Made by a program: the position numbers and the translations under genes. The notes beneath the pieces are model-generated. The model worked only from the letters and a program-made list of their open reading frames with translations. It searched no databases and was not told the origin of the DNA. From a virus (Duplodnaviria > Caudoviricetes): a stretch of DNA of 64,000 nt. Below are positions 1 through 64,000 of the stretch, piece after piece; within the stretch, counting starts at the first letter, position 1; every line of letters begins with the position of its first letter. The DNA is taken from the IMG/VR virus record IMGVR_UViG_2875499822_000002, positions 24,252 through 88,251 of that record, one strand, 5' to 3'.

Positions 1-271
1 CGGCGGCGTAATCCAGGCCAGCGCCCGACATCAGAATCCGCGCTCCAGAGGAGCCAGTGCGGGGCGCCGCCCCCTTCCATTCCATGATCGTACCCATCTG
101 GCTACCGAGGCTGGCTTCCAATCCCAATTGCCTGCGCTGCTCGCCCCAGTGCTGCATCAGTCCGCCGACCAGACGCAGGCGCTCGGCTGGATCAATCAAC
201 TCCGCCATATCCTTCAGGTGCTGGGCCACTTGCACCTGACGCTGAAGGCGTCTTTCCAAGTCCATCGTCAT
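1..271 (-). CDS. Partial phage protein running off the window start; possible late-gene regulator
   Basis: Hand translation MTMDLERRLQRQ...LMQHWGEQ...GSQMGTIMEWKGAAPR; ATGA overlap at 268-271 with the upstream ORF; function inferred from position only. Confidence 0.55.
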   Translation of the reverse strand, partial: MTMDLERRLQRQVQVAQHLKDMAELIDPAERLRLVGGLMQHWGEQRRQLGLEASLGSQMGTIMEWKGAAPRTGSSGARILMSGAGLDYAA

Positions 272-600
272 CGCCATCCCTCCGAATTCAGTACCCGACA
301 CACATTTAGCCAACCCAACACAAACCCAACACACTCGAAACCCAATAAATTCAATGGATTGAAAGCATCTGTGTTTAGTGTGTCGGGTGTGTTGAGTTTT
401 TCAGGGCTCGCATAGAGATTTATCGGGCCTTCGATTTCAGCGCTTGAAGAAGATCGCCTGCGCGCGTGCGTGCGCGAACCCAACACACCCAACACACACT
501 CCCGCCAATCCACGGATTCCGGGGCCTGAATCTGTGTTGGCTTGCGGAAACCAACCCAACACCCACCCAACACACCCAACACACTTACCGACAGAGTCAT
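268..600 (-). CDS. Hypothetical ORF overlapping the iteron region
   Basis: ATGA overlaps at both ends, but the VLG repeats derive from the DNA repeats. Confidence 0.3.
   Translation of the reverse strand: MTLSVSVLGVLGGCWVGFRKPTQIQAPESVDWRECVLGVLGSRTHARRRSSSSAEIEGPINLYASPEKLNTPDTLNTDAFNPLNLLGFECVGFVLGWLNVCRVLNSEGWR
294..586. repeat. Iteron-like ACCCAACAC(AC) repeats in direct and inverted orientation; candidate replication origin of element A
   Basis: Clusters at ~294-333, 369-398 (inverted), 478-499 and 550-583, immediately downstream of the primase gene. Confidence 0.7.
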
Positions 601-3377
601 GCTGCAACCCTCTTGATGTGGTCCCAGGCTTCCACCGTCCAGCCCGAGAGCTTCGCTCGCTCACGCCACTCGATGACGTTCTTGCCCAGCACGGCCGCAT
701 TCATGGATGGGGGCAGGGAAGGATCACCATCAGTGGGCATGAAGAACGCCGCGAATCGCCGAGTGCCGTGCCCCGTGGAGCAGTCCGACCAGGGGATAGC
801 CCTCGTCTTCTCCACCTTAGCGCTCAGCATCAAGGAGAACTTGGTTTGGCTCATGGCATGCTCTTTGTTATGGGCGCACCACTCAATGAACATGGCGTAC
901 ACATCCGAGGTCAGGCAGCAACCCCACAGGCCGTACCCAAGCTCACCGTTCCGCCAGAGGTGGAAGAATGTCTGCCAGGCCGTGCGGCTCAGCTCAACCA
1001 GGCGTTGACGGGCCTCAGTCTTAGGCGGACGGGTGCGCTGGTTGAAGTCCTCGAGGTCGACGTCCAGCAGCCAACCGTACAAGGCAGCCACCCCGCCATT
1101 CGCCAGCTCCCGGGCGATTGCCTTCTGCCTCTCAGGCGGCAGCGTCTCCAGAGGCCACATCACCAGCATCCGGCGGTCGTCTTCGCTGATCGGCCACGGC
1201 ATGATCTCGTTGCTCAGGAACGCCGAGTTCATGTGGTTGGATTCTTCCCAGCCGTTGATGAACTTCGACTCCATCCGCACTGTTTTGCCGGTGATCATGT
1301 GCTTGATCTTGCCGACCTGGTTGTAGCGCTGGTCGCGGCTCACAACCTCTTCGAACACGGCCCACAGCTTGCCGCTCTGCCAGGCGTTGAAGTTGCCTTC
1401 AAGCTGCGTCTGGCCAACTGTGGCGCCGTAACGGCCGTACAGCTCACCCATGATGTCCGCGAACAACAGGCTTTTGCCCGAGCCTTCCATGGTCGAGTGG
1501 AACAGGATGGCAGTGTCCATCTTCGCGCCCATGTGCTGCAGCGGGTAGGCCAGCCACTTGACCAGCCAATCCAGAGCTTCAGTGTCATTGTTGCAAAGAA
1601 ACGAGATCAGCCAGCGCAGGTTCTCGCAGGCAGCGTCATCGCGCACCGGCGCAAGCGGCAAGCCCTCGAAGGTGTTGATGTAGATCGCAGGATCCTTGGT
1701 CATCGTCGGGTCGAACACGATGTGGTCGACGTCCACCACCCGCCGATCCGGGCTGTTCAGCCATAGCTGATAAGCATCACCCAGGGCCATCTTGACGCTA
1801 CCCTCGGGCAGGCGCCGCTTCTTCTCGCGGTCCCAGGCCTCTTTCGTACCGTCGATGTAGATGTACCGGTCGAGCGGCTCCAGCTTCAGCGCCCCGCCCT
1901 TCTTGCTGGCCATCTTTCGGGCCTGTTCAAGCTCTGTCACCTGCTCGGAGGCAATGAGCTTCTTGTCGGTTCGCTCTATCCACTCCTTTGCCAGGGGCTT
2001 GCCAACCAGAGCTTCGAAGCCTGCCCGCTTCATCGCCCGCCCATTGTCCAAGTCCCACACACTGGTGGTGCCTTCGACCAGGGCGAATCGGCGCATTGCG
2101 CCATTGATGTCCAGGGCGTCACCCCCTGCCCCCCCTTTGGCCGAGGAGCCGGCCGGGCTGGGCGCTTCATCGTCCGATGGGGCGTGGGGAAGGTTCTCGG
2201 CATCGCTGCCCTCGAGCGAAGGCAGCTCGGCCTGCTCGACCACCGATGGGGCGCGGGGAAGTTCGCCCAATGGCGGCGGTGCCGGTGGACGGGACTTTGC
2301 ATCAATGCCGAGGATCCGCGCCGCTGCTTTGGTAGCAACCTTCTGGTCGCCGTCGTGCATCAGGATGCAGAACACATCGAACGCGTCGTTCTTGTGTCCG
2401 TTCGCCAGCGGGTCCGAAGTGTGGTGCGAATACAGCTTGCCATCCGTGATCGTCACGCCGGGTGCGCCGGAGCTGCTGTGTGGGCTCAACCACTTGCCGT
2501 CGATACGCTTGTATCCATGTGCCTCAATTATCGTGGCGATATCATGGATGCGATTGAACTCGGGGATGACCTCGGGAAGCCGGTCGCCGGATCGTGCTGC
2601 AGCTGGTGATGGCTTGGCCACGGGACGAGCTGCAGACGCAGGCGCTGCCGACTTAGGCTTCCATGGGCAAACCCCCTCCCCCATCGGCTTGAATTCGTCC
2701 CAATCCTGCCAGATGGCCAAGAGGTCGGCCGGCAACACCGGCAAGCCTTCTGCGGCTGGAGGGGTTCGCCAGGTGTAAGGTTTGCCTGTACCAGGGTGAA
2801 TGGACGGCGGCAATACGTCCTGCACCAGGCCGCCCCGAAGCTCGAAGACCGTCACTTTCTTGAAAGGATCAGCCGCCATGCGGAAAGCCGCCTCGCGCTC
2901 GGCATCTCCGTCGGCCTTGGCAGCAATTGCTTGCGCCATGATCCCTTTGTAGATGGTGCCACAAGGGTCGTTCTTGTTGGGCCAAACCAGAGCGTGACGA
3001 CTCAGTTCTACACCTTCGGGAACGCGGAACATCACGCGGAATCGCTCAGGATTGCCAACAGAGGTCGGGTACATGTCAGCAAGAGCGTCGACGTCGAGCC
3101 CAAGCGTCTGCTGGAGAACCAGTCTGGTCAGCTCAACATCATCAACGTCGAGCGAACAGACACGACTCGGCCCGAGCACAACACCGAGGTTGTGATTCGG
3201 GCTCGCTATCCAGAACGCTTCAGCCTTTGAGGCATCAGTAAAGTAGCCACCTGGCTTGTTCCAGCCAGCCCCCTTAGGGCCTTTCTCACCTGGTTCAATG
3301 GGAACCAGAGCGAGATCGAAGGCTTCAATGTAACGCCGCGCCCAATCAGCTGTGGCAGGAGTTGGGCGCTCGCTCAT
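597..3377 (-). CDS. Bifunctional primase-polymerase (Prim-Pol) fused to an SF3-type helicase (DUF5906-like)
   Basis: N-terminal HNLGVVLG..SLDVD Prim-Pol motifs; C-terminal EGSGKS Walker A and VFEEV Walker B; start taken at the ATGA overlap 3374-3377. Confidence 0.85.
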   Translation of the reverse strand: MSERPTPATADWARRYIEAFDLALVPIEPGEKGPKGAGWNKPGGYFTDASKAEAFWIASPNHNLGVVLGPSRVCSLDVDDVELTRLVLQQTLGLDVDALADMYPTSVGNPERFRVMFRVPEGVELSRHALVWPNKNDPCGTIYKGIMAQAIAAKADGDAEREAAFRMAADPFKKVTVFELRGGLVQDVLPPSIHPGTGKPYTWRTPPAAEGLPVLPADLLAIWQDWDEFKPMGEGVCPWKPKSAAPASAARPVAKPSPAAARSGDRLPEVIPEFNRIHDIATIIEAHGYKRIDGKWLSPHSSSGAPGVTITDGKLYSHHTSDPLANGHKNDAFDVFCILMHDGDQKVATKAAARILGIDAKSRPPAPPPLGELPRAPSVVEQAELPSLEGSDAENLPHAPSDDEAPSPAGSSAKGGAGGDALDINGAMRRFALVEGTTSVWDLDNGRAMKRAGFEALVGKPLAKEWIERTDKKLIASEQVTELEQARKMASKKGGALKLEPLDRYIYIDGTKEAWDREKKRRLPEGSVKMALGDAYQLWLNSPDRRVVDVDHIVFDPTMTKDPAIYINTFEGLPLAPVRDDAACENLRWLISFLCNNDTEALDWLVKWLAYPLQHMGAKMDTAILFHSTMEGSGKSLLFADIMGELYGRYGATVGQTQLEGNFNAWQSGKLWAVFEEVVSRDQRYNQVGKIKHMITGKTVRMESKFINGWEESNHMNSAFLSNEIMPWPISEDDRRMLVMWPLETLPPERQKAIARELANGGVAALYGWLLDVDLEDFNQRTRPPKTEARQRLVELSRTAWQTFFHLWRNGELGYGLWGCCLTSDVYAMFIEWCAHNKEHAMSQTKFSLMLSAKVEKTRAIPWSDCSTGHGTRRFAAFFMPTDGDPSLPPSMNAAVLGKNVIEWRERAKLSGWTVEAWDHIKRVAA

Positions 3378-3577
3378 CTGCGGCGCTCCCGCAGCTCTTG
3401 GCAATCGATGCAGGTCTCGCAACCCGCAGCCGACTGCTGACGAGCGAGCGGGATCGGCTCGTCGCAGTCCTCGCAGAACTGGGCGCTTGGCTTTTCAGGG
3501 AGTCGTGCAAGGCGCTGCAGCGACAGCTGCAGGAAGTACTCGGCGTGATCGTTGGCGAAATCGACGGCGTCAGCCAT
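3374..3577 (-). CDS. TraR/DksA C4-type zinc finger protein
   Basis: MADAVD start, CEDC...IPLAR...CIDCQ. Confidence 0.9.
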   Translation of the reverse strand: MADAVDFANDHAEYFLQLSLQRLARLPEKPSAQFCEDCDEPIPLARQQSAAGCETCIDCQELRERRR

Positions 3578-4058
3578 GGGCTTCATCCTCCATGGCTTGG
3601 CGGGCACCTGCCATGATCGCCAGCACCTGACGGATCACATCCATCCCGCGGTGCTCCAGATCCAACACCTCGGACTCCGTCCAGACGTTGTCGGCGGCAC
3701 CATCGTGGAGACTGCCAACGAATTCGCTGGACTCCTCAAGCAGCTTGGCTACCGCCTGAAGGGCTTCGTTGGTCGCTGGCAATGGCTCCGGGCGGTACCA
3801 CACAACACCGGCCGGTCGAACGAGGGCATCCAGCAGCCGCTGATCTGCGGTCCACCGGACGATCTCTTCTATCTCATCCGGACTTGGCCAGCGCCGCTCT
3901 TCGGTGGGATGGAGTTTCTTCTGCAGGGTATCAACGTCCATGACCATATCGAAGGCCAGCTTGGTGATACCACCGTGATAGTCGCGACCGGCGCGGTAGA
4001 GCGCCTGCCGCAATGCGAGAACCGGACCCGCGTCCGGCAGTAGATCAATGCGACTCAT
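3570..4058 (-). CDS. Phage regulatory CII-family protein
   Basis: Downstream of cro; GGITKLA...TLQKKL HTH-like motif typical of Pseudomonas CII-family proteins. Confidence 0.7.
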   Translation of the reverse strand: MSRIDLLPDAGPVLALRQALYRAGRDYHGGITKLAFDMVMDVDTLQKKLHPTEERRWPSPDEIEEIVRWTADQRLLDALVRPAGVVWYRPEPLPATNEALQAVAKLLEESSEFVGSLHDGAADNVWTESEVLDLEHRGMDVIRQVLAIMAGARQAMEDEAHG

Positions 4059-4184
4059 AACCGTAAATCCTCGGTTTACGGTGTAGCCACAGGATGAGGT
4101 AGGACCTATCCTACAGCTACGACCGTACTGTGCTGTGCGTCGTCGTCGCTGGGCCAGGGAGGTGAGAGTCCCTGGTCCAGCACC

Positions 4185-4409
4185 TTATTCCTTCACTTGC
4201 CTCAAATATGCCCAATCGATGTCCGGCCGCAGTGCTTCACAACGAATCACACCTGCCGTTTCTCGATCCAGGCAGACAGCTAGTCCCGCGCTAGCGCGGC
4301 GGTTGCCGTAGGCCACTTGTTTCAACTGGCCAACAGACGTACCGCAACGTCGCGAGAAAGCCTCGAGCCCTTCCTTGTCCATCGTCTTCAAGTACTCGCT
4401 AAGCGTCAT
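4185..4409 (-). CDS. cro: Cro/YdaS-like HTH regulator
   Basis: Divergent from cI; ends ..LRPDIDW; GGAGG RBS before ATG 4409. Confidence 0.8.
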   Translation of the reverse strand: MTLSEYLKTMDKEGLEAFSRRCGTSVGQLKQVAYGNRRASAGLAVCLDRETAGVIRCEALRPDIDWAYLRQVKE

Positions 4410-4431
4410 AGACACCTCCGTTGGTGGCGAG

Positions 4432-4486
4432 ATTAGCAATTGCTAATTAGCAAGGCAATAGCAAGTAGTAATTTACTGTTTGCTAA
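4432..4486. promoter_or_regulatory. Putative repressor operators between cro and cI
   Basis: Perfect palindrome ATTAGCAATTGCTAAT at 4432-4447 plus TAGCAA/TTGCTAA half-sites. Confidence 0.7.
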
Positions 4487-4506
4487 CGGAAAGCAATCAT
4501 CGCCAA

Positions 4507-5208
4507 ATGGATATCAATGAAAGGCGTATCGCCTCCCTCCGTACGATCATGGGTGCACTGAGCCAGAAGGAATTCGCTGAGGCTCACGACCTAGACGCGT
4601 CGTACCTGTCACAACTGCTCAACGGCCATCGCAAGCTGGGGGAAAAGGCTGCGCTTAATCTGGAGCTCAAGATCGGGCTCGCAGCAGGGACGCTGACATC
4701 TCCTCCCTCCGAGGAGCCATCCACCGCAGCCCCAGCCAACGTGGTTCGCCTGCCCACCAGGGCGGCAAAGGACAAGAACTTCGTGCTGATTCCGCACCTC
4801 GATATCGCGGCGTCTATGGGGCATGGCAAGGCAGCCCCAGGTATGATTGAAGTCATCCGTGACATGACGGTTCACCTCGACTGGCTCAGGATGCAGGGCC
4901 TGACCTTCTCGAATGTCGACAACTTGGCCATCATCACAGGGGATGGCGATAGCATGTCTGGTACGTTCGCCGACGGCGACGCCCTGCTTGTGGATCGCGG
5001 GATTTCCGAGGTGAAAACAGACGCGATATACGTCTTCACCCTCGACGGCGACCTCTACATCAAACGCCTGCAGCGCCTTACCGGAGGCCAGCTCCGAATG
5101 ATCTCCGACAACCCCATCTACCCACCGATTACCATCGATGAGTCGATGATCGAACGCATGCACATACAAGCCCGCGTCCTGCTGGCCTGGAACGCGAAGA
5201 AGCTCTAA
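4507..5208 (+). CDS. cI: CI-like repressor (HTH plus S24 autopeptidase)
   Basis: N-terminal HTH, ASMG cleavage-site region, GDSM Ser motif and IKRL Lys motif. Confidence 0.9.
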   Translation: MDINERRIASLRTIMGALSQKEFAEAHDLDASYLSQLLNGHRKLGEKAALNLELKIGLAAGTLTSPPSEEPSTAAPANVVRLPTRAAKDKNFVLIPHLDIAASMGHGKAAPGMIEVIRDMTVHLDWLRMQGLTFSNVDNLAIITGDGDSMSGTFADGDALLVDRGISEVKTDAIYVFTLDGDLYIKRLQRLTGGQLRMISDNPIYPPITIDESMIERMHIQARVLLAWNAKKL

Positions 5209-5265
5209 CCCCCTCGTGTTGCGTTTCACCGGCCATCTGCCGGGGCGCAATCACGCCCAATCAAT

Positions 5266-5306
5266 TTAGCATTTGCTATTGTACAATTAATTAGCCTTTG
5301 CTAATT
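5266..5306. promoter_or_regulatory. Second operator pair upstream of the early operon
   Basis: TTAGCATTTGCTA at 5266-5278 and AATTAGCCTTTGCTAATT at 5289-5306 match the 4432 palindrome. Confidence 0.7.
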
Positions 5307-5345
5307 TCAGTCCCGTGCCTTCTCTCACATCAAGGACACGGAAGA

Positions 5346-5510
5346 ATGAAATCAGCACAGCGCAACGGATCCGTAGCGGTCCTCATCCATCCAACCGCCT
5401 GCACCAGCCTGGCGAAAATCCACGCGTTCCAACGCAGCACCGGCTTGCAGTTGGTCGTCTCCCTGGATGGCAAAGCCCACGCCGTACCTGCGAACGGGGG
5501 TGCAGCATGA
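5346..5510 (+). CDS. Small phage hypothetical protein
   Basis: First of a chain of ATGA-coupled ORFs. Confidence 0.55.
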   Translation: MKSAQRNGSVAVLIHPTACTSLAKIHAFQRSTGLQLVVSLDGKAHAVPANGGAA

Positions 5511-6016
5511 GCGAGTTCCAGATCTCCCTACGCCACATCATGCTGCTGCAGCGCACCCTGGATAACGGCGGTATTGCGACCTGCAAGTTGCAGCGCCCTG
5601 AGGCCACCGTCGACGCGCAGATCGAGATCGAAAACGACTGCACGCACCACCGCATCAAGGTGATCCTTGGATCGCTCTGCAGCAGCCTGAGCCTGCCGCG
5701 CGCCCTCTCCACCAAATGCCTGTCATTGAGGGACTTTGTGCAAGACCTGGCCAATGGCCGAGCTGACTCCGGCGCTCAGTCGGAGGAAGCGCTCGCTCTC
5801 ATGGAAGCGCAGGTCAGCGTTGAAGAGGTACTCCTGACCGGCCAAACCGCCTACGTCATCGCCACGGTCAACCGCCAACTTCCCCTCGGCGCCGTCGTGA
5901 CCAACGACCAGGGCGATGTCTGCGTGGCTGTCACAGGTACCAGCAAAGAGCACCTCGCTGATGCAGTCCGAGCGAAGCTCCAGCCCGGCCCCGACAATCT
6001 CAGGGAGTGCGCATGA
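5507..6016 (+). CDS. Phage hypothetical protein
   Basis: ATGA overlaps at both ends. Confidence 0.7.
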   Translation: MSEFQISLRHIMLLQRTLDNGGIATCKLQRPEATVDAQIEIENDCTHHRIKVILGSLCSSLSLPRALSTKCLSLRDFVQDLANGRADSGAQSEEALALMEAQVSVEEVLLTGQTAYVIATVNRQLPLGAVVTNDQGDVCVAVTGTSKEHLADAVRAKLQPGPDNLRECA

Positions 6017-6258
6017 GCACCCTGGAACAACTGCGCGGCGAGTTCTCCACGCCCTGCCCGACACTGACCGCTGTGAGGGAGCGCTACTTCCCTCACATTG
6101 GTTCAGATCGCCGTCTCAGGGAGCTCATCAACAAGGGACAGATCAAGCTGGTGCTGAGCAAGCTGCACAACTCGGCGAAGGCGCAGCACGTTGTCTACCT
6201 GCACAACTTGGCCGAGTACCTGGACCGACAGGCAGAACGATCTCGTCAATCCGCTTGA
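6013..6258 (+). CDS. Pyocin activator PrtN-family protein
   Basis: YF.H...GQIKL...S.K...V.L..LAEYLD pattern shared with 7263-7538. Confidence 0.7.
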   Translation: MSTLEQLRGEFSTPCPTLTAVRERYFPHIGSDRRLRELINKGQIKLVLSKLHNSAKAQHVVYLHNLAEYLDRQAERSRQSA

Positions 6259-6343
6259 ACCAAGCGGCCCCGGCCAGCAGGGGCACCCAGCCCGCCACCG
6301 ACTCTCACCTTACCCGGCGGCGGGCCATTTCGGAGCACAGCAC

Positions 6344-6841
6344 ATGCAACCACATCAACAAGTACTTGCCCTGGGTATCGCGTGGCTTATCGGCCTTATC
6401 GCCCTGACCTTCATCATCCCGAGAATGCGGCACCGCGCCTTCATTCGAGGTCTGGACGAAGGCAGACAGCAGCAAAGGGCTGACCTGAAACTGCAGATCA
6501 AAGGCCTGCAGGATGATCTGGACGAGGCTCGGATTCAGTCCGAAGCCGGCCAACGCAAGCATCACCAGGATGTCGCCAACCTCAAAGCGAGTATGCTCGA
6601 ACTGGAAGCCCGCATCATGTCGTATACCGGCTTACCGGTGACCAAGGCGGACTACGAGAGTCTGGTCAGCGCCTTGTCCATCATGCGTCTGGCTCAACGC
6701 ACGTTCAAAGCCCTGAAAACCGAAGCGGAGGCAGCCCGAGCTGGCGCGCAGGCAGATGTCATTGATGAGCTGGCCAAACGGATCCATGCCCAACTACGCA
6801 GCACACCTGGTAGCTCCGTAACCACAGGAGCTGCAGCATGA
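6344..6841 (+). CDS. Membrane-anchored coiled-coil phage protein
   Basis: N-terminal hydrophobic segment followed by a coiled-coil-like region; GGAG RBS. Confidence 0.65.
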   Translation: MQPHQQVLALGIAWLIGLIALTFIIPRMRHRAFIRGLDEGRQQQRADLKLQIKGLQDDLDEARIQSEAGQRKHHQDVANLKASMLELEARIMSYTGLPVTKADYESLVSALSIMRLAQRTFKALKTEAEAARAGAQADVIDELAKRIHAQLRSTPGSSVTTGAAA

Positions 6842-7266
6842 CCACTCCCACCCCACGCAGCTGCATCGTCCATGGCCCGACTGGGTGCGGTAAATCCACT
6901 AACGCTCAAGCCATCGCTAAGGCGCTCGGCTTGAGCCACATTCGCGACAATTGGGAAGCAGGCGCACCCGTGCCACTGCTCGACACCCTGGTGTTGACCA
7001 GCGCTGACAATCCCGCCTGGTACTTCAATGGCCGAGTGCTGAGCGTCGATCAGGCGATGCTGCTGGTTGAGCATGCCAAGGCTCACGACTGCACCGCACC
7101 CACCACAGAACATCCCGCCGCCGCTTGGCTCGGCCAGGCCGGGCTGTACCGCACTCGGTTTGACGCAGTGCGCAACTTTGAGCAGTCCGTCACTCCAGTT
7201 TCCGCCGATGAACTGTTCAACCTTGCCAGCAAGCAAGTGCTCAGCCAGCAGGAGGGCCATGCATGA
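6838..7266 (+). CDS. Small protein with Walker A-like motif
   Basis: GPTGCGKS near the N-terminus; ATGA-coupled. Confidence 0.6.
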   Translation: MTTPTPRSCIVHGPTGCGKSTNAQAIAKALGLSHIRDNWEAGAPVPLLDTLVLTSADNPAWYFNGRVLSVDQAMLLVEHAKAHDCTAPTTEHPAAAWLGQAGLYRTRFDAVRNFEQSVTPVSADELFNLASKQVLSQQEGHA

Positions 7267-7538
7267 ACACAGCCTTTGTTTTGATGGCGCAGTACAACGG
7301 CATGGCGATTATCTCGCTCGAGCAGGTATGCAGTGACTACTTCACTCACCTCACCCCTGACATGTTTCAGCGGAAGGTTCTTGCCGGACAGATCAAGCTC
7401 CCTATCACCAGGCTCGAGACAAGCCAGAAGAGCGCACGAGGCATTCATATTGCCGATCTGGCGCAATACCTGGATCAGCAGCGGGAGGCTGCCCGTAAGG
7501 AGTGTGCGCAATTGAACAAGACGCTTCGGGCCGGCTAA
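7263..7538 (+). CDS. Pyocin activator PrtN-family protein; possible excisionase
   Basis: MNTAFVLMAQY...SQKSARGIHIADLAQYLD signature. Confidence 0.85.
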   Translation: MNTAFVLMAQYNGMAIISLEQVCSDYFTHLTPDMFQRKVLAGQIKLPITRLETSQKSARGIHIADLAQYLDQQREAARKECAQLNKTLRAG

Positions 7539-7618
7539 CCGGGAGATTGCACCTCGCCTGGCCAGGTGTCGGTGGCCGTCGACATCGTCGACGATCACCC
7601 GGACCGGCCTTTGGCGAG

Positions 7619-7642
7619 GGCAGATAACGACCCAAAGCTGCC
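7619..7642. repeat. 24-bp quasi-palindromic site at the left border of the cargo
   Basis: GGCAGATAACGACCCAAAGCTGCC; 16/24 identical to the reverse complement of 13032-13055. Confidence 0.55.
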
Positions 7643-7801
7643 CTCCGCTAGAGACCTATACCGTGACAGAGGCAACCTGGGCGGTAGCCAATAGCTAAGG
7701 TCAGCAGGCCCTAAAGTCCATATAATTCGGGGCGGATTGTGCCATGTTTACCGCTGTTACACGCTCACGTACAGGCTGAAGCAGCCTTGGGCATTGAAGT
7801 G

Positions 7802-8917
7802 TCAGCCAACCTCATCGCTATCAGCAAAGCGCTCCGCGATAGCCTGGAAGTGCTCATGGTTGGCCAGGAAAACGTCGCATATATCCGGATCGAAATGCTT
7901 GGCACGTCCCTGGCGGATAATCTCCAGCGCCTGATCATGGGACATGCCCTGCTTATAAACGCGCCGGCTGATCAGTGCGTCATACACGTCCGCCACCGCC
8001 ATCAGTCTGGCGCTGATGGGAATGTCGTCGGCACTCAGCCCTTCGGGATAGCCGGTACCATCCCACTTCTCGTGGTGGCCGTAGGCGATTTCCTTGGCCA
8101 GACGCAGAAACCCCACCGAGGTGCCCAGCTGCTCCTCGGCGTGCCGGATAGCATTGCCTCCCAGCACCGTATGGGTCTTCATCGTCTCAAACTCCTCCGG
8201 TGTGAGACGCCCCGGCTTGAGTAGTATGTGATCGGGTATACCGACCTTGCCGATGTCATGCAGCGGAGCCGACTTGAATAGCAGTCGGATGCTCTCATCA
8301 TCAATGAAATGGCGGAACCTCGGGTGTTCGCGCAGCATCTCGGCCAGCAACCTGACGTAGTGCTGGGTTCGTCGGATGTGGTTGCCCGTCTCATTGTCGC
8401 GGGTTTCGGCCAGCGAGGTCATGGCTTGAATGGTCACATCCTGGATAGCCATGACCTCGGCGGTGCGACGCTGCACTTCCTGCTCAAGATAAGCCTTCTG
8501 ATCTCGTAAGAAGTCGGCGGCCGCCTTGATATTCAACTGGGTTTCCACCCGCGCCAACACGATCGGCGGGTTGATAGGTTTGGTGATGTAGTCCACGGCG
8601 CCCATCTGCAAACCGAGGATCTCGTCTTCCATGGTCGCCATGGCGGTGAGGAAGATGATCGGAATATCGGCTGTGCGCGGATCGCGCTTGAGCTGCCCTG
8701 CCACTTCATGACCCGACAGGTCGGGCATCATGATGTCGAGCAGGATCAGATCCGGGCGGGGCTCCTGGGCCGCTGCCTTCAACGCGCGCTCGCCGTTGAT
8801 GGCCACCCGCGTACGGTAACGATCCTTGAGCAGCCCATTGATCAGTGTGATGTTCTCTGGCGTGTCATCGACAATGAGGATGATAGGGCCATGGGGGGTG
8901 CTCAGGACTTCATTCAT
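7802..8917 (-). CDS. Response regulator with REC and HD-GYP domains (RpfG-like c-di-GMP phosphodiesterase)
   Basis: VDD...LLDIMMP receiver; LHDIGK and HHEKWDGTGYP motifs. Confidence 0.92.
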   Translation of the reverse strand: MNEVLSTPHGPIILIVDDTPENITLINGLLKDRYRTRVAINGERALKAAAQEPRPDLILLDIMMPDLSGHEVAGQLKRDPRTADIPIIFLTAMATMEDEILGLQMGAVDYITKPINPPIVLARVETQLNIKAAADFLRDQKAYLEQEVQRRTAEVMAIQDVTIQAMTSLAETRDNETGNHIRRTQHYVRLLAEMLREHPRFRHFIDDESIRLLFKSAPLHDIGKVGIPDHILLKPGRLTPEEFETMKTHTVLGGNAIRHAEEQLGTSVGFLRLAKEIAYGHHEKWDGTGYPEGLSADDIPISARLMAVADVYDALISRRVYKQGMSHDQALEIIRQGRAKHFDPDICDVFLANHEHFQAIAERFADSDEVG

Positions 8918-11900
8918 GATGTTCCCTCCCGCAGCGTTTGCCGCGCGGCCTCGAAGTCAAAGTTGTTCACCTCATTGCACAACTGTTCAAAACAATCCTT
9001 GCCAAGAACACCCTGCAACGCAGCTGCGTGCTGCTGGACATAATCCGGGGCGACCCCGTCATTGGCCTCCAGCAGCTGCATCAGCGCTTTGGCATGCTGC
9101 GTATCGTCGATGCTCGATACTACCAGTGGAGCTACCTGTTCACTGCCCAAGGCTCGACGGATCGCCTGCACGGCCAGCGAAAGCGCCTCAATGACGTCAC
9201 TCACCAAGGCGTCCGACTCGGCGTACGCCTTGATTGCGGTCTCCAGCTTCCCAGCCATGATTTGCAGGCCACTGAAACCGAGGTTGCCTGCAACACCTTT
9301 TACGGCATGGGCTATGCGCTCGGCCGAGGCCCGGTCACCGGCCCGCAGCGCGTTCAGCAACGCCTGCCCTGCCAGCGCCTTGCGCTCGGCAAAATGCCCC
9401 AGCAGCTTGAGGTATAGATGGCGATTGCCCGCCACTCGCCTCAATCCGTCGGCGCTATCGAGCCCCGGGATGTCCGGCAGCCAATCCTCGCCTGAAGCGG
9501 CGCTGGTCGGCTGCGCTACGGCCGACCGAGGTACGACCCAGCGCAGCACCGTGGCGATCAACGCCTGCGGGTCCACGGGTTTGGTCACATGGTCGACCAT
9601 GCCCGCCTCGATGCAGCGCTCGCGATCCTCAACCCTGGCATGGGCGGTCATCGCAATCACCGGAAGCTTTGCCCAGTGCGGCTCGGCGCGAATACGCCGG
9701 GTGGTCTCGACACCATCCATCTGCGGCATCTGCACATCCATCAATACAGCGTCGTATTGCGCAGCGGCAAGCATGGACAGTGCCTCGCAGCCATTGCCCG
9801 CAACCTCTACCAGGGCACCGGCGGCCTCAAGCAGCTCCCTGGCGATCTGCTGGTTGATTTCATTGTCCTCTGCGACGAGCAGGCGCACCCCGGCAAGCAC
9901 CTGCGCCTGCGCAGTGGGTACGGCTGCCGCCACTACGCCTGTTTGCGGCACGAAGAGGTTGACCAGTATCTCAACCAGCGAGGATTGGTTGACCGGTTTA
10001 ACCAGAAACGCTCGAACGCCGGCTGCCTGCGCGGCGGCGCGCATTTCATCATGCCCGAATGCACTGACCATGACGGCGTGCAGTGCAGGACGCAGCGCAA
10101 GGGCCCGGCGCGTTGTTTCGATCCCATCCATCGCCGGCATATACCAGTCCACGAACAGCACAAGGAACGGGTCGTCTGCTGTGGCACTGTGCAGGCTTTC
10201 CAGGGCAGCCTCGCCGGACGCCACCGCGACCGGCGTAAGCCCCGCTACGCGCAGCATGTCGGAAAGGATCTGACGTGCGGCAGCATTGTCATCGACAACC
10301 AATGCACGCGCTCCGGCAAGCTCGGCAGGGACGATCTGGCGCTGCGCCTGCAGTTGCGGGCCAAGCCCAAGCCAGACGCTGAAAGAAAAGGTGCTGCCGT
10401 TACCCGGTTCAGAGTCCACCGTGATCGTTCCGCCCATCAGTTCGACGAGGCGCTTGGAGATGGCAAGGCCCAGACCAGTGCCGCCATATTGCCGGGTGGT
10501 CGAGCTATCGGCTTGGGCAAAGGCCTGAAAGAGTCGCCCGGCCTGCTCGGGCGTCATGCCAATGCCGGTATCGTGAACGTGAACCTGCAGTTGAATTTTG
10601 TCCCCGGTGCGGCCCAGGTTGCGGACCACCATCATCACCTGGCCATATTCGGTGAACTTCACCGCGTTGCCTACCAGGTTGAGGATGATTTGCCCCAGTC
10701 GCAGCGGATCCCCGAGCAGTGTGTCGGGCACGTCCGGCGCTCGGTCGAACAATAGTTCGAGCCCTTTGTCGTAGGCCTTTTGCGCAATCAACGAGGACAC
10801 GTTGTCGAGCACTGCATCGATCTGAAACGGTACTGTCTCGACGCTGAGCTTGCCGGCCTCGATCTTGGAGAAATCAAGGATGTCGTTGATGATGCCAAGC
10901 AGCGAAGTGCCCGCGTTGTGGATCTTCGAGACATAATCGCGCTGCCGGTGGTCCAGCGATGTCTGAAGCGCGAGGTAGGACATGCCGATGATCGCATTCA
11001 TGGGCGTGCGGATTTCGTGGCTCATGTTGGCCAGCAAATCGCTTTTTGCCCGCGTCGCCTCTTCAGCAATCTCCTTCGCCCGCTGCTGAGCCAGTTCCGC
11101 TGCCTTGCGTTCGGTGATGTCGTGAAGCCAAGCAAGCAGCCCTTGCTCACCCTGGATCTGAATAGGCAGGTAAGTGACCAGCATGGTGCGTTCGTACCCG
11201 TGCCGGTCGAGCATCTGCACTTCCTGGCCCTTGGCAATGCCATCGTCCGCGAGGCGCTCGACGATGGCCTGGCGATCCTGCCCGTTCACGTAGAGCTGCA
11301 GGGCAGCGTCACCGACACCCAGGCCGAACGTTTCACAGAAACGGGGATTGGCGAAGCGGATCACGCCCTGGATCGAGAAGGCTATGTTGATCGGACTGAT
11401 ATCGAGGATCGCCTGCAGCCGCATGCGTTCTTCACTGAGCGCCACCGCTGCCGCATGGTGTTCCGTGACATCACGCATCCAGCTGGCGATCAAGACCTCA
11501 CCGTGGATCGTCACGAATGATGCGCCCACCAGAACCCAGAGGATCGAGCCATCCTTGTGCAGCAGGCGGGTCTCGAAGTGTTCGACCTTGCCGTTGCGTG
11601 TCAGCAGTTCAAGGAAGCGTTCGCGCTCGTCAGGGTCAACATACAAGCTGGTGGTGTTGCGCCCGAGCAGGTCCTCAGCGACATAACCGGTCGCCTGCGA
11701 AAAGCGTTGGCTGACTTCCCTGACTGCGCCGTTCCGGTCTGCCAGTATCAGACTCGCTGGGCTGGTATCCATGAGCGCTCGGGTGAACGCCTCACGTTCG
11801 GCCAACTCCGCAGCAACGCGCTTGCGCTCGTCCACTTCCCGGTTCAGGCGTCGGTTCCACGCAAGCATGGCGCCAAGTAGCAGCAGGACCGCGATAACAC

Positions 11901-12819
11901 TAGGAATTGCCCAGCTCATAACTGCTTTGATATCGAGGCCGTCCTCGCTGAAGGATTCCTCAAACAGCCGATATTCCATCAGCGATACGTGATAGTACTG
12001 TCGCCAGCTCGCATCGAGTGGCGAATCGATACGATTGCTGGACTTGAAGAACCGCTCCAGCGCGCGCGCGAGATCCGCAGCGTTGCGCGCAACACCCCAG
12101 CCAACGCTGGTCGGTTCGCTGACCGGAAACGCAATGGAGAGACGCTCGGGGTCTTCGCGTGCCCAGCGCAGCGCACTTTCGCTACCCAGCACGGTGAAAT
12201 CCACCTTTGCATCGGCGACCAGTTTCACCGCCTGATCGGTTGTCGCATAGACCAGCTTCACCGGCTGACTGGAGAGAGGGCCGCGGTTGGCTTCATCGAT
12301 CCATTGCTCGTAGCCCGTGCCCTTCTGCACTGCCGCCGTCAGGCCACGCAGATCAGCCACCTCATTGCCCAGCGACTGTCTGGAGCGATGGACGATGACG
12401 AGATTGCGAACCTTGTAGTAAGGCACCAGCAGCATCTTCGTTTCGCGCCAGGGTACGATCTGCAGGTCATTTGGATAGAGATCACAACTGCCGTCGGCAA
12501 GTAGCTTCGGGTCGTAGCTTGCGTCGCGTACGGTTTCACCCCGAGCGTTATGAAACTGCGCATCGAAGCTCGGCAGCTCCGTTACCTGTGGGCGCACCGC
12601 GAGTGACCGGGCAAACGCCTCGGCATTGGTCCGATAAAAGGAAGCACTCGAGCCAGCGACGCATATGCGCAGGACGCCGCTTTCCCGAACCTGGGCCAAC
12701 GTACGCGCTTCCACACATGGAATGGCCAGCGCCAACAAGTTCACCAGCGCAAGCCATATCCTCCAGCGCGCCTTCATGCTCAAAAAGCAACTGCTGGTAG
12801 GTAAATGATCACGAGGCAC
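8914..12819 (-). CDS. Hybrid sensor histidine kinase (periplasmic solute-binding domain, PAS x2, HisKA, HATPase, REC x2, Hpt)
   Basis: SHEIRTP, NAVKFT, DTGIG and GTGLGL motifs, two receivers, HAVKG Hpt; start may be ATG 12777. Confidence 0.92.
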
Positions 12820-13031
12820 ACGACTTATCCCTTCTGAAGGTCCTTTTCACGCGTTCTTTGCCGGCCGGCACTTAATTATCAGCGAGGCCCGTCCAGACAG
12901 ACTTTCGCAGTGTAGGCAGCCCGGAAAGCAAGCGCCAGCGCCTAAACTGGCCAGCCGTAGCGAACCGGTATATCTAAAGGTTGTCATGGATAAAGCGAGT
13001 GAGCGTGGTTCCCCGTACGGCTTTCGCCAAT

Positions 13032-13089
13032 GTCCGCAATGGGTCGAAAGCAGCCGGTCGCGGGCGACCGCAATCACCCCAAAGCGGAT
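13032..13089. repeat. Two 24-bp quasi-palindromic sites in inverted orientation at the right border of the cargo
   Basis: GTCCGCAATGGGTCGAAAGCAGCC at 13032-13055 and GACCGCAATCACCCCAAAGCGGAT at 13066-13089. Confidence 0.55.
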
Positions 13090-13137
13090 GCCTACCACGA
13101 GTAAGCGCTGATAAAGGTAGCACCCGTACCCACCCGC

Positions 13138-14259
13138 CTACTCAGCCCGGGCGCCGAGTTTAACCGGTGCCTGAATGATCTGATCCAGCCACTTCCAGCC
13201 CTTATACCCATCTCCTCGTCCACGCAAATGGGTATACCGCCGCAGCGAGTTCCAATCGCGGTGCCCGGATACACTTGAAACCCTCGGTATATCCCAGTCC
13301 ATTTCAAACAGTCGACTCACCCCTTCGTGACGCAAGTCATGAAAATGCAGATCCTTGATCCCTTTCATCTTGCACGCCTTGGACCAGGCGGTACCGATTG
13401 AATCAGTGTTGTATGGGAATATCTCGCGACACTCTTGGGGCATGCTCTGCACAATGATCCACGCCTCATCCGGCAAGTAACACCAGACATCGTTGCCGAT
13501 CTTCTGACCGGGGTTCTTCATGTCCCGCACCTTCACAGCCTGCCGGTGCTCATCCAGGTCTTCCCATCGGATGCGGGTGATCTCGTCCATTCTGCGGGTC
13601 GAGAAGATCGCGAACGCCACCACCTTGGGCATATGGATGACGCTTGGCCGCCGCTGCAACATCTCGAAGAAGTGTTCGAGCACCTTATCGATCTCATCCA
13701 GCGTAGGGCGCCGATCCCGCTCTCGGCTCTTCAGGTTGTAGCCGAACTTCTTCAGCACGAGGCGCGCATCTGGCATTGCTTGCGCGTCAATCTCATATCC
13801 CCACGCCGCCCTGGCCAGGGACAGCACCGACCCCAGGTGCGCCAGGTCATTGCCGGCCGTCTGCGGTTTAATGCCTCCACCTTCAGGGCTCATGCGCCAC
13901 AGCGCGTAGTCCACCAGCACCTGCTGGGTGAGGTCGGAATCCACCTTCTCACCCAGGTAGCTGTTCTTGATGGCATTCAACGTGCGCCGCTTCGTCTCAC
14001 CCAGCGGCCCGGCTTTCTCGGCCTCGACCAGGTAGCGGTCGATCATCTGCTTGACCGTGTGCCCTACCCGGCTCGCCCGCTCGATTGCACCAGGCTCTGC
14101 CAACTCGGTTTCTCGTCGCTTCGCCCAGGCCACTGCGGCCTGTTTGCGGGCGAACGTCTGGCTCTCTTGGTAGACTGTCACCTTGTCGCGGTTGATGCGG
14201 ATCTGAGCTGTGTAGCTGATGGTGCCGTCGGCCTTCTTGCGGGGTCTGATGGTTGCCAT
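13138..14259 (-). CDS. int: Tyrosine integrase, dusA-associated type
   Basis: Catalytic R (STRR), K (MKNP), HDLRH, SGH and RRY motifs; divergent from the dusA 5' end. Confidence 0.92.
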   Translation of the reverse strand: MATIRPRKKADGTISYTAQIRINRDKVTVYQESQTFARKQAAVAWAKRRETELAEPGAIERASRVGHTVKQMIDRYLVEAEKAGPLGETKRRTLNAIKNSYLGEKVDSDLTQQVLVDYALWRMSPEGGGIKPQTAGNDLAHLGSVLSLARAAWGYEIDAQAMPDARLVLKKFGYNLKSRERDRRPTLDEIDKVLEHFFEMLQRRPSVIHMPKVVAFAIFSTRRMDEITRIRWEDLDEHRQAVKVRDMKNPGQKIGNDVWCYLPDEAWIIVQSMPQECREIFPYNTDSIGTAWSKACKMKGIKDLHFHDLRHEGVSRLFEMDWDIPRVSSVSGHRDWNSLRRYTHLRGRGDGYKGWKWLDQIIQAPVKLGARAE

Positions 14260-14264
14260 GAGAA

Positions 14265-14345
14265 TTGGTACACGTCCTGATTCGATTGGTACATTGTACC
14301 AAGCGCTTGGTAAAAACGCCCCAAAACCCCCGAAATTCGGTACAA
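14265..14345. repeat. Putative integrase arm-type sites
   Basis: TTGGTACA at 14265 and 14286, inverted copy TGTACCAA at 14295, variant at 14338. Confidence 0.55.
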
Positions 14346-14387
14346 AACACGTTGAACGAAATCACTGCAAAACCCGGCTCAAAGCCA

Positions 14388-14450
14388 ATGACCACGCGCC
14401 CTGAGCCGTCCCGCCGCTTCAGCATTGCACCGATGATGGATTGGACGTAA
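14388..14450 (+). pseudogene. dusA: 5' fragment of dusA (tRNA-dihydrouridine synthase A) ending at an att junction
   Basis: MTTRPEPSRRFSIAPMMDWT then TAA; APMMDWT is the conserved DusA N-terminal motif; start could be TTG 14352. Confidence 0.85.
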
Positions 14451-14698
14451 AAACCCCGTATTTACTGGCCAAAACACTGATTCGTGTGCAATCCGTGTGC
14501 AGCATTCTATCCGCCTGCCATACACTCTCGCCCTACCTCCTACCCTCGTTGGACTGACAAAACTGGACAGACGAAGGCTCGCAACCTACCGCCAATCCTC
14601 GGCACTACCGACTGGCACTACCCATTCATCTCCAGCCGAGCAGGCCTCTGACCCTGGCCATCACCTTGATATGAGATAAGCTGACTCCACCGTGAATC

Positions 14699-16579
14699 GT
14701 GGAGGATGTGAACGTGGCTGAGCAGGATCAGATGGAAAAAAAACCCGTGATGGACGTTGCGACCTTTGAGGACTTTGAGCACATCAGTCTTTCGTCAATC
14801 CTTACCATGACGAACACCCTCCACTTCCATACATTGCAGGAAGTATTCCAAAAGTCGGCTCAAGTTGCCAAAGAGTCGGGAGATGTAGCAGCCGAACGCG
14901 CCTACAGCGTCCTTGCTGTGATATGCAGTTACCACTTTAATCCAAACAGAACTGACGCATTTAGCCCTCAAATGATCATGGATGGTCGGAGGTCACTAAT
15001 ACCGAGTGACTTCATAGGTGAACAGCAGGACGCTTTAACGCAAGTCACAGAGCATATCGATCATCCACTTCTTCGTGCACGGATCGCGGACAGTTGCTGG
15101 TACACGAACAGAAAGCTTCACAAAATGGCTGAGATCGCATCTACCTCATACCTCGACGCCGTGAATCTATTCTTCACTGGAGGTTTGCTGTATCAGTACG
15201 AGTCAGACTTTGAAGTCCCATCAAAGGTTGTTGACCTGATTGAACGAGCATTTTCAATATATGCTTCAACAGGAAAAAGAAAAGCGATCCCAGACTACGC
15301 AAAAGAAACTTTCACCAAGGCTTACGAGACCGCAAAATATAAATTAAATTTAATTGCATTCCACAGACTCTCCTCCCTCGGACAGAACTACGGCTTACTT
15401 GAATGGGGCGTGATAGCGAAGACCGCAGAGCTGATGGCGCTTGCCACCAAAGATAAACAGTATGCAGAAGCAGTGAAAAAAGTCTGGCTCCACGCTGCTT
15501 ATGCATATTCCAAGGTGGGTGAAAAAGAAGCATCGACCAAATGTAAGATAAGCGCTGTCGACCAGACACTAAGAATGAGAGATGCAATCGGCTCAAACAT
15601 GGCCAAAGCGTCATGGACAAGAGATGCGATTGGTGAGCTCAGGTCAATTGGGGGAATGAGCGATAGAATCAATGAGTTAAAGCTTGAGCTTCAGCAATTC
15701 GAAGAGGACTCTCTATCTGAACTGGGTGAGTTCAGCATACCTGTAGACTTAACCGACGCACGACAGGCTACAATTGATGACTTCGAGGGACTGGAAGTTC
15801 ACGAAATGCTATATCGCCTTGCGTTTGCGTCAAGACCTCCCGAGAAGATAGCCTTACATAAAAATAGCCTTCGAAAGAAAAGCAAATACTTCCTTTCTTC
15901 AAGCATGGGAAAAAGTTATTCAGACCAGCAAGGAAAAATGATTGCTCAATCTCCATCAGCTGGTTTCGGAGATAAACCTTCCGAAGAATGGTTCGATCAT
16001 GAAGCCCTTACAGAAGTTGGATTCCACTATCATGTAGAAACCGAGGCCTTCATCAAGCCCGCTTGCATTACCATGACTGAGTACGAGTGCATTGATGAAA
16101 GACATTTGGAGCCACTCGTTTACCACAGTGCTTTCGTACCACCGGGGCACGAGGCAATTTTTGCACTGGGTTTCGCACGAATGATTCAAGGAGACATGGT
16201 TTCCGCTGTTCATGCACTCATTCCGCAACTGGAAAACTCTCTTCGATACGTACTCATCAACCGAGGTGCTAGAACTGCAAAGCTCAATGTAGATCTTACT
16301 CAGGAAGATCAGTCTCTCAGCCAAATGTATTCGAATCGCAAAGATGAGTTAGAGCAAGCGTTCGGCAAGGACATAACTTATATGTTCCATTTACTCTTCA
16401 ACCTAAAGGGCGGGCCTATGCTGAGACACGAAATGGCTCACGGAAAGCTCACTGCTAGCAGCTGCTACAGTGCCCCGTGTATTTACGCATGCTGGCTAAT
16501 GTTCCATGTCACTTGCAGCCCTCTTGTAAGACTCTGGAAAACTCACATTGAGCCAGCAATTCAAGAAGTAGTTCATTAG
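14699..16579 (+). CDS. DUF4209-like protein with C-terminal HEPN-type motif
   Basis: LIPQLENSLR...LRHEMAHG (RxxxxH); AT-richer than element A. Confidence 0.7.
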   Translation: MEDVNVAEQDQMEKKPVMDVATFEDFEHISLSSILTMTNTLHFHTLQEVFQKSAQVAKESGDVAAERAYSVLAVICSYHFNPNRTDAFSPQMIMDGRRSLIPSDFIGEQQDALTQVTEHIDHPLLRARIADSCWYTNRKLHKMAEIASTSYLDAVNLFFTGGLLYQYESDFEVPSKVVDLIERAFSIYASTGKRKAIPDYAKETFTKAYETAKYKLNLIAFHRLSSLGQNYGLLEWGVIAKTAELMALATKDKQYAEAVKKVWLHAAYAYSKVGEKEASTKCKISAVDQTLRMRDAIGSNMAKASWTRDAIGELRSIGGMSDRINELKLELQQFEEDSLSELGEFSIPVDLTDARQATIDDFEGLEVHEMLYRLAFASRPPEKIALHKNSLRKKSKYFLSSSMGKSYSDQQGKMIAQSPSAGFGDKPSEEWFDHEALTEVGFHYHVETEAFIKPACITMTEYECIDERHLEPLVYHSAFVPPGHEAIFALGFARMIQGDMVSAVHALIPQLENSLRYVLINRGARTAKLNVDLTQEDQSLSQMYSNRKDELEQAFGKDITYMFHLLFNLKGGPMLRHEMAHGKLTASSCYSAPCIYACWLMFHVTCSPLVRLWKTHIEPAIQEVVH

Positions 16580-16598
16580 AGCCCAACAGACCCCACCA

Positions 16599-16734
16599 GC
16601 GAGTTCGCAGTCACACTCTGTGAATTAACTCTCATCAATAGCGAATTCACACCATCACACTGCGAATTCGCTATAGCCACTTGCAAAATCGCACTCCCCT
16701 ATTGCGATTTCGCATTCACACTTTGCGAAAGTCA
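16599..16734. repeat. Seven-copy array of a palindromic decamer (consensus GCGAATTCGC) at exact 21-bp period
   Basis: Copies start at 16599, 16620, 16641, 16662, 16683, 16704 and 16725. Confidence 0.85.
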
Positions 16735-16813
16735 GGTTATACACTCAACTTTCTATAATTTATTGTTGAAACATCAAAAGCTCCAGTTGCACAATAAATC
16801 TAGAGCTTCTTTT

Positions 16814-16853
16814 TAGCCAGTTGTGTCTATGTCAGACAATAGACGACTAGCTA
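16814..16853. promoter_or_regulatory. Candidate oriT: imperfect inverted repeat upstream of mobC
   Basis: TAGCCAGTTGTGTCTATGTC-A-GACAATAGACGACTAGCTA; minus strand reads ACTGGCTAA, resembling ColE1-type nic ACTGG^CTTA. Confidence 0.45.
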
Positions 16854-16916
16854 CTCACATCCCTCCGGGTGTTGCGTTAAATGGGCTCGATAACAATAAA
16901 AATAAAGGTGGGTCAG

Positions 16917-17210
16917 ATGAAAGATGAGATCAAGCAAAACAAAGATTCAAGGATCACGATAAGACTAACTAAGTCTGAGCTCGAAACGCTTGAAGCAAAG
17001 ATGTCCCAGGCCGGCTACAAAGCTGCTGGTGCATTCATTCGAGACTTCGTAGTCAGCAATAGCGTCAAGCCGAAAATCAGCGGAGATGTCGTTCAGATCG
17101 CACGAGAGCTGATGAACTTGGCATCTATGATTAACGCCGAATACCCTGGTGATGTACTCCTGGAAAAAGTTAAGCGTATCGCTCAAATCAATGCTGGGGG
17201 TGCCCTATGA
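16917..17210 (+). CDS. mobC: MobC/NikA-like relaxosome accessory (ribbon-helix-helix) protein
   Basis: RITIRLTKSE..LE.K...AG....FIR motif; ATGA overlap with the relaxase. Confidence 0.85.
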   Translation: MKDEIKQNKDSRITIRLTKSELETLEAKMSQAGYKAAGAFIRDFVVSNSVKPKISGDVVQIARELMNLASMINAEYPGDVLLEKVKRIAQINAGGAL

Positions 17211-18361
17211 TTGGCAAAATCTTCCCCAAGTCAGCAGGCTCTTTTAAGGGGCGCATCCGCTACATTTTTGGTTGCACTAAGCATGACCATGAGATCACGG
17301 GTATCAGGACTATTGACTCTAACTGCCTAAGTTCAGACCCGCTCCCTGGCATCCTTGCAGGCGATGAAACTGGTGTACAGGAAATGATCCGGGAGTTCGA
17401 CAGTGTCGAAGCTATGAGACGCATGTCTATCGACTCAGACAAGCCAATTAAGCCCGTTTTCCACGCGATGCTTTCCCTGCGCCCCGGCGAGTCCCTCACG
17501 ACGTCCCAGTGGCGCAAAGCAGTCCAGACGTACATGAACGACCTGGGCTTCGACGAGACCAACCAATTCGTCGCTGTCATGCATCAAGACAAAGATCATC
17601 AACACGTCCACATCGTCGCCAACAGGATTCGCCTCAATGACGAGTTCTCAATGGTAAAGGACAGCAACGAGCGAAGCGTCAGCCTGGACTCCGTCTCCCG
17701 GATCGAAGACCGCTTCGGCCTCACCAAAGCTCCGAAGCCCAAAGACACCTGGGGAGTCTCAATCAGCCACGCAGAGCTCCAAGCATCAATCCGCGACAAC
17801 GACCTACCTTTGAAGCACAAGATGATTGCGAAGATCGCCGGAGCAATCGAGTCCACCAACGCCGTCCAGGGCGACATGTTCGACTTCGTCCGAGGGCTCA
17901 GGAGGCAAAAAGTCTACATCCACCTCACGCTCAACGAAGATGGCCAACCCAAGGGCATCAGCTATGAGTTTGACGGCAAACATATATCCGGTAGGCAACT
18001 CAAGCGCTCAAGACTCACATGGCACAAACTAACCACACAGGAAGGAATAAAGTATGACCCCGAAACCATTCACGAGCTTCAGAGAGAAATTGCGAGAAGA
18101 GATAGCGAAGAACAAGAAAGAGCTAGACTCTACTACTTTGAGTTCATCCCGCTCTCAGCTCGGAGAAGGAAACCCATCTACATCAAGTTCACAGCAAGAG
18201 ACTACCAAGTACAAAAGTTGATTAAGCAAATATTGGAAATCATCGAAGCTCTATTTGACACGCTCTTCAAGCCCCAAGAGTGCCGGCTCAAGCGCAGCTA
18301 CATTGAGTACAGCCCTGGCACTCCACTAAGCATCCCAGATGAAGAGGAGCTTACTCTTTGA
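17207..18361 (+). CDS. Relaxase, MOB_P/VirD2-like
   Basis: Motif I Tyr (SFKGRIRY), motif II PVFHAMLSLRPGE, motif III HQDKDHQHVHIVANRI. Confidence 0.92.
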   Translation: MIGKIFPKSAGSFKGRIRYIFGCTKHDHEITGIRTIDSNCLSSDPLPGILAGDETGVQEMIREFDSVEAMRRMSIDSDKPIKPVFHAMLSLRPGESLTTSQWRKAVQTYMNDLGFDETNQFVAVMHQDKDHQHVHIVANRIRLNDEFSMVKDSNERSVSLDSVSRIEDRFGLTKAPKPKDTWGVSISHAELQASIRDNDLPLKHKMIAKIAGAIESTNAVQGDMFDFVRGLRRQKVYIHLTLNEDGQPKGISYEFDGKHISGRQLKRSRLTWHKLTTQEGIKYDPETIHELQREIARRDSEEQERARLYYFEFIPLSARRRKPIYIKFTARDYQVQKLIKQILEIIEALFDTLFKPQECRLKRSYIEYSPGTPLSIPDEEELTL

Positions 18362-18818
18362 GATACTGCTTGTAATAGCTCATCAGCAAACGGGCGTCGA
18401 GCAACGCATGATGCGGAAGCTCCGGCGCTTCTTCGCCCTCTACACCTTTCTCATTGAAAAGATCAATAAGGTTTATTGGTGTATTTGCAACGTTGCTTGG
18501 CCACTTGCCTTGATGATAAACAACGGAGCAAAAGAACTCCCAATCCCAAGCGGGAGCGTCCGACATGATCTCTACGCTGTCAAATTTAGCAAGAAAGCTC
18601 CAGAGCTTGTTCCTAGCAGACTCTGTGGAAATTAGGGCTGAACCACCATTTAACTGTGGCAACACATTATGAACAACAAACTCGCTGCAATCATCGAGAA
18701 TGTAATTATCATTAAGCTCAAAGTAGAGCTCTTGCCCATCCTCCGCTACGAGCGCCATTGAGATGAGCTTAGAACTCGCATTTAGCTGTGTGAATTCACA
18801 ATCCACAACGATTTTCAT
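18351..18818 (-). CDS. DEDDh 3'-5' exo(ribo)nuclease (Rv2179c-like)
   Basis: VDCEFT, AWDW and HHALLDA motifs. Confidence 0.8.
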   Translation of the reverse strand: MKIVVDCEFTQLNASSKLISMALVAEDGQELYFELNDNYILDDCSEFVVHNVLPQLNGGSALISTESARNKLWSFLAKFDSVEIMSDAPAWDWEFFCSVVYHQGKWPSNVANTPINLIDLFNEKGVEGEEAPELPHHALLDARLLMSYYKQYLKE

Positions 18819-19498
18819 AGTGAGTTCCTTTTTGCTAGCTCGTGTTTAGCTATCATCGCCATCTCTTCTTTCCAACACCGGACAAACTTCATCCAGTCGC
18901 CCGCATAGCTTCCTAGAATGGAAGCCGTTGAGCCAGCGCTCGCTTGCAGAAAACGCTCACACCAAGGTTCTGGAATGTCGTCGAAACCCACATAGTCGAT
19001 TGACCCAGGCGCAGATGTGACGGGCACCATCGCGACGACCTCATCAATCCCAAGAGCATGAGCCTCACCAATAGGATCAGCCTCGTCCGCATTAGCTATC
19101 GCAGCCAGAGCTTCGAGAAGTGGCTCTGCGGCTTTTGACCCTGGTTCTACCGGCTCTAACCGCCATATTGCCTCCCGACGCTCACGCTCACGATCATAAA
19201 GCCTTCGCCAGGCGATCCGGAATCTATCAAATTCATCTTTTAAGCCTTGCGTGGTTTTCTTATCAGCTAAAAGTATGCGTACCTGATCTTCTACGGAGTC
19301 AGAAATAGAACTGAGACTGTTGGGATGTACGCCCCTAAGTGCCAAGGCGAATGCAAACTTTGTTAGTTCATCCGACACTCCGGCCATTTCTCTAATACCC
19401 TCAATCGGATTGTTTTCGAGGTATAACCGAGCTACGCCTTGTGCATTCAATATGCTTCTAAAACCCTTCATAACCTGCGACTCCCCAACTCCACACAT
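18815..19498 (-). CDS. Hypothetical protein
   Basis: 227-aa ORF ATGA-coupled to the nuclease; start uncertain. Confidence 0.6.
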   Translation of the reverse strand: MCGVGESQVMKGFRSILNAQGVARLYLENNPIEGIREMAGVSDELTKFAFALALRGVHPNSLSSISDSVEDQVRILLADKKTTQGLKDEFDRFRIAWRRLYDRERERREAIWRLEPVEPGSKAAEPLLEALAAIANADEADPIGEAHALGIDEVVAMVPVTSAPGSIDYVGFDDIPEPWCERFLQASAGSTASILGSYAGDWMKFVRCWKEEMAMIAKHELAKRNSL

Positions 19499-19570
19499 CC
19501 GATGTTAGTGTTTGCTGGCAAACCTGGCAAGTAGTACAATCTGGCGACCTAAGTCAAGCGTGGCAAAGAC

Positions 19571-19828
19571 ATGACCCCCCCCAACGGCGGAGTTGCTGAC
19601 TTCGTTGAAAAGCTTGCAGCGCAGCATGGTGTGACTGGTGAAATGGACAGGATTGACAGAATGGCCAGCACCTTCACAAGGTTGTCTGGTGATGATGTTG
19701 AACTTGACAGAATTGAGCGCTTGTTAGTAAGTCTTGGTAGAAAAGGCATCTTAGACCTAGACGACATATTCGTGCTGGAAGAGTAGTACCTGGATCATGA
19801 GAAGAACAAAGAAGCTCCCCATGAATGA
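19571..19828 (+). pseudogene. Small hypothetical gene with a probable premature TAG at 19784-19786
   Basis: Frame continues YLDHEKNKEAPHE to TGA 19828, overlapping the next ATG at 19821. Confidence 0.45.
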
Positions 19829-20117
19829 AATGGATCTAACTGTCAGCTCGAATATATACGAAGCTGGAGTTCGCTACGTAAATGGTGAAATTTCCGTTGA
19901 AGGAATTATTTATGGAACGGTGGATGGGGAACCGGTGGACGGCGACCGCATGACTACACATCGACTTCATAAAGCCTGGGTGGGCGACATGGGAATCGGA
20001 CTGCAAGACAGCCAGGGAAACCGTTACCTGGTCATCGACTTTGACGAAATGCAGGAGTTTGCCTTACAGAAGCTCCACCTGCTGCTCGGCCTGGCCTACC
20101 TGGGGGAAGCCGCATGA
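19821..20117 (+). CDS. Hypothetical protein
   Basis: ATGA-coupled to the next ORF. Confidence 0.6.
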   Translation: MNEMDLTVSSNIYEAGVRYVNGEISVEGIIYGTVDGEPVDGDRMTTHRLHKAWVGDMGIGLQDSQGNRYLVIDFDEMQEFALQKLHLLLGLAYLGEAA

Positions 20118-20533
20118 GGATCAACTGGCGGGTGCCCTTACGAGCCCTCTGGCGGATTCTGAAGTGGATTCTCTCAGTCATCGACACCCTGGTTGGGCTG
20201 CTGATAACGAGCCTGTTTATGCCAGTGGTGGCCATAGTGCTGCTAATGAGAAAGGGAGCCCAAAGGATCGGCAGGATGGTCAAGCGAGCTATGCGATCAA
20301 CAGATCACGATATGACTGATGTCTCCGTCGAGAATAGGTGGATGTACGGTCAGGTCGACGGCGACATGTCCGCATTCGGGATGTTCGCTGAGCTTCACTA
20401 CGACGTCAGGCTATCTCGGGAAGGCATGATCGTTAAGTCTCGGGACGGTAAGACCTTCCTGGTGAAGCAGATGAAAAAAGGCCAGTCCCCTGCAGAACTG
20501 GCCCCTCTCCTAGCTGAAGCATTCTTACGCTAA
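20114..20533 (+). CDS. Hypothetical membrane protein
   Basis: Hydrophobic segment around residues 19-43. Confidence 0.55.
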   Translation: MRINWRVPLRALWRILKWILSVIDTLVGLLITSLFMPVVAIVLLMRKGAQRIGRMVKRAMRSTDHDMTDVSVENRWMYGQVDGDMSAFGMFAELHYDVRLSREGMIVKSRDGKTFLVKQMKKGQSPAELAPLLAEAFLR

Positions 20534-20974
20534 CAACTCTCGCAATTTTGCAGGTGGCAGCCGGCATAGCTCAGACGCCGTGTAAGCCCCTGTGAGCATC
20601 AGCAAGGTGGCAGCGTCGTAGTCATGCATGTCACCGCCGATACTTCCCACGGCACACAACAGGTCGACCTGATCGTAGTCCGTGTACCTGACGCTGGTAT
20701 TTTTATTCTCCTCGGGTTCTTTAGCCTGCGTTGCACGAACTTTTAAATTAAGTTTACCAACTTCATTATTGGCCCTATTAATTAAAGCCCTTAGCCCGGC
20801 TTCGCCATAAGTCCCGATACTCTCTATAGCAATATCAATCAAATCTTCAACATCCACCGCATCATCATGCTCATACTCCAGACCGCAATCACATTCTTTA
20901 TCTAGATCACCCGACTTGATTAAAGCCCTGGCGATCTGATCTACATTGATACGAAGTGAGTTCTTGATACCCAT
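20525..20974 (-). CDS. Hypothetical protein
   Basis: 149-aa ORF with AAGGAAAATAAT RBS. Confidence 0.65.
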   Translation of the reverse strand: MGIKNSLRINVDQIARALIKSGDLDKECDCGLEYEHDDAVDVEDLIDIAIESIGTYGEAGLRALINRANNEVGKLNLKVRATQAKEPEENKNTSVRYTDYDQVDLLCAVGSIGGDMHDYDAATLLMLTGAYTASELCRLPPAKLRELLA

Positions 20975-21150
20975 ATTATTTTCCTTTTTTGGGGTCTCGA
21001 TTTAAACATCATATTGAATTGGACTGACCCACTCAATAAATAATTACAATCTATATGAAGGTAATTTGATGTCAAATAGCCCCGACCAGCTATTGCATGC
21101 CAGGAAACCCTTTATATAATGGACTTATAGAGAGATTTTCGGGGTTCAAG

Positions 21151-22122
21151 ATGAGCAAGAAGCTGTCGACATTACTTGTCGCAATCGCATTTCTATTGTC
21201 CAGCGTAACTGCAATTTCGGTTGCGCTTGCAATGTACGCATTGATCGACGACAAGAAGTTAGCGCTTCTATTTGCTGGCGCAGCGGTGCTCCTAGATATA
21301 TTTAAGTATCTGGCCTGGCCTGTGGCTATTCGTGTACTACGTGGCAGCAGCGCGGCTCTTACAATTGCCTGCGCCTTGATGCTGTCCGTAGTTAGTGGAT
21401 GGGCCACTTATGATCGCTTGATGACTTCGATCACCATCAGCAAAGCCACACACGAAGCCATGACTACTGAGCGTGTTACTGCTCTTACCACCCTGGCTCA
21501 GAAAGACTCTGCTCTTATCGCTCAATTAGATAGAGAGATCTCTGATGCGACTGCCCAAGCTAGTGACCTGCGCGTCCGTGGCATGGTTTCTAAAGCCCTT
21601 GAGCTCGAAGAGTCTGTCAGCACTCGTGCAGCAGCTCAGCGTGCTCAGGCTCTGGCGCGGATCAATTCTGGCTCTTTGGAAATCGCACAGATCAAGTCCA
21701 CAGTCGCAAAAGCATCCAGCTTGCCGCCCCTGCTGGCTCAATTGCTGTGCCTGGGATTTGCCATGTCTCTAGAGATCGTACCTGCACTGATTCTGACTGG
21801 CGTTCGTACCGCTAGACGCTCTAGCACGCATGTTGTAGCCTCATCAGCTATCGAAACGCCACCACTCGAAAATGGTGGGGCTGAGTTGCCACAGGAGACG
21901 CCAGAAACGCCAGAAACCCCGAAAACGCTGTTGGGAACGAACGACGAAATCCTGAAATCGCTGGTAACCCAGGTGGAAACGCTGACACCGGGCACTCCAG
22001 TCAGACTCAAGGATTTTGCGAGAAAAGCTAGGATCGGCAACCTACGTGCATGTGAGATTTTCAGGACTGCCGAGACCTTGGGAGTAATTAAAAAAACAAC
22101 CATCGGCTATGTTACGACATGA
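21151..22122 (+). CDS. Multi-pass membrane protein with coiled coil and basic C-terminal HTH-like tail
   Basis: Three N-terminal hydrophobic segments, Ala-rich coiled coil, a fourth hydrophobic segment and an ETP linker. Confidence 0.65.
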   Translation: MSKKLSTLLVAIAFLLSSVTAISVALAMYALIDDKKLALLFAGAAVLLDIFKYLAWPVAIRVLRGSSAALTIACALMLSVVSGWATYDRLMTSITISKATHEAMTTERVTALTTLAQKDSALIAQLDREISDATAQASDLRVRGMVSKALELEESVSTRAAAQRAQALARINSGSLEIAQIKSTVAKASSLPPLLAQLLCLGFAMSLEIVPALILTGVRTARRSSTHVVASSAIETPPLENGGAELPQETPETPETPKTLLGTNDEILKSLVTQVETLTPGTPVRLKDFARKARIGNLRACEIFRTAETLGVIKKTTIGYVTT

Positions 22123-22194
22123 CCGAAAACTCTATGAAGCTCGTTATTGGCAATGATAAGTTAGCCTTGCTACTTATCGATAAAGGGATGTTTT

Positions 22195-22518
22195 ATGAAG
22201 TTATATCGAGTTGCGTGGGCCATCTTCATGGTCTTAATTGTCGCCCCAGCTTTTTTGCTAGCATCTGCTACAGAGTCGCATAGCATAAGTGAAGTTGCTG
22301 ACGGAGCGTACAAACTCCTCTGTGACTTACATTTACCATATATAATCTCTGGCATTGTCGCGTACCCCGTCGCCATTGTCGCAACGCTACTGCCAAGTTC
22401 TAGTTCGCTGCTGCCATTTTTGGGGGAGATGATTTGGAAAGGTGTCGGAGTCATTCTCCTCGCCGCCGCATTTCTTAATATCCGCCCACCGTTTTACAAA
22501 AAAGAGGGACAGGAGTAA
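22195..22518 (+). CDS. Hypothetical membrane protein (moron)
   Basis: Three hydrophobic segments; 1-nt overlap with the next gene. Confidence 0.55.
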   Translation: MKLYRVAWAIFMVLIVAPAFLLASATESHSISEVADGAYKLLCDLHLPYIISGIVAYPVAIVATLLPSSSSLLPFLGEMIWKGVGVILLAAAFLNIRPPFYKKEGQE

Positions 22519-23153
22519 TGGCACTCGTCGGCCCGCGAAGCTTTAAGCAAGCAATAACGTTCTTAATTCCTTTTTGGATTTTGGGTGAGATATTCCTCGG
22601 TTTCATCAGAAGTCCACTCGGCGACAGATACACCGGGGAAGTATATGTCGTAACCGAAAAACATGGATTCCCAAAACCAGTGCAGCTCAACGCAAAACTA
22701 GATGTTGAGCTGGGCGATAGCTTGGACTTTTTCGATAAAATTAATGGTGGGAATATCCGCTTAAAATTTAGTGGAGAAGACCTGAACAAGCTAAAACAAG
22801 CTGGCATTGACCCGGCATTCTTGGATGAAAAAAACAACTCATCTTGCATTATAGAAAAATCTAAAACAGCTAGAAATCAGTCATTCTTTGCTGGATTTGA
22901 CAATAGTTATGAAGGCGGATATTCGAGCTACAGTTACGCTACTGACTATACGTTACGCAGGATGCCGGACAAGCCAAACTGCCATGCTATACATATAGGC
23001 GTGATTGACTTTGACAATATCCAGCTCGCGGTGACAGATCTGAATCCGACATCCTTTGTGTTTGCTAGTCTCACTCGTGAATCGCACATCGGATTCATTC
23101 AGCGAATGGTACTTAAACTCAGGTACAACAGAGACGATATAGCTAAGCTTTAG
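22518..23153 (+). CDS. Hypothetical membrane-anchored protein (moron)
   Basis: AGGAG RBS; N-terminal hydrophobic segment; AT-rich. Confidence 0.6.
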   Translation: MALVGPRSFKQAITFLIPFWILGEIFLGFIRSPLGDRYTGEVYVVTEKHGFPKPVQLNAKLDVELGDSLDFFDKINGGNIRLKFSGEDLNKLKQAGIDPAFLDEKNNSSCIIEKSKTARNQSFFAGFDNSYEGGYSSYSYATDYTLRRMPDKPNCHAIHIGVIDFDNIQLAVTDLNPTSFVFASLTRESHIGFIQRMVLKLRYNRDDIAKL

Positions 23154-25519
23154 AGCGTTCTGGTCACGGATACGACCAATGCACCAGAATCGGAATAGCC
23201 TGGCTTGTGAGCGGAGATCTCGAAAGTCAGGTTTTGATAGTAAACCCCGCCGTTCAGTGCCACCTCGTCATCAAACGTCCACGAGCTGCCAGTGATACCG
23301 CTCACCGTTTTTACAACCGCGCCCTCCGAGCGCACAACAACCTGGTACGTAGCATCACTCGCCTGATCGACATCATCCCCATAAAACACCACAGCCGGCA
23401 GCGAGCCCTCGCGCTTCCTCCAGGTGACAGTTGCCACACCTGAGATCTGCCCACCCTCAACTCCGTTCACGCGCACACGCCCAGGCATCCACGGAGACAC
23501 GTTCGCCCCAGCAACGCTGTACGAATGCACGACAGCATCATCGACATCGAGCACTCCTGTCTGCGTTCTCGGAAGCATCCTGATCGACACAGACTCACTC
23601 TTCGCATACTGCCAGTCAGTCACTCCAAAGCCTTCCGAAACAGCCCAAGCGCGAGCTCCCGCAGGGTGAGGCAACGGCTTAGTGTTAAACAGCCCACGGT
23701 TGACCAGACCCAAAGTAACCGTGGTCGAGTTGCCGGCTGCAGCAGTCTGATAGGAGATCCACTCCTTGCCGGCAGCACTGACGATCAGCATCAGACCAAG
23801 CCCTTGCCGCACCTCTTCGGCAGTAATCGACGACAGCTCAGCAGACGGCCCGGACAGCACCAGGCTCACATCAGTCCAGTCAGTACCCATCGCGGCACTC
23901 GTCGAGAACAAAGGTGTGAAAGGCATCGCTCCCGCATCGACGTAATCGCTATCCACTTCACTCCTAATCTGCAGCTGGTAATCCATTGCCACGCCCGGAT
24001 TCTCAGCCACGACCAAGACGCTCCCGGTGGTTTGATTTGTCGTCAAAATCACCGGAGCGTCAATGATGTCGAATCGGGTGATATCAGTCGGCTCGAATGT
24101 CGGCTTCGTCCACTGGCGTTCGGAGCCGTCTGCGTACACGCTCAGGAAGACACCAAAAACGTCCTGGACTAGCGTGAGGCGTACAGAGCCGTCTTGGGGA
24201 GCGCCGAGGTCGACGCCAGTGACACGCATGACCATGTTTTCGATGCCAAGGTCTGGCCAGGTCAAGCGAACCACATCACCGACTTCGGAGTGGGCCGGGG
24301 CTCTTGTGCATTCCGCTTTGCACGTTGCCAGCGGTACAGATATAGCCGTCATCTCCCGCATCGCGACCTTGGCTGCATTATCCCTCGTGCTGATCATGCT
24401 CATGGTCATTGTCTGAGAGTCGCTGTCACCCTTATGGATTCGCAGACCATTGTTTTGGGCGATAACTGTCCTCTCTGTGAAGTCATCTTCAATGCTGGTG
24501 AATTTAACCTTGAGCTCGTTTACTGCGGTTTCCAGAGACCCTCTGGTAAACCCAGTGAGGTTTTTCACGATAGAGGGAGTGAGGACTGGCAGGTCGTCAG
24601 CAACGTAATCATTGCGTATCAGCTTGAGTTTGAGAGCACCCGTCGCAGGGTCGGTATTGTGTGACCCCTGGATCACCTTCAGAACTTCGTCTACCACATC
24701 TCCGACCGCGCTTGATGAGTCGATAGCCACAGAAATCCCCAGGCCCTCTTCGTGCAGGATTTTTGCCGCTGCCGTAATGGAGTTCACATCAATAGAAGTG
24801 AACCCCAGGTCTGCGCCGTACATTCCGTTGACGAGCATCTCGTAAATGAAGAACGCAGGGTTAGCATCAAGGCCGATTTGCTCGTACTCGCCATATCGAT
24901 CATCCGGGGATTTTGGGAACCTGCTTACGTCGAACGCGACAGCCTGCGGACTTGACGAGTTGCCAATATACATCCCCTCCATGACCGCATAAGACACGCC
25001 TCGAATGGGCGATACGAGTTCTGCGCCAACCTGGTCGATCAGGTAGTCACTTGGAGCTTGAGTCAGAGTGCCAGGGTAGAACCTGAGCGTCCCAGAGATC
25101 CCCCCGGAGCCATTTTCGTCACCACCAAACAGAGTTGGCTTGTCGATGGAAATGGCACCGCCTGTTGATGTTCCAGTCCACGCCATTTTATCCCCGATTT
25201 TAACCCCACGAAGAATAACATCGGGCCCGTGGCATATCCCCAGCTGTACGCCCATGTAATATCGGTATCCGATGGTTGTCTTTTTGGAGCTAAATCCAGT
25301 TTTTGTTACTTTCTTAATCGGAGACGTCTTTAGATCTCCGTACCAAAGAACATTGGGGCCGGAAATGCGACGGGTTCCTGCAAGCACTTGAATTGGCCTT
25401 TCTGCAGCAGTTGGAAAGCTGAAATCTTCAAGTCCGGCAGCTTTTGGCTTTGAGAGTTTTGGCTTGATCAGTGCCACCCCCGCTATTAAGAGCAGAAGCG
25501 CGATTGCAATCGTCCACAT
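23150..25519 (-). CDS. Tail tip / host-specificity protein
   Basis: GPNVLWYGD, GYRYYMG..CHGP and DANPA motifs of siphophage tail-tip proteins; last gene of the tail operon. Confidence 0.85.
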   Translation of the reverse strand: MWTIAIALLLLIAGVALIKPKLSKPKAAGLEDFSFPTAAERPIQVLAGTRRISGPNVLWYGDLKTSPIKKVTKTGFSSKKTTIGYRYYMGVQLGICHGPDVILRGVKIGDKMAWTGTSTGGAISIDKPTLFGGDENGSGGISGTLRFYPGTLTQAPSDYLIDQVGAELVSPIRGVSYAVMEGMYIGNSSSPQAVAFDVSRFPKSPDDRYGEYEQIGLDANPAFFIYEMLVNGMYGADLGFTSIDVNSITAAAKILHEEGLGISVAIDSSSAVGDVVDEVLKVIQGSHNTDPATGALKLKLIRNDYVADDLPVLTPSIVKNLTGFTRGSLETAVNELKVKFTSIEDDFTERTVIAQNNGLRIHKGDSDSQTMTMSMISTRDNAAKVAMREMTAISVPLATCKAECTRAPAHSEVGDVVRLTWPDLGIENMVMRVTGVDLGAPQDGSVRLTLVQDVFGVFLSVYADGSERQWTKPTFEPTDITRFDIIDAPVILTTNQTTGSVLVVAENPGVAMDYQLQIRSEVDSDYVDAGAMPFTPLFSTSAAMGTDWTDVSLVLSGPSAELSSITAEEVRQGLGLMLIVSAAGKEWISYQTAAAGNSTTVTLGLVNRGLFNTKPLPHPAGARAWAVSEGFGVTDWQYAKSESVSIRMLPRTQTGVLDVDDAVVHSYSVAGANVSPWMPGRVRVNGVEGGQISGVATVTWRKREGSLPAVVFYGDDVDQASDATYQVVVRSEGAVVKTVSGITGSSWTFDDEVALNGGVYYQNLTFEISAHKPGYSDSGALVVSVTRTL

Positions 25520-25536
25520 AGTAGTACGCCTTGAAA

Positions 25537-26337
25537 TTAATAAACCTGGAAAGGATTTTCAGTGGGAATGGTCAAGAAGCCCAGAAAGTTTTCAAAGTTA
25601 TTAAATGAGTGGCACGAAGCTGCAGAGTGATCACAACCTTTGGCTACTTGAATAACATCTCCAACTTTAAGCCCATCAATCGGTGACATCAGTTTGAAAG
25701 CATTGCCAGAACAGGATGTGATCATTCGAAAATCACTCCCGCTTTTTGATAACAGCCCCGTGATGTAGTAGTCGTCCTCGTGGGCCTTGCTGGCTACTTC
25801 GACGGTGAAGCCATTGTCTTTGATCGCAGTGACCTTGGTGTCTTCTTGCCAGTCCTGAATTTGCAGGCCACATCTGCTGTCGTACAGGTGGTGATTACAC
25901 TGGCTTTGATAGCCGCAGCGGAGCACTTGCCTGGTCAGAGACCGGGAGACTGGGTTGCATGCCAAGGACGCAATGGAGTTGTTCCAGGTGACCGACGTGA
26001 CCTCCCCGGCGAAGATATTTATCGACTCACTAGGTAGGTCTCGTTGGGTCTGAAAAATTTTCAGGGTCACGTGGTTTGACGGCAAATGTGAGCGGAACAA
26101 CAGAGGTATTGGTGAGTCGCCTGGCATGTCGAGGGTCAACTGATTTTTGTAGTCTTCAGCTGTTCTTTGAACCTTGCCGCGTTTGAGGCTCAGGGGTTTA
26201 TAAACCAGGCCATCGGTGTGCAGATGCTGCCTGCTGCCGGACGTGTAAGCATACTTGTCCGTCCCGTGCTCGAAAAGAAAGAGTTCGATGGGTCTAGATA
26301 GTGATAGCGCTTTCTGTATCGATTGCAGGGTCAGCAT
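25537..26337 (-). CDS. Tail hub protein, DUF2163/BR0599-like
   Basis: CNHHLYDSRC and GCDH...C..FNN..NF.GF..IP motifs. Confidence 0.85.
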   Translation of the reverse strand: MLTLQSIQKALSLSRPIELFLFEHGTDKYAYTSGSRQHLHTDGLVYKPLSLKRGKVQRTAEDYKNQLTLDMPGDSPIPLLFRSHLPSNHVTLKIFQTQRDLPSESINIFAGEVTSVTWNNSIASLACNPVSRSLTRQVLRCGYQSQCNHHLYDSRCGLQIQDWQEDTKVTAIKDNGFTVEVASKAHEDDYYITGLLSKSGSDFRMITSCSGNAFKLMSPIDGLKVGDVIQVAKGCDHSAASCHSFNNFENFLGFLTIPTENPFQVY

Positions 26338-27826
26338 GCAAGAGTTGCCTTATATTTTTAGTTATAGTCGACACTTCGCTGGTGTCGAAGATGTAGCGAA
26401 ATTCGTCTGAGTCAAATCGGGCAAGGTACAGCGGTACGATTGTTTCGATGTCGCTGGTTTTCAGGTTGTTCGTGAGTTCTTTTGTTGTGATTGTTTCTGT
26501 GCCATCTGGGTTGCCAGTGGCGCTCAGGATTGTTCTGTAAATAGTTATTCCATTGTACAGTTTAATTGCGACTATTTGGGCGAGCGAGTTGCTGCTAGAA
26601 AAGTTGGTGTATCCGCTACTTTTAATTTTGAGTTTGTACGTAGGGACGACGATGTCTTCGCTGAGCTCGAAAGCTTGTCCTGGGCCATCGATATAGAACT
26701 CGCCCTGAGCTCCATTCATGAGTTCCGCGAAATCCTCGAATCGCTGACGCTCAGACTCGCTAAAGAAGGTAAAGGTCTGCCCTATGACCTTCACTGTGCC
26801 CTTGGTACGGTCGTAGATGCTGCGAGCACCGATCAGTGGATCAAGTGTTTCGCGGAGCCGGTTGTATTGCGTAGTGACATCTGTTGAGCGGTCTGGGCGG
26901 AACGGGAAAATTGGCCTTCTGTTCAGACGTGCGAAGTCGTCGACCGGGACTGGTTTCTGGATCTGAGTTTCGTCCAGCTCGTATGTGATCGAGTGCTGAT
27001 CGAAGCCTCGGAGGAGCGATGTGGAATTCGACTCATCAGAGGGGTACGCGATACGGGCCGGGATCACGACCGCACTGGTGGAAAAGGTTTTCTTAGCCAT
27101 AGTGGTCAGGGTCACGACCCTGTCGGCCACCGACTCGACACTGACTATCTCGGACTCATCACCTTCACAGATCAAAAGCGTGTCGGATGCCATCACGTAT
27201 GCATTGATCGTCTCCAGGACAACAGATGCGTCTCCCTCCAAGACTGCTCGTGACAGCTGACACTGCAGCGGCCACAACGGAACAATCATGCTGCCGGTCG
27301 ATGTGGCTATCTTGTTATCAAAAAGGTACTGCTGCTCGTCAGTCATGCTGTACATGTAGTTCAGCGACGTGCGGGGTGTGTCACGCAAGGCAATACGCTG
27401 TTCGGTGCCGTCGAAAGCTTCGATGAATTCGGTAAGATACTGGATGCTCATCTCGGGTTGAGTAGACCAGTCGATGCGCTCCGGCATTACCAGGGCCATC
27501 GATGCTGTCAGCTTGAAGCTGCACACAGACCCAGCTCCGAAGTCGAAGCTCGCCTTGTAGTCGATCTCCCCACCAGCTTGGCTAAGAGAAACGACGTAAG
27601 TAGTCGACATGAATGAGTACAGAGTTCCCGACGTTATGCCGTCGAGCTTGACACCAAAAGCACCCGATTCCGTGACACCCGCAAGCACCCTCGCATGGGT
27701 GAACGAATGCCACAGCTCGAAACTGATTTCTGCGCCAGGCACAACCACCCCGGCATCAATGTCTGATGGAGTAAGGAACACATTGTCGAAGAAAAACGAG
27801 CCGAAGCTTTTGGCGATCTGGTTCAT
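26294..27826 (-). CDS. Distal tail / virion structural protein
   Basis: DGTEQRIALRDTPR motif; tail operon position. Confidence 0.7.
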   Translation of the reverse strand: MNQIAKSFGSFFFDNVFLTPSDIDAGVVVPGAEISFELWHSFTHARVLAGVTESGAFGVKLDGITSGTLYSFMSTTYVVSLSQAGGEIDYKASFDFGAGSVCSFKLTASMALVMPERIDWSTQPEMSIQYLTEFIEAFDGTEQRIALRDTPRTSLNYMYSMTDEQQYLFDNKIATSTGSMIVPLWPLQCQLSRAVLEGDASVVLETINAYVMASDTLLICEGDESEIVSVESVADRVVTLTTMAKKTFSTSAVVIPARIAYPSDESNSTSLLRGFDQHSITYELDETQIQKPVPVDDFARLNRRPIFPFRPDRSTDVTTQYNRLRETLDPLIGARSIYDRTKGTVKVIGQTFTFFSESERQRFEDFAELMNGAQGEFYIDGPGQAFELSEDIVVPTYKLKIKSSGYTNFSSSNSLAQIVAIKLYNGITIYRTILSATGNPDGTETITTKELTNNLKTSDIETIVPLYLARFDSDEFRYIFDTSEVSTITKNIRQLLHADPAIDTESAITI

Positions 27827-28764
27827 GTCGTGGCGTCCAGGAGCACCGCGATGCCCAGGTTGAAATGCGGGTAATTACGATCAGCCGGGAACACTTTGAC
27901 GTACTGCGGAAACACCAGGAACTGATGACTCCCTAGCTCGTAAGTAGCACCCGGCTCAAACGAATCCATTGGCACAAAGAACACCCCTGGCAGTTCGGCA
28001 AACGGAGCAAACCCTCCGCCGAACTCTGTGAATAGCGTAACGGGCACCAGACCATCCAGACCGCCGATCAATCCCTTTGCACGAGACACGGTGCCCACAT
28101 TCCCATAGTTCGTACCGTTTTGATGGAAATGAGGAACGCCGATTAAAGTCCCTTGCCCGTTGGGTCTCAGTGGCCCCCAGGTTCTCCCGCCGACGTCCCA
28201 ACCACTCCACTCAGCATGTGAGAGTCGGACACCAAAACTGGCATAGGCATTGGCAAACAATGGCTGCTTTTGCGTGCTCAGATAGCTCTCCGTCGACGTC
28301 ACAAACTGCCCACCAGTTCCAGCGGACAGCACTGGCAGCACGCCGAAGGACAAGCATGAATGAAGACCGCCAGCACGCTCTGTGACGAATACCACAAGGT
28401 CATCCGATACGAAAAAATGGCATGTGCCCGCGCCGTCGCCGCTCTCTACATAACACTTCGGCGATGACTGAAAGCCAGGTTGATTGACGAAGCCAGCGCT
28501 ATCGCTATAGCCACTCGCAGCCGAGACGATCACCCCATGCTGCCCAATCGAGCTCACAGCGTAGTAATCGACGTAAGGACTCGACTCCCCAAAGCTCCTC
28601 AGACAAAAGTAGGTATCACCACGAGAGATCATGAGCTGGATGCCAATACGCGGATCTTCAAAGCCGCCGTACCGATTCACAGCCCAACCTTCAAATTCCA
28701 GGCGCTGCTTGATCACGGCCACGAGGTCGTCGGCAGATGTGTAGCGAGATGAGTAATGCTTCAT
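27823..28764 (-). CDS. Virion structural (tail tip) protein
   Basis: Position and ATGA coupling; similar layout to 28761-29633. Confidence 0.65.
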   Translation of the reverse strand: MKHYSSRYTSADDLVAVIKQRLEFEGWAVNRYGGFEDPRIGIQLMISRGDTYFCLRSFGESSPYVDYYAVSSIGQHGVIVSAASGYSDSAGFVNQPGFQSSPKCYVESGDGAGTCHFFVSDDLVVFVTERAGGLHSCLSFGVLPVLSAGTGGQFVTSTESYLSTQKQPLFANAYASFGVRLSHAEWSGWDVGGRTWGPLRPNGQGTLIGVPHFHQNGTNYGNVGTVSRAKGLIGGLDGLVPVTLFTEFGGGFAPFAELPGVFFVPMDSFEPGATYELGSHQFLVFPQYVKVFPADRNYPHFNLGIAVLLDATT

Positions 28765-29633
28765 ATCAACCTCAGCCCGTAAGTTTCAGTCGACTTACTG
28801 ACGTTAGGCACCACCAGGTAATCCACGCCATCGATCTCAATGACAGACTCAGCCGCGCGCCCCTGCGGAATCGCAACCACACCGTCCAGGTAACCCAGCC
28901 AAACCCCATCATCAGAATTCAGTGCATCGGTATCGGACGCTCTCCCTGAGCTCACTACCAGGGCCGGATACACGACCGCGCCGCCGTCAATCTTGCCCCT
29001 TAGCCGGTGGAATTTCCCGTCAAAGGGATGCACGTAGGCGTAGGAATATGAGTAAGGAAATTCGTTCGTGAACGCGCTGTTGCCGCCTGAATTCCCACCC
29101 ACGATCTGCCACGCGCCGGTCGGCAGGCAGACCTTCGGGCAGTATTGGTTGCCACCAGACATAAAAGGGTAGGCAGACTCCTTGGAGCCACCCAGCTCAC
29201 CCGACCCACCGATAAAGCAAGGGAACTGATAAGCCCTGTTCGATCCGAAAGGTAGGATCAACCCAGCATAAAACGAGTAGTAGCTTGAGCCAGCGCGAAT
29301 GACCCCGCACAACCGCCTGGAACTCACCAACGTCCAAACCTTCACTTCGCCGGCAGGCAGGACAAAGCGCGGCAGGAACGGCGAATACGCATAGCTAAAC
29401 CCACCTGCCTGACCGGCAACAGATTGCTCAGGATCGAAATCCCGGAAGGCCTGAACCTCAATCACTCCATCCTCGACCACAAACGCAACAAAGCCAGCAC
29501 TGCCCGGCAGCCCGAACACCTTTTCCGAAGAAGTGTCACGGACTACCGACCACCCGTTTGACGGCAAAAGATCAGTACAAAGAGATGTGAGCCAGTCTGC
29601 GCCACTGGCATAAGTAGATATAGCCACTGTCAT
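28761..29633 (-). CDS. Virion structural (tail tip) protein
   Basis: Follows the tape measure; YAG..LP..YQFP.FIGG and GYLDGV...IDGVDYLVVPNV motifs. Confidence 0.7.
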   Translation of the reverse strand: MTVAISTYASGADWLTSLCTDLLPSNGWSVVRDTSSEKVFGLPGSAGFVAFVVEDGVIEVQAFRDFDPEQSVAGQAGGFSYAYSPFLPRFVLPAGEVKVWTLVSSRRLCGVIRAGSSYYSFYAGLILPFGSNRAYQFPCFIGGSGELGGSKESAYPFMSGGNQYCPKVCLPTGAWQIVGGNSGGNSAFTNEFPYSYSYAYVHPFDGKFHRLRGKIDGGAVVYPALVVSSGRASDTDALNSDDGVWLGYLDGVVAIPQGRAAESVIEIDGVDYLVVPNVSKSTETYGLRLI

Positions 29634-29668
29634 TGTTATTATTCTTCTCGATCAGTAACTATATTTTA

Positions 29669-32449
29669 TCACATATTCTTTATCTCATTTCTGTTGGCGC
29701 GAATAACGTTCATGATCGCTGCCTCTCCATGAGCACCCTCCATAACGCTGGCGATGGACATCGAGTCAATCATGTTATTAACGGTAACTCTTGGCGCTTT
29801 ATCCACCTGCCTACTACTGCCCTTGCCAATATTCCATTGATGTCTCGGATCTGTAGTTGGAAGGATCTCCTCATTCTTTTCAAGGATTGCAGCTACTTCG
29901 TTAGATTTAAGCCCAAGTGTTCCTGCGAGCGCACCTTCGTGGTGATACTCCGCGTTAATGAATGCCAGGGGAGTTATATCCCTACTTCTCCCAACTCCGC
30001 CCGCCATCCCACCTTCGTGGTTCACACCCGCGCTGATCATTCCCATCAGGCTTCCCACACCCGCGCTGGCACCACCGGTATAGGCTGAGAGCATCGACTG
30101 GATGGCCAACTGAATCAGCAGTTTCGCAATGATCTTCGACACCTCAGTCAGGACGCCTTGAGCGAAGTCAGAGAACGCTTCTTTTGCGGACTTTGTCCCT
30201 GATATGAAGTCAGTGAACAGACCTTCCAATCCACCCTGCAGGCTGCTTGACACATTATCCGTCAGCGTCTGCAAATCGAATACTTCAGCCCGAGCGTCCT
30301 GGGCCGACTTTTTAACTTTGTCGAGATCTGCCGGGTTGCCGGTGACCTCGGCAGCTTTCGTGCCCCTTTCTTCCAGCTTGTTTGCTTGATCCAGATAGTC
30401 GAGCGGCGAGATCTGGTGCCTCTCCAACTTTGACTTCAAACTGGCGTACTGACGCTCGATCTCTTGCATCTCTGCCTGAGCTTTCTTCGCACTGATCAGT
30501 TTCTGGATTGCCGTCGAGTCTTCCCCGAGGCTCTCCATGTTTTTGATCGATTCCTTGAAGTCGGCCTCTATTTTCTTGATGTCAGCGCTGAACTGATCGC
30601 CGCCAATGGCCAGGAGCTCGATCTGGGCGTCAGATTTGATCTGAGCCAGTTGCTGTCTGATCTGTCCAACCTCTGCAGCACGGTCGGCTTTGAGCAAGGC
30701 GGACTGGTTGACGAGCTCTGCGCCGATAGTGGCTTGATCGGCTCGCTTGGAGGTGATGTCTGCTTCGAGTTGATTGATCGTTGCAAGGATGCCTGGTCGG
30801 TCATTTAGGTTCTGTGTGACTGCCAGGAGCTTTTGCTGTCCAGCAAGGCTTCCCTGGAGCGCTTTGATATCGACGTCGAGAGAACGCTTTTTCTGCTCGC
30901 TTAGATTCTTCGCAGCTTCCATTTCGATCCTGAACTTCTCATCAGCGATCTGAACTGCCGATAAATTTTCGCGACGAGCCCGTTCTTGCAGTTCGGAAAT
31001 CTCAACCTGTTTTTTTGTGTCGATCTTCGAAATGGTGATGTCGATCTCTTTTTTGGCGAGATCAGCCTGTAGTTGCGCCTGGGTCGCTGCAATGGCTGCT
31101 GATGCCTCAGCATTTTTGGTCTGGAGCTTTGCGATGTTTGCCTGGTTAGACTTGTCCTTTCTAGCCGCTAGCTCTTTCTGAAGATCGTCTTCGTTCTTAA
31201 TTACCTGAATCTTGTACTTATTAAGGAAGTCATCTGCGGCTTTCTCATCTTCATCGCTATTCAGGATGCGGAAGTTATCCTGGCCGACTTCGTGTAGTTT
31301 CTGTCTAAGCTCCTGTACACCCTTAATGGATTGGTCGATGTCACTTCTCTTGGCGACTTCAATCGGCTTTTTATACGATCCTTGGAGATCAGTGACGCCT
31401 TTCTGGAACTTCTTGATATTCTCTGAGGCACCAGTTAAATCAAAAGCGTCAGCGAAATTCTGAATCGGCTGGACAAACGTAGAATTGAAAAGCCCAATCG
31501 TGGTAGCAAACGCAGACCTGAAGACATTAGCCATCCCATTTGCTGTCTTGACGAAGCCAGCATCAATGGTGTCCAGGCCGCGCAGGAAGAGCTCCGCAGT
31601 AAATAACACGCCTTCGCCAAGGAAACTGAATACGACGTCGAACGTATCCTTTATCTTCCCTGCGAATACGAGCCCACCCAAGATGCCTGCAAACATGTCA
31701 GTAAACTTGTCGCCGATGCTCTTAACCGGAGCCCCGACATCAGTGGATATGTTTACTATTGACTCAGTCACCAGCTGTACTACCGCCGTCACTTGAGGCG
31801 ATAGGTCGGCAAGCATTTTGCTGAAAGCTGTGCTTCCGACTTTTTCAAGCTGGGCGAACGACTTTCCGAGCTTGCTAACAGCGATAGTTTCAGTGTCGCT
31901 CAGCGTCAGGTTGAAGCGCTTGGCTTCCTCCATGAGTCGCTTGAACTCTTCTCCACCATTTTTCAGTACGGGTAGAAGGTTTCTAAGGGCGTCAGAGCCG
32001 ATCTGGTCGAGAAAAGTAAATGCGGAGTTGTCCGACATGCCCTTCAGGGTTTCGGAGATCTTCTGCAACTGCTCAAGGGGATTGAGTTTATTGAATTTGG
32101 CAACATCAACATTCATAACCTCAAAGAAGTCGACGCCGCCGCCAGAGCCAATGGAGCTGAACTCCTCGACTTTGATCCGCACCTCATCAAGGGCATCCAG
32201 CAGTTGATCGGGCTGGACGTTCGCGCCGTTGAAAGCTGCATACTGTGCTGCCGTCAGATCTTCCATAGAGACGCCCAGGCGCTTTGCTGCAGCATCAAGC
32301 TCTGTCAGCTGATGAACAGTTTCCTTGATTGCGACAGCGCCCGCGAAGGCACCAACCAGGGCTGTGACCTTTGCCGTTGCACTTGTGAGTATTCCGGACG
32401 CTTCATCCTTTGCTTTGAGGATTAAATTGATTACTGCGCTGCTAGCCAT
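29669..32449 (-). CDS. Tail tape measure protein
   Basis: INLILKAKDEAS start, long helical body, C-terminal SAKEAFSDFA and HEGG..NEV.AILEKNEE motifs. Confidence 0.9.
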   Translation of the reverse strand: MASSAVINLILKAKDEASGILTSATAKVTALVGAFAGAVAIKETVHQLTELDAAAKRLGVSMEDLTAAQYAAFNGANVQPDQLLDALDEVRIKVEEFSSIGSGGGVDFFEVMNVDVAKFNKLNPLEQLQKISETLKGMSDNSAFTFLDQIGSDALRNLLPVLKNGGEEFKRLMEEAKRFNLTLSDTETIAVSKLGKSFAQLEKVGSTAFSKMLADLSPQVTAVVQLVTESIVNISTDVGAPVKSIGDKFTDMFAGILGGLVFAGKIKDTFDVVFSFLGEGVLFTAELFLRGLDTIDAGFVKTANGMANVFRSAFATTIGLFNSTFVQPIQNFADAFDLTGASENIKKFQKGVTDLQGSYKKPIEVAKRSDIDQSIKGVQELRQKLHEVGQDNFRILNSDEDEKAADDFLNKYKIQVIKNEDDLQKELAARKDKSNQANIAKLQTKNAEASAAIAATQAQLQADLAKKEIDITISKIDTKKQVEISELQERARRENLSAVQIADEKFRIEMEAAKNLSEQKKRSLDVDIKALQGSLAGQQKLLAVTQNLNDRPGILATINQLEADITSKRADQATIGAELVNQSALLKADRAAEVGQIRQQLAQIKSDAQIELLAIGGDQFSADIKKIEADFKESIKNMESLGEDSTAIQKLISAKKAQAEMQEIERQYASLKSKLERHQISPLDYLDQANKLEERGTKAAEVTGNPADLDKVKKSAQDARAEVFDLQTLTDNVSSSLQGGLEGLFTDFISGTKSAKEAFSDFAQGVLTEVSKIIAKLLIQLAIQSMLSAYTGGASAGVGSLMGMISAGVNHEGGMAGGVGRSRDITPLAFINAEYHHEGALAGTLGLKSNEVAAILEKNEEILPTTDPRHQWNIGKGSSRQVDKAPRVTVNNMIDSMSIASVMEGAHGEAAIMNVIRANRNEIKNM

Positions 32450-32453
32450 ATTA

Positions 32454-33166
32454 TTATTCTTCTCCGGCTATTTTGGTCATCAGTTCATTGAAGTGCTTTG
32501 CGTCCCCAGAAACACAGGCGATACGACTCAGGTGCTGGGCGTACAGCTCGCCCGCAAGTTCCGAACGTCGAAGATCACGCTGAACTTCAACTAGCTTGAA
32601 TAGTTTTTTGATCGAGTAGCCATAGGGGTTGAACTCAGCTGAGTTGTGACCACAGCTAACAAGGAATTCGCAGCTAGCTACCAGCGTGCCCAGGTAGTCT
32701 GCAACTGGATCAGGCTCCCCGTACTCGCGAATTCTTTTTTGCTCTCGCTCGTAATCCGCAATTATTTGATCATCAGTGCGATTGTCGGGGCGAGTTTCTC
32801 CAGACTTTTTTTTAGACCTTCTGGAAATGTGAGGGCCAACACAGTAGAAAGAAGCTCTACTTGAGTCATCAGTGGAAAGTTTCTGATGTGATCAGCCGCT
32901 TCTGGTTGCTTGCAGCCCAAGGCAATGCAAGAGGCTCCGAAAGCCGGAAATTGAAGAAGGACGACTTTAGAGTTATCGCTGGAATTGTTTCCTTCCTTTG
33001 CGTTGTGGAAGAAAATAGCGGCGAGGATCTTGGCGTGTTCATCTGCGAGACGAGCAAAGTCTTCAGTAGTCAGCCCGTAAACATCGAGTGACTTCTCAGG
33101 CTCCTTTCCAATAGCCTGTGTAATGACAACTTTTTTAAACGGAACAACAAGATCGAGCAGAGACAT
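32454..33166 (-). CDS. Tail assembly chaperone GT produced by -1 frameshift
   Basis: A8 run (32806-32813 on minus strand) near the end of G; -1 frame open (KSGETRPD...KIAGEE) to TAA at 32454-32456. Confidence 0.8.
32762..33166 (-). CDS. Tail assembly chaperone G
   Basis: Between tail tube and tape measure; VYGLT.ED motif; ends T.FPEGLKKS. Confidence 0.8.
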   Translation of the reverse strand: MSLLDLVVPFKKVVITQAIGKEPEKSLDVYGLTTEDFARLADEHAKILAAIFFHNAKEGNNSSDNSKVVLLQFPAFGASCIALGCKQPEAADHIRNFPLMTQVELLSTVLALTFPEGLKKSLEKLAPTIALMIK

Positions 33167-33273
33167 GGATGGGCCTTTCTTATTATTATTCTTATATGCA
33201 CATCATATCATTTCGATTGACACAGATGTGGCGACAGTCAAGAATGCGTTGAGCTCAAAGATGGCATGAGGCC

Positions 33274-33621
33274 ATGATGAAGAAGATTTCTGAACTGACG
33301 CCAGCAGAACGTGATGATTACGTTTGTCGTCAAAGTATCGCCGTGCTCCAGGTTTGTGGGTATGACATGCCGGAGGATGTGGCGCTCGACTACCTGCTGG
33401 ATTCCGAGTCGGTTCCTGGTTATCGATTTGATCTGCTGGACTGCGTTTTCAACTGCATCGCATTCACTTTGCAGCACAAGCGGGATGACGCAGAGGCAAA
33501 AGAAGCTATGGAAAATCTGCTGCAGGAAGCAGGTGCTGAGCATGTACACCGGCTGACCGATCACCTGTTCAGGATTGCCGAGAGTGCTGCCCGCGACGAG
33601 CTGGAGACAATCGTATGCTGA
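33274..33621 (+). CDS. Hypothetical protein, first of an antisense three-gene insert
   Basis: GAGG RBS; overlaps the next gene. Confidence 0.65.
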   Translation: MMKKISELTPAERDDYVCRQSIAVLQVCGYDMPEDVALDYLLDSESVPGYRFDLLDCVFNCIAFTLQHKRDDAEAKEAMENLLQEAGAEHVHRLTDHLFRIAESAARDELETIVC

Positions 33622-34226
33622 CTGTCCATTTCGTTCGGCACGGCGAAAGTGCTGCCAACGCCGGCACCGCAACATCCGACCCTGCACTTATTCCACTGAC
33701 CGACCTGGGCTGGGTGCAAGCACGAGCTGTCGCTGAGACGTTCTTGCAGGCGCCGACCTTGATCGTCACTTCTCCTTACGAGCGAGCCGCTGATACTGCA
33801 AAGCCAACCATTGGGCGCTTCCCAGGCGTGCCGGTTGAGGTCTGGCCGGTGGAAGAGTTCACGTACCTTTCTCCATCCAGATGCGCGAACACCACGGCTG
33901 CTGATCGCCGACCTTGGGTCGAGAGTTACTGGACGTCTGCCGATCCGGAATGTCTCGATGGGCCAGGCACTGAGTCTTTCGCGAGCCTGATACAGCGTGC
34001 CAGGGAATCGCTGCGCCAGCTGCATGGAATGCCTGGCACTGTTGCTGTCTTTGGCCACGGTCAATTCATTCAGGCTGTTCGATGGCTTGTCACGGAGGCT
34101 CCGGAGCGGGTCGACAGTGAGGCTATGCGGGCATTTCGTAGATTCGACTTAATTAATCCGATAGTGAATTGCCAAGTAGTCACTATCAAGCATGATTCTC
34201 AACGCTGGCTATTTGACAAGGAGTAA
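33615..34226 (+). CDS. Histidine phosphatase family protein
   Basis: RHGES, SPYERAADTA, ESF and FGHG motifs. Confidence 0.9.
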   Translation: MLTVHFVRHGESAANAGTATSDPALIPLTDLGWVQARAVAETFLQAPTLIVTSPYERAADTAKPTIGRFPGVPVEVWPVEEFTYLSPSRCANTTAADRRPWVESYWTSADPECLDGPGTESFASLIQRARESLRQLHGMPGTVAVFGHGQFIQAVRWLVTEAPERVDSEAMRAFRRFDLINPIVNCQVVTIKHDSQRWLFDKE

Positions 34227-34229
34227 GTC

Positions 34230-35279
34230 TTGAAACGCATGCCAAGAAATCCTCTTAAATTCGATCCCATTGAGCTCTTCACTGCTGTTAGCAGAGACAA
34301 TGACTATAAAATCGAAGAAGAAAAAGATATTGACGACTTTTTGGACAAGGTAGGCAAGTCGCTTAAATCTTCCCTGAAAAATCAGAACCTGCTGAACGGC
34401 AAGCGGGTAGAAGCATTGTTCGCACATGTTGCCGGAGCTTTAGGTCAGTGTGTGATGGTCAAGCAGGAGGATAGCGGAGCAATTTTCGCTGCCGGCATGA
34501 ACGTCCAGGCACCTGACTACTCCATTGCACTCAATGACGGGACGAGATTTCTAGTGGAGGTGAAAAATTGTCACCATGGAGATCCTAAAGAAGATTATGA
34601 ATTCCGGAAAGACTATGTAGAGCGCTTGGAAAACTACGCACGACTACAAGGAACAACAGTAAAATTCGCTATCTATTTCTCCAGACTAAGAAAGTGGACT
34701 CTTCTGTCAAAGAGCTCAATGACTGAGCACAAAAACAAGTACACAACAAACTTCATAGAAGCTTATGCCAAAAGTGAAATGATAACGCTCGGCGACAGAA
34801 TGATCGGCACAAAGCCTAAGCTCGGCATTGAGTTGATCACAAAGCTAGATGAGGGCTCTGAAGTAAACGAAGACGGTCAAGCCTTGATTGTCATTGGTGA
34901 CGTAAAGTTATATTGCGACGGCAAAGAGATTATATCTGACAAAGAAAAGAATATAGCATTCTACCTCATAAGATTTGGCGACTGGACTTCCGAGAACCCC
35001 TTGGCAGAGATGAATGGGGATCGGGTCAAGTCCATTAAATACGAGTTTTATCCTGATGGGCCATGGGAGGAGGAGCAAGGGTTTGCAATGCTAGGCTCAT
35101 TCAGCTCAATGGTAACGAGTGCGTACAACGAGCGTACCGTTTACGAAAGCAAGATCTACGCCCTAGACACAAAAGTTGACCCTGAAGTCTTCTCTATCGA
35201 AATTCCAGACGGCTATACTGGAGAGCAACTCCCACTTTGGCAGTTTGCCATACAGCCAAATCTGGAATTCAAGCTGTAA
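34230..35279 (+). CDS. PD-(D/E)XK restriction-endonuclease-like protein
   Basis: E..F...APDY...LVEVKN motif; AT-rich. Confidence 0.7.
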   Translation: MKRMPRNPLKFDPIELFTAVSRDNDYKIEEEKDIDDFLDKVGKSLKSSLKNQNLLNGKRVEALFAHVAGALGQCVMVKQEDSGAIFAAGMNVQAPDYSIALNDGTRFLVEVKNCHHGDPKEDYEFRKDYVERLENYARLQGTTVKFAIYFSRLRKWTLLSKSSMTEHKNKYTTNFIEAYAKSEMITLGDRMIGTKPKLGIELITKLDEGSEVNEDGQALIVIGDVKLYCDGKEIISDKEKNIAFYLIRFGDWTSENPLAEMNGDRVKSIKYEFYPDGPWEEEQGFAMLGSFSSMVTSAYNERTVYESKIYALDTKVDPEVFSIEIPDGYTGEQLPLWQFAIQPNLEFKL

Positions 35280-35302
35280 AAAAGGGGCCGGCTGGCCCCT
35301 TG
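35278..35302. terminator. Intrinsic terminator between converging genes
   Basis: AAAAAAGGGGCC-GGCT-GGCCCCTT; U-tract on the minus strand. Confidence 0.75.
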
Positions 35303-35311
35303 CTCTATGAT

Positions 35312-36085
35312 TCAGTCTGCGTGCTCTTCTTTGTAATACTTGGAGAGATCCGATCCTGTGACATACGGAGCGAGCTGGATAGTACCCTTGAGCTCAAGGT
35401 CTCCGTATTCTGTACTAATAAGCTGACGCTGACTCATCGGACTGATCGAGACATTATACATAGTAACTTTTACCGGAGACTTCCCTCTGCCTACGTTAAA
35501 CCCATCGAATACAAGGCAAAGGTTCAAGTCGGAGTTTATCAGTGCTTCAAGGCGCTTGGTACTGACCGTAGAGTAAATAACTTCCACTTCAGTTCCGTCC
35601 TCAACAGCACCCTCCTCTGGGAAAAATATGTGGCCGTTGCTGACCAGGTAATCAGTACCCTCAACTAGAGCGTCTGATGTCGCGACATCCGTGATGCTGT
35701 CAACGGACGCAATGATACCGTCAGGAACAATTGCCTTGCCTTTATATGCGACATCCTTAAATTTCTTATTGGACTCAGCTGCGTCTTTGACGATCTGTGA
35801 GTACGCACCAAGCGCAACGTTCTCTGCGCTGACACTTTTCAGGTTGAGCGTGAGTTCTACAGTTGTTTTGGTCTTCTGCCTTTTGGCGACACCCATCGTT
35901 CCAGACATGGTGTCCTGCATTTCCACAAAATCAGTAGAGATAGCCATCACTGCAGAGCTGATCATGCCGAGGTTCCAGTAACCGCCAGTTGGTTTTCCGC
36001 TCGACTTATTTACGTTGGATGCCATAACAGCACCATTACCGATATACCCTACGGTTTCGACCGTGGTATTGAGACCTGCATACAT
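35312..36085 (-). CDS. Major tail tube protein
   Basis: GYIGNG start, LVEGTDY and LISTEYGDLELKG motifs; position. Confidence 0.8.
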   Translation of the reverse strand: MYAGLNTTVETVGYIGNGAVMASNVNKSSGKPTGGYWNLGMISSAVMAISTDFVEMQDTMSGTMGVAKRQKTKTTVELTLNLKSVSAENVALGAYSQIVKDAAESNKKFKDVAYKGKAIVPDGIIASVDSITDVATSDALVEGTDYLVSNGHIFFPEEGAVEDGTEVEVIYSTVSTKRLEALINSDLNLCLVFDGFNVGRGKSPVKVTMYNVSISPMSQRQLISTEYGDLELKGTIQLAPYVTGSDLSKYYKEEHAD

Positions 36086-36126
36086 ATAATTGCACCTTTG
36101 TTATTATTGTTATGGTGTTGTTGTGT

Positions 36127-36570
36127 CTAGTCTAACACGATTCTTTGGCCCCAAATTACCGACCAGGCGCTATAGTTAGCCCTGTCTTTCTGGCCATTGA
36201 ATGACTCGTTGATTGAATCAAGAGCTGGGATTTTGGTGTTTTTGTTAATGTCGCCGCTGAAGTTCTCAATCGACCTCGCGATTTCGCATGCGGTGTTGGC
36301 CGCTATGCTCGACATACCGATTGAATCCTTATCGACCTTGGCAATTACCCATGCGCCGAAGAGTACATCTGCTTCTAGTCTGATCCTGTCCTTGCGCTCT
36401 GGGAACTTACCGCCAACGCATGACAGCAGGATATGCGGTCGTACTCCGTCCATCTTCATATCCTTGAGATCTTCTACTTGGAGCTGGCCTGAAAAGAATT
36501 TTATGGTCGGGCGGCATGGCAGTTTCTCAAGTTGCTGTTTGACAAGCTCCATGTGATCAGTGATATTCAT
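36127..36570 (-). CDS. Tail completion/terminator protein (Mu gp37-like)
   Basis: Position between morphogenesis gene and tube; size. Confidence 0.6.
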   Translation of the reverse strand: MNITDHMELVKQQLEKLPCRPTIKFFSGQLQVEDLKDMKMDGVRPHILLSCVGGKFPERKDRIRLEADVLFGAWVIAKVDKDSIGMSSIAANTACEIARSIENFSGDINKNTKIPALDSINESFNGQKDRANYSAWSVIWGQRIVLD

Positions 36571-37040
36571 ACGAGTGATTGCTCTATGTGCTTTATCATT
36601 ATCTTAACATATTCATTCTTCCAAGTTTCTGGAAGGCCCTTCTCTTGGCTTGGGAGGAACATACGTTTAGTTACGTTAATCCCATCCTGGTGAGTATCTG
36701 CGTACTCCAGAGGTGAGCCGAGTACAACACTAAGCCCACGGGCTTCACCGAATATGCTGTTGCGCAGCATTCCAGTATCTATCAGTGGCTGACCCTCTCG
36801 ATGTTTCAGGTCTGCCCATCGATTACCATACGGATCTTGCGACTTTCGGAAATTTGACTTAATTCGGTTTTCCCAAATCGCAGCGACTTCCCGCAAGCCT
36901 GCTCGGACGTGCTGGTTGTTCGGGCCGAGCTTCTTGATCTTTTGCGCGAGGGCTTGGAGCTGCTTCGTGTTTGCAACGAGTTCGACCGAGCGATCACCCG
37001 TTGATGATGCGGCGATGGCCCTAGTTATGATCGGTAGCAT
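36567..37040 (-). CDS. Virion morphogenesis protein (Mu gpG / P2 gpS-like)
   Basis: DPYGNRW..L, LIDTG.LRNSI, YA..HQ.G and R.FLP motifs. Confidence 0.85.
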   Translation of the reverse strand: MLPIITRAIAASSTGDRSVELVANTKQLQALAQKIKKLGPNNQHVRAGLREVAAIWENRIKSNFRKSQDPYGNRWADLKHREGQPLIDTGMLRNSIFGEARGLSVVLGSPLEYADTHQDGINVTKRMFLPSQEKGLPETWKNEYVKIMIKHIEQSLV

Positions 37041-37042
37041 GG

Positions 37043-37408
37043 TTAGGCTCGGAACAAGCGAATGTTAGTGAGCCGTGAGCCAGTCGTTGTCTCCCCCTGC
37101 GAGACCAGGTGGATCTTGCCCGTGGCGATGCCTTCCAGCAAGCCCAGGGCGTCTTCGTAGCGCTTCCGGAGGTTTTCATTGTCAGTGTCCGGCCAAGCGT
37201 TGTATCGGGCGATATCCAGCACGGAGCCACGGACGTCTGCGATAGCTACCGGGTCGACCAAGGGCACTGCTATGCCGTTTGAACGGATGTAGGTGTCTGC
37301 GAGCCGGGATGCGCGGTCGATAGCTCTGACGACTCTGGTTTCTGCGTCATCAGGCAGGTCGTCGTCTCCAAACTCGTCTCTGAAGTCTTGATAGCTTGCG
37401 TATGTCAT
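37043..37408 (-). CDS. Head-tail adaptor, Mu gp36/DUF1320-like
   Basis: MTYAS..D, AS..AD.Y, DIARY and RYEDAL..L..IA.GKI.L motifs. Confidence 0.85.
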   Translation of the reverse strand: MTYASYQDFRDEFGDDDLPDDAETRVVRAIDRASRLADTYIRSNGIAVPLVDPVAIADVRGSVLDIARYNAWPDTDNENLRKRYEDALGLLEGIATGKIHLVSQGETTTGSRLTNIRLFRA

Positions 37409-37565
37409 AAAAGCGTTTCTCTTAGCCAAAGTTGTGGGTGGTTCTCGCCCCTCGGCGGGTGTGTGGTCACCCCCACTACTAGGTCTCTATTTAGAAGAAA
37501 GAATAAAAGCAGGACAGTAGTGGGGGTAGCAGCGAGCGGTCGATACGAGTCATGTTTGATTAAGA
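37409..37565. repeat. Copy 1 of a duplicated hairpin-containing element
   Basis: TTCTCTTAGCCAAAGTT at 37417-37433; 12-bp perfect IR 37469-37480/37516-37527; blocks shared with 61591-61710. Confidence 0.75.
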
Positions 37566-38503
37566 AAAACTTCTTTTGATCTCAGCTCGTCCAGAGGAAT
37601 GACGTGATGCGTGTCAAGATCGACGAAGCTTTCCAGCGGCTGCCCGGACTTCCACAGCCTGTATCTCGCCGGGCCCAGAATCGCTTCCTGCTCTCGGTCA
37701 CTCTGCTTGCTGAGCCAGTCCTCATATCCATCAGTGAACGCCGGTTCGTCGTCAGTCACAGCGATCATCACTGTCCTGCACCCCGGATGGAAAGGAGGCA
37801 CCTTTCGGCCCTTGTCCGTCGTCTTGTAGATCTTCCCGTCCAGCGCCCGGCACACCGGGGTGGTACGTGAGTCGAGCACGGCACTGAGCTGATACGACTC
37901 GAACCCAACCCGCTCAAACGTCTTCAGCGAAGCTTGCGATGTGACGTGAGCTGATGCTGTACGAACCATCACCTCCGCATTGCGCTTAGCACCGAGGAAG
38001 GGATTTCCTGGCTCTGCATACAACGCATCAACGATCTTCGACGTCGACAGCCCATTCAACACACCCAGGCGAATCGTCTGCTTCACTTTGATCTGTGTTG
38101 CCAGCTTCTGCTCGTCGAGCCACTCCCCAAGAATTTTGCCGTCAAATGGATCGTTGCTGACAATCGACTCAACCAGTTTTTCCGTGACCATCGAGTTTGT
38201 GAAATCGAAGCCCAGGAGCTTGCTCGTAAACTCAGACTCGTAAACAAAGAGGTCTCCGAGCTCGCGCCTGAGGGTATCGGACATGAGCTCGTACTCATCA
38301 GCGATGAGCTTATCGATTGTCACGAAAGTCTTCCTGAGGCGCGCTACCGCATTCCAGTTCCTGGCCTTCATTGCTTCATCAAGCTCAGCTTTCACAGAAA
38401 CCTTCAGCGCTTGCAGGTGCAACGCAGCTTGCTTTGCGATCCTGGTGAACTGGCCACGCATCGCAATCTGGTGCTTGATCGTCTTGTTCGCCAGTGACGC
38501 CAT
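37550..38503 (-). CDS. Head morphogenesis protein (Mu gpF/SPP1 gp7-like)
   Basis: AVLDSRTTPVCRALDG and PPFHPGCRT motifs. Confidence 0.9.
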   Translation of the reverse strand: MASLANKTIKHQIAMRGQFTRIAKQAALHLQALKVSVKAELDEAMKARNWNAVARLRKTFVTIDKLIADEYELMSDTLRRELGDLFVYESEFTSKLLGFDFTNSMVTEKLVESIVSNDPFDGKILGEWLDEQKLATQIKVKQTIRLGVLNGLSTSKIVDALYAEPGNPFLGAKRNAEVMVRTASAHVTSQASLKTFERVGFESYQLSAVLDSRTTPVCRALDGKIYKTTDKGRKVPPFHPGCRTVMIAVTDDEPAFTDGYEDWLSKQSDREQEAILGPARYRLWKSGQPLESFVDLDTHHVIPLDELRSKEVFLNQT

Positions 38504-38961
38504 TACTTCGCCCCCTGGCCGACCTGACGGTAGTATTCCTGTAGCCCTGCAAGCTGTGCCTCGGTCGTGATTATTTGCTCTCTGAGACGTAGATAATCCT
38601 GTCGAGCAATGGCTGTAAGCGCGGGCTCTCTTGCATCATCCAAGCTGGTGGTGCCGGCAGCGGCTGACACTGCAGGTGGGCAGCTGGCATGGACGAGCAC
38701 GCGCTTAGTGCCAACAGCGAGCTGATCACGAAGATTGTCGATCTGTTTTTTTGCATCACTCATTTCCTTGAACCGCTGCTTGTCTAATTCATCTCTGGCC
38801 TGGAGTGCTTGAGTAGCCTGTTGCGCCTGGCGCTCAAGCTGAACAACCTGGCTTTTGGCTTCGTCGATTTCACGCAGCAGGGCATCACGATTCCCCTTGA
38901 GTACAAGCCCGCCAAGGACAGCTACGGTCGTAAAAATGGCGATCAGCAGGTACTTGTTCAT
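38503..38961 (-). CDS. rz: Rz-like inner-membrane spanin
   Basis: N-terminal TM segment, coiled coil, G.KR..V.A.C and QL.GLQEY motifs. Confidence 0.88.
   Translation of the reverse strand: MNKYLLIAIFTTVAVLGGLVLKGNRDALLREIDEAKSQVVQLERQAQQATQALQARDELDKQRFKEMSDAKKQIDNLRDQLAVGTKRVLVHASCPPAVSAAAGTTSLDDAREPALTAIARQDYLRLREQIITTEAQLAGLQEYYRQVGQGAK
38571..38759 (-). CDS. rz1: Rz1-like outer-membrane spanin embedded in rz
   Basis: Lipobox LSAC and Pro-rich PLPAPPAWMM in an alternate frame. Confidence 0.8.
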   Translation of the reverse strand: MMQKNRSTIFVISSLLALSACSSMPAAHLQCQPLPAPPAWMMQESPRLQPLLDRIIYVSESK

Positions 38962-39422
38962 AGCCCCACCTCGCACAGCGCCCGCTCTTCCGCTCGCCTT
39001 GTAACCAGCCCGTTCAGCTTCACGCCCCTGGCATACACCCACCTCGACAGCTCGGCACATGCGCCTGCAGGATCACCCGCATTCAGCTTCTTCAGCAGTG
39101 TGGAGCTACCGAACTTCGTGCCGCCAACGTTGTAAACAAAAGAGACAAGTGCAGCCCGACGCTCGATAGTTAGATCGACTTTAACCCTAGATTCAACATC
39201 ACCTATCGCCACCAAGAGATCTTTCTGAAGTAGCGCCTCACATTGCTCGCTGGTCTTGCTTTGTCCTAATTTAGCTGTCGCCGTGTGACCATAGCAAATT
39301 GTCGGTATTCCTACAGGATCTAGATAAGCCTTTGTCTCGATACCTTCATGAGTAGAAACAACTATAGTGGCGATGGATAAAGTGGCAGCTGCTATCGCAG
39401 CCCGCAGCCTGCTAATCGCCAT
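38958..39422 (-). CDS. SAR-type endolysin (GH24 lysozyme)
   Basis: Ala-rich N-terminal segment, EG..AYLDPVG.PTICYGHT and GLVTRR.E motifs. Confidence 0.9.
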   Translation of the reverse strand: MAISRLRAAIAAATLSIATIVVSTHEGIETKAYLDPVGIPTICYGHTATAKLGQSKTSEQCEALLQKDLLVAIGDVESRVKVDLTIERRAALVSFVYNVGGTKFGSSTLLKKLNAGDPAGACAELSRWVYARGVKLNGLVTRRAEERALCEVGL

Positions 39423-39624
39423 CCTTTGACTCCGCCGCTTCACGTTTGCTAGCGCGCTCTTCTCTAACATGCCTCCTGAATGAGAAATAGACACCGAGCA
39501 CGACGGAAATAGCTGTGAGTATTAGAACCCAGTCACTTAGAGTTACTCCGCAGACTATGAGCCCTGACGCAGTAACGCCAGATAGCTTTGTGGACTCAAT
39601 GGCCACAGATTGAGAAATTGACAT
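39412..39624 (-). CDS. Holin (pinholin-like)
   Basis: 70 aa with hydrophobic segments and charged tail, upstream of the endolysin. Confidence 0.75.
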   Translation of the reverse strand: MSISQSVAIESTKLSGVTASGLIVCGVTLSDWVLILTAISVVLGVYFSFRRHVREERASKREAAESKDGD

Positions 39625-39690
39625 TAGTCTTTCTTCTTATTATTATGTGAGTCTATATTTTTATTGTAACACTTTAATCAGGGATGTGTT

Positions 39691-39951
39691 GTGAGCCTGA
39701 AATCAGCATTGGAATCAGCGGTCGAAAACTTCGATCCGAACAACCCATTCCACCAGGCCCTAAAAAAGCATGGCGAGAGTTTGTACTTCCAAGTAATTGA
39801 GCGTGCCACGCAAGATCAACACCACGCTATACACCATGGTTCAAAAACCATCACCGAGATTGCCGAAGCGGTACGGGTTAAGGCACTAGAAATATTCGAC
39901 AATGAAAGCATTATGAAAGGCATGCGTATCGAAGACGACATTGGACTATGA
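39691..39951 (+). CDS. Hypothetical moron
   Basis: Antisense to virion genes; ATGA-coupled to the next ORF. Confidence 0.55.
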   Translation: MSLKSALESAVENFDPNNPFHQALKKHGESLYFQVIERATQDQHHAIHHGSKTITEIAEAVRVKALEIFDNESIMKGMRIEDDIGL

Positions 39952-40202
39952 ACGTAGATGACTTTGACGGTGAAACTTTGGGTGAGTTCAAGGCCAGGTA
40001 TTGGAGCGACAAATTTGTAGATGAGCGGAAGACTCATGGTGAAGAGCTTTTTGTGCGGATCAAGCGCTTCTGCATACATGAACTGGCGCCAGATGAGTAC
40101 GACTCATACGTTGGTAGTGATCTGCTTAAAAAAATAGACCACTTTTACGAAAATCTTGAAGAGAGAAAAGCAGATCTACTAGAGTTCGAGCTTAGTCTTT
40201 AA
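39948..40202 (+). CDS. Hypothetical moron
   Basis: 84-aa acidic ORF. Confidence 0.55.
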   Translation: MNVDDFDGETLGEFKARYWSDKFVDERKTHGEELFVRIKRFCIHELAPDEYDSYVGSDLLKKIDHFYENLEERKADLLEFELSL

Positions 40203-40388
40203 GTGATCTTCAGCCGATTTCTTTGTTCTCGGCTTCCGCGCAGGCTTCTCCACAGTCACAGGTTCTTCAGACAGAGAAGCCCCAGGCTCCCCATACCCCA
40301 GACCACGCCAGTACCCGTCCGCAGCACTCCCCGCATCGACAAGCACTCGATCACCGGCCAGCTCCAGCCACACCGAATTTTTACTCAT
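40179..40388 (-). CDS. Small virion-associated protein
   Basis: Overlaps the upstream stop; Lys/Pro-rich tail. Confidence 0.5.
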   Translation of the reverse strand: MSKNSVWLELAGDRVLVDAGSAADGYWRGLGYGEPGASLSEEPVTVEKPARKPRTKKSAEDHLKTKLEL

Positions 40389-40770
40389 TGTTTGTCTCCA
40401 AGGTGTCTGGCCACGGATACTCGGCCTTGATCTCTTCAAATCTAGCGATAGCCTTATCCTTTACCGCCTCCCAGCCTGCTTCGCCCATTAACTGCATCCT
40501 CTGAGCTTCAGCGAATAGCCGATCACTGCCGGTGAATTCATTAGCGTAAGCAGCTTTGCGAAGGCTTTCGACTTCGTCTCTGGACATCACGTTCGCTACA
40601 AATGCTCCGATCTCACCGTGTATGCCCTCATGGATTTCGTGGTAGATCTGGCAACCGTATTCAATGATGTCGTCTGGGTGAGCAGTAAACGGAATCCAGC
40701 CATACACCTCGTGATTGACCTCGCAGTCGTAGCCACCATTTCCGCTAACTCGCGGATTTCTAACTTCCAT
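40381..40770 (-). CDS. Fibre assembly chaperone-like protein
   Basis: DCEVNH..YGWIPFTA.PDD and R..AY...SD.LF...EIKAEYPW motifs. Confidence 0.7.
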   Translation of the reverse strand: MEVRNPRVSGNGGYDCEVNHEVYGWIPFTAHPDDIIEYGCQIYHEIHEGIHGEIGAFVANVMSRDEVESLRKAAYANEFTGSDRLFAEAQRMQLMGEAGWEAVKDKAIARFEEIKAEYPWPDTLETNNE

Positions 40771-41276
40771 TATGCGATCCTCATCCAGATAGTAGATCTG
40801 GCAATATAATTAGTTCCGCCATTTACCTTCCAAGACATTTGACGCCATGTACCGACACCCGGCGCTACTCCTGCCGTTCCGTCCAGTGCCATCATCGTAA
40901 TACCCGTGCCAGCCGATGCTTCGTAATAGTCGCCTGTTCTTGTTCCGACAACATCTCGTGCAATGCAGTAGGAGCCTAGTTCGTAACGACCAGGAAGCTT
41001 TGCGGTTCCAGCTTCAGGCTTACTTTCGAGAACTGCAACTCGATCATCAAGCTTGTTCAAATCTTCTGCAACGATTGTTACCCGATCTTTTGCTTGCTGG
41101 GCTAGAGTATTAGTGGCTTCGATATCAGCTGTGTGATCACTCAAGGAAACTGCAGCATCTACAATTTGCTTGATACTCACTGACTGAGAGTTACCAGGGC
41201 GGTAAGCATGCAGCTTTGAATTTTGATTGCCATCCCATACAGGAAAGTCGTCCGGATGTTTTTTATTTGTCGCCAT
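40770..41276 (-). CDS. Short fibre-like protein
   Basis: Coiled coil followed by a LGSY...GTWRQM...WMRIA fibre-tip-like end. Confidence 0.6.
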   Translation of the reverse strand: MATNKKHPDDFPVWDGNQNSKLHAYRPGNSQSVSIKQIVDAAVSLSDHTADIEATNTLAQQAKDRVTIVAEDLNKLDDRVAVLESKPEAGTAKLPGRYELGSYCIARDVVGTRTGDYYEASAGTGITMMALDGTAGVAPGVGTWRQMSWKVNGGTNYIARSTIWMRIA

Positions 41277-41325
41277 GAGTATTCCTGTTTGCTTTGAATG
41301 CAAATCTTATTGTGTTGATATTGTA

Positions 41326-43107
41326 TCACTCTTCTACAAGCTTATATTCGAGCAGATCAAAGTCTCTGTAGTTACGAGTTAGGACTAGGCTGTTATCTTC
41401 GACATCTAGCCACTTCAGGCTTGAATCACCTTCGACAGGGAATATTTTCTCGAATGTAGCCCCGGCGTCGTAGGTGACTGTCAGTGAGACATCAGCGTTC
41501 AGGAAGACTGCGAAGTCACCTCTTGCGTAGCCGCTCGTTACTGCGCTGTCCAAAGTGATTAGTTTTTCTGACCCATTGTTGTAGTCGACTCTGCGGACGT
41601 CTTGGCCGTACAGGATGTACAGGTAGTCGTCACCGGCCACGAGCTTGCCGCCCCCCTCACTGATCAGGGTGTAACCACCCGCAGTGAGCTCTACTACTGC
41701 CGTGGTTGCGTCTGGGCGCTTGATGCTCGCAAACACTCGACCGCCCGAAGAGACGACTTCATTGCCCGTGCCGTCGATCAACAGTGTCACATCGTCGAGC
41801 ACTGGGCCTGGCGTGACCTGCAGACTGTCCGAGTCGATGAGGTACGAGATGCTGAAGTCTGTGTTTACTAGCCAATCTTTGCCACCTAGGGTAGCCATTG
41901 CTGGAAGCCTGGTATCACCGAAAGCGCCGGCAATGTCCAAGGTCAGTCTGGTGTCCGTGCCATCGATGCCCGTGAGTCGGTCAGCACCGTTGTCACCCCT
42001 CAGGTAGTACGTGCCCAGCTCGGTTTTGAACACATCGCAGGCGCGGTCGGAGATGTAGTTCTTCTCCACGATCCTTGCAGTGCCCTCGGCAAGCTGCTGC
42101 GCACTATTGAAGATCACGTAGCTACCGTCAAAAGCGGCGATGTACGTATCGCCATGCTTCAAGACACGCTTGGGTAAGCCGTATACGCCACCGAAGCTGA
42201 TGGATTTGGTAGCAGTTTCGTTGATGTCCACAATCCGCTTGAGCTGCTCAACGAACCGCTCCCATGAGATGTAGTTTCCGCCATCATCAACCTCCACGAA
42301 TTCGAAGCCAGCAATGTCGGCATAGATTGCGTCAAGTGCAGAGATTGAGCCCGCCATCGGATCTGGCTTAGCCTCTACGACCACATCACCTGGCTTGATT
42401 TCAGGGGTCTGCGCACCGGGAGAGACAACGCTCCAATCACCATTGTCATCAGCAGTACCTGTACCCGTGGTGCCGTCAGGAAAGGTAATGGTGATCTGAT
42501 CACCTGGATTCGCACCGCTGCCGCCAACCGTCACTGAGCCGTCTTGGTTCGCCGTGACGTCGTCGACAACGGGCTCACCTGGCTTGGGATTCGTGACAAC
42601 CCCAACATCGCCGGGATCGAGATCTGGATCATATGGAACATCCGGAAACTCAACTTCCCAGTCGCCATCTCCATCAGCCTCGCCAGATCCGGTCTCGCCA
42701 CCAGGCAGCGTCACCTCGACATCATCACCAGGGGTTGCACCACCGCCGCCTACAACAGTTCCACCACCATCTCCTGGCTTGATCTCACCAAGCTCAGGAG
42801 TAGTGGGTGTAACAGGGGTGGGCACCTGATCAACAACCAAATCCGGCGCACTCGGCACGGGCGTCACAGCACCTGGCGACGTCACCGACCAATTGCCGCC
42901 GTTGCTGACAACGCCAGTGCCGACAGAACCATCAGGGAACGTCACGACGATGGTCTGCCCAGGCGCCCCACCACTACCGCCAACAGTCACCGACCCATCA
43001 GGATTCACAGTGATGTCATCAATCACTGGCGAGCCGATCACCAGGCGCACAACCCGACGCAGGTGGTACACGGTAAGCGACAAGAGATTTCGACCCGGAA
43101 TATTCAT
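41326..43107 (-). CDS. Virion protein with three bacterial Ig-like repeats and a beta-rich C-terminus
   Basis: Three V.G.G..PG..(I/V).(V/I)T(F/L)P.G..G.G.....G(N/D)W.V repeats. Confidence 0.7.
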   Translation of the reverse strand: MNIPGRNLLSLTVYHLRRVVRLVIGSPVIDDITVNPDGSVTVGGSGGAPGQTIVVTFPDGSVGTGVVSNGGNWSVTSPGAVTPVPSAPDLVVDQVPTPVTPTTPELGEIKPGDGGGTVVGGGGATPGDDVEVTLPGGETGSGEADGDGDWEVEFPDVPYDPDLDPGDVGVVTNPKPGEPVVDDVTANQDGSVTVGGSGANPGDQITITFPDGTTGTGTADDNGDWSVVSPGAQTPEIKPGDVVVEAKPDPMAGSISALDAIYADIAGFEFVEVDDGGNYISWERFVEQLKRIVDINETATKSISFGGVYGLPKRVLKHGDTYIAAFDGSYVIFNSAQQLAEGTARIVEKNYISDRACDVFKTELGTYYLRGDNGADRLTGIDGTDTRLTLDIAGAFGDTRLPAMATLGGKDWLVNTDFSISYLIDSDSLQVTPGPVLDDVTLLIDGTGNEVVSSGGRVFASIKRPDATTAVVELTAGGYTLISEGGGKLVAGDDYLYILYGQDVRRVDYNNGSEKLITLDSAVTSGYARGDFAVFLNADVSLTVTYDAGATFEKIFPVEGDSSLKWLDVEDNSLVLTRNYRDFDLLEYKLVEE

Positions 43108-43111
43108 CGAC

Positions 43112-43420
43112 TCATCTCACTTCGTGAATCCAGACCATCGCGGGATCTTCCCCGTCGAGCAGCCGCACGCTCACCGGACGCCCTCTATTTGCATTCAAAT
43201 AGACGCCACCGCGTGCATCGATAGGCGCGTCTGAATCAGTAACGGCTGGGCCTTCGGCGATGTGAATTAGAGATTTGCAAAAGATGTAGATCGCTTCCCC
43301 TTTAATTGCCTGGCTTGTAAACGTTGTTCCCGCTGACAGCGTGGATTTCCCTCTGAACTCACCGGGCATGACGATAGGTAAGACTTCCCCTTCACGGGTT
43401 TTTGATGCTTGTGCGCTCAT
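43112..43420 (-). CDS. Putative head decoration protein
   Basis: Directly downstream of the capsid; beta-rich, 102 aa; AGGAG RBS. Confidence 0.5.
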   Translation of the reverse strand: MSAQASKTREGEVLPIVMPGEFRGKSTLSAGTTFTSQAIKGEAIYIFCKSLIHIAEGPAVTDSDAPIDARGGVYLNANRGRPVSVRLLDGEDPAMVWIHEVR

Positions 43421-43436
43421 ATTCGCTCCTAGAGAA

Positions 43437-43476
43437 GAAAAACCCCGCATACGCTGCTCGCAGCCATTGGCGGGGT
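43437..43476 (-). terminator. Intrinsic terminator after the capsid gene
   Basis: ACCCCGC...GCGGGGT stem followed by a T-run on the minus strand. Confidence 0.55.
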
Positions 43477-43516
43477 GTGCTTAGTAAGCTTCAGAACCTA
43501 GACATCAGTCCTGAAT

Positions 43517-44674
43517 TTAGTGTCCGCCGATGCGGATTGCACGATCTGGAGCGATTGCCTTAACACCGAACAGTGTTTCGAGCTTCCAATGGGTCGACTC
43601 AGTTTTTGGCTCGTACCAGCTGAGCAGCCTCAGGGTAATACCAGTGTTCGGGTCGGTCAGCGAGCTGATGGTAGTGCTGCCGCTATTAGTCGGAGTTTCC
43701 AACTGGCGGAACACGATCATAAACGCTTCTTTGAGGAACGCTACGTCAACCCTGTGATCACCAATTACGGTAACTGCAGCATCAGCCGGTACTTCGACCT
43801 CCAGTGCGTTAGTAAGCGTGACAACTGCAGAACCGCCGACTGCAACCACGTCGCTAGCAACGGAATACGAACCGTTGACACCGGCAATTGTGATCACATC
43901 GCCGTGCTTGAATGTCGCTCCTGCAGTTGCACCAGACACGGAAAGCATGAACGAGCCTGCTGGAGTAATTGCACTCGTCTTAATGCTGGCATCGGCAGAC
44001 GCAGTACCAGCGCGGTGAGTAACAGCCTGGTTTTCCTCGTAGATGTTAAACCCGAGCCTGCGACCGATGATGCCATCGCGCTCTGCCGTCTGGTCGTTGC
44101 CGCTGGTGAAATCTTTAAGGAAATCAGCAGAGGTTTCGCTGGTGACGGTCAGGCTCCTGACGCCAAATGCATTAAGCAGATCCATGCCCGTTTTGCCTTT
44201 GATCAGGTCAAAGCGAGTACGTTCATTTTTGGAGGTCAGGTCACCGGAGTAATGCGGAACATCCTTATACATATCAACGCACGCTGCGTTAATGGTGTAC
44301 GCCAAGATGTTGATCGCCCCCTGCAATGCCTTGGGGATTGTGCCCTGGATCATCGAGTTGTACTCGCGATCCGACATTTTGAACTCGACGTAAGGCTGGC
44401 GATTGAGTTTGACGTCAACAACTTGCTCTACGATGTCAGTAGCAACTGAGCTTTCGCCGTGCTCCAGTGCCTCTTTGAAAACAACAGGGCATTGAACCTG
44501 GACGGTGTCACCTTTTTTCTTCGATTCGTCCTGGGTGTCGACGGTAATCAAGTTAGGCATGGTCAACTGGCTGACCAGCTCTTTTAGAGCAGTAGTCAAA
44601 ATAACTTCAGACTGAAGCGCCTGGAAGTCGTTACCGTAAGCTCGCAGAGCCACGATCTTGTTTTGTCGATTCAT
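43517..44674 (-). CDS. Major capsid protein, P22 coat-like
   Basis: KKGDTV, G.IGR.LGF.IY, insertion domain GDVITIAGV, and F.K.AF...L.TLFGVK...PD.A motifs. Confidence 0.85.
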   Translation of the reverse strand: MNRQNKIVALRAYGNDFQALQSEVILTTALKELVSQLTMPNLITVDTQDESKKKGDTVQVQCPVVFKEALEHGESSVATDIVEQVVDVKLNRQPYVEFKMSDREYNSMIQGTIPKALQGAINILAYTINAACVDMYKDVPHYSGDLTSKNERTRFDLIKGKTGMDLLNAFGVRSLTVTSETSADFLKDFTSGNDQTAERDGIIGRRLGFNIYEENQAVTHRAGTASADASIKTSAITPAGSFMLSVSGATAGATFKHGDVITIAGVNGSYSVASDVVAVGGSAVVTLTNALEVEVPADAAVTVIGDHRVDVAFLKEAFMIVFRQLETPTNSGSTTISSLTDPNTGITLRLLSWYEPKTESTHWKLETLFGVKAIAPDRAIRIGGH

Positions 44675-44754
44675 CAAAAAAACCTTTCTTATTATTGTTA
44701 TTGGTTTTTGTACAACTATTTACAGAGCCGCACGCAGCGGCTCGAATTACAGCC

Positions 44755-45552
44755 TCAGCCCTGAATTACAATTTCGCCCTTGGCCCGTTTGGCAATCAGG
44801 TCTTTTTCAGTAGCCTTGTCGGAGCTCATGATCATCTGCAGCCATTCTTTTTGACTAACAGTCTTTGCGCCGCCACCTGTACCTTGTTTCCCGCCCGAAC
44901 CAGGCAGATCCTTAGCAAGATATTTTTTGCGAACAAGAAGACCATCCAGCCATTCCTTGCTCTGCAGAGGTTTTCCATCCCGGCCCAACTTAATGTTTCC
45001 GTATTCGTCCCGGAATACCAGTACGCCCTGAGCATCAAGCTCACCCTCGCGCAGTGCGAATTCAGCGATGTCCTCAGCAGCCTCTTTGTGTACAAATTCA
45101 TTGGCCAGAACCAGCTGGTTGATTGTCTGCGAGACGTGCATGCGTTTGATGCGAAGATCAGACTCCTGGAGTTTCTTCTCCAGTTCTTGGATGCTGGTAT
45201 CTTTTTCGCTCAGGATGCCCTTGTAGGACTCAACGGCGGCATTTACTCGTTTGTCAGAAAACGCAGTGATATCCAGCTTGCCGGCTTTGTAAGCTTCTAG
45301 GTCTTCTTGATCCTGAATCTGAGCCTCGAAAGCCTTATACCGAGCATCTTTAGTCTTGATCTCGCCTAGCAACTCATTCTTCTTGCTTACTAGCCCAGCA
45401 ATTTCGGCGCTGTGACGAGCATCTCTTTCTTTTAAGAGAGCTTGTACAGCAGGATGGGAAAGGTCTACTTCGGGTTGAGCCCCTGGCTCGTTTTCGCCTT
45501 CGTCATCTCCGTAAGCATGAAGAACGACAAGCGAATTATGACGCTGCAACAT
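44755..45552 (-). CDS. Scaffolding protein
   Basis: GL..KK.ELL.E.K, charged coiled coil and GSGG..G.GG tail; directly upstream of the capsid. Confidence 0.8.
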   Translation of the reverse strand: MLQRHNSLVVLHAYGDDEGENEPGAQPEVDLSHPAVQALLKERDARHSAEIAGLVSKKNELLGEIKTKDARYKAFEAQIQDQEDLEAYKAGKLDITAFSDKRVNAAVESYKGILSEKDTSIQELEKKLQESDLRIKRMHVSQTINQLVLANEFVHKEAAEDIAEFALREGELDAQGVLVFRDEYGNIKLGRDGKPLQSKEWLDGLLVRKKYLAKDLPGSGGKQGTGGGAKTVSQKEWLQMIMSSDKATEKDLIAKRAKGEIVIQG

Positions 45553-45652
45553 TGATTAAATCCCCCGAGGATTCTTTTATTGTTGTTTTATGTTGTAACG
45601 CCATAATATCATAAAAAATGGCAAGGGGGATTTTTTGCAAAATAACTCTTGA

Positions 45653-46027
45653 CTACACCACAGCTCTCAAAATTCGCTCCCTTTCACTGATCTCGATTCT
45701 TTGCACAGCGGCCAGAAACTCGTTGATGATTTCAATCTTGCCGGTCTTGGCTTTGATAAGTATCTCCTCAACAAAGCCTTGATCAACCATGGTTAGGAAG
45801 AGCTCATCTGAACCACGCCCCCCTTCAATAGAAGCCTCCCACAGCTCATACAGATTTCTTGCATTCAGCTTAAAAGCACCGCTTGCAAGAGAAAGCAGCG
45901 TCTCCTTCATCCCGATAGCATAATTACCTTCGCGGAATGCATCACGAGCTCGGTAGTACGCTTCTACCTTCTGAACCATAGGAAGCACTTCCCGATTAGC
46001 TCCTGACCTTTTCGATTTTTTAGTCAT
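45653..46027 (-). CDS. Hypothetical protein
   Basis: AAGGAG RBS. Confidence 0.65.
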   Translation of the reverse strand: MTKKSKRSGANREVLPMVQKVEAYYRARDAFREGNYAIGMKETLLSLASGAFKLNARNLYELWEASIEGGRGSDELFLTMVDQGFVEEILIKAKTGKIEIINEFLAAVQRIEISERERILRAVV

Positions 46028-46040
46028 CGTTTTCTCCTTT

Positions 46041-46379
46041 TTATTCTTCGATGATCTGCGCCAATACTTCCCGAGCGAGCCATCTCAAACTCTTTGGCTC
46101 AGTAAAGCTCTGTACATCAAACACAAAACGGATGCCGTCAAATACGAGATCCCTAGCATGAATCAACTCGCCGATGATCAGACGCTCAATCAGATCCATG
46201 CTCTCCGGACAACCCGCTTCGGCATAATCAGCCAGAAGCTCAAGGTGCCGTTTGTTGTCAAAGCGAAAAATACTCAAGGCAGGGTAATGTTTACGCTCTG
46301 AATCAAACCCACCAACCAGGCGGATAGCGCAAATTTCTTCTGTTTCCGGAGTCAAAGCTCGAATTGTGACTGTCTGCAT
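46041..46379 (-). CDS. Hypothetical protein
   Basis: ORF co-oriented with 45653-46027; start uncertain. Confidence 0.55.
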   Translation of the reverse strand: MQTVTIRALTPETEEICAIRLVGGFDSERKHYPALSIFRFDNKRHLELLADYAEAGCPESMDLIERLIIGELIHARDLVFDGIRFVFDVQSFTEPKSLRWLAREVLAQIIEE

Positions 46380-46538
46380 ATCTCTACCCGAGAGCTCAAG
46401 CTCTTCTTCTGATACTTGTATGTTACTAATGGAGCAAAACACAAATCAAACATTATTTGATAGCAACCTATTGATTTACCCAAATCTCCTTGCCAAAATA
46501 CAGAGTAGGCCCACATTACAAAAACAACGAGAGGCGAC

Positions 46539-47030
46539 ATGCTGAAAAGAAGCTTTCTTTACGACCAAGACATTTTGATCATACCCAAGGAGCCACAACG
46601 CCATGAGCGCTTAGACGGCTCAACCTCTAGCTTGAGGCAAGCTTTTGTAGCAGTTCGAATAAAAAACAACGAAATTATCACCAGTCAAGAATTATCAGCA
46701 TGGAATTTTAGCCAAACAAGGGTGAAGAATTTCTTTAATTTTTATTTCAATTTGACAACCAACTGGATGAACTGGGATGTATCTTCTCCTGAGTATGGAG
46801 CTACTTGGCAACACTCAAATTTTGAGCTGTTTTTCGGCTCAGGAAACCCAATAATCAACTACACTCCGGCACCAAGCGACCAAGTAAAACCAAAAGCCCC
46901 AAAATTCAATCTCGAAGCACTATTCTCGCCAATAGAGTCATCTCGACCCTTAAAGATGCCGGGGTTGGCTGAACAGTGTAAAATGCGGCAGCCTGAGGAG
47001 AAAACTTTTAGAAATCGTAATGACCCGTGA
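46539..47030 (+). CDS. Hypothetical AT-rich protein
   Basis: GAGG RBS; TTGCCA -35-like hexamer upstream. Confidence 0.5.
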   Translation: MLKRSFLYDQDILIIPKEPQRHERLDGSTSSLRQAFVAVRIKNNEIITSQELSAWNFSQTRVKNFFNFYFNLTTNWMNWDVSSPEYGATWQHSNFELFFGSGNPIINYTPAPSDQVKPKAPKFNLEALFSPIESSRPLKMPGLAEQCKMRQPEEKTFRNRNDP

Positions 47031-47164
47031 CAAGTTAGAACTCACGAAACCAGATTAGTTCCCTACTTAGACAAAATCCAGCTAGAAAGCGAGTCGCGAT
47101 ATTGAATTGCCATCACCCTTGTGTTAAAAATTCTCCGTCACATACGTGATACAAACACAAAGGA

Positions 47165-47722
47165 ATGCTGTACGTGAAAAAGATTGCGCTCGCTCTTGCC
47201 GTTGTCATGCTGACCGCTTGCGGTGAATCCAAGGTAACCGAAGTCGATGGCACTACCTCGGCCTCTGCTGATCAGTCGCTCAAGGCGATGATGAAAGGCA
47301 TGAAAGATAACGAATATCTTGAGATGGCTGGCAACATTAAGATGCTTCACTCTCGCTATGCCGGTGAGGAGTTCGCCAGAGTCCTGAACGGCAAGGACAT
47401 GGACGGCTTCAATGCAGAAGTTGCAGACACTAAGAAGTTCTTCATTCAGCGCGGCAAAGAGCGCGCAACTGCTGCGCTTCAGACCGACATTGACGAACTG
47501 GTGCAGAAGAACCAGGAGTTCATCGATTTCCGCATCCAGAGTGGGGACACTTCGTTCGATCCAGCGAATCACCCGTTCACGTCCAAGAACCTGAGCCGCA
47601 TCGAGAACTACAAGCAAAAGCAGGCCACCCTGGCTTCGCTTAGCGATGATGCCTACTGGAAAGAGTACGGCTGCGGCTGCTATCAGTCTTCGCTGGGCGC
47701 TACTGCCAACCCGCTGCAGTAA
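47165..47722 (+). CDS. Lipoprotein
   Basis: KK followed by a hydrophobic stretch and lipobox LTAC. Confidence 0.8.
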   Translation: MLYVKKIALALAVVMLTACGESKVTEVDGTTSASADQSLKAMMKGMKDNEYLEMAGNIKMLHSRYAGEEFARVLNGKDMDGFNAEVADTKKFFIQRGKERATAALQTDIDELVQKNQEFIDFRIQSGDTSFDPANHPFTSKNLSRIENYKQKQATLASLSDDAYWKEYGCGCYQSSLGATANPLQ

Positions 47723-47767
47723 AGTGATGCGGGCCGCTCACCCTGGGCGGCCTTCCTGGAGCTCAGC

Positions 47768-48289
47768 ATGAACGGTTACCACGTCACGACGACACAGGGT
47801 CACGGCACGACCGTTATCGCCGTCGAAACCACTGCCACCCAGGAGCTGGTTTGCCACTGCAAAATCCACCCCTTTTGCGGCTCCGAAGTGGTCTATCCAG
47901 TCATCGTAATGACTATGTCCCCGCAGCACCGCCAGGCACTCCCAGACCTGAAGCTCCAACTCCTCGATCACCTCCTGCATCAACACCGAGCCATCCTTCT
48001 AAGCGCTGGCAACGAAACCACGGGCGGTCGCTTCTCGTTCCAGAGCCAACTTGAGTACGCCATAGCCCAGGGCTACAGCGCGTACCAGCTCGCCGACAGC
48101 CAGATCGAAAGGTTTGACGACAAAGACCTGCAGACTGCGCTGGCCAGGCCATGGGGTGAGCCATTACCACTGGTGCTTGTTTCGAGACATGAGTTGCCGC
48201 GTTCGGCTTACGAGATCCCTGTCGATTACGTACACTCGCTAGACAAGCTAGATGCCAGAGCCGTTTTTGGAGACCGCTATGAGAGATGA
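47768..48289 (+). CDS. Hypothetical protein
   Basis: GGAG RBS. Confidence 0.6.
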   Translation: MNGYHVTTTQGHGTTVIAVETTATQELVCHCKIHPFCGSEVVYPVIVMTMSPQHRQALPDLKLQLLDHLLHQHRAILLSAGNETTGGRFSFQSQLEYAIAQGYSAYQLADSQIERFDDKDLQTALARPWGEPLPLVLVSRHELPRSAYEIPVDYVHSLDKLDARAVFGDRYER

Positions 48290-48560
48290 ATGGATTTACA
48301 ACGGCACTGACATGTCTATCAGAGACTACTTTGCTCACGCGATCTCAAAGAGGGAGCCAGGCGTTACGTTCGACGATTGCATGCATGACTTCGCGGCAGG
48401 TGAGCTCGACGAGGTAGCCAATGTTAGCTATGTCACTGCATTCCGCTCGAAAGACGATTCATTCGTCTACAAACGTAACGTGTGGTCACCCACTAGGGTG
48501 TATTTCATATGCGAAGACGGCAGACAGCAGGTGCAGTCGAGACCTCGACATCCAGGTTAA
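48279..48560 (+). CDS. Hypothetical protein
   Basis: GGAG RBS; overlaps the upstream stop. Confidence 0.55.
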   Translation: MRDEWIYNGTDMSIRDYFAHAISKREPGVTFDDCMHDFAAGELDEVANVSYVTAFRSKDDSFVYKRNVWSPTRVYFICEDGRQQVQSRPRHPG

Positions 48561-49036
48561 GACTGCCCATCAAGCCAGCGCTCCACTCGCTCCAATTTCC
48601 CGACCTCACTGAGCCGATTCTTGGCAGAATCCATGAGATCAAGGAAATGCTGCCGATCCTCAGACGATGGAAACCAGTCCGATATCTCCACGCTGCAATG
48701 TTGAGAGTCGCTGAGAGCCCATCGGACGATCATGTCTGCAGCAGCCCTGCAATGATTAGCCATCCAGACCGTTTTCCCATCAGCATGCCATCCACGCTCG
48801 GCCAGCACCTGAGTGGCATCCAATACTCCCGCTTCACCAAAAAACGTCGAGGTGTCAGGAAAGTGGATGCCAGCGAGGGACACCTTGCACACCCCGGAAA
48901 CACGATCCCAATACGAGGTGAAATGCCATCCACCCGTGGTAACACCGGGGATCGGAAAATTGATCGCAGCTTTCCCGGTGATGTAGTGATCACGAGAAAC
49001 CCGAGTCAGATCAAGGTCAAAGAGGTGTCGGTTCAT
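48557..49036 (-). CDS. Hypothetical protein
   Basis: 159-aa ORF with YITG..AIN...TGGWH motif. Confidence 0.65.
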   Translation of the reverse strand: MNRHLFDLDLTRVSRDHYITGKAAINFPIPGVTTGGWHFTSYWDRVSGVCKVSLAGIHFPDTSTFFGEAGVLDATQVLAERGWHADGKTVWMANHCRAAADMIVRWALSDSQHCSVEISDWFPSSEDRQHFLDLMDSAKNRLSEVGKLERVERWLDGQS

Positions 49037-49112
49037 GGGTTCAAGCTATCACAACGCCGTTTGACTCCAAATCGCCAGCACGGCAGGATGATTCGTCAAC
49101 TGGAGAGCAACT

Positions 49113-49403
49113 ATGCAGATCAAAAAAGGGGAAGTCATCACGCTAATGTCAGGTGGCTACGGCGACCGTCACAGGCCAATGGTTGCAACCCAAGACTTTG
49201 ATCTTGCTGCTGTCGCGGGTGACATTACTGCTGGCATGTCTCGGGTCGACAGAGAGGCCCAGCTCGGCGTACTTGATGAGATCCTGGAGGCACGTGGGCT
49301 TTTGCAGCCTCTCCCGAACAGGCAGCTACGCTTTGATTACTGGAGCGATGAACTCGTTCTGGAGGAGGAGCCATTCAAGCCCAACTGGTTCAATGACCAA
49401 TGA
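49113..49403 (+). CDS. Hypothetical protein
   Basis: GGAG RBS. Confidence 0.6.
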   Translation: MQIKKGEVITLMSGGYGDRHRPMVATQDFDLAAVAGDITAGMSRVDREAQLGVLDEILEARGLLQPLPNRQLRFDYWSDELVLEEEPFKPNWFNDQ

Positions 49404-49412
49404 GAAAGGACG

Positions 49413-49610
49413 CTAGTAGAAGCAATCCTCATCATAGTTGTAAGCCCGCCTGCCACTGGGCTTGAGCCTCTTCCCAGCCGGACTGGCCGCAAACCGCTTT
49501 AGCATCTCGTTGCCGGCCTGGATCTCTTCCGCGCTGATGCTTTCTAGCGCTTCAGCCTTTTCACGCTGGTCACGAGCTTTGCGCTCACTGATTGATTCCG
49601 ACTTTTCCAT
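49413..49610 (-). CDS. Small hypothetical protein
   Basis: GAGG RBS before ATG 49610. Confidence 0.5.
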   Translation of the reverse strand: MEKSESISERKARDQREKAEALESISAEEIQAGNEMLKRFAASPAGKRLKPSGRRAYNYDEDCFY

Positions 49611-49884
49611 GAAGACACCTCGCAGCTCTAGCTCCAAGCTATCAAGTTGCGTGCCGATTTGAAAGCTCAAGGTTTGTCAGCAAGGGCAATGTGAAATTAT
49701 TTTATGGGTATGCCACTGATATACCCATCTGTATTTTCAGGGGTTGCAGCGGGGGTTTCGCTCTTTTTCTCGCTTTCAAGGGGCATGGTGCAAAAAATAT
49801 TGGTTGATCAAGTTTTAGCTCAATTGCAATACTAATCACATGCAACGACTGCTCAGCGGTCAATAACGAAAGAGAGATGTTTAT

Positions 49885-58402: not shown

Positions 58403-59095
58403 TTACTTCTTATTCAGCTGCTCCAGCAGGCTGCTCTGTGACTTGCCAAAATTCTTGACTAGATCAAGGTAACGCTTGGACTTTCGAAACTCTTCTTCCT
58501 CACCTTCGTAAGTGTAGTCGAAGCCAGCCTTTGTACACCATTCCTCCAGGGTCATCTTCGTACCATCTTGCCTGGGGCGAACCCACGGGCAATGGATGTT
58601 TTTGCACTGAAAGATAAATATAAAATGAACGCCATTTTGCTTAGCCACGCACTTATATTTCCTGGCATCGACTAGATCAGGGATGACACCTTTGCCTTCC
58701 CATATGATTCTGTCGTTGAGCGAATCGACCCAATCTGGCTGATACGTGTGTTGGGTGACGTAGCTAAGCTTGTAATGTTCTGGCTCATACTCGCAGTCTC
58801 TCAAGCCACCGAACAGTGTTGCCATTACTTCTAGCCAGCTTCTGAAGGGCTTCGGCACTGGTGGTAGTTCAGGAGGAAACAGTACGTCTTCCAGAGCTAC
58901 AGGCTTTCTCCCGAAGACTTGCTCGTTACGCTCGTTCCAGTTGAATTTCTGTCCAGCGTATCTGCAGGCTAGGCCAGTCTTGTAGACGAGCTCCAGATCA
59001 GTTTCCTTGTATCCATTCATTTTCATAAACAGATTTCTGATTTCCATGACCTCGCCCATATTGATGAGCTCGGGAATATTTAATGCTGTGGTCAT
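58403..59095 (-). CDS. T7 endonuclease I-like nuclease with N-terminal extension
   Basis: FRS.LE, YE...L.Y, H.Y.PDW, E.KG and D.RK motifs. Confidence 0.75.
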   Translation of the reverse strand: MTTALNIPELINMGEVMEIRNLFMKMNGYKETDLELVYKTGLACRYAGQKFNWNERNEQVFGRKPVALEDVLFPPELPPVPKPFRSWLEVMATLFGGLRDCEYEPEHYKLSYVTQHTYQPDWVDSLNDRIIWEGKGVIPDLVDARKYKCVAKQNGVHFIFIFQCKNIHCPWVRPRQDGTKMTLEEWCTKAGFDYTYEGEEEEFRKSKRYLDLVKNFGKSQSSLLEQLNKK

Positions 59096-59223
59096 AGCTT
59101 TTTCCTTTTTCTTATTGCTATACCTTCAATGGTAAAGAGGAGCTTCTGGCCGTTCAATAGCAGTGATAGTTGTTTGACAAAATAAATATCCGAGGTATAT
59201 CGCCATCCATGGCGACAAGTTCC

Positions 59224-61449
59224 TCAGACGTAGCGATTCATTTGGGCAAGCGAGCCTGGGGTGATCACATAAAATTTATGATCTGTGCTTTCCCTGCGTC
59301 TCACCTTTAATCCGAACTGAGAGAAAATCTTGCTGATCTCAGCTTTCTTCGCCTGGTCTGATTTCGGTGCTCCCATCTTGATTCCAAGGCTCAAGACATC
59401 AAATCGATGAGCATTCAATTTATCAAATAAGCAAATACTGTCTGAGCCCTCCCATGACTTCGATTCTGACATGACGGTGAGCGCCTCCCGCAGCAACCTG
59501 AGAGGCTTGAAAAGTGATTGGGTGGAAGTAATTCGTCCATCGTCGTTCATCAGCATGTCAAAATTTCGAATTTTAGACTCGCCTTCACCCTCGCCCCACA
59601 GCTTCGCATCAGCCTCAGTGAAGGTCTTTACACTCATGATTTCTTCAGCTTGAGCACGAATAACCTGGAAGCGCTGGGACTCATCTGCGGAGCCGGCGTC
59701 AGCCACCAGATCAACAATCTCTCGGGATGCTGGGGTGGAAGCGAGCAGCTTTGCAGTCACGTCATCCTTGACGACTTGCCGACCCTGGGCGTTCGCTACA
59801 AAACCTGCTTTAGACTCGTCATCATTGTGTTGAAGCACGCTGATCTGAAAGCCTTGGGCGAGCAGAGTTGCTGGAAGCGTGTTTGCGATGTTGTCTTTCA
59901 GCCATGCCTCATCGGAGCAATGCTTGTACTCAAGCGCTTTGAATCCAACGAGCTGGGACTCGGAATAGACTGCCAGGCGGATCTTTCTTTTGGTGACATC
60001 ATCAAGCGGAAGAGCACTCAGGGCTTCATCGATCTGCAGTCGCGCCTTATGGAAACTCACTTCAACTGCCTCGGCCTTGCTGTACTTGGCCGACCTGATT
60101 CCAACGACGAAGGACTTTGCTTTCCTATCGCGCCTCATCATCTGGATAGCGTCACGTGGGATAACCTGACCCTGGAATAAGCCGAAACGAGCATCGAAAT
60201 GACCTGAAGTGATAGAGAGGGCCGAGGTGATCACAGGGCTGTAAATCACTACCCGATAATCAGTGGTGTTGGGATCAGCGATGAATGCTGCCTGTTCCTT
60301 CCACTTGGCGTTGTCAGCAGTGATCACCAGAGGGGGCGGCCCACCTGCTTTTTCTATGGCTTTCGCCAAGGCTGTGGCCTCTTTGACCACATCGCAGGAG
60401 ACTAAAACCTTGCTTCCTTCGGCGGCAGCTCTGATAGCCAGTGCTCTAACATGGTTGATCTCCCCCAAGTGAACCTCGATCTTGGAGTGATCTTGCTTTT
60501 TCGAGAAAAGACGTGCCTCGCCGATCAGATCAGCACACCTGGTATCGATGTCGGCATCGCTGAGGATCACGTTAGCTGCGCGTTTGACGACAAAATTCAG
60601 AGCTTTCCATACCGCCTGGCGCTCTTTGACCTCGCCACCAAGGACGTGCGAGATGACCTGGGATGCTTCGTCGATCACAACCAGATCGACAGACTCAATG
60701 AACGCTTTGAATTTGTTCGCGGCCAGCGAGTTGACGACGATTTTCAGCCCTTGCGCCTGCTCGATCACCTCTAGGCTATTGCACTCGTCGTAGCTAACGA
60801 TACCCGGAAGGTTGGCGATGTTTTTATTGATCGACCGGCGATGCGAGATCACCAAGACTTTCTTGCCAGCGTCCAGGTACTGCTGCAGGACGGGCTCAAT
60901 GATCTTGGACGTTTTGCCATAGCCGGTGGGAAGGCTCAACAGGTATTTACCGCCGTTCGCTAGGATCGCGTCTCTGACTGATTCAGGACTCGCAGGCGTC
61001 TCGCCTTCAGTCTTTAGGAGGTTTGAGCGGGCATCCATCTGCGCGGTCATCTCCGCGAGCTTGCGGTAAATCAAGTTGTAGCAAGCTTCCACTGGACGAC
61101 CCGTTGCCTGGGCCAAGCACTCAGCTTTGCTGTCGAGCTTTCCTGAGACAAAAGCGTCGCGGGCCACTTCGAAGGCTGCTCTGTCGAAAGCGTCGTCGCT
61201 GTCGTCGTTGCGAGCAATGAGCAGTGCGATGTCGAGCTTGCGCATGTTGTAGATGCAGGTGGTGATCTGACCTTCAGTCTCACTATAGAGACCAGATGCT
61301 GTCTTGTACGCTGCAGAGACCGCTCGTACTGCATCACCTTCGATACTGATCAGGCGACTCCTAGATGGAAAGTCGTCTTTGGCTTGTGCGGCCACTTCGA
61401 AGACTTCTGGGGTGTTGGCGATCAGGGTCACTTCTTTTGCAATATTCAT
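59224..61449 (-). CDS. SF2 helicase-like origin-binding replication protein (UL9/CyRepA1-like)
   Basis: PTGYGKT, VISHR, VIDEASQ, YSP.I.S..SI and Q...R.R motifs. Confidence 0.75.
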   Translation of the reverse strand: MNIAKEVTLIANTPEVFEVAAQAKDDFPSRSRLISIEGDAVRAVSAAYKTASGLYSETEGQITTCIYNMRKLDIALLIARNDDSDDAFDRAAFEVARDAFVSGKLDSKAECLAQATGRPVEACYNLIYRKLAEMTAQMDARSNLLKTEGETPASPESVRDAILANGGKYLLSLPTGYGKTSKIIEPVLQQYLDAGKKVLVISHRRSINKNIANLPGIVSYDECNSLEVIEQAQGLKIVVNSLAANKFKAFIESVDLVVIDEASQVISHVLGGEVKERQAVWKALNFVVKRAANVILSDADIDTRCADLIGEARLFSKKQDHSKIEVHLGEINHVRALAIRAAAEGSKVLVSCDVVKEATALAKAIEKAGGPPPLVITADNAKWKEQAAFIADPNTTDYRVVIYSPVITSALSITSGHFDARFGLFQGQVIPRDAIQMMRRDRKAKSFVVGIRSAKYSKAEAVEVSFHKARLQIDEALSALPLDDVTKRKIRLAVYSESQLVGFKALEYKHCSDEAWLKDNIANTLPATLLAQGFQISVLQHNDDESKAGFVANAQGRQVVKDDVTAKLLASTPASREIVDLVADAGSADESQRFQVIRAQAEEIMSVKTFTEADAKLWGEGEGESKIRNFDMLMNDDGRITSTQSLFKPLRLLREALTVMSESKSWEGSDSICLFDKLNAHRFDVLSLGIKMGAPKSDQAKKAEISKIFSQFGLKVRRRESTDHKFYVITPGSLAQMNRYV

Positions 61450-61590
61450 ACTTCTTTCCTTTTTGATACTCAAGGTTCTCTCTGCCTTGATACAAACAGT
61501 ATTGAAAATGAGCACAACCAAGCACAAGCGAAAAATGCAAACTAGACAAAATATTTATATCTAATAGACAAAATAATTTCGAAGTTATTT

Positions 61591-61710
61591 AAAAGCAGAT
61601 TCTCTTAGCCAAAGTTTTTAGGGCACCCCCACTACCTCTCTCTTTATAAGAAGAAAATAGGTAGCAGGGGTAGCGTGGGTGGCTTGCAGCCTTTATATGT
61701 TTGATTCAGA
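61591..61710. repeat. Copy 2 of the duplicated hairpin element, in the divergent rep intergenic region (candidate origin)
   Basis: TTCTCTTAGCCAAAGTT at 61600-61616; IR 61625-61637/61659-61671; TAGACAAAATA direct repeats at 61543 and 61565. Confidence 0.75.
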
Positions 61711-61888
61711 GAATCTCAGCAGTCAATACCCTACAGAAATTAAACACTCACAAACCAATACCAACCCAAGGAAAGCCCATTCAAAACCCAGCCCAACATT
61801 TTTTTTGATGAATAGTATTGCACCACCCTTTGCTCCATTTGTTTAATGGACACAGATGAGCGAGAGACTCGTCAAAAGGAGATTCAGC

Positions 61889-63208
61889 ATGATCAACTAT
61901 TCAACACAAAGTTGGGCCTCAACGAACAGCCTGACAGCCGCTAACGCCAGCAACTTATTATCTTTCTACGAAAAGCATTTCGCAGAACCACTTGTTCTTG
62001 AAGATAAAGAAAGAGCTTCCACTTTCGTTCCTGCTCTGTTCCGCATCCCAACTAGGCATGCAGACAACGTCGTGTCTTCGACCCTGGTCGTGTTTGACGT
62101 TGATCAGAAGCTCGGCGAAGGCTACGACGACGACATGATCCAGCTCGAAGAGATTGAGGATGCCCTGATCGACTTGTGTCTTGAGCACATTGTCTACACA
62201 AGCCACTCGCACACCCAGACAGCTCCGCGCTTCCGGATCATCCTCACGCCATCACGCCCTGTTCTCCCCGAAGAGCACGATCAGTTCTACGCTGCGATCC
62301 TTGAGCAGATCGATGACTTCCTAGGCGGGAGGATGCTGCGAGCTCTAGATCCTTGCTGGAAGAGTCTCTCGCACTGCTTCTACGTGTACACCGCGCACCC
62401 TGACCGCAAGCAATACGCAATCAGCTTCTACAATCCTGGCAGGCCAGCAGACGTACTTGAGTACCTGCTACACAATTCCACCTATGGCCTGGATGTCGAA
62501 TACAAGCCGGGTGCCGCTCGAAAAGCCACAGGTGGTACAGGCGCACGCGGACGTTCATACCAGCTGAACCGCATCGTCGGCGGCATGATCACGTCATCAA
62601 CAGAAGAAGAGATTGCACAGCGGTTGTTTGAGTACGACAACGCTGAACATGCAGGCAATGAATACTTCCGCGACCGGCAGTACAGCCGAAACCGCCCACG
62701 TCCAGGCGAGAGCCAAGAAACTGCGGCATGGCGCTCATGCAAGATCTTCACGAAGTCTCACATCAACTCTCTAAAGCGCAAATTCCGCAAGCAAGACATG
62801 CAGATCGTCAACGCCAAGGCGCAGTCCAGGGAGCCCATGCCAACCCATGACGCGATGATTAAGGTCAGGTCTGTCAAAAGCCAACTCACAAAAAAAGGTG
62901 GCCAGTCCGCCCTTGTCGAGCTTCAGGTGATGTCGGGTGAGCACGCAGGCCGTCACTTCTGGCACCGGTTCTACGGGGAAGGCAGTCATCCCACGGCTAT
63001 CAAGATCAGCAAATCGATTCAAGACAAAATCGCCAAAGCCACCAGAACCGATATGCAGCAACTGAAGGACTTAATTAAAGCCGAGGGGCATATAATTCTG
63101 GCCAGAATCAAACAAAACCCAGGAACTAACGGCTTCCCCGCTCAAAACGAAATCGGTGATTTACATTTGACAACAAACCACACACAACAGAAGAATGTGG
63201 TATTATAA
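61889..63208 (+). CDS. AEP-like primase with C-terminal DUF669-like (ssDNA-binding) domain
   Basis: VFDVD, YTSHSH and PRFRI motifs; C-terminal GEHAGR.FW...NEI; AAGGAG RBS. Confidence 0.7.
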   Translation: MINYSTQSWASTNSLTAANASNLLSFYEKHFAEPLVLEDKERASTFVPALFRIPTRHADNVVSSTLVVFDVDQKLGEGYDDDMIQLEEIEDALIDLCLEHIVYTSHSHTQTAPRFRIILTPSRPVLPEEHDQFYAAILEQIDDFLGGRMLRALDPCWKSLSHCFYVYTAHPDRKQYAISFYNPGRPADVLEYLLHNSTYGLDVEYKPGAARKATGGTGARGRSYQLNRIVGGMITSSTEEEIAQRLFEYDNAEHAGNEYFRDRQYSRNRPRPGESQETAAWRSCKIFTKSHINSLKRKFRKQDMQIVNAKAQSREPMPTHDAMIKVRSVKSQLTKKGGQSALVELQVMSGEHAGRHFWHRFYGEGSHPTAIKISKSIQDKIAKATRTDMQQLKDLIKAEGHIILARIKQNPGTNGFPAQNEIGDLHLTTNHTQQKNVVL

Positions 63209-63253
63209 GTAATGCTTTGAAGTTTCCTTCCTTTTCTTCTTAGCATCACCCCT

Positions 63254-63291
63254 AGCCCCTCACTGGTCTCTCTCCCAGCGGGGCTTTTTTT
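63254..63291 (+). terminator. Intrinsic terminator
   Basis: AGCCCC..CTGG/CCAG.GGGGCT stem followed by a T-run. Confidence 0.75.
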
Positions 63292-63524
63292 CGTCCCGAG
63301 ATCCGATCAGAGTCTCTTCTAAGCATACTCATAGTTAAGGGTATGCTGTCCGCATACTATGAAATAAATGGGTTCCGTGCCTTGACGGCGGTCTGGAAAA
63401 TAATTTTACATATATTGACACGAGCACAACCGCTCGGACTGGCTCGCTAGGTACGACACCCAGGGCCACAGCGTAAAAAGGTATCGCTGACAGCCACGAT
63501 GGCGGGCATTACCGGGTATGAGAG

Positions 63525-63746
63525 ATGCAAAAGGATATCGCGCAGGACATGGGCTTTTTGACCGAAAACGATGTTGCGGAGCTGTTCGGCGTTACCAAGC
63601 CCACTTTGGAGAACTGGCGCAGGCATGGCACCGGCCCGGCCTACGCTTACGCCGGCAATTGCTTTTTTTACCCTGTGCAGGGAATCAGCACGTTCCTGAT
63701 GGCTAGGGTGAAGGGGTTCGGCTTCAGCCAGGGACAAGGAGCATGA
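63525..63746 (+). CDS. AlpA/excisionase-like HTH protein
   Basis: FLTE.DVA...GV...TL..WR..G.GP.Y motif. Confidence 0.85.
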   Translation: MQKDIAQDMGFLTENDVAELFGVTKPTLENWRRHGTGPAYAYAGNCFFYPVQGISTFLMARVKGFGFSQGQGA

Positions 63747-64000
63747 ACATGGAAATGAATATGGATCATGCCACCATGCGCAATACCCTGGCGAATGAGC
63801 TTGGTTTCATGACTGAAGACCAGGTTGCATTGCTTGCGATGGTGAAACCTACTACTGTCGAAGACTGGAGGAAAAGAGGAAATGGCCCGGCGTATACCCG
63901 CTTTGGATCTGCATTCTTCTATGCTATTGATGACGTCAAGGATCATATCAAATCGCTGATGAAGCAGCGGAGCAGAGAAGATATCATCCGGTCAATCTAA
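63743..64000 (+). CDS. AlpA/excisionase-like HTH protein (paralog)
   Basis: FMTEDQVA....V...T..DWR..G.GPAY motif. Confidence 0.85.
   Translation: MNMEMNMDHATMRNTLANELGFMTEDQVALLAMVKPTTVEDWRKRGNGPAYTRFGSAFFYAIDDVKDHIKSLMKQRSREDIIRSI

Follow-up and report, generated by a model that had tools for sequence, protein, structure and literature searches.

A tailed Pseudomonas prophage inserted at dusA carries a candidate relaxosome module that also heads phage-less defense islands

The window analyzed here is a 64,000-nucleotide stretch of viral DNA (IMG/VR record IMGVR_UViG_2875499822_000002). From position 14448 to beyond 64000, it is occupied by a single temperate, siphovirus-like Pseudomonas prophage of about 50 kb, which lies inside the 5' end of dusA and carries mobC, a relaxase gene, and a candidate oriT near its left attachment site (Table 1). 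With a probability of roughly 0.55, we favor a reading in which this att-proximal relaxosome module is inherited within the dusA-inserted prophage, the phage would be mobilized from the candidate oriT by a helper in addition to spreading as virions, and the head of the element has been traded with islands.

RESULTS

The element and its insertion site

The left boundary, placed at 14448 in the initial annotation, was borne out: the dusA 5' fragment MTTRPEPSRRFSIAPMMDWT, which spans 14388-14447 and consists of 20 codons followed by a stop, ends at 14447, and homology to the dusA starts of relatives stops at 14446. The fragment matches the Dus N-termini of two relatives (L031 and L050), as is found where insertion into dusA duplicates the 5' end, and the same fragment also lies 5' of the mob module in five relatives (L029, L030, L035, L037, and L008). 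The description of the element as att-bounded held for its left side and not for its right, since the record stops at window position 64000, within the last excisionase-like gene; neither the right att nor an integrase of the element itself is therefore in view. Two relatives that share the window's right-end sequence (L049 and L050) have the order excisionase, integrase (380 to 384 amino acids), dusA, and would place the phage's own integrase just past 64000. The L050 integrase is 33% identical to int373 (E 3e-50) and is followed by Dus (PF01207, 289 bits), a layout repeated in L049.

The element is joined to chromosome-side DNA at dusA and in this respect differs from phage-plasmids, which are extrachromosomal in lysogeny; no partition genes were seen among its ORFs in the family scan. 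A tRNA search of the window returned none, and Pfam at E ≤ 1 recognized no repressor among 24 early-region ORFs.

Table 1. Features of the prophage and its left flank in window coordinates
Feature	Position	Strand	Description
Tyrosine integrase, dusA-associated kind	13138..14259	-	Prophage A gene, outside the element
Left junction (attL)	14388..14450	+	dusA 5' fragment of 20 codons plus stop
PDC-S39 gene, DUF7380/DUF4209 protein	14699..16579	+	att-proximal cargo; PADLOC candidate defense gene
Candidate oriT and promoter region	16598..16916	+	Inverted repeats and conserved block; directly upstream of mobC
mobC	16917..17210	+	NikA-like ribbon-helix-helix relaxosome accessory protein, 97 aa
Relaxase	17207..18361	+	384 aa; MobA/VirD2 (MOBP-like) nuclease domain, residues 1-180
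Accessory block	18351..23153		DEDDh/RNase-H-like exonuclease, o227, seven ORFs without known family
DEDDh/RNase-H-like exonuclease	18351-18818	-	Accessory block
o227	18815-19498	-	Accessory block
Tail and connector module	23150..37429	-	Tail tip/host recognition, tape measure, pre-tape-measure chaperone, major tail, tail completion, head-tail adaptor
Two-gene insert in tail module	33615-35279	+	His_Phos_1 gene, 349-aa gene
MuF-like head protein, lysis cassette, tail fiber and assembly, capsid, scaffold	37550..45552	-	
Spanin	38503-39060	-	Lysis cassette
Endolysin	38958-39494	-	Lysis cassette
Holin	39412-39624	-	Lysis cassette
P22-type major capsid	43517-44677	-	
Early/regulatory region	45653..53790		Mostly small genes without known family
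MvaT-type silencer	52331-52699	-	Early/regulatory region
PIN_12 protein	52783-53790	+	Early/regulatory region
Portal, large terminase, small terminase, RuvC-like resolvase, endonuclease	53825..59095	-	
Replication genes	59224..63208		Helicase/origin-binding and primase-like proteins
Helicase/origin-binding protein	59224-61527	-	CyRepA1-like, 195 bits against a cut-off of 200
Primase-like protein	61856-63208	+	Replication genes
Two HTH_17 excisionase-like genes	63525..64000	+	Second gene cut by contig end

A second prophage on the left

Two tandem prophages occupy dusA in the window; the left one (prophage A) is unrelated to the element and myovirus-like. A single PF00589 match occurs in the 88-kb record, at 13222-13683, outside the element. 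Because G005 and L029 have homologues to the left of the module, the integrase at 13138-14259 seemed at first to be the element's own; this was rejected because in G005 the homologue and a PrtN-family excisionase lie at the end of a lambdoid early region, because the same pair flanks the prophage A cargo in the window, and because relatives carry an integrase of their own at the far end. The tandem prophages, the integrase off the contig, and the module at the head of phage-less islands had all escaped the initial annotation.

Virion genes and cargo

Tail, lysis, head, packaging, and replication genes occupy 23150-63208 in the family scan, which confirms the full head-tail-lysis set initially claimed for the element. 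The terminase, portal, capsid, tail, and lysis genes are full-length open frames and align over their full length with homologues in G015 and G017. It had also been stated that no integrase, transposase, second att, type IV secretion system, or coupling protein lies between the virion genes and the mob module, and this agrees with our data: the dusA core is present in single copy in the whole 88-kb contig, and a scan of 64 ORFs found no integrase, transposase, type IV secretion, or coupling-protein family, save the HTH_17 excisionase-like genes at the right edge. The product of the att-proximal cargo gene matches PF24098 at 168 bits and PADLOC PDC-S39 with an E value of 4.7e-102; across 15 accessory proteins, PADLOC returned PDC-S39 only, plus a weak match for the DEDDh protein. 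The accessory block is syntenic in related phages.

mobC, relaxase, and candidate oriT

Described at first as intact-looking, the mobC-relaxase pair stands, as both products exceed family cut-offs (MobC against NikA-like PF21983, 33.7 bits with a cut-off of 27; relaxase against PF03432, 82.5 bits with a cut-off of 24.6, residues 57-172) and the relaxase carries the invariant motifs. mobC lies directly upstream of the relaxase gene, whose start overlaps the mobC stop; the mobC start at 16917 is the one common to relatives, the longest ORF beginning at 16881. Against NCBIfam NF041893 (TraI/MobA(P)), the relaxase scores 73.4 bits (E 1.8e-20; cut-off 250) over model positions 1-164 of 502, and it thus has the TraI/MobA(P) domain but is no equivalog by that model. 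The C-terminal 200 amino acids matched no family. A structure model built from a 17-row alignment was poor (pLDDT 61.6, pTM 0.35); Foldseek with this model returned nothing at E ≤ 0.001, with TrwC at rank 16 and MobA of R1162 at rank 42, both weakly, and a PDB sequence search gave no match.

MOBP-like relaxases are marked by a catalytic Tyr near the N-terminus and a His-rich metal-binding motif. Residues Y19, H86, S90, H126, D128, H131, H133, and H135 are invariant in 17/17 full-length relaxases, and Tyr19 and H126-x-D128-x2-H131-x-H133-x-H135 are the candidate catalytic Tyr and metal-binding motif, respectively. Full-length proteins were found for 17 of the 19 copies examined; the relaxase of L031 is split and that of L010 has only 204 amino acids, and both of these lie in non-phage remnants. 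The dN/dS of the relaxase was 0.081 to 0.202 in all eight pairs compared, at a near-saturated dS of 1.28 to 1.73, which indicates that the mob module is under purifying selection.

Upstream of mobC, nested inverted repeats (16598-16714) are followed by a conserved block (approximately 16815-16880), with eight inverted-repeat pairs in the 300 bp before the gene. Near-invariant blocks recur when the window is aligned with 16 close relatives, whether these are phages or islands, and the candidate oriT accompanies mobC and the relaxase in every context. The conserved block may resemble MOBP-type nick regions. The mobC leader was earlier said to be in the A-rich style of the virion genes, and indeed its 21-mer is almost identical to that of the major-tail gene and similar to the leaders of the capsid, portal, TMP, and holin genes.

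The module in related phages

Twenty close relatives of the relaxase, 65 to 82% identical, were collected from 11 IMG/VR loci and nine genome loci; a Bacteroidales locus (L038, 28% identity) was excluded. The co-occurrence of relaxase and phage genes, proposed as a check on the initial hybrid reading, was found in part: tail genes follow downstream in the same order in 10/20 relatives, are absent from six, and could not be scored in four that are too short. IMG/VR loci are biased toward phage context, and among the nine genome loci, two have tail genes and four have none. From the mob module on, all six records retrieved in full (G001-G004, G015, and G017) are collinear with the window, as far as the primase-like gene in G001-G004 and G017 and as far as the record end in the large terminase in G015. 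G017 proteins are 40 to 70% identical to those of the window throughout, and therefore module and phage diverged together.

Relatives of the tRNA-Leu type have one PF00589 match per record; it is a 459-amino-acid integrase immediately 5' of mobC, and the excisionase lies at the opposite end. An imperfect direct repeat of 28 to 33 nucleotides, corresponding to the tRNA 5' half, brackets the entire 50 kb in G001 and G002; G003, which is cut at the left end, retains the right-hand copy only, and no third copy was found inside these elements. CheckV completeness is 91 to 96% for three tRNA-Leu-type relatives. The mob module is an inherited part of a phage lineage rather than a neighbor.

Megablast gave no match for 14448-23150 against phages and plasmids or for 23150-45600 against phages. 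Searched by tblastn against phage records, the relaxase had five weak matches (24 to 31% identity), four of them in unannotated records.

Phage-less islands with the same head

The head formed by integrase, candidate oriT, mobC, and relaxase also fronts phage-less defense islands, which lack the phage replication genes. Phage and island copies are mixed in the relaxase tree, where one phage-island pair is supported at 100/100. Island L034 has a tail-gene remnant immediately after the relaxase, islands L030 and G005 share with the phage the head and four phage genes (MvaT-like, an o305 homologue, RNase-H-like, and o227), and in L031 a 5-kb remnant lies upstream of dusA. As the head is common to both, phages and mobilizable islands of this family exchange it or interconvert. 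From the mixed relaxase clades and the L034 remnant we tentatively suggest, without holding it to be probable, that the tailed phages and the phage-less defense islands are alternative states of one element family. Prophages would repeatedly have become islands and islands prophages, with travel as virions when the 40-kb structural block is present and by conjugation when the block is absent or where the recipient has no receptor.

Expression and helper functions

In two stranded RNA-seq runs of lysogens, sense depth was 2.6 to 9.7 over the relaxase and 85 to 220 over the PDC-S39 gene. Over tail genes, sampled by stranded RNA-seq at 23172-32499 only, it was 0 to 28, and the relaxase depth is near that of these silent genes. 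Accessory stretches 18503-19836 and 21838-23171 are expressed in the lysogen. Silent tail genes and active accessory genes fit a repressed prophage. Run X15, listed as "DNA?", acts as RNA, in that contig ends and depths track transcripts; in run X24, both strands are even at 10 to 30 everywhere, and expression and DNA carry-over are inseparable. No excision or circular-junction reads were seen in the runs examined, X15 being uninformative on DNA forms. The sole joint in the reads was a four-read back-step at 28310/28045, in one run. Coupling proteins (PF02534 and PF12696) were found in 0/5 draft genomes that carry relatives; helpers are therefore not generally resident.

DISCUSSION

The element was initially read as a hybrid of phage and integrative mobilizable element (IME). 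The structural half of that reading is upheld by the six collinear records, the single repeat pair and integrase, and purifying selection; its other half, spread through helper conjugation, is what we infer from the genes present. On the excised circular phage genome or on the prophage in place, MobC would bend the candidate oriT, and the relaxase would nick it through Tyr19 and the His triad. The relaxase-bound single strand could then pass to a coupling protein and mating pore supplied by a co-resident conjugative plasmid or ICE, a route by which the phage genome would enter cells beyond its adsorption range, and ordinary spread would be by headful-packaged virions.

Other roles for the module, and other readings of the locus, were weighed against this mechanism. 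Relaxase and oriT might serve vertical maintenance, with rolling-circle replication after excision preventing the loss of phage or island copies, much as the ICEBs1 relaxase reportedly starts rolling-circle replication of its excised element. Such a role fits the five relatives' genomes without a helper coupling protein and the retention of the module in islands without phage replication genes, and purifying selection is equally compatible with it; we nevertheless regard it as unlikely, given that the phage brings helicase and primase-like genes for replication and that mobilizable plasmids have this gene pair in this layout. Maintenance and transfer roles of a relaxase are mutually compatible. 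It is improbable that the module is passive baggage, acquired a single time from an island and by now neither expressed nor relevant to the phage. Near-background transcript depth in the lysogen and the split and truncated (204 amino acids) relaxases of L031 and L010 are what baggage would predict, yet the broken copies are confined to non-phage remnants, 17 of 19 copies are full length with invariant catalytic residues, dN/dS is 0.08 to 0.20 (at near-saturated dS), and the module keeps its position in phages diverged to 40 to 70% protein identity.

We give very little credence to the division of the region into a small integrative mobilizable element (14.4 to 23.15 kb) and a separate prophage beside it: the vicinity of 23.15 kb is free of att copies, integrases, and transposases, the junction to the tail gene is unchanged in 10 relatives, and in the tRNA-type relatives the whole 50 kb is enclosed by a single repeat pair and has a single integrase, the excisionase being at the opposite end. 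What speaks for two elements is that the same module heads non-phage islands, that L031 has a 5-kb remnant upstream of dusA, and that the locus accretes elements in tandem, as prophage A shows on the left. Equally remote is a helper-satellite relationship, in which islands would keep the head because the phage terminase recognizes something there and so would ride in phage particles. The four further phage genes in L030 and G005 and the intermixed relaxases could be explained in this way, but the islands have no capsid-remodeling or small-terminase genes, no pac site is known here, and what is conserved is a textbook relaxosome pair.

Phages and conjugatively mobilized elements are regarded as distinct routes of transfer, each with a host range of its own. 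If helper mobilization of this prophage is real, two routes would be open to a conserved integrated tailed-phage lineage equipped with a relaxosome, the phage genome could escape a receptor-limited host range together with its defense cargo, and a prophage-borne oriT could also drive transfer of the flanking chromosome. Census tools that sort elements as phage or IME would misfile such elements. Because the module is common to phages and defense islands, the family offers a concrete system for studying the interconversion of prophages and mobilizable islands.

In the available part of PMC11389934, IMEs are defined as elements without autonomous transfer, of which the iMOB type has its own relaxase (PMC5704250 is a further IME reference). 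Like iMOB IMEs as described there, the element is integrated site-specifically by a tyrosine recombinase, combines a candidate oriT with a relaxase and an accessory protein, lacks a mating pore and coupling protein, and has defense cargo next to att; unlike them, it adds about 40 kb of virion, lysis, packaging, and replication genes. Since this complete set is on board, the element is not helper-dependent for transfer. The type IV secretion system and coupling protein that define an ICE are both absent from it.

The dusA prophages and islands of Farrugia et al. (2015, PMC4482086), in the sections available to us, share insertion at the 5' end of dusA with a substitute for that end, integrases with the same C-terminal motifs, and PrtN-family partner genes nearby, whereas those sections mention no relaxase or oriT in the prophages and the elements here are in tandem. 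Vibrio dusA islands moved by IncC plasmids (10.1101/2021.06.18.448947) likewise insert at dusA and are moved by a conjugative helper, as proposed for the element here, but they are relatives of SGI1, not phages. Phage-plasmids with conjugation-related genes are also temperate virion-encoding elements holding relaxase or oriT determinants; in the portions of the literature available, they are extrachromosomal and treated as rare exceptions, in contrast to the integrated prophage lineage described here, where the module is conserved. The full-text literature searched, with most subscription journals outside it, described no tailed prophage that is integrated and has a relaxase-oriT module conserved in its lineage.

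The nearest plasmid relaxases are 27 to 29% identical, and 0/234 matching PLSDB records reach 60% relaxase identity. Small Enterobacterales MobC-relaxase plasmids such as NZ_OW967880.1 differ from the element in that relaxase identity is 27 to 28% over about 300 residues, but they share with it the order of mobC followed by an overlapping relaxase gene and the same nuclease domain.

Two adjacent prophages and the left end of phage B

The window comprises bases 24252 to 88251 of an 88,251-base IMG/VR "provirus" record, the end of which is window position 64000. G+C content is about 0.60 up to a point near 14.4 kb and falls to about 0.50 beyond it, and no tRNA gene was found in the window. Bases 14388 to 14450 encode MTTRPEPSRRFSIAPMMDWT followed by a stop codon, and the last 13 residues of this peptide match the Dus N terminus of relatives; Dus of the related locus L050 begins with MNRKFSVAPMMDWTDRH... 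(PF01207 match, 289 bits), and the fragment is also similar to the Dus start of L031. Only one copy exists in the 88-kb contig, and the fragment likewise lies upstream of the mob module (candidate oriT, mobC, and relaxase) in L029, L030, L035, L037, and L008. Farrugia et al. (2015, PMC4482086) describe a dedicated integrase family that inserts into the 5' end of dusA. Because the dusA 5' fragment ends there, a second element, called phage B, truly starts at 14448, as the initial annotation had placed it. The description of this element as att-bounded holds for the left att; the right att is not visible, as the record ends at 64000.

Prophage A consists of upstream contig DNA and window positions 1 to 14259. 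Its genes include those for small terminase, portal (phrog_21), protease, tape measure, baseplate, and tail fibre, as well as for CII, an S24 repressor, a Cro-like protein, and a PrimPol/DUF5906 primase. Throughout 14448 to 64000, no match was obtained to an integrase, transposase, type IV secretion system (T4SS), or coupling protein, in agreement with the first reading.

Features of prophage A and phage B (window positions)
Feature	Element	Position	Strand	Match
PrtN-family excisionase-like gene	A	7263-7538		
HD-GYP response regulator	A	7802-8917		
1301-aa hybrid histidine kinase	A	8914-12819		
Tyrosine integrase (int373)	A	13138-14259	-	PF00589
DUF7380/DUF4209 gene, PDC-S39	B	14699-16579		PADLOC E 4.7e-102
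Non-coding stretch, 8 inverted-repeat pairs	B	16580-16916		
mobC, NikA-like	B	16917-17210		
Relaxase	B	17207-18361		PF03432; NF041893 E 1.8e-20, under cut-off
DEDDh/RNase-H-like gene and eight ORFs without known family	B	18351-23153		
Tail and connector genes	B	23150-37429		
His-phosphatase gene and 349-aa gene of unknown family	B	33615-35279	+	PF00300 (phosphatase)
MuF-like head protein	B	37550-38503		
Spanin, endolysin, holin	B	38503-39624		
Fibre and assembly genes	B	40381-43107		
P22-type capsid and scaffold	B	43517-45552		
Small genes of unknown family, including MvaT-type silencer and PIN_12 protein	B	45653-53790		
MvaT-type xenogeneic silencer	B	52331-52699	-	PF22055, 78.8 bits
Portal, large and small terminase, resolvase, endonuclease	B	53825-59095		
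CyRepA1-like helicase and primase-like gene	B	59224-63208		
CyRepA1-like helicase	B	59224-61527	-	195.2 bits (CyRepA1 cut-off, 200)
Two HTH_17 excisionase-like genes, second cut by contig end	B	63525-64000		

CyRepA1 is a cyanobacterial plasmid replication family, and the helicase is another plasmid-type gene of phage B. The phosphatase gene and its 349-aa neighbour resemble morons: they interrupt the tail genes between chaperone and major tail protein and run on the other strand.

Ownership of the integrase

The integrase int373 is the sole PF00589 match in the whole 88-kb record. Homologues lie left of the module in the related record G005 (61% identity) and in L029 (truncated copy). In G005, the homologue and a PrtN-family excisionase (phrog_1300) end a lambdoid early region with Erf, exonuclease, and methyltransferases, and in the window the same pair encloses prophage A cargo. 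At the right end, L049 aligns with 61601 to 64000 and L050 with 62333 to 63726 (75% identity each); beyond the alignment, both carry an HTH_17 gene and then a minus-strand integrase of 380 to 384 aa (PF00589, 78 to 82 bits). A Dus gene follows the integrase in L050, while the next identified neighbour in L049 is bacA, which flanks dusA in L031. Identity between int373 and the integrase of L050 is 33% (E 3e-50). The G005 layout, the prophage A cargo, and the right-end integrases of L049 and L050 together rule out int373 as the phage B integrase and assign it to prophage A. Judging from these relatives, the integrase of phage B itself is expected a short way beyond 64000.

The PrtN-family gene and integrase, adjacent in G005, are separated in prophage A by the two-component pair, an unusual cargo.

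The mob module is collinear with virion genes in relatives

Relaxase relatives of 65 to 82% identity came from IMG/VR, where 11 of 13 pattern matches were confirmed (11 loci), and from Pseudomonas-group genomes, where 10 of 50 were confirmed (9 loci retained). L038, a Bacteroidales match of 28% identity, was left out of the latter and excluded from every count. The same tail genes follow downstream in the same order in 10/20 loci (L003, L004, L005, L007, L008, L009, L011, L013, L029, and L033) and are lacking in 6/20 (L006, L010, L030, L031, L032, and L034), while four (L012, L035, L036, and L037) are cut too short to judge. The phrog_145 portal is present in none of the five genomes of L030, L031, L032, L034, and L035 and in those of L029, L033, and L036 (3/4 counting L037's genome). 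All six whole records are collinear with the window, G001 to G004 and G017 from the mob module through the primase-like gene and G015 to its record end inside the large terminase. Even in the divergent G017 (virion proteins 40 to 70% identical, relaxase 69%), the module and an integrase occupy opposite ends.

In G001 to G004, a 459-aa tyrosine recombinase, the only PF00589 match per record, lies immediately upstream of mobC, and an excisionase is found at the far end. CheckV completeness is 95, 96, 61, and 91%, respectively. A tRNA-Leu gene adjoins the integrase in G001 and G002, while the G003 and G004 records start at the integrase. In G001 and G002, a stretch of about 50 kb is flanked by an imperfect 28- to 33-nt repeat of the tRNA 5' half, of which only the right-hand copy is seen in G003; no third copy was found inside. 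In circular form, excisionase, att, and integrase are adjacent and followed by mobC, which is the layout of one element. The proposed phage/mobilisable-element hybrid is thus well supported as an architecture by the collinear relatives and the single integrase and repeat pair; the module also heads phage-less islands.

Elements with the 459-aa integrase (L017 and L020, which are G001 and G002; L032 to L034; and L036) lie directly against a tRNA-Leu(UAA) gene at its 5' end; their duplicated att core is the tRNA 5' half, where a 3' end would be usual. Some of these tRNA copies were called tRNA-Phe(aaa) by ARAGORN, and the integrase scores only 21 to 29 bits on PF00589.

The same module on phage-less islands

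The module precedes defence and toxin-antitoxin genes in L030, L032, L034, and G005; island cargo includes GmrSD-like, Cap15-domain, ABC-3C, HEPN-RES, Xre antitoxin, and MvaT genes. L031 is a 5-kb remnant directly upstream of dusA. Immediately upstream of mobC lies the 459-aa integrase (8 cases), a 398-aa protein that falls into no known family (G005, L030, and L031), the candidate defence gene PDC-S39 (window and L035), or a truncated integrase (L029). The maximum-likelihood relaxase tree (18 sequences) intermingles phage and island contexts as well as att types: phage L009 pairs with island L034 (support 100/100), and islands L006 and L030 fall inside a group of nine (88/97) otherwise made up of phage copies. 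L034 retains a 154-residue tail-protein remnant immediately after the relaxase.

The 398-aa protein (96 to 99% identity among its three copies) occupies the att-proximal slot held by PDC-S39 in the window and had no Pfam or PADLOC match. The phage B MvaT-type silencer has counterparts of 80 to 81% identity in L030 and G005.

Conservation of relaxase, candidate oriT, and leader

The relaxase of the mobC-relaxase pair, initially described as intact-looking, is conserved: Y19, H86, S90, H126, D128, H131, H133, and H135 are invariant in 17/17 full-length relaxases (380 to 398 aa), and pairwise dN/dS is 0.081 to 0.202 in 8/8 pairs (dS 1.28 to 1.73). Two further copies, both outside phage context, are damaged (L031, split; L010, 204 aa). 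The 300 bp upstream of mobC were aligned for the window and 19 loci, L009 being left out because it begins within mobC. Near-invariant blocks just before the ribosome-binding site and iterated inverted repeats farther upstream are common to the window and 16 close relatives; the divergent L011 to L013 did not align with the window in these 300 bp. The candidate oriT region accompanies mobC-relaxase in phage and island contexts alike.

The mobC leader matches the major-tail leader at 18/21 bases (manual count) and resembles those of capsid, portal, tape measure, and holin, confirming its virion-gene style; it ties the module to the phage only loosely, because island copies share it. A PLSDB tblastn search with the relaxase returned 234 records, none reaching 60% identity. 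The best matches, 4.4- to 5-kb mobilisable plasmids of Enterobacterales, also carry MobC-relaxase, but their relaxases are only 27 to 28% identical to that of phage B.

The literature searched yielded no description of tailed prophages that are integrated and carry a conserved relaxase-oriT module, and passages of PMC12282955, PMC10484663, PMC5812530, and 10.64898/2026.01.13.699239 make no mention of relaxase-oriT prophages. According to PMC10123127, conjugation-related elements occur in only 6/223 phage-plasmids, whereas phage B is an integrated prophage whose module is conserved in relatives. Integrative mobilisable elements are defined in reviews as lacking autonomous transfer (PMC11389934), whereas phage B has a virion gene set.

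Expression and helper functions

Three raw RNA runs, of which two are stranded, contained the prophage (identity of at least 99% for 96 to 97% of aligned reads). Sense-strand depth was 85 to 220 for PDC-S39, 35 to 113 for the RNase-H-like gene and the ORF o227, and 87 to 316 for 21838 to 23171, compared with 0 to 28 for the tail genes; the prophage therefore looks repressed with cargo genes on. The most probable role of the predicted mob module would be conjugative mobilisation. The relaxase is almost silent in the sampled cultures (depth 2.6 to 9.7), and coupling protein PF02534 or PF12696 was found in 0/5 draft genomes with relatives, two results that weigh against frequent use of this route. 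Repression of transfer genes is common in integrated elements.

Sequencing run X15, listed as "DNA?" (window 12500 to 32499), is probably RNA, as its contig ends and depths track transcript boundaries at 16596, 21865, and 23137 and adapter tails are present. The two stranded runs also contain a short, abundant plus-strand RNA of about 125 nt (14197 to 14323), overlapping int373 of prophage A in antisense at its 5' end, with a sharp end at 14196/14197 and adapter reached at 14320 to 14323. Within the minus-strand tail genes, lysogen RNA gave a plus-strand signal at 27174 to 28507 (depth 23 to 64; adjoining bins mostly <5) over ORFs at 27226 to 27426 and 27609 to 27863, which may come from a transcript that is embedded there or antisense.
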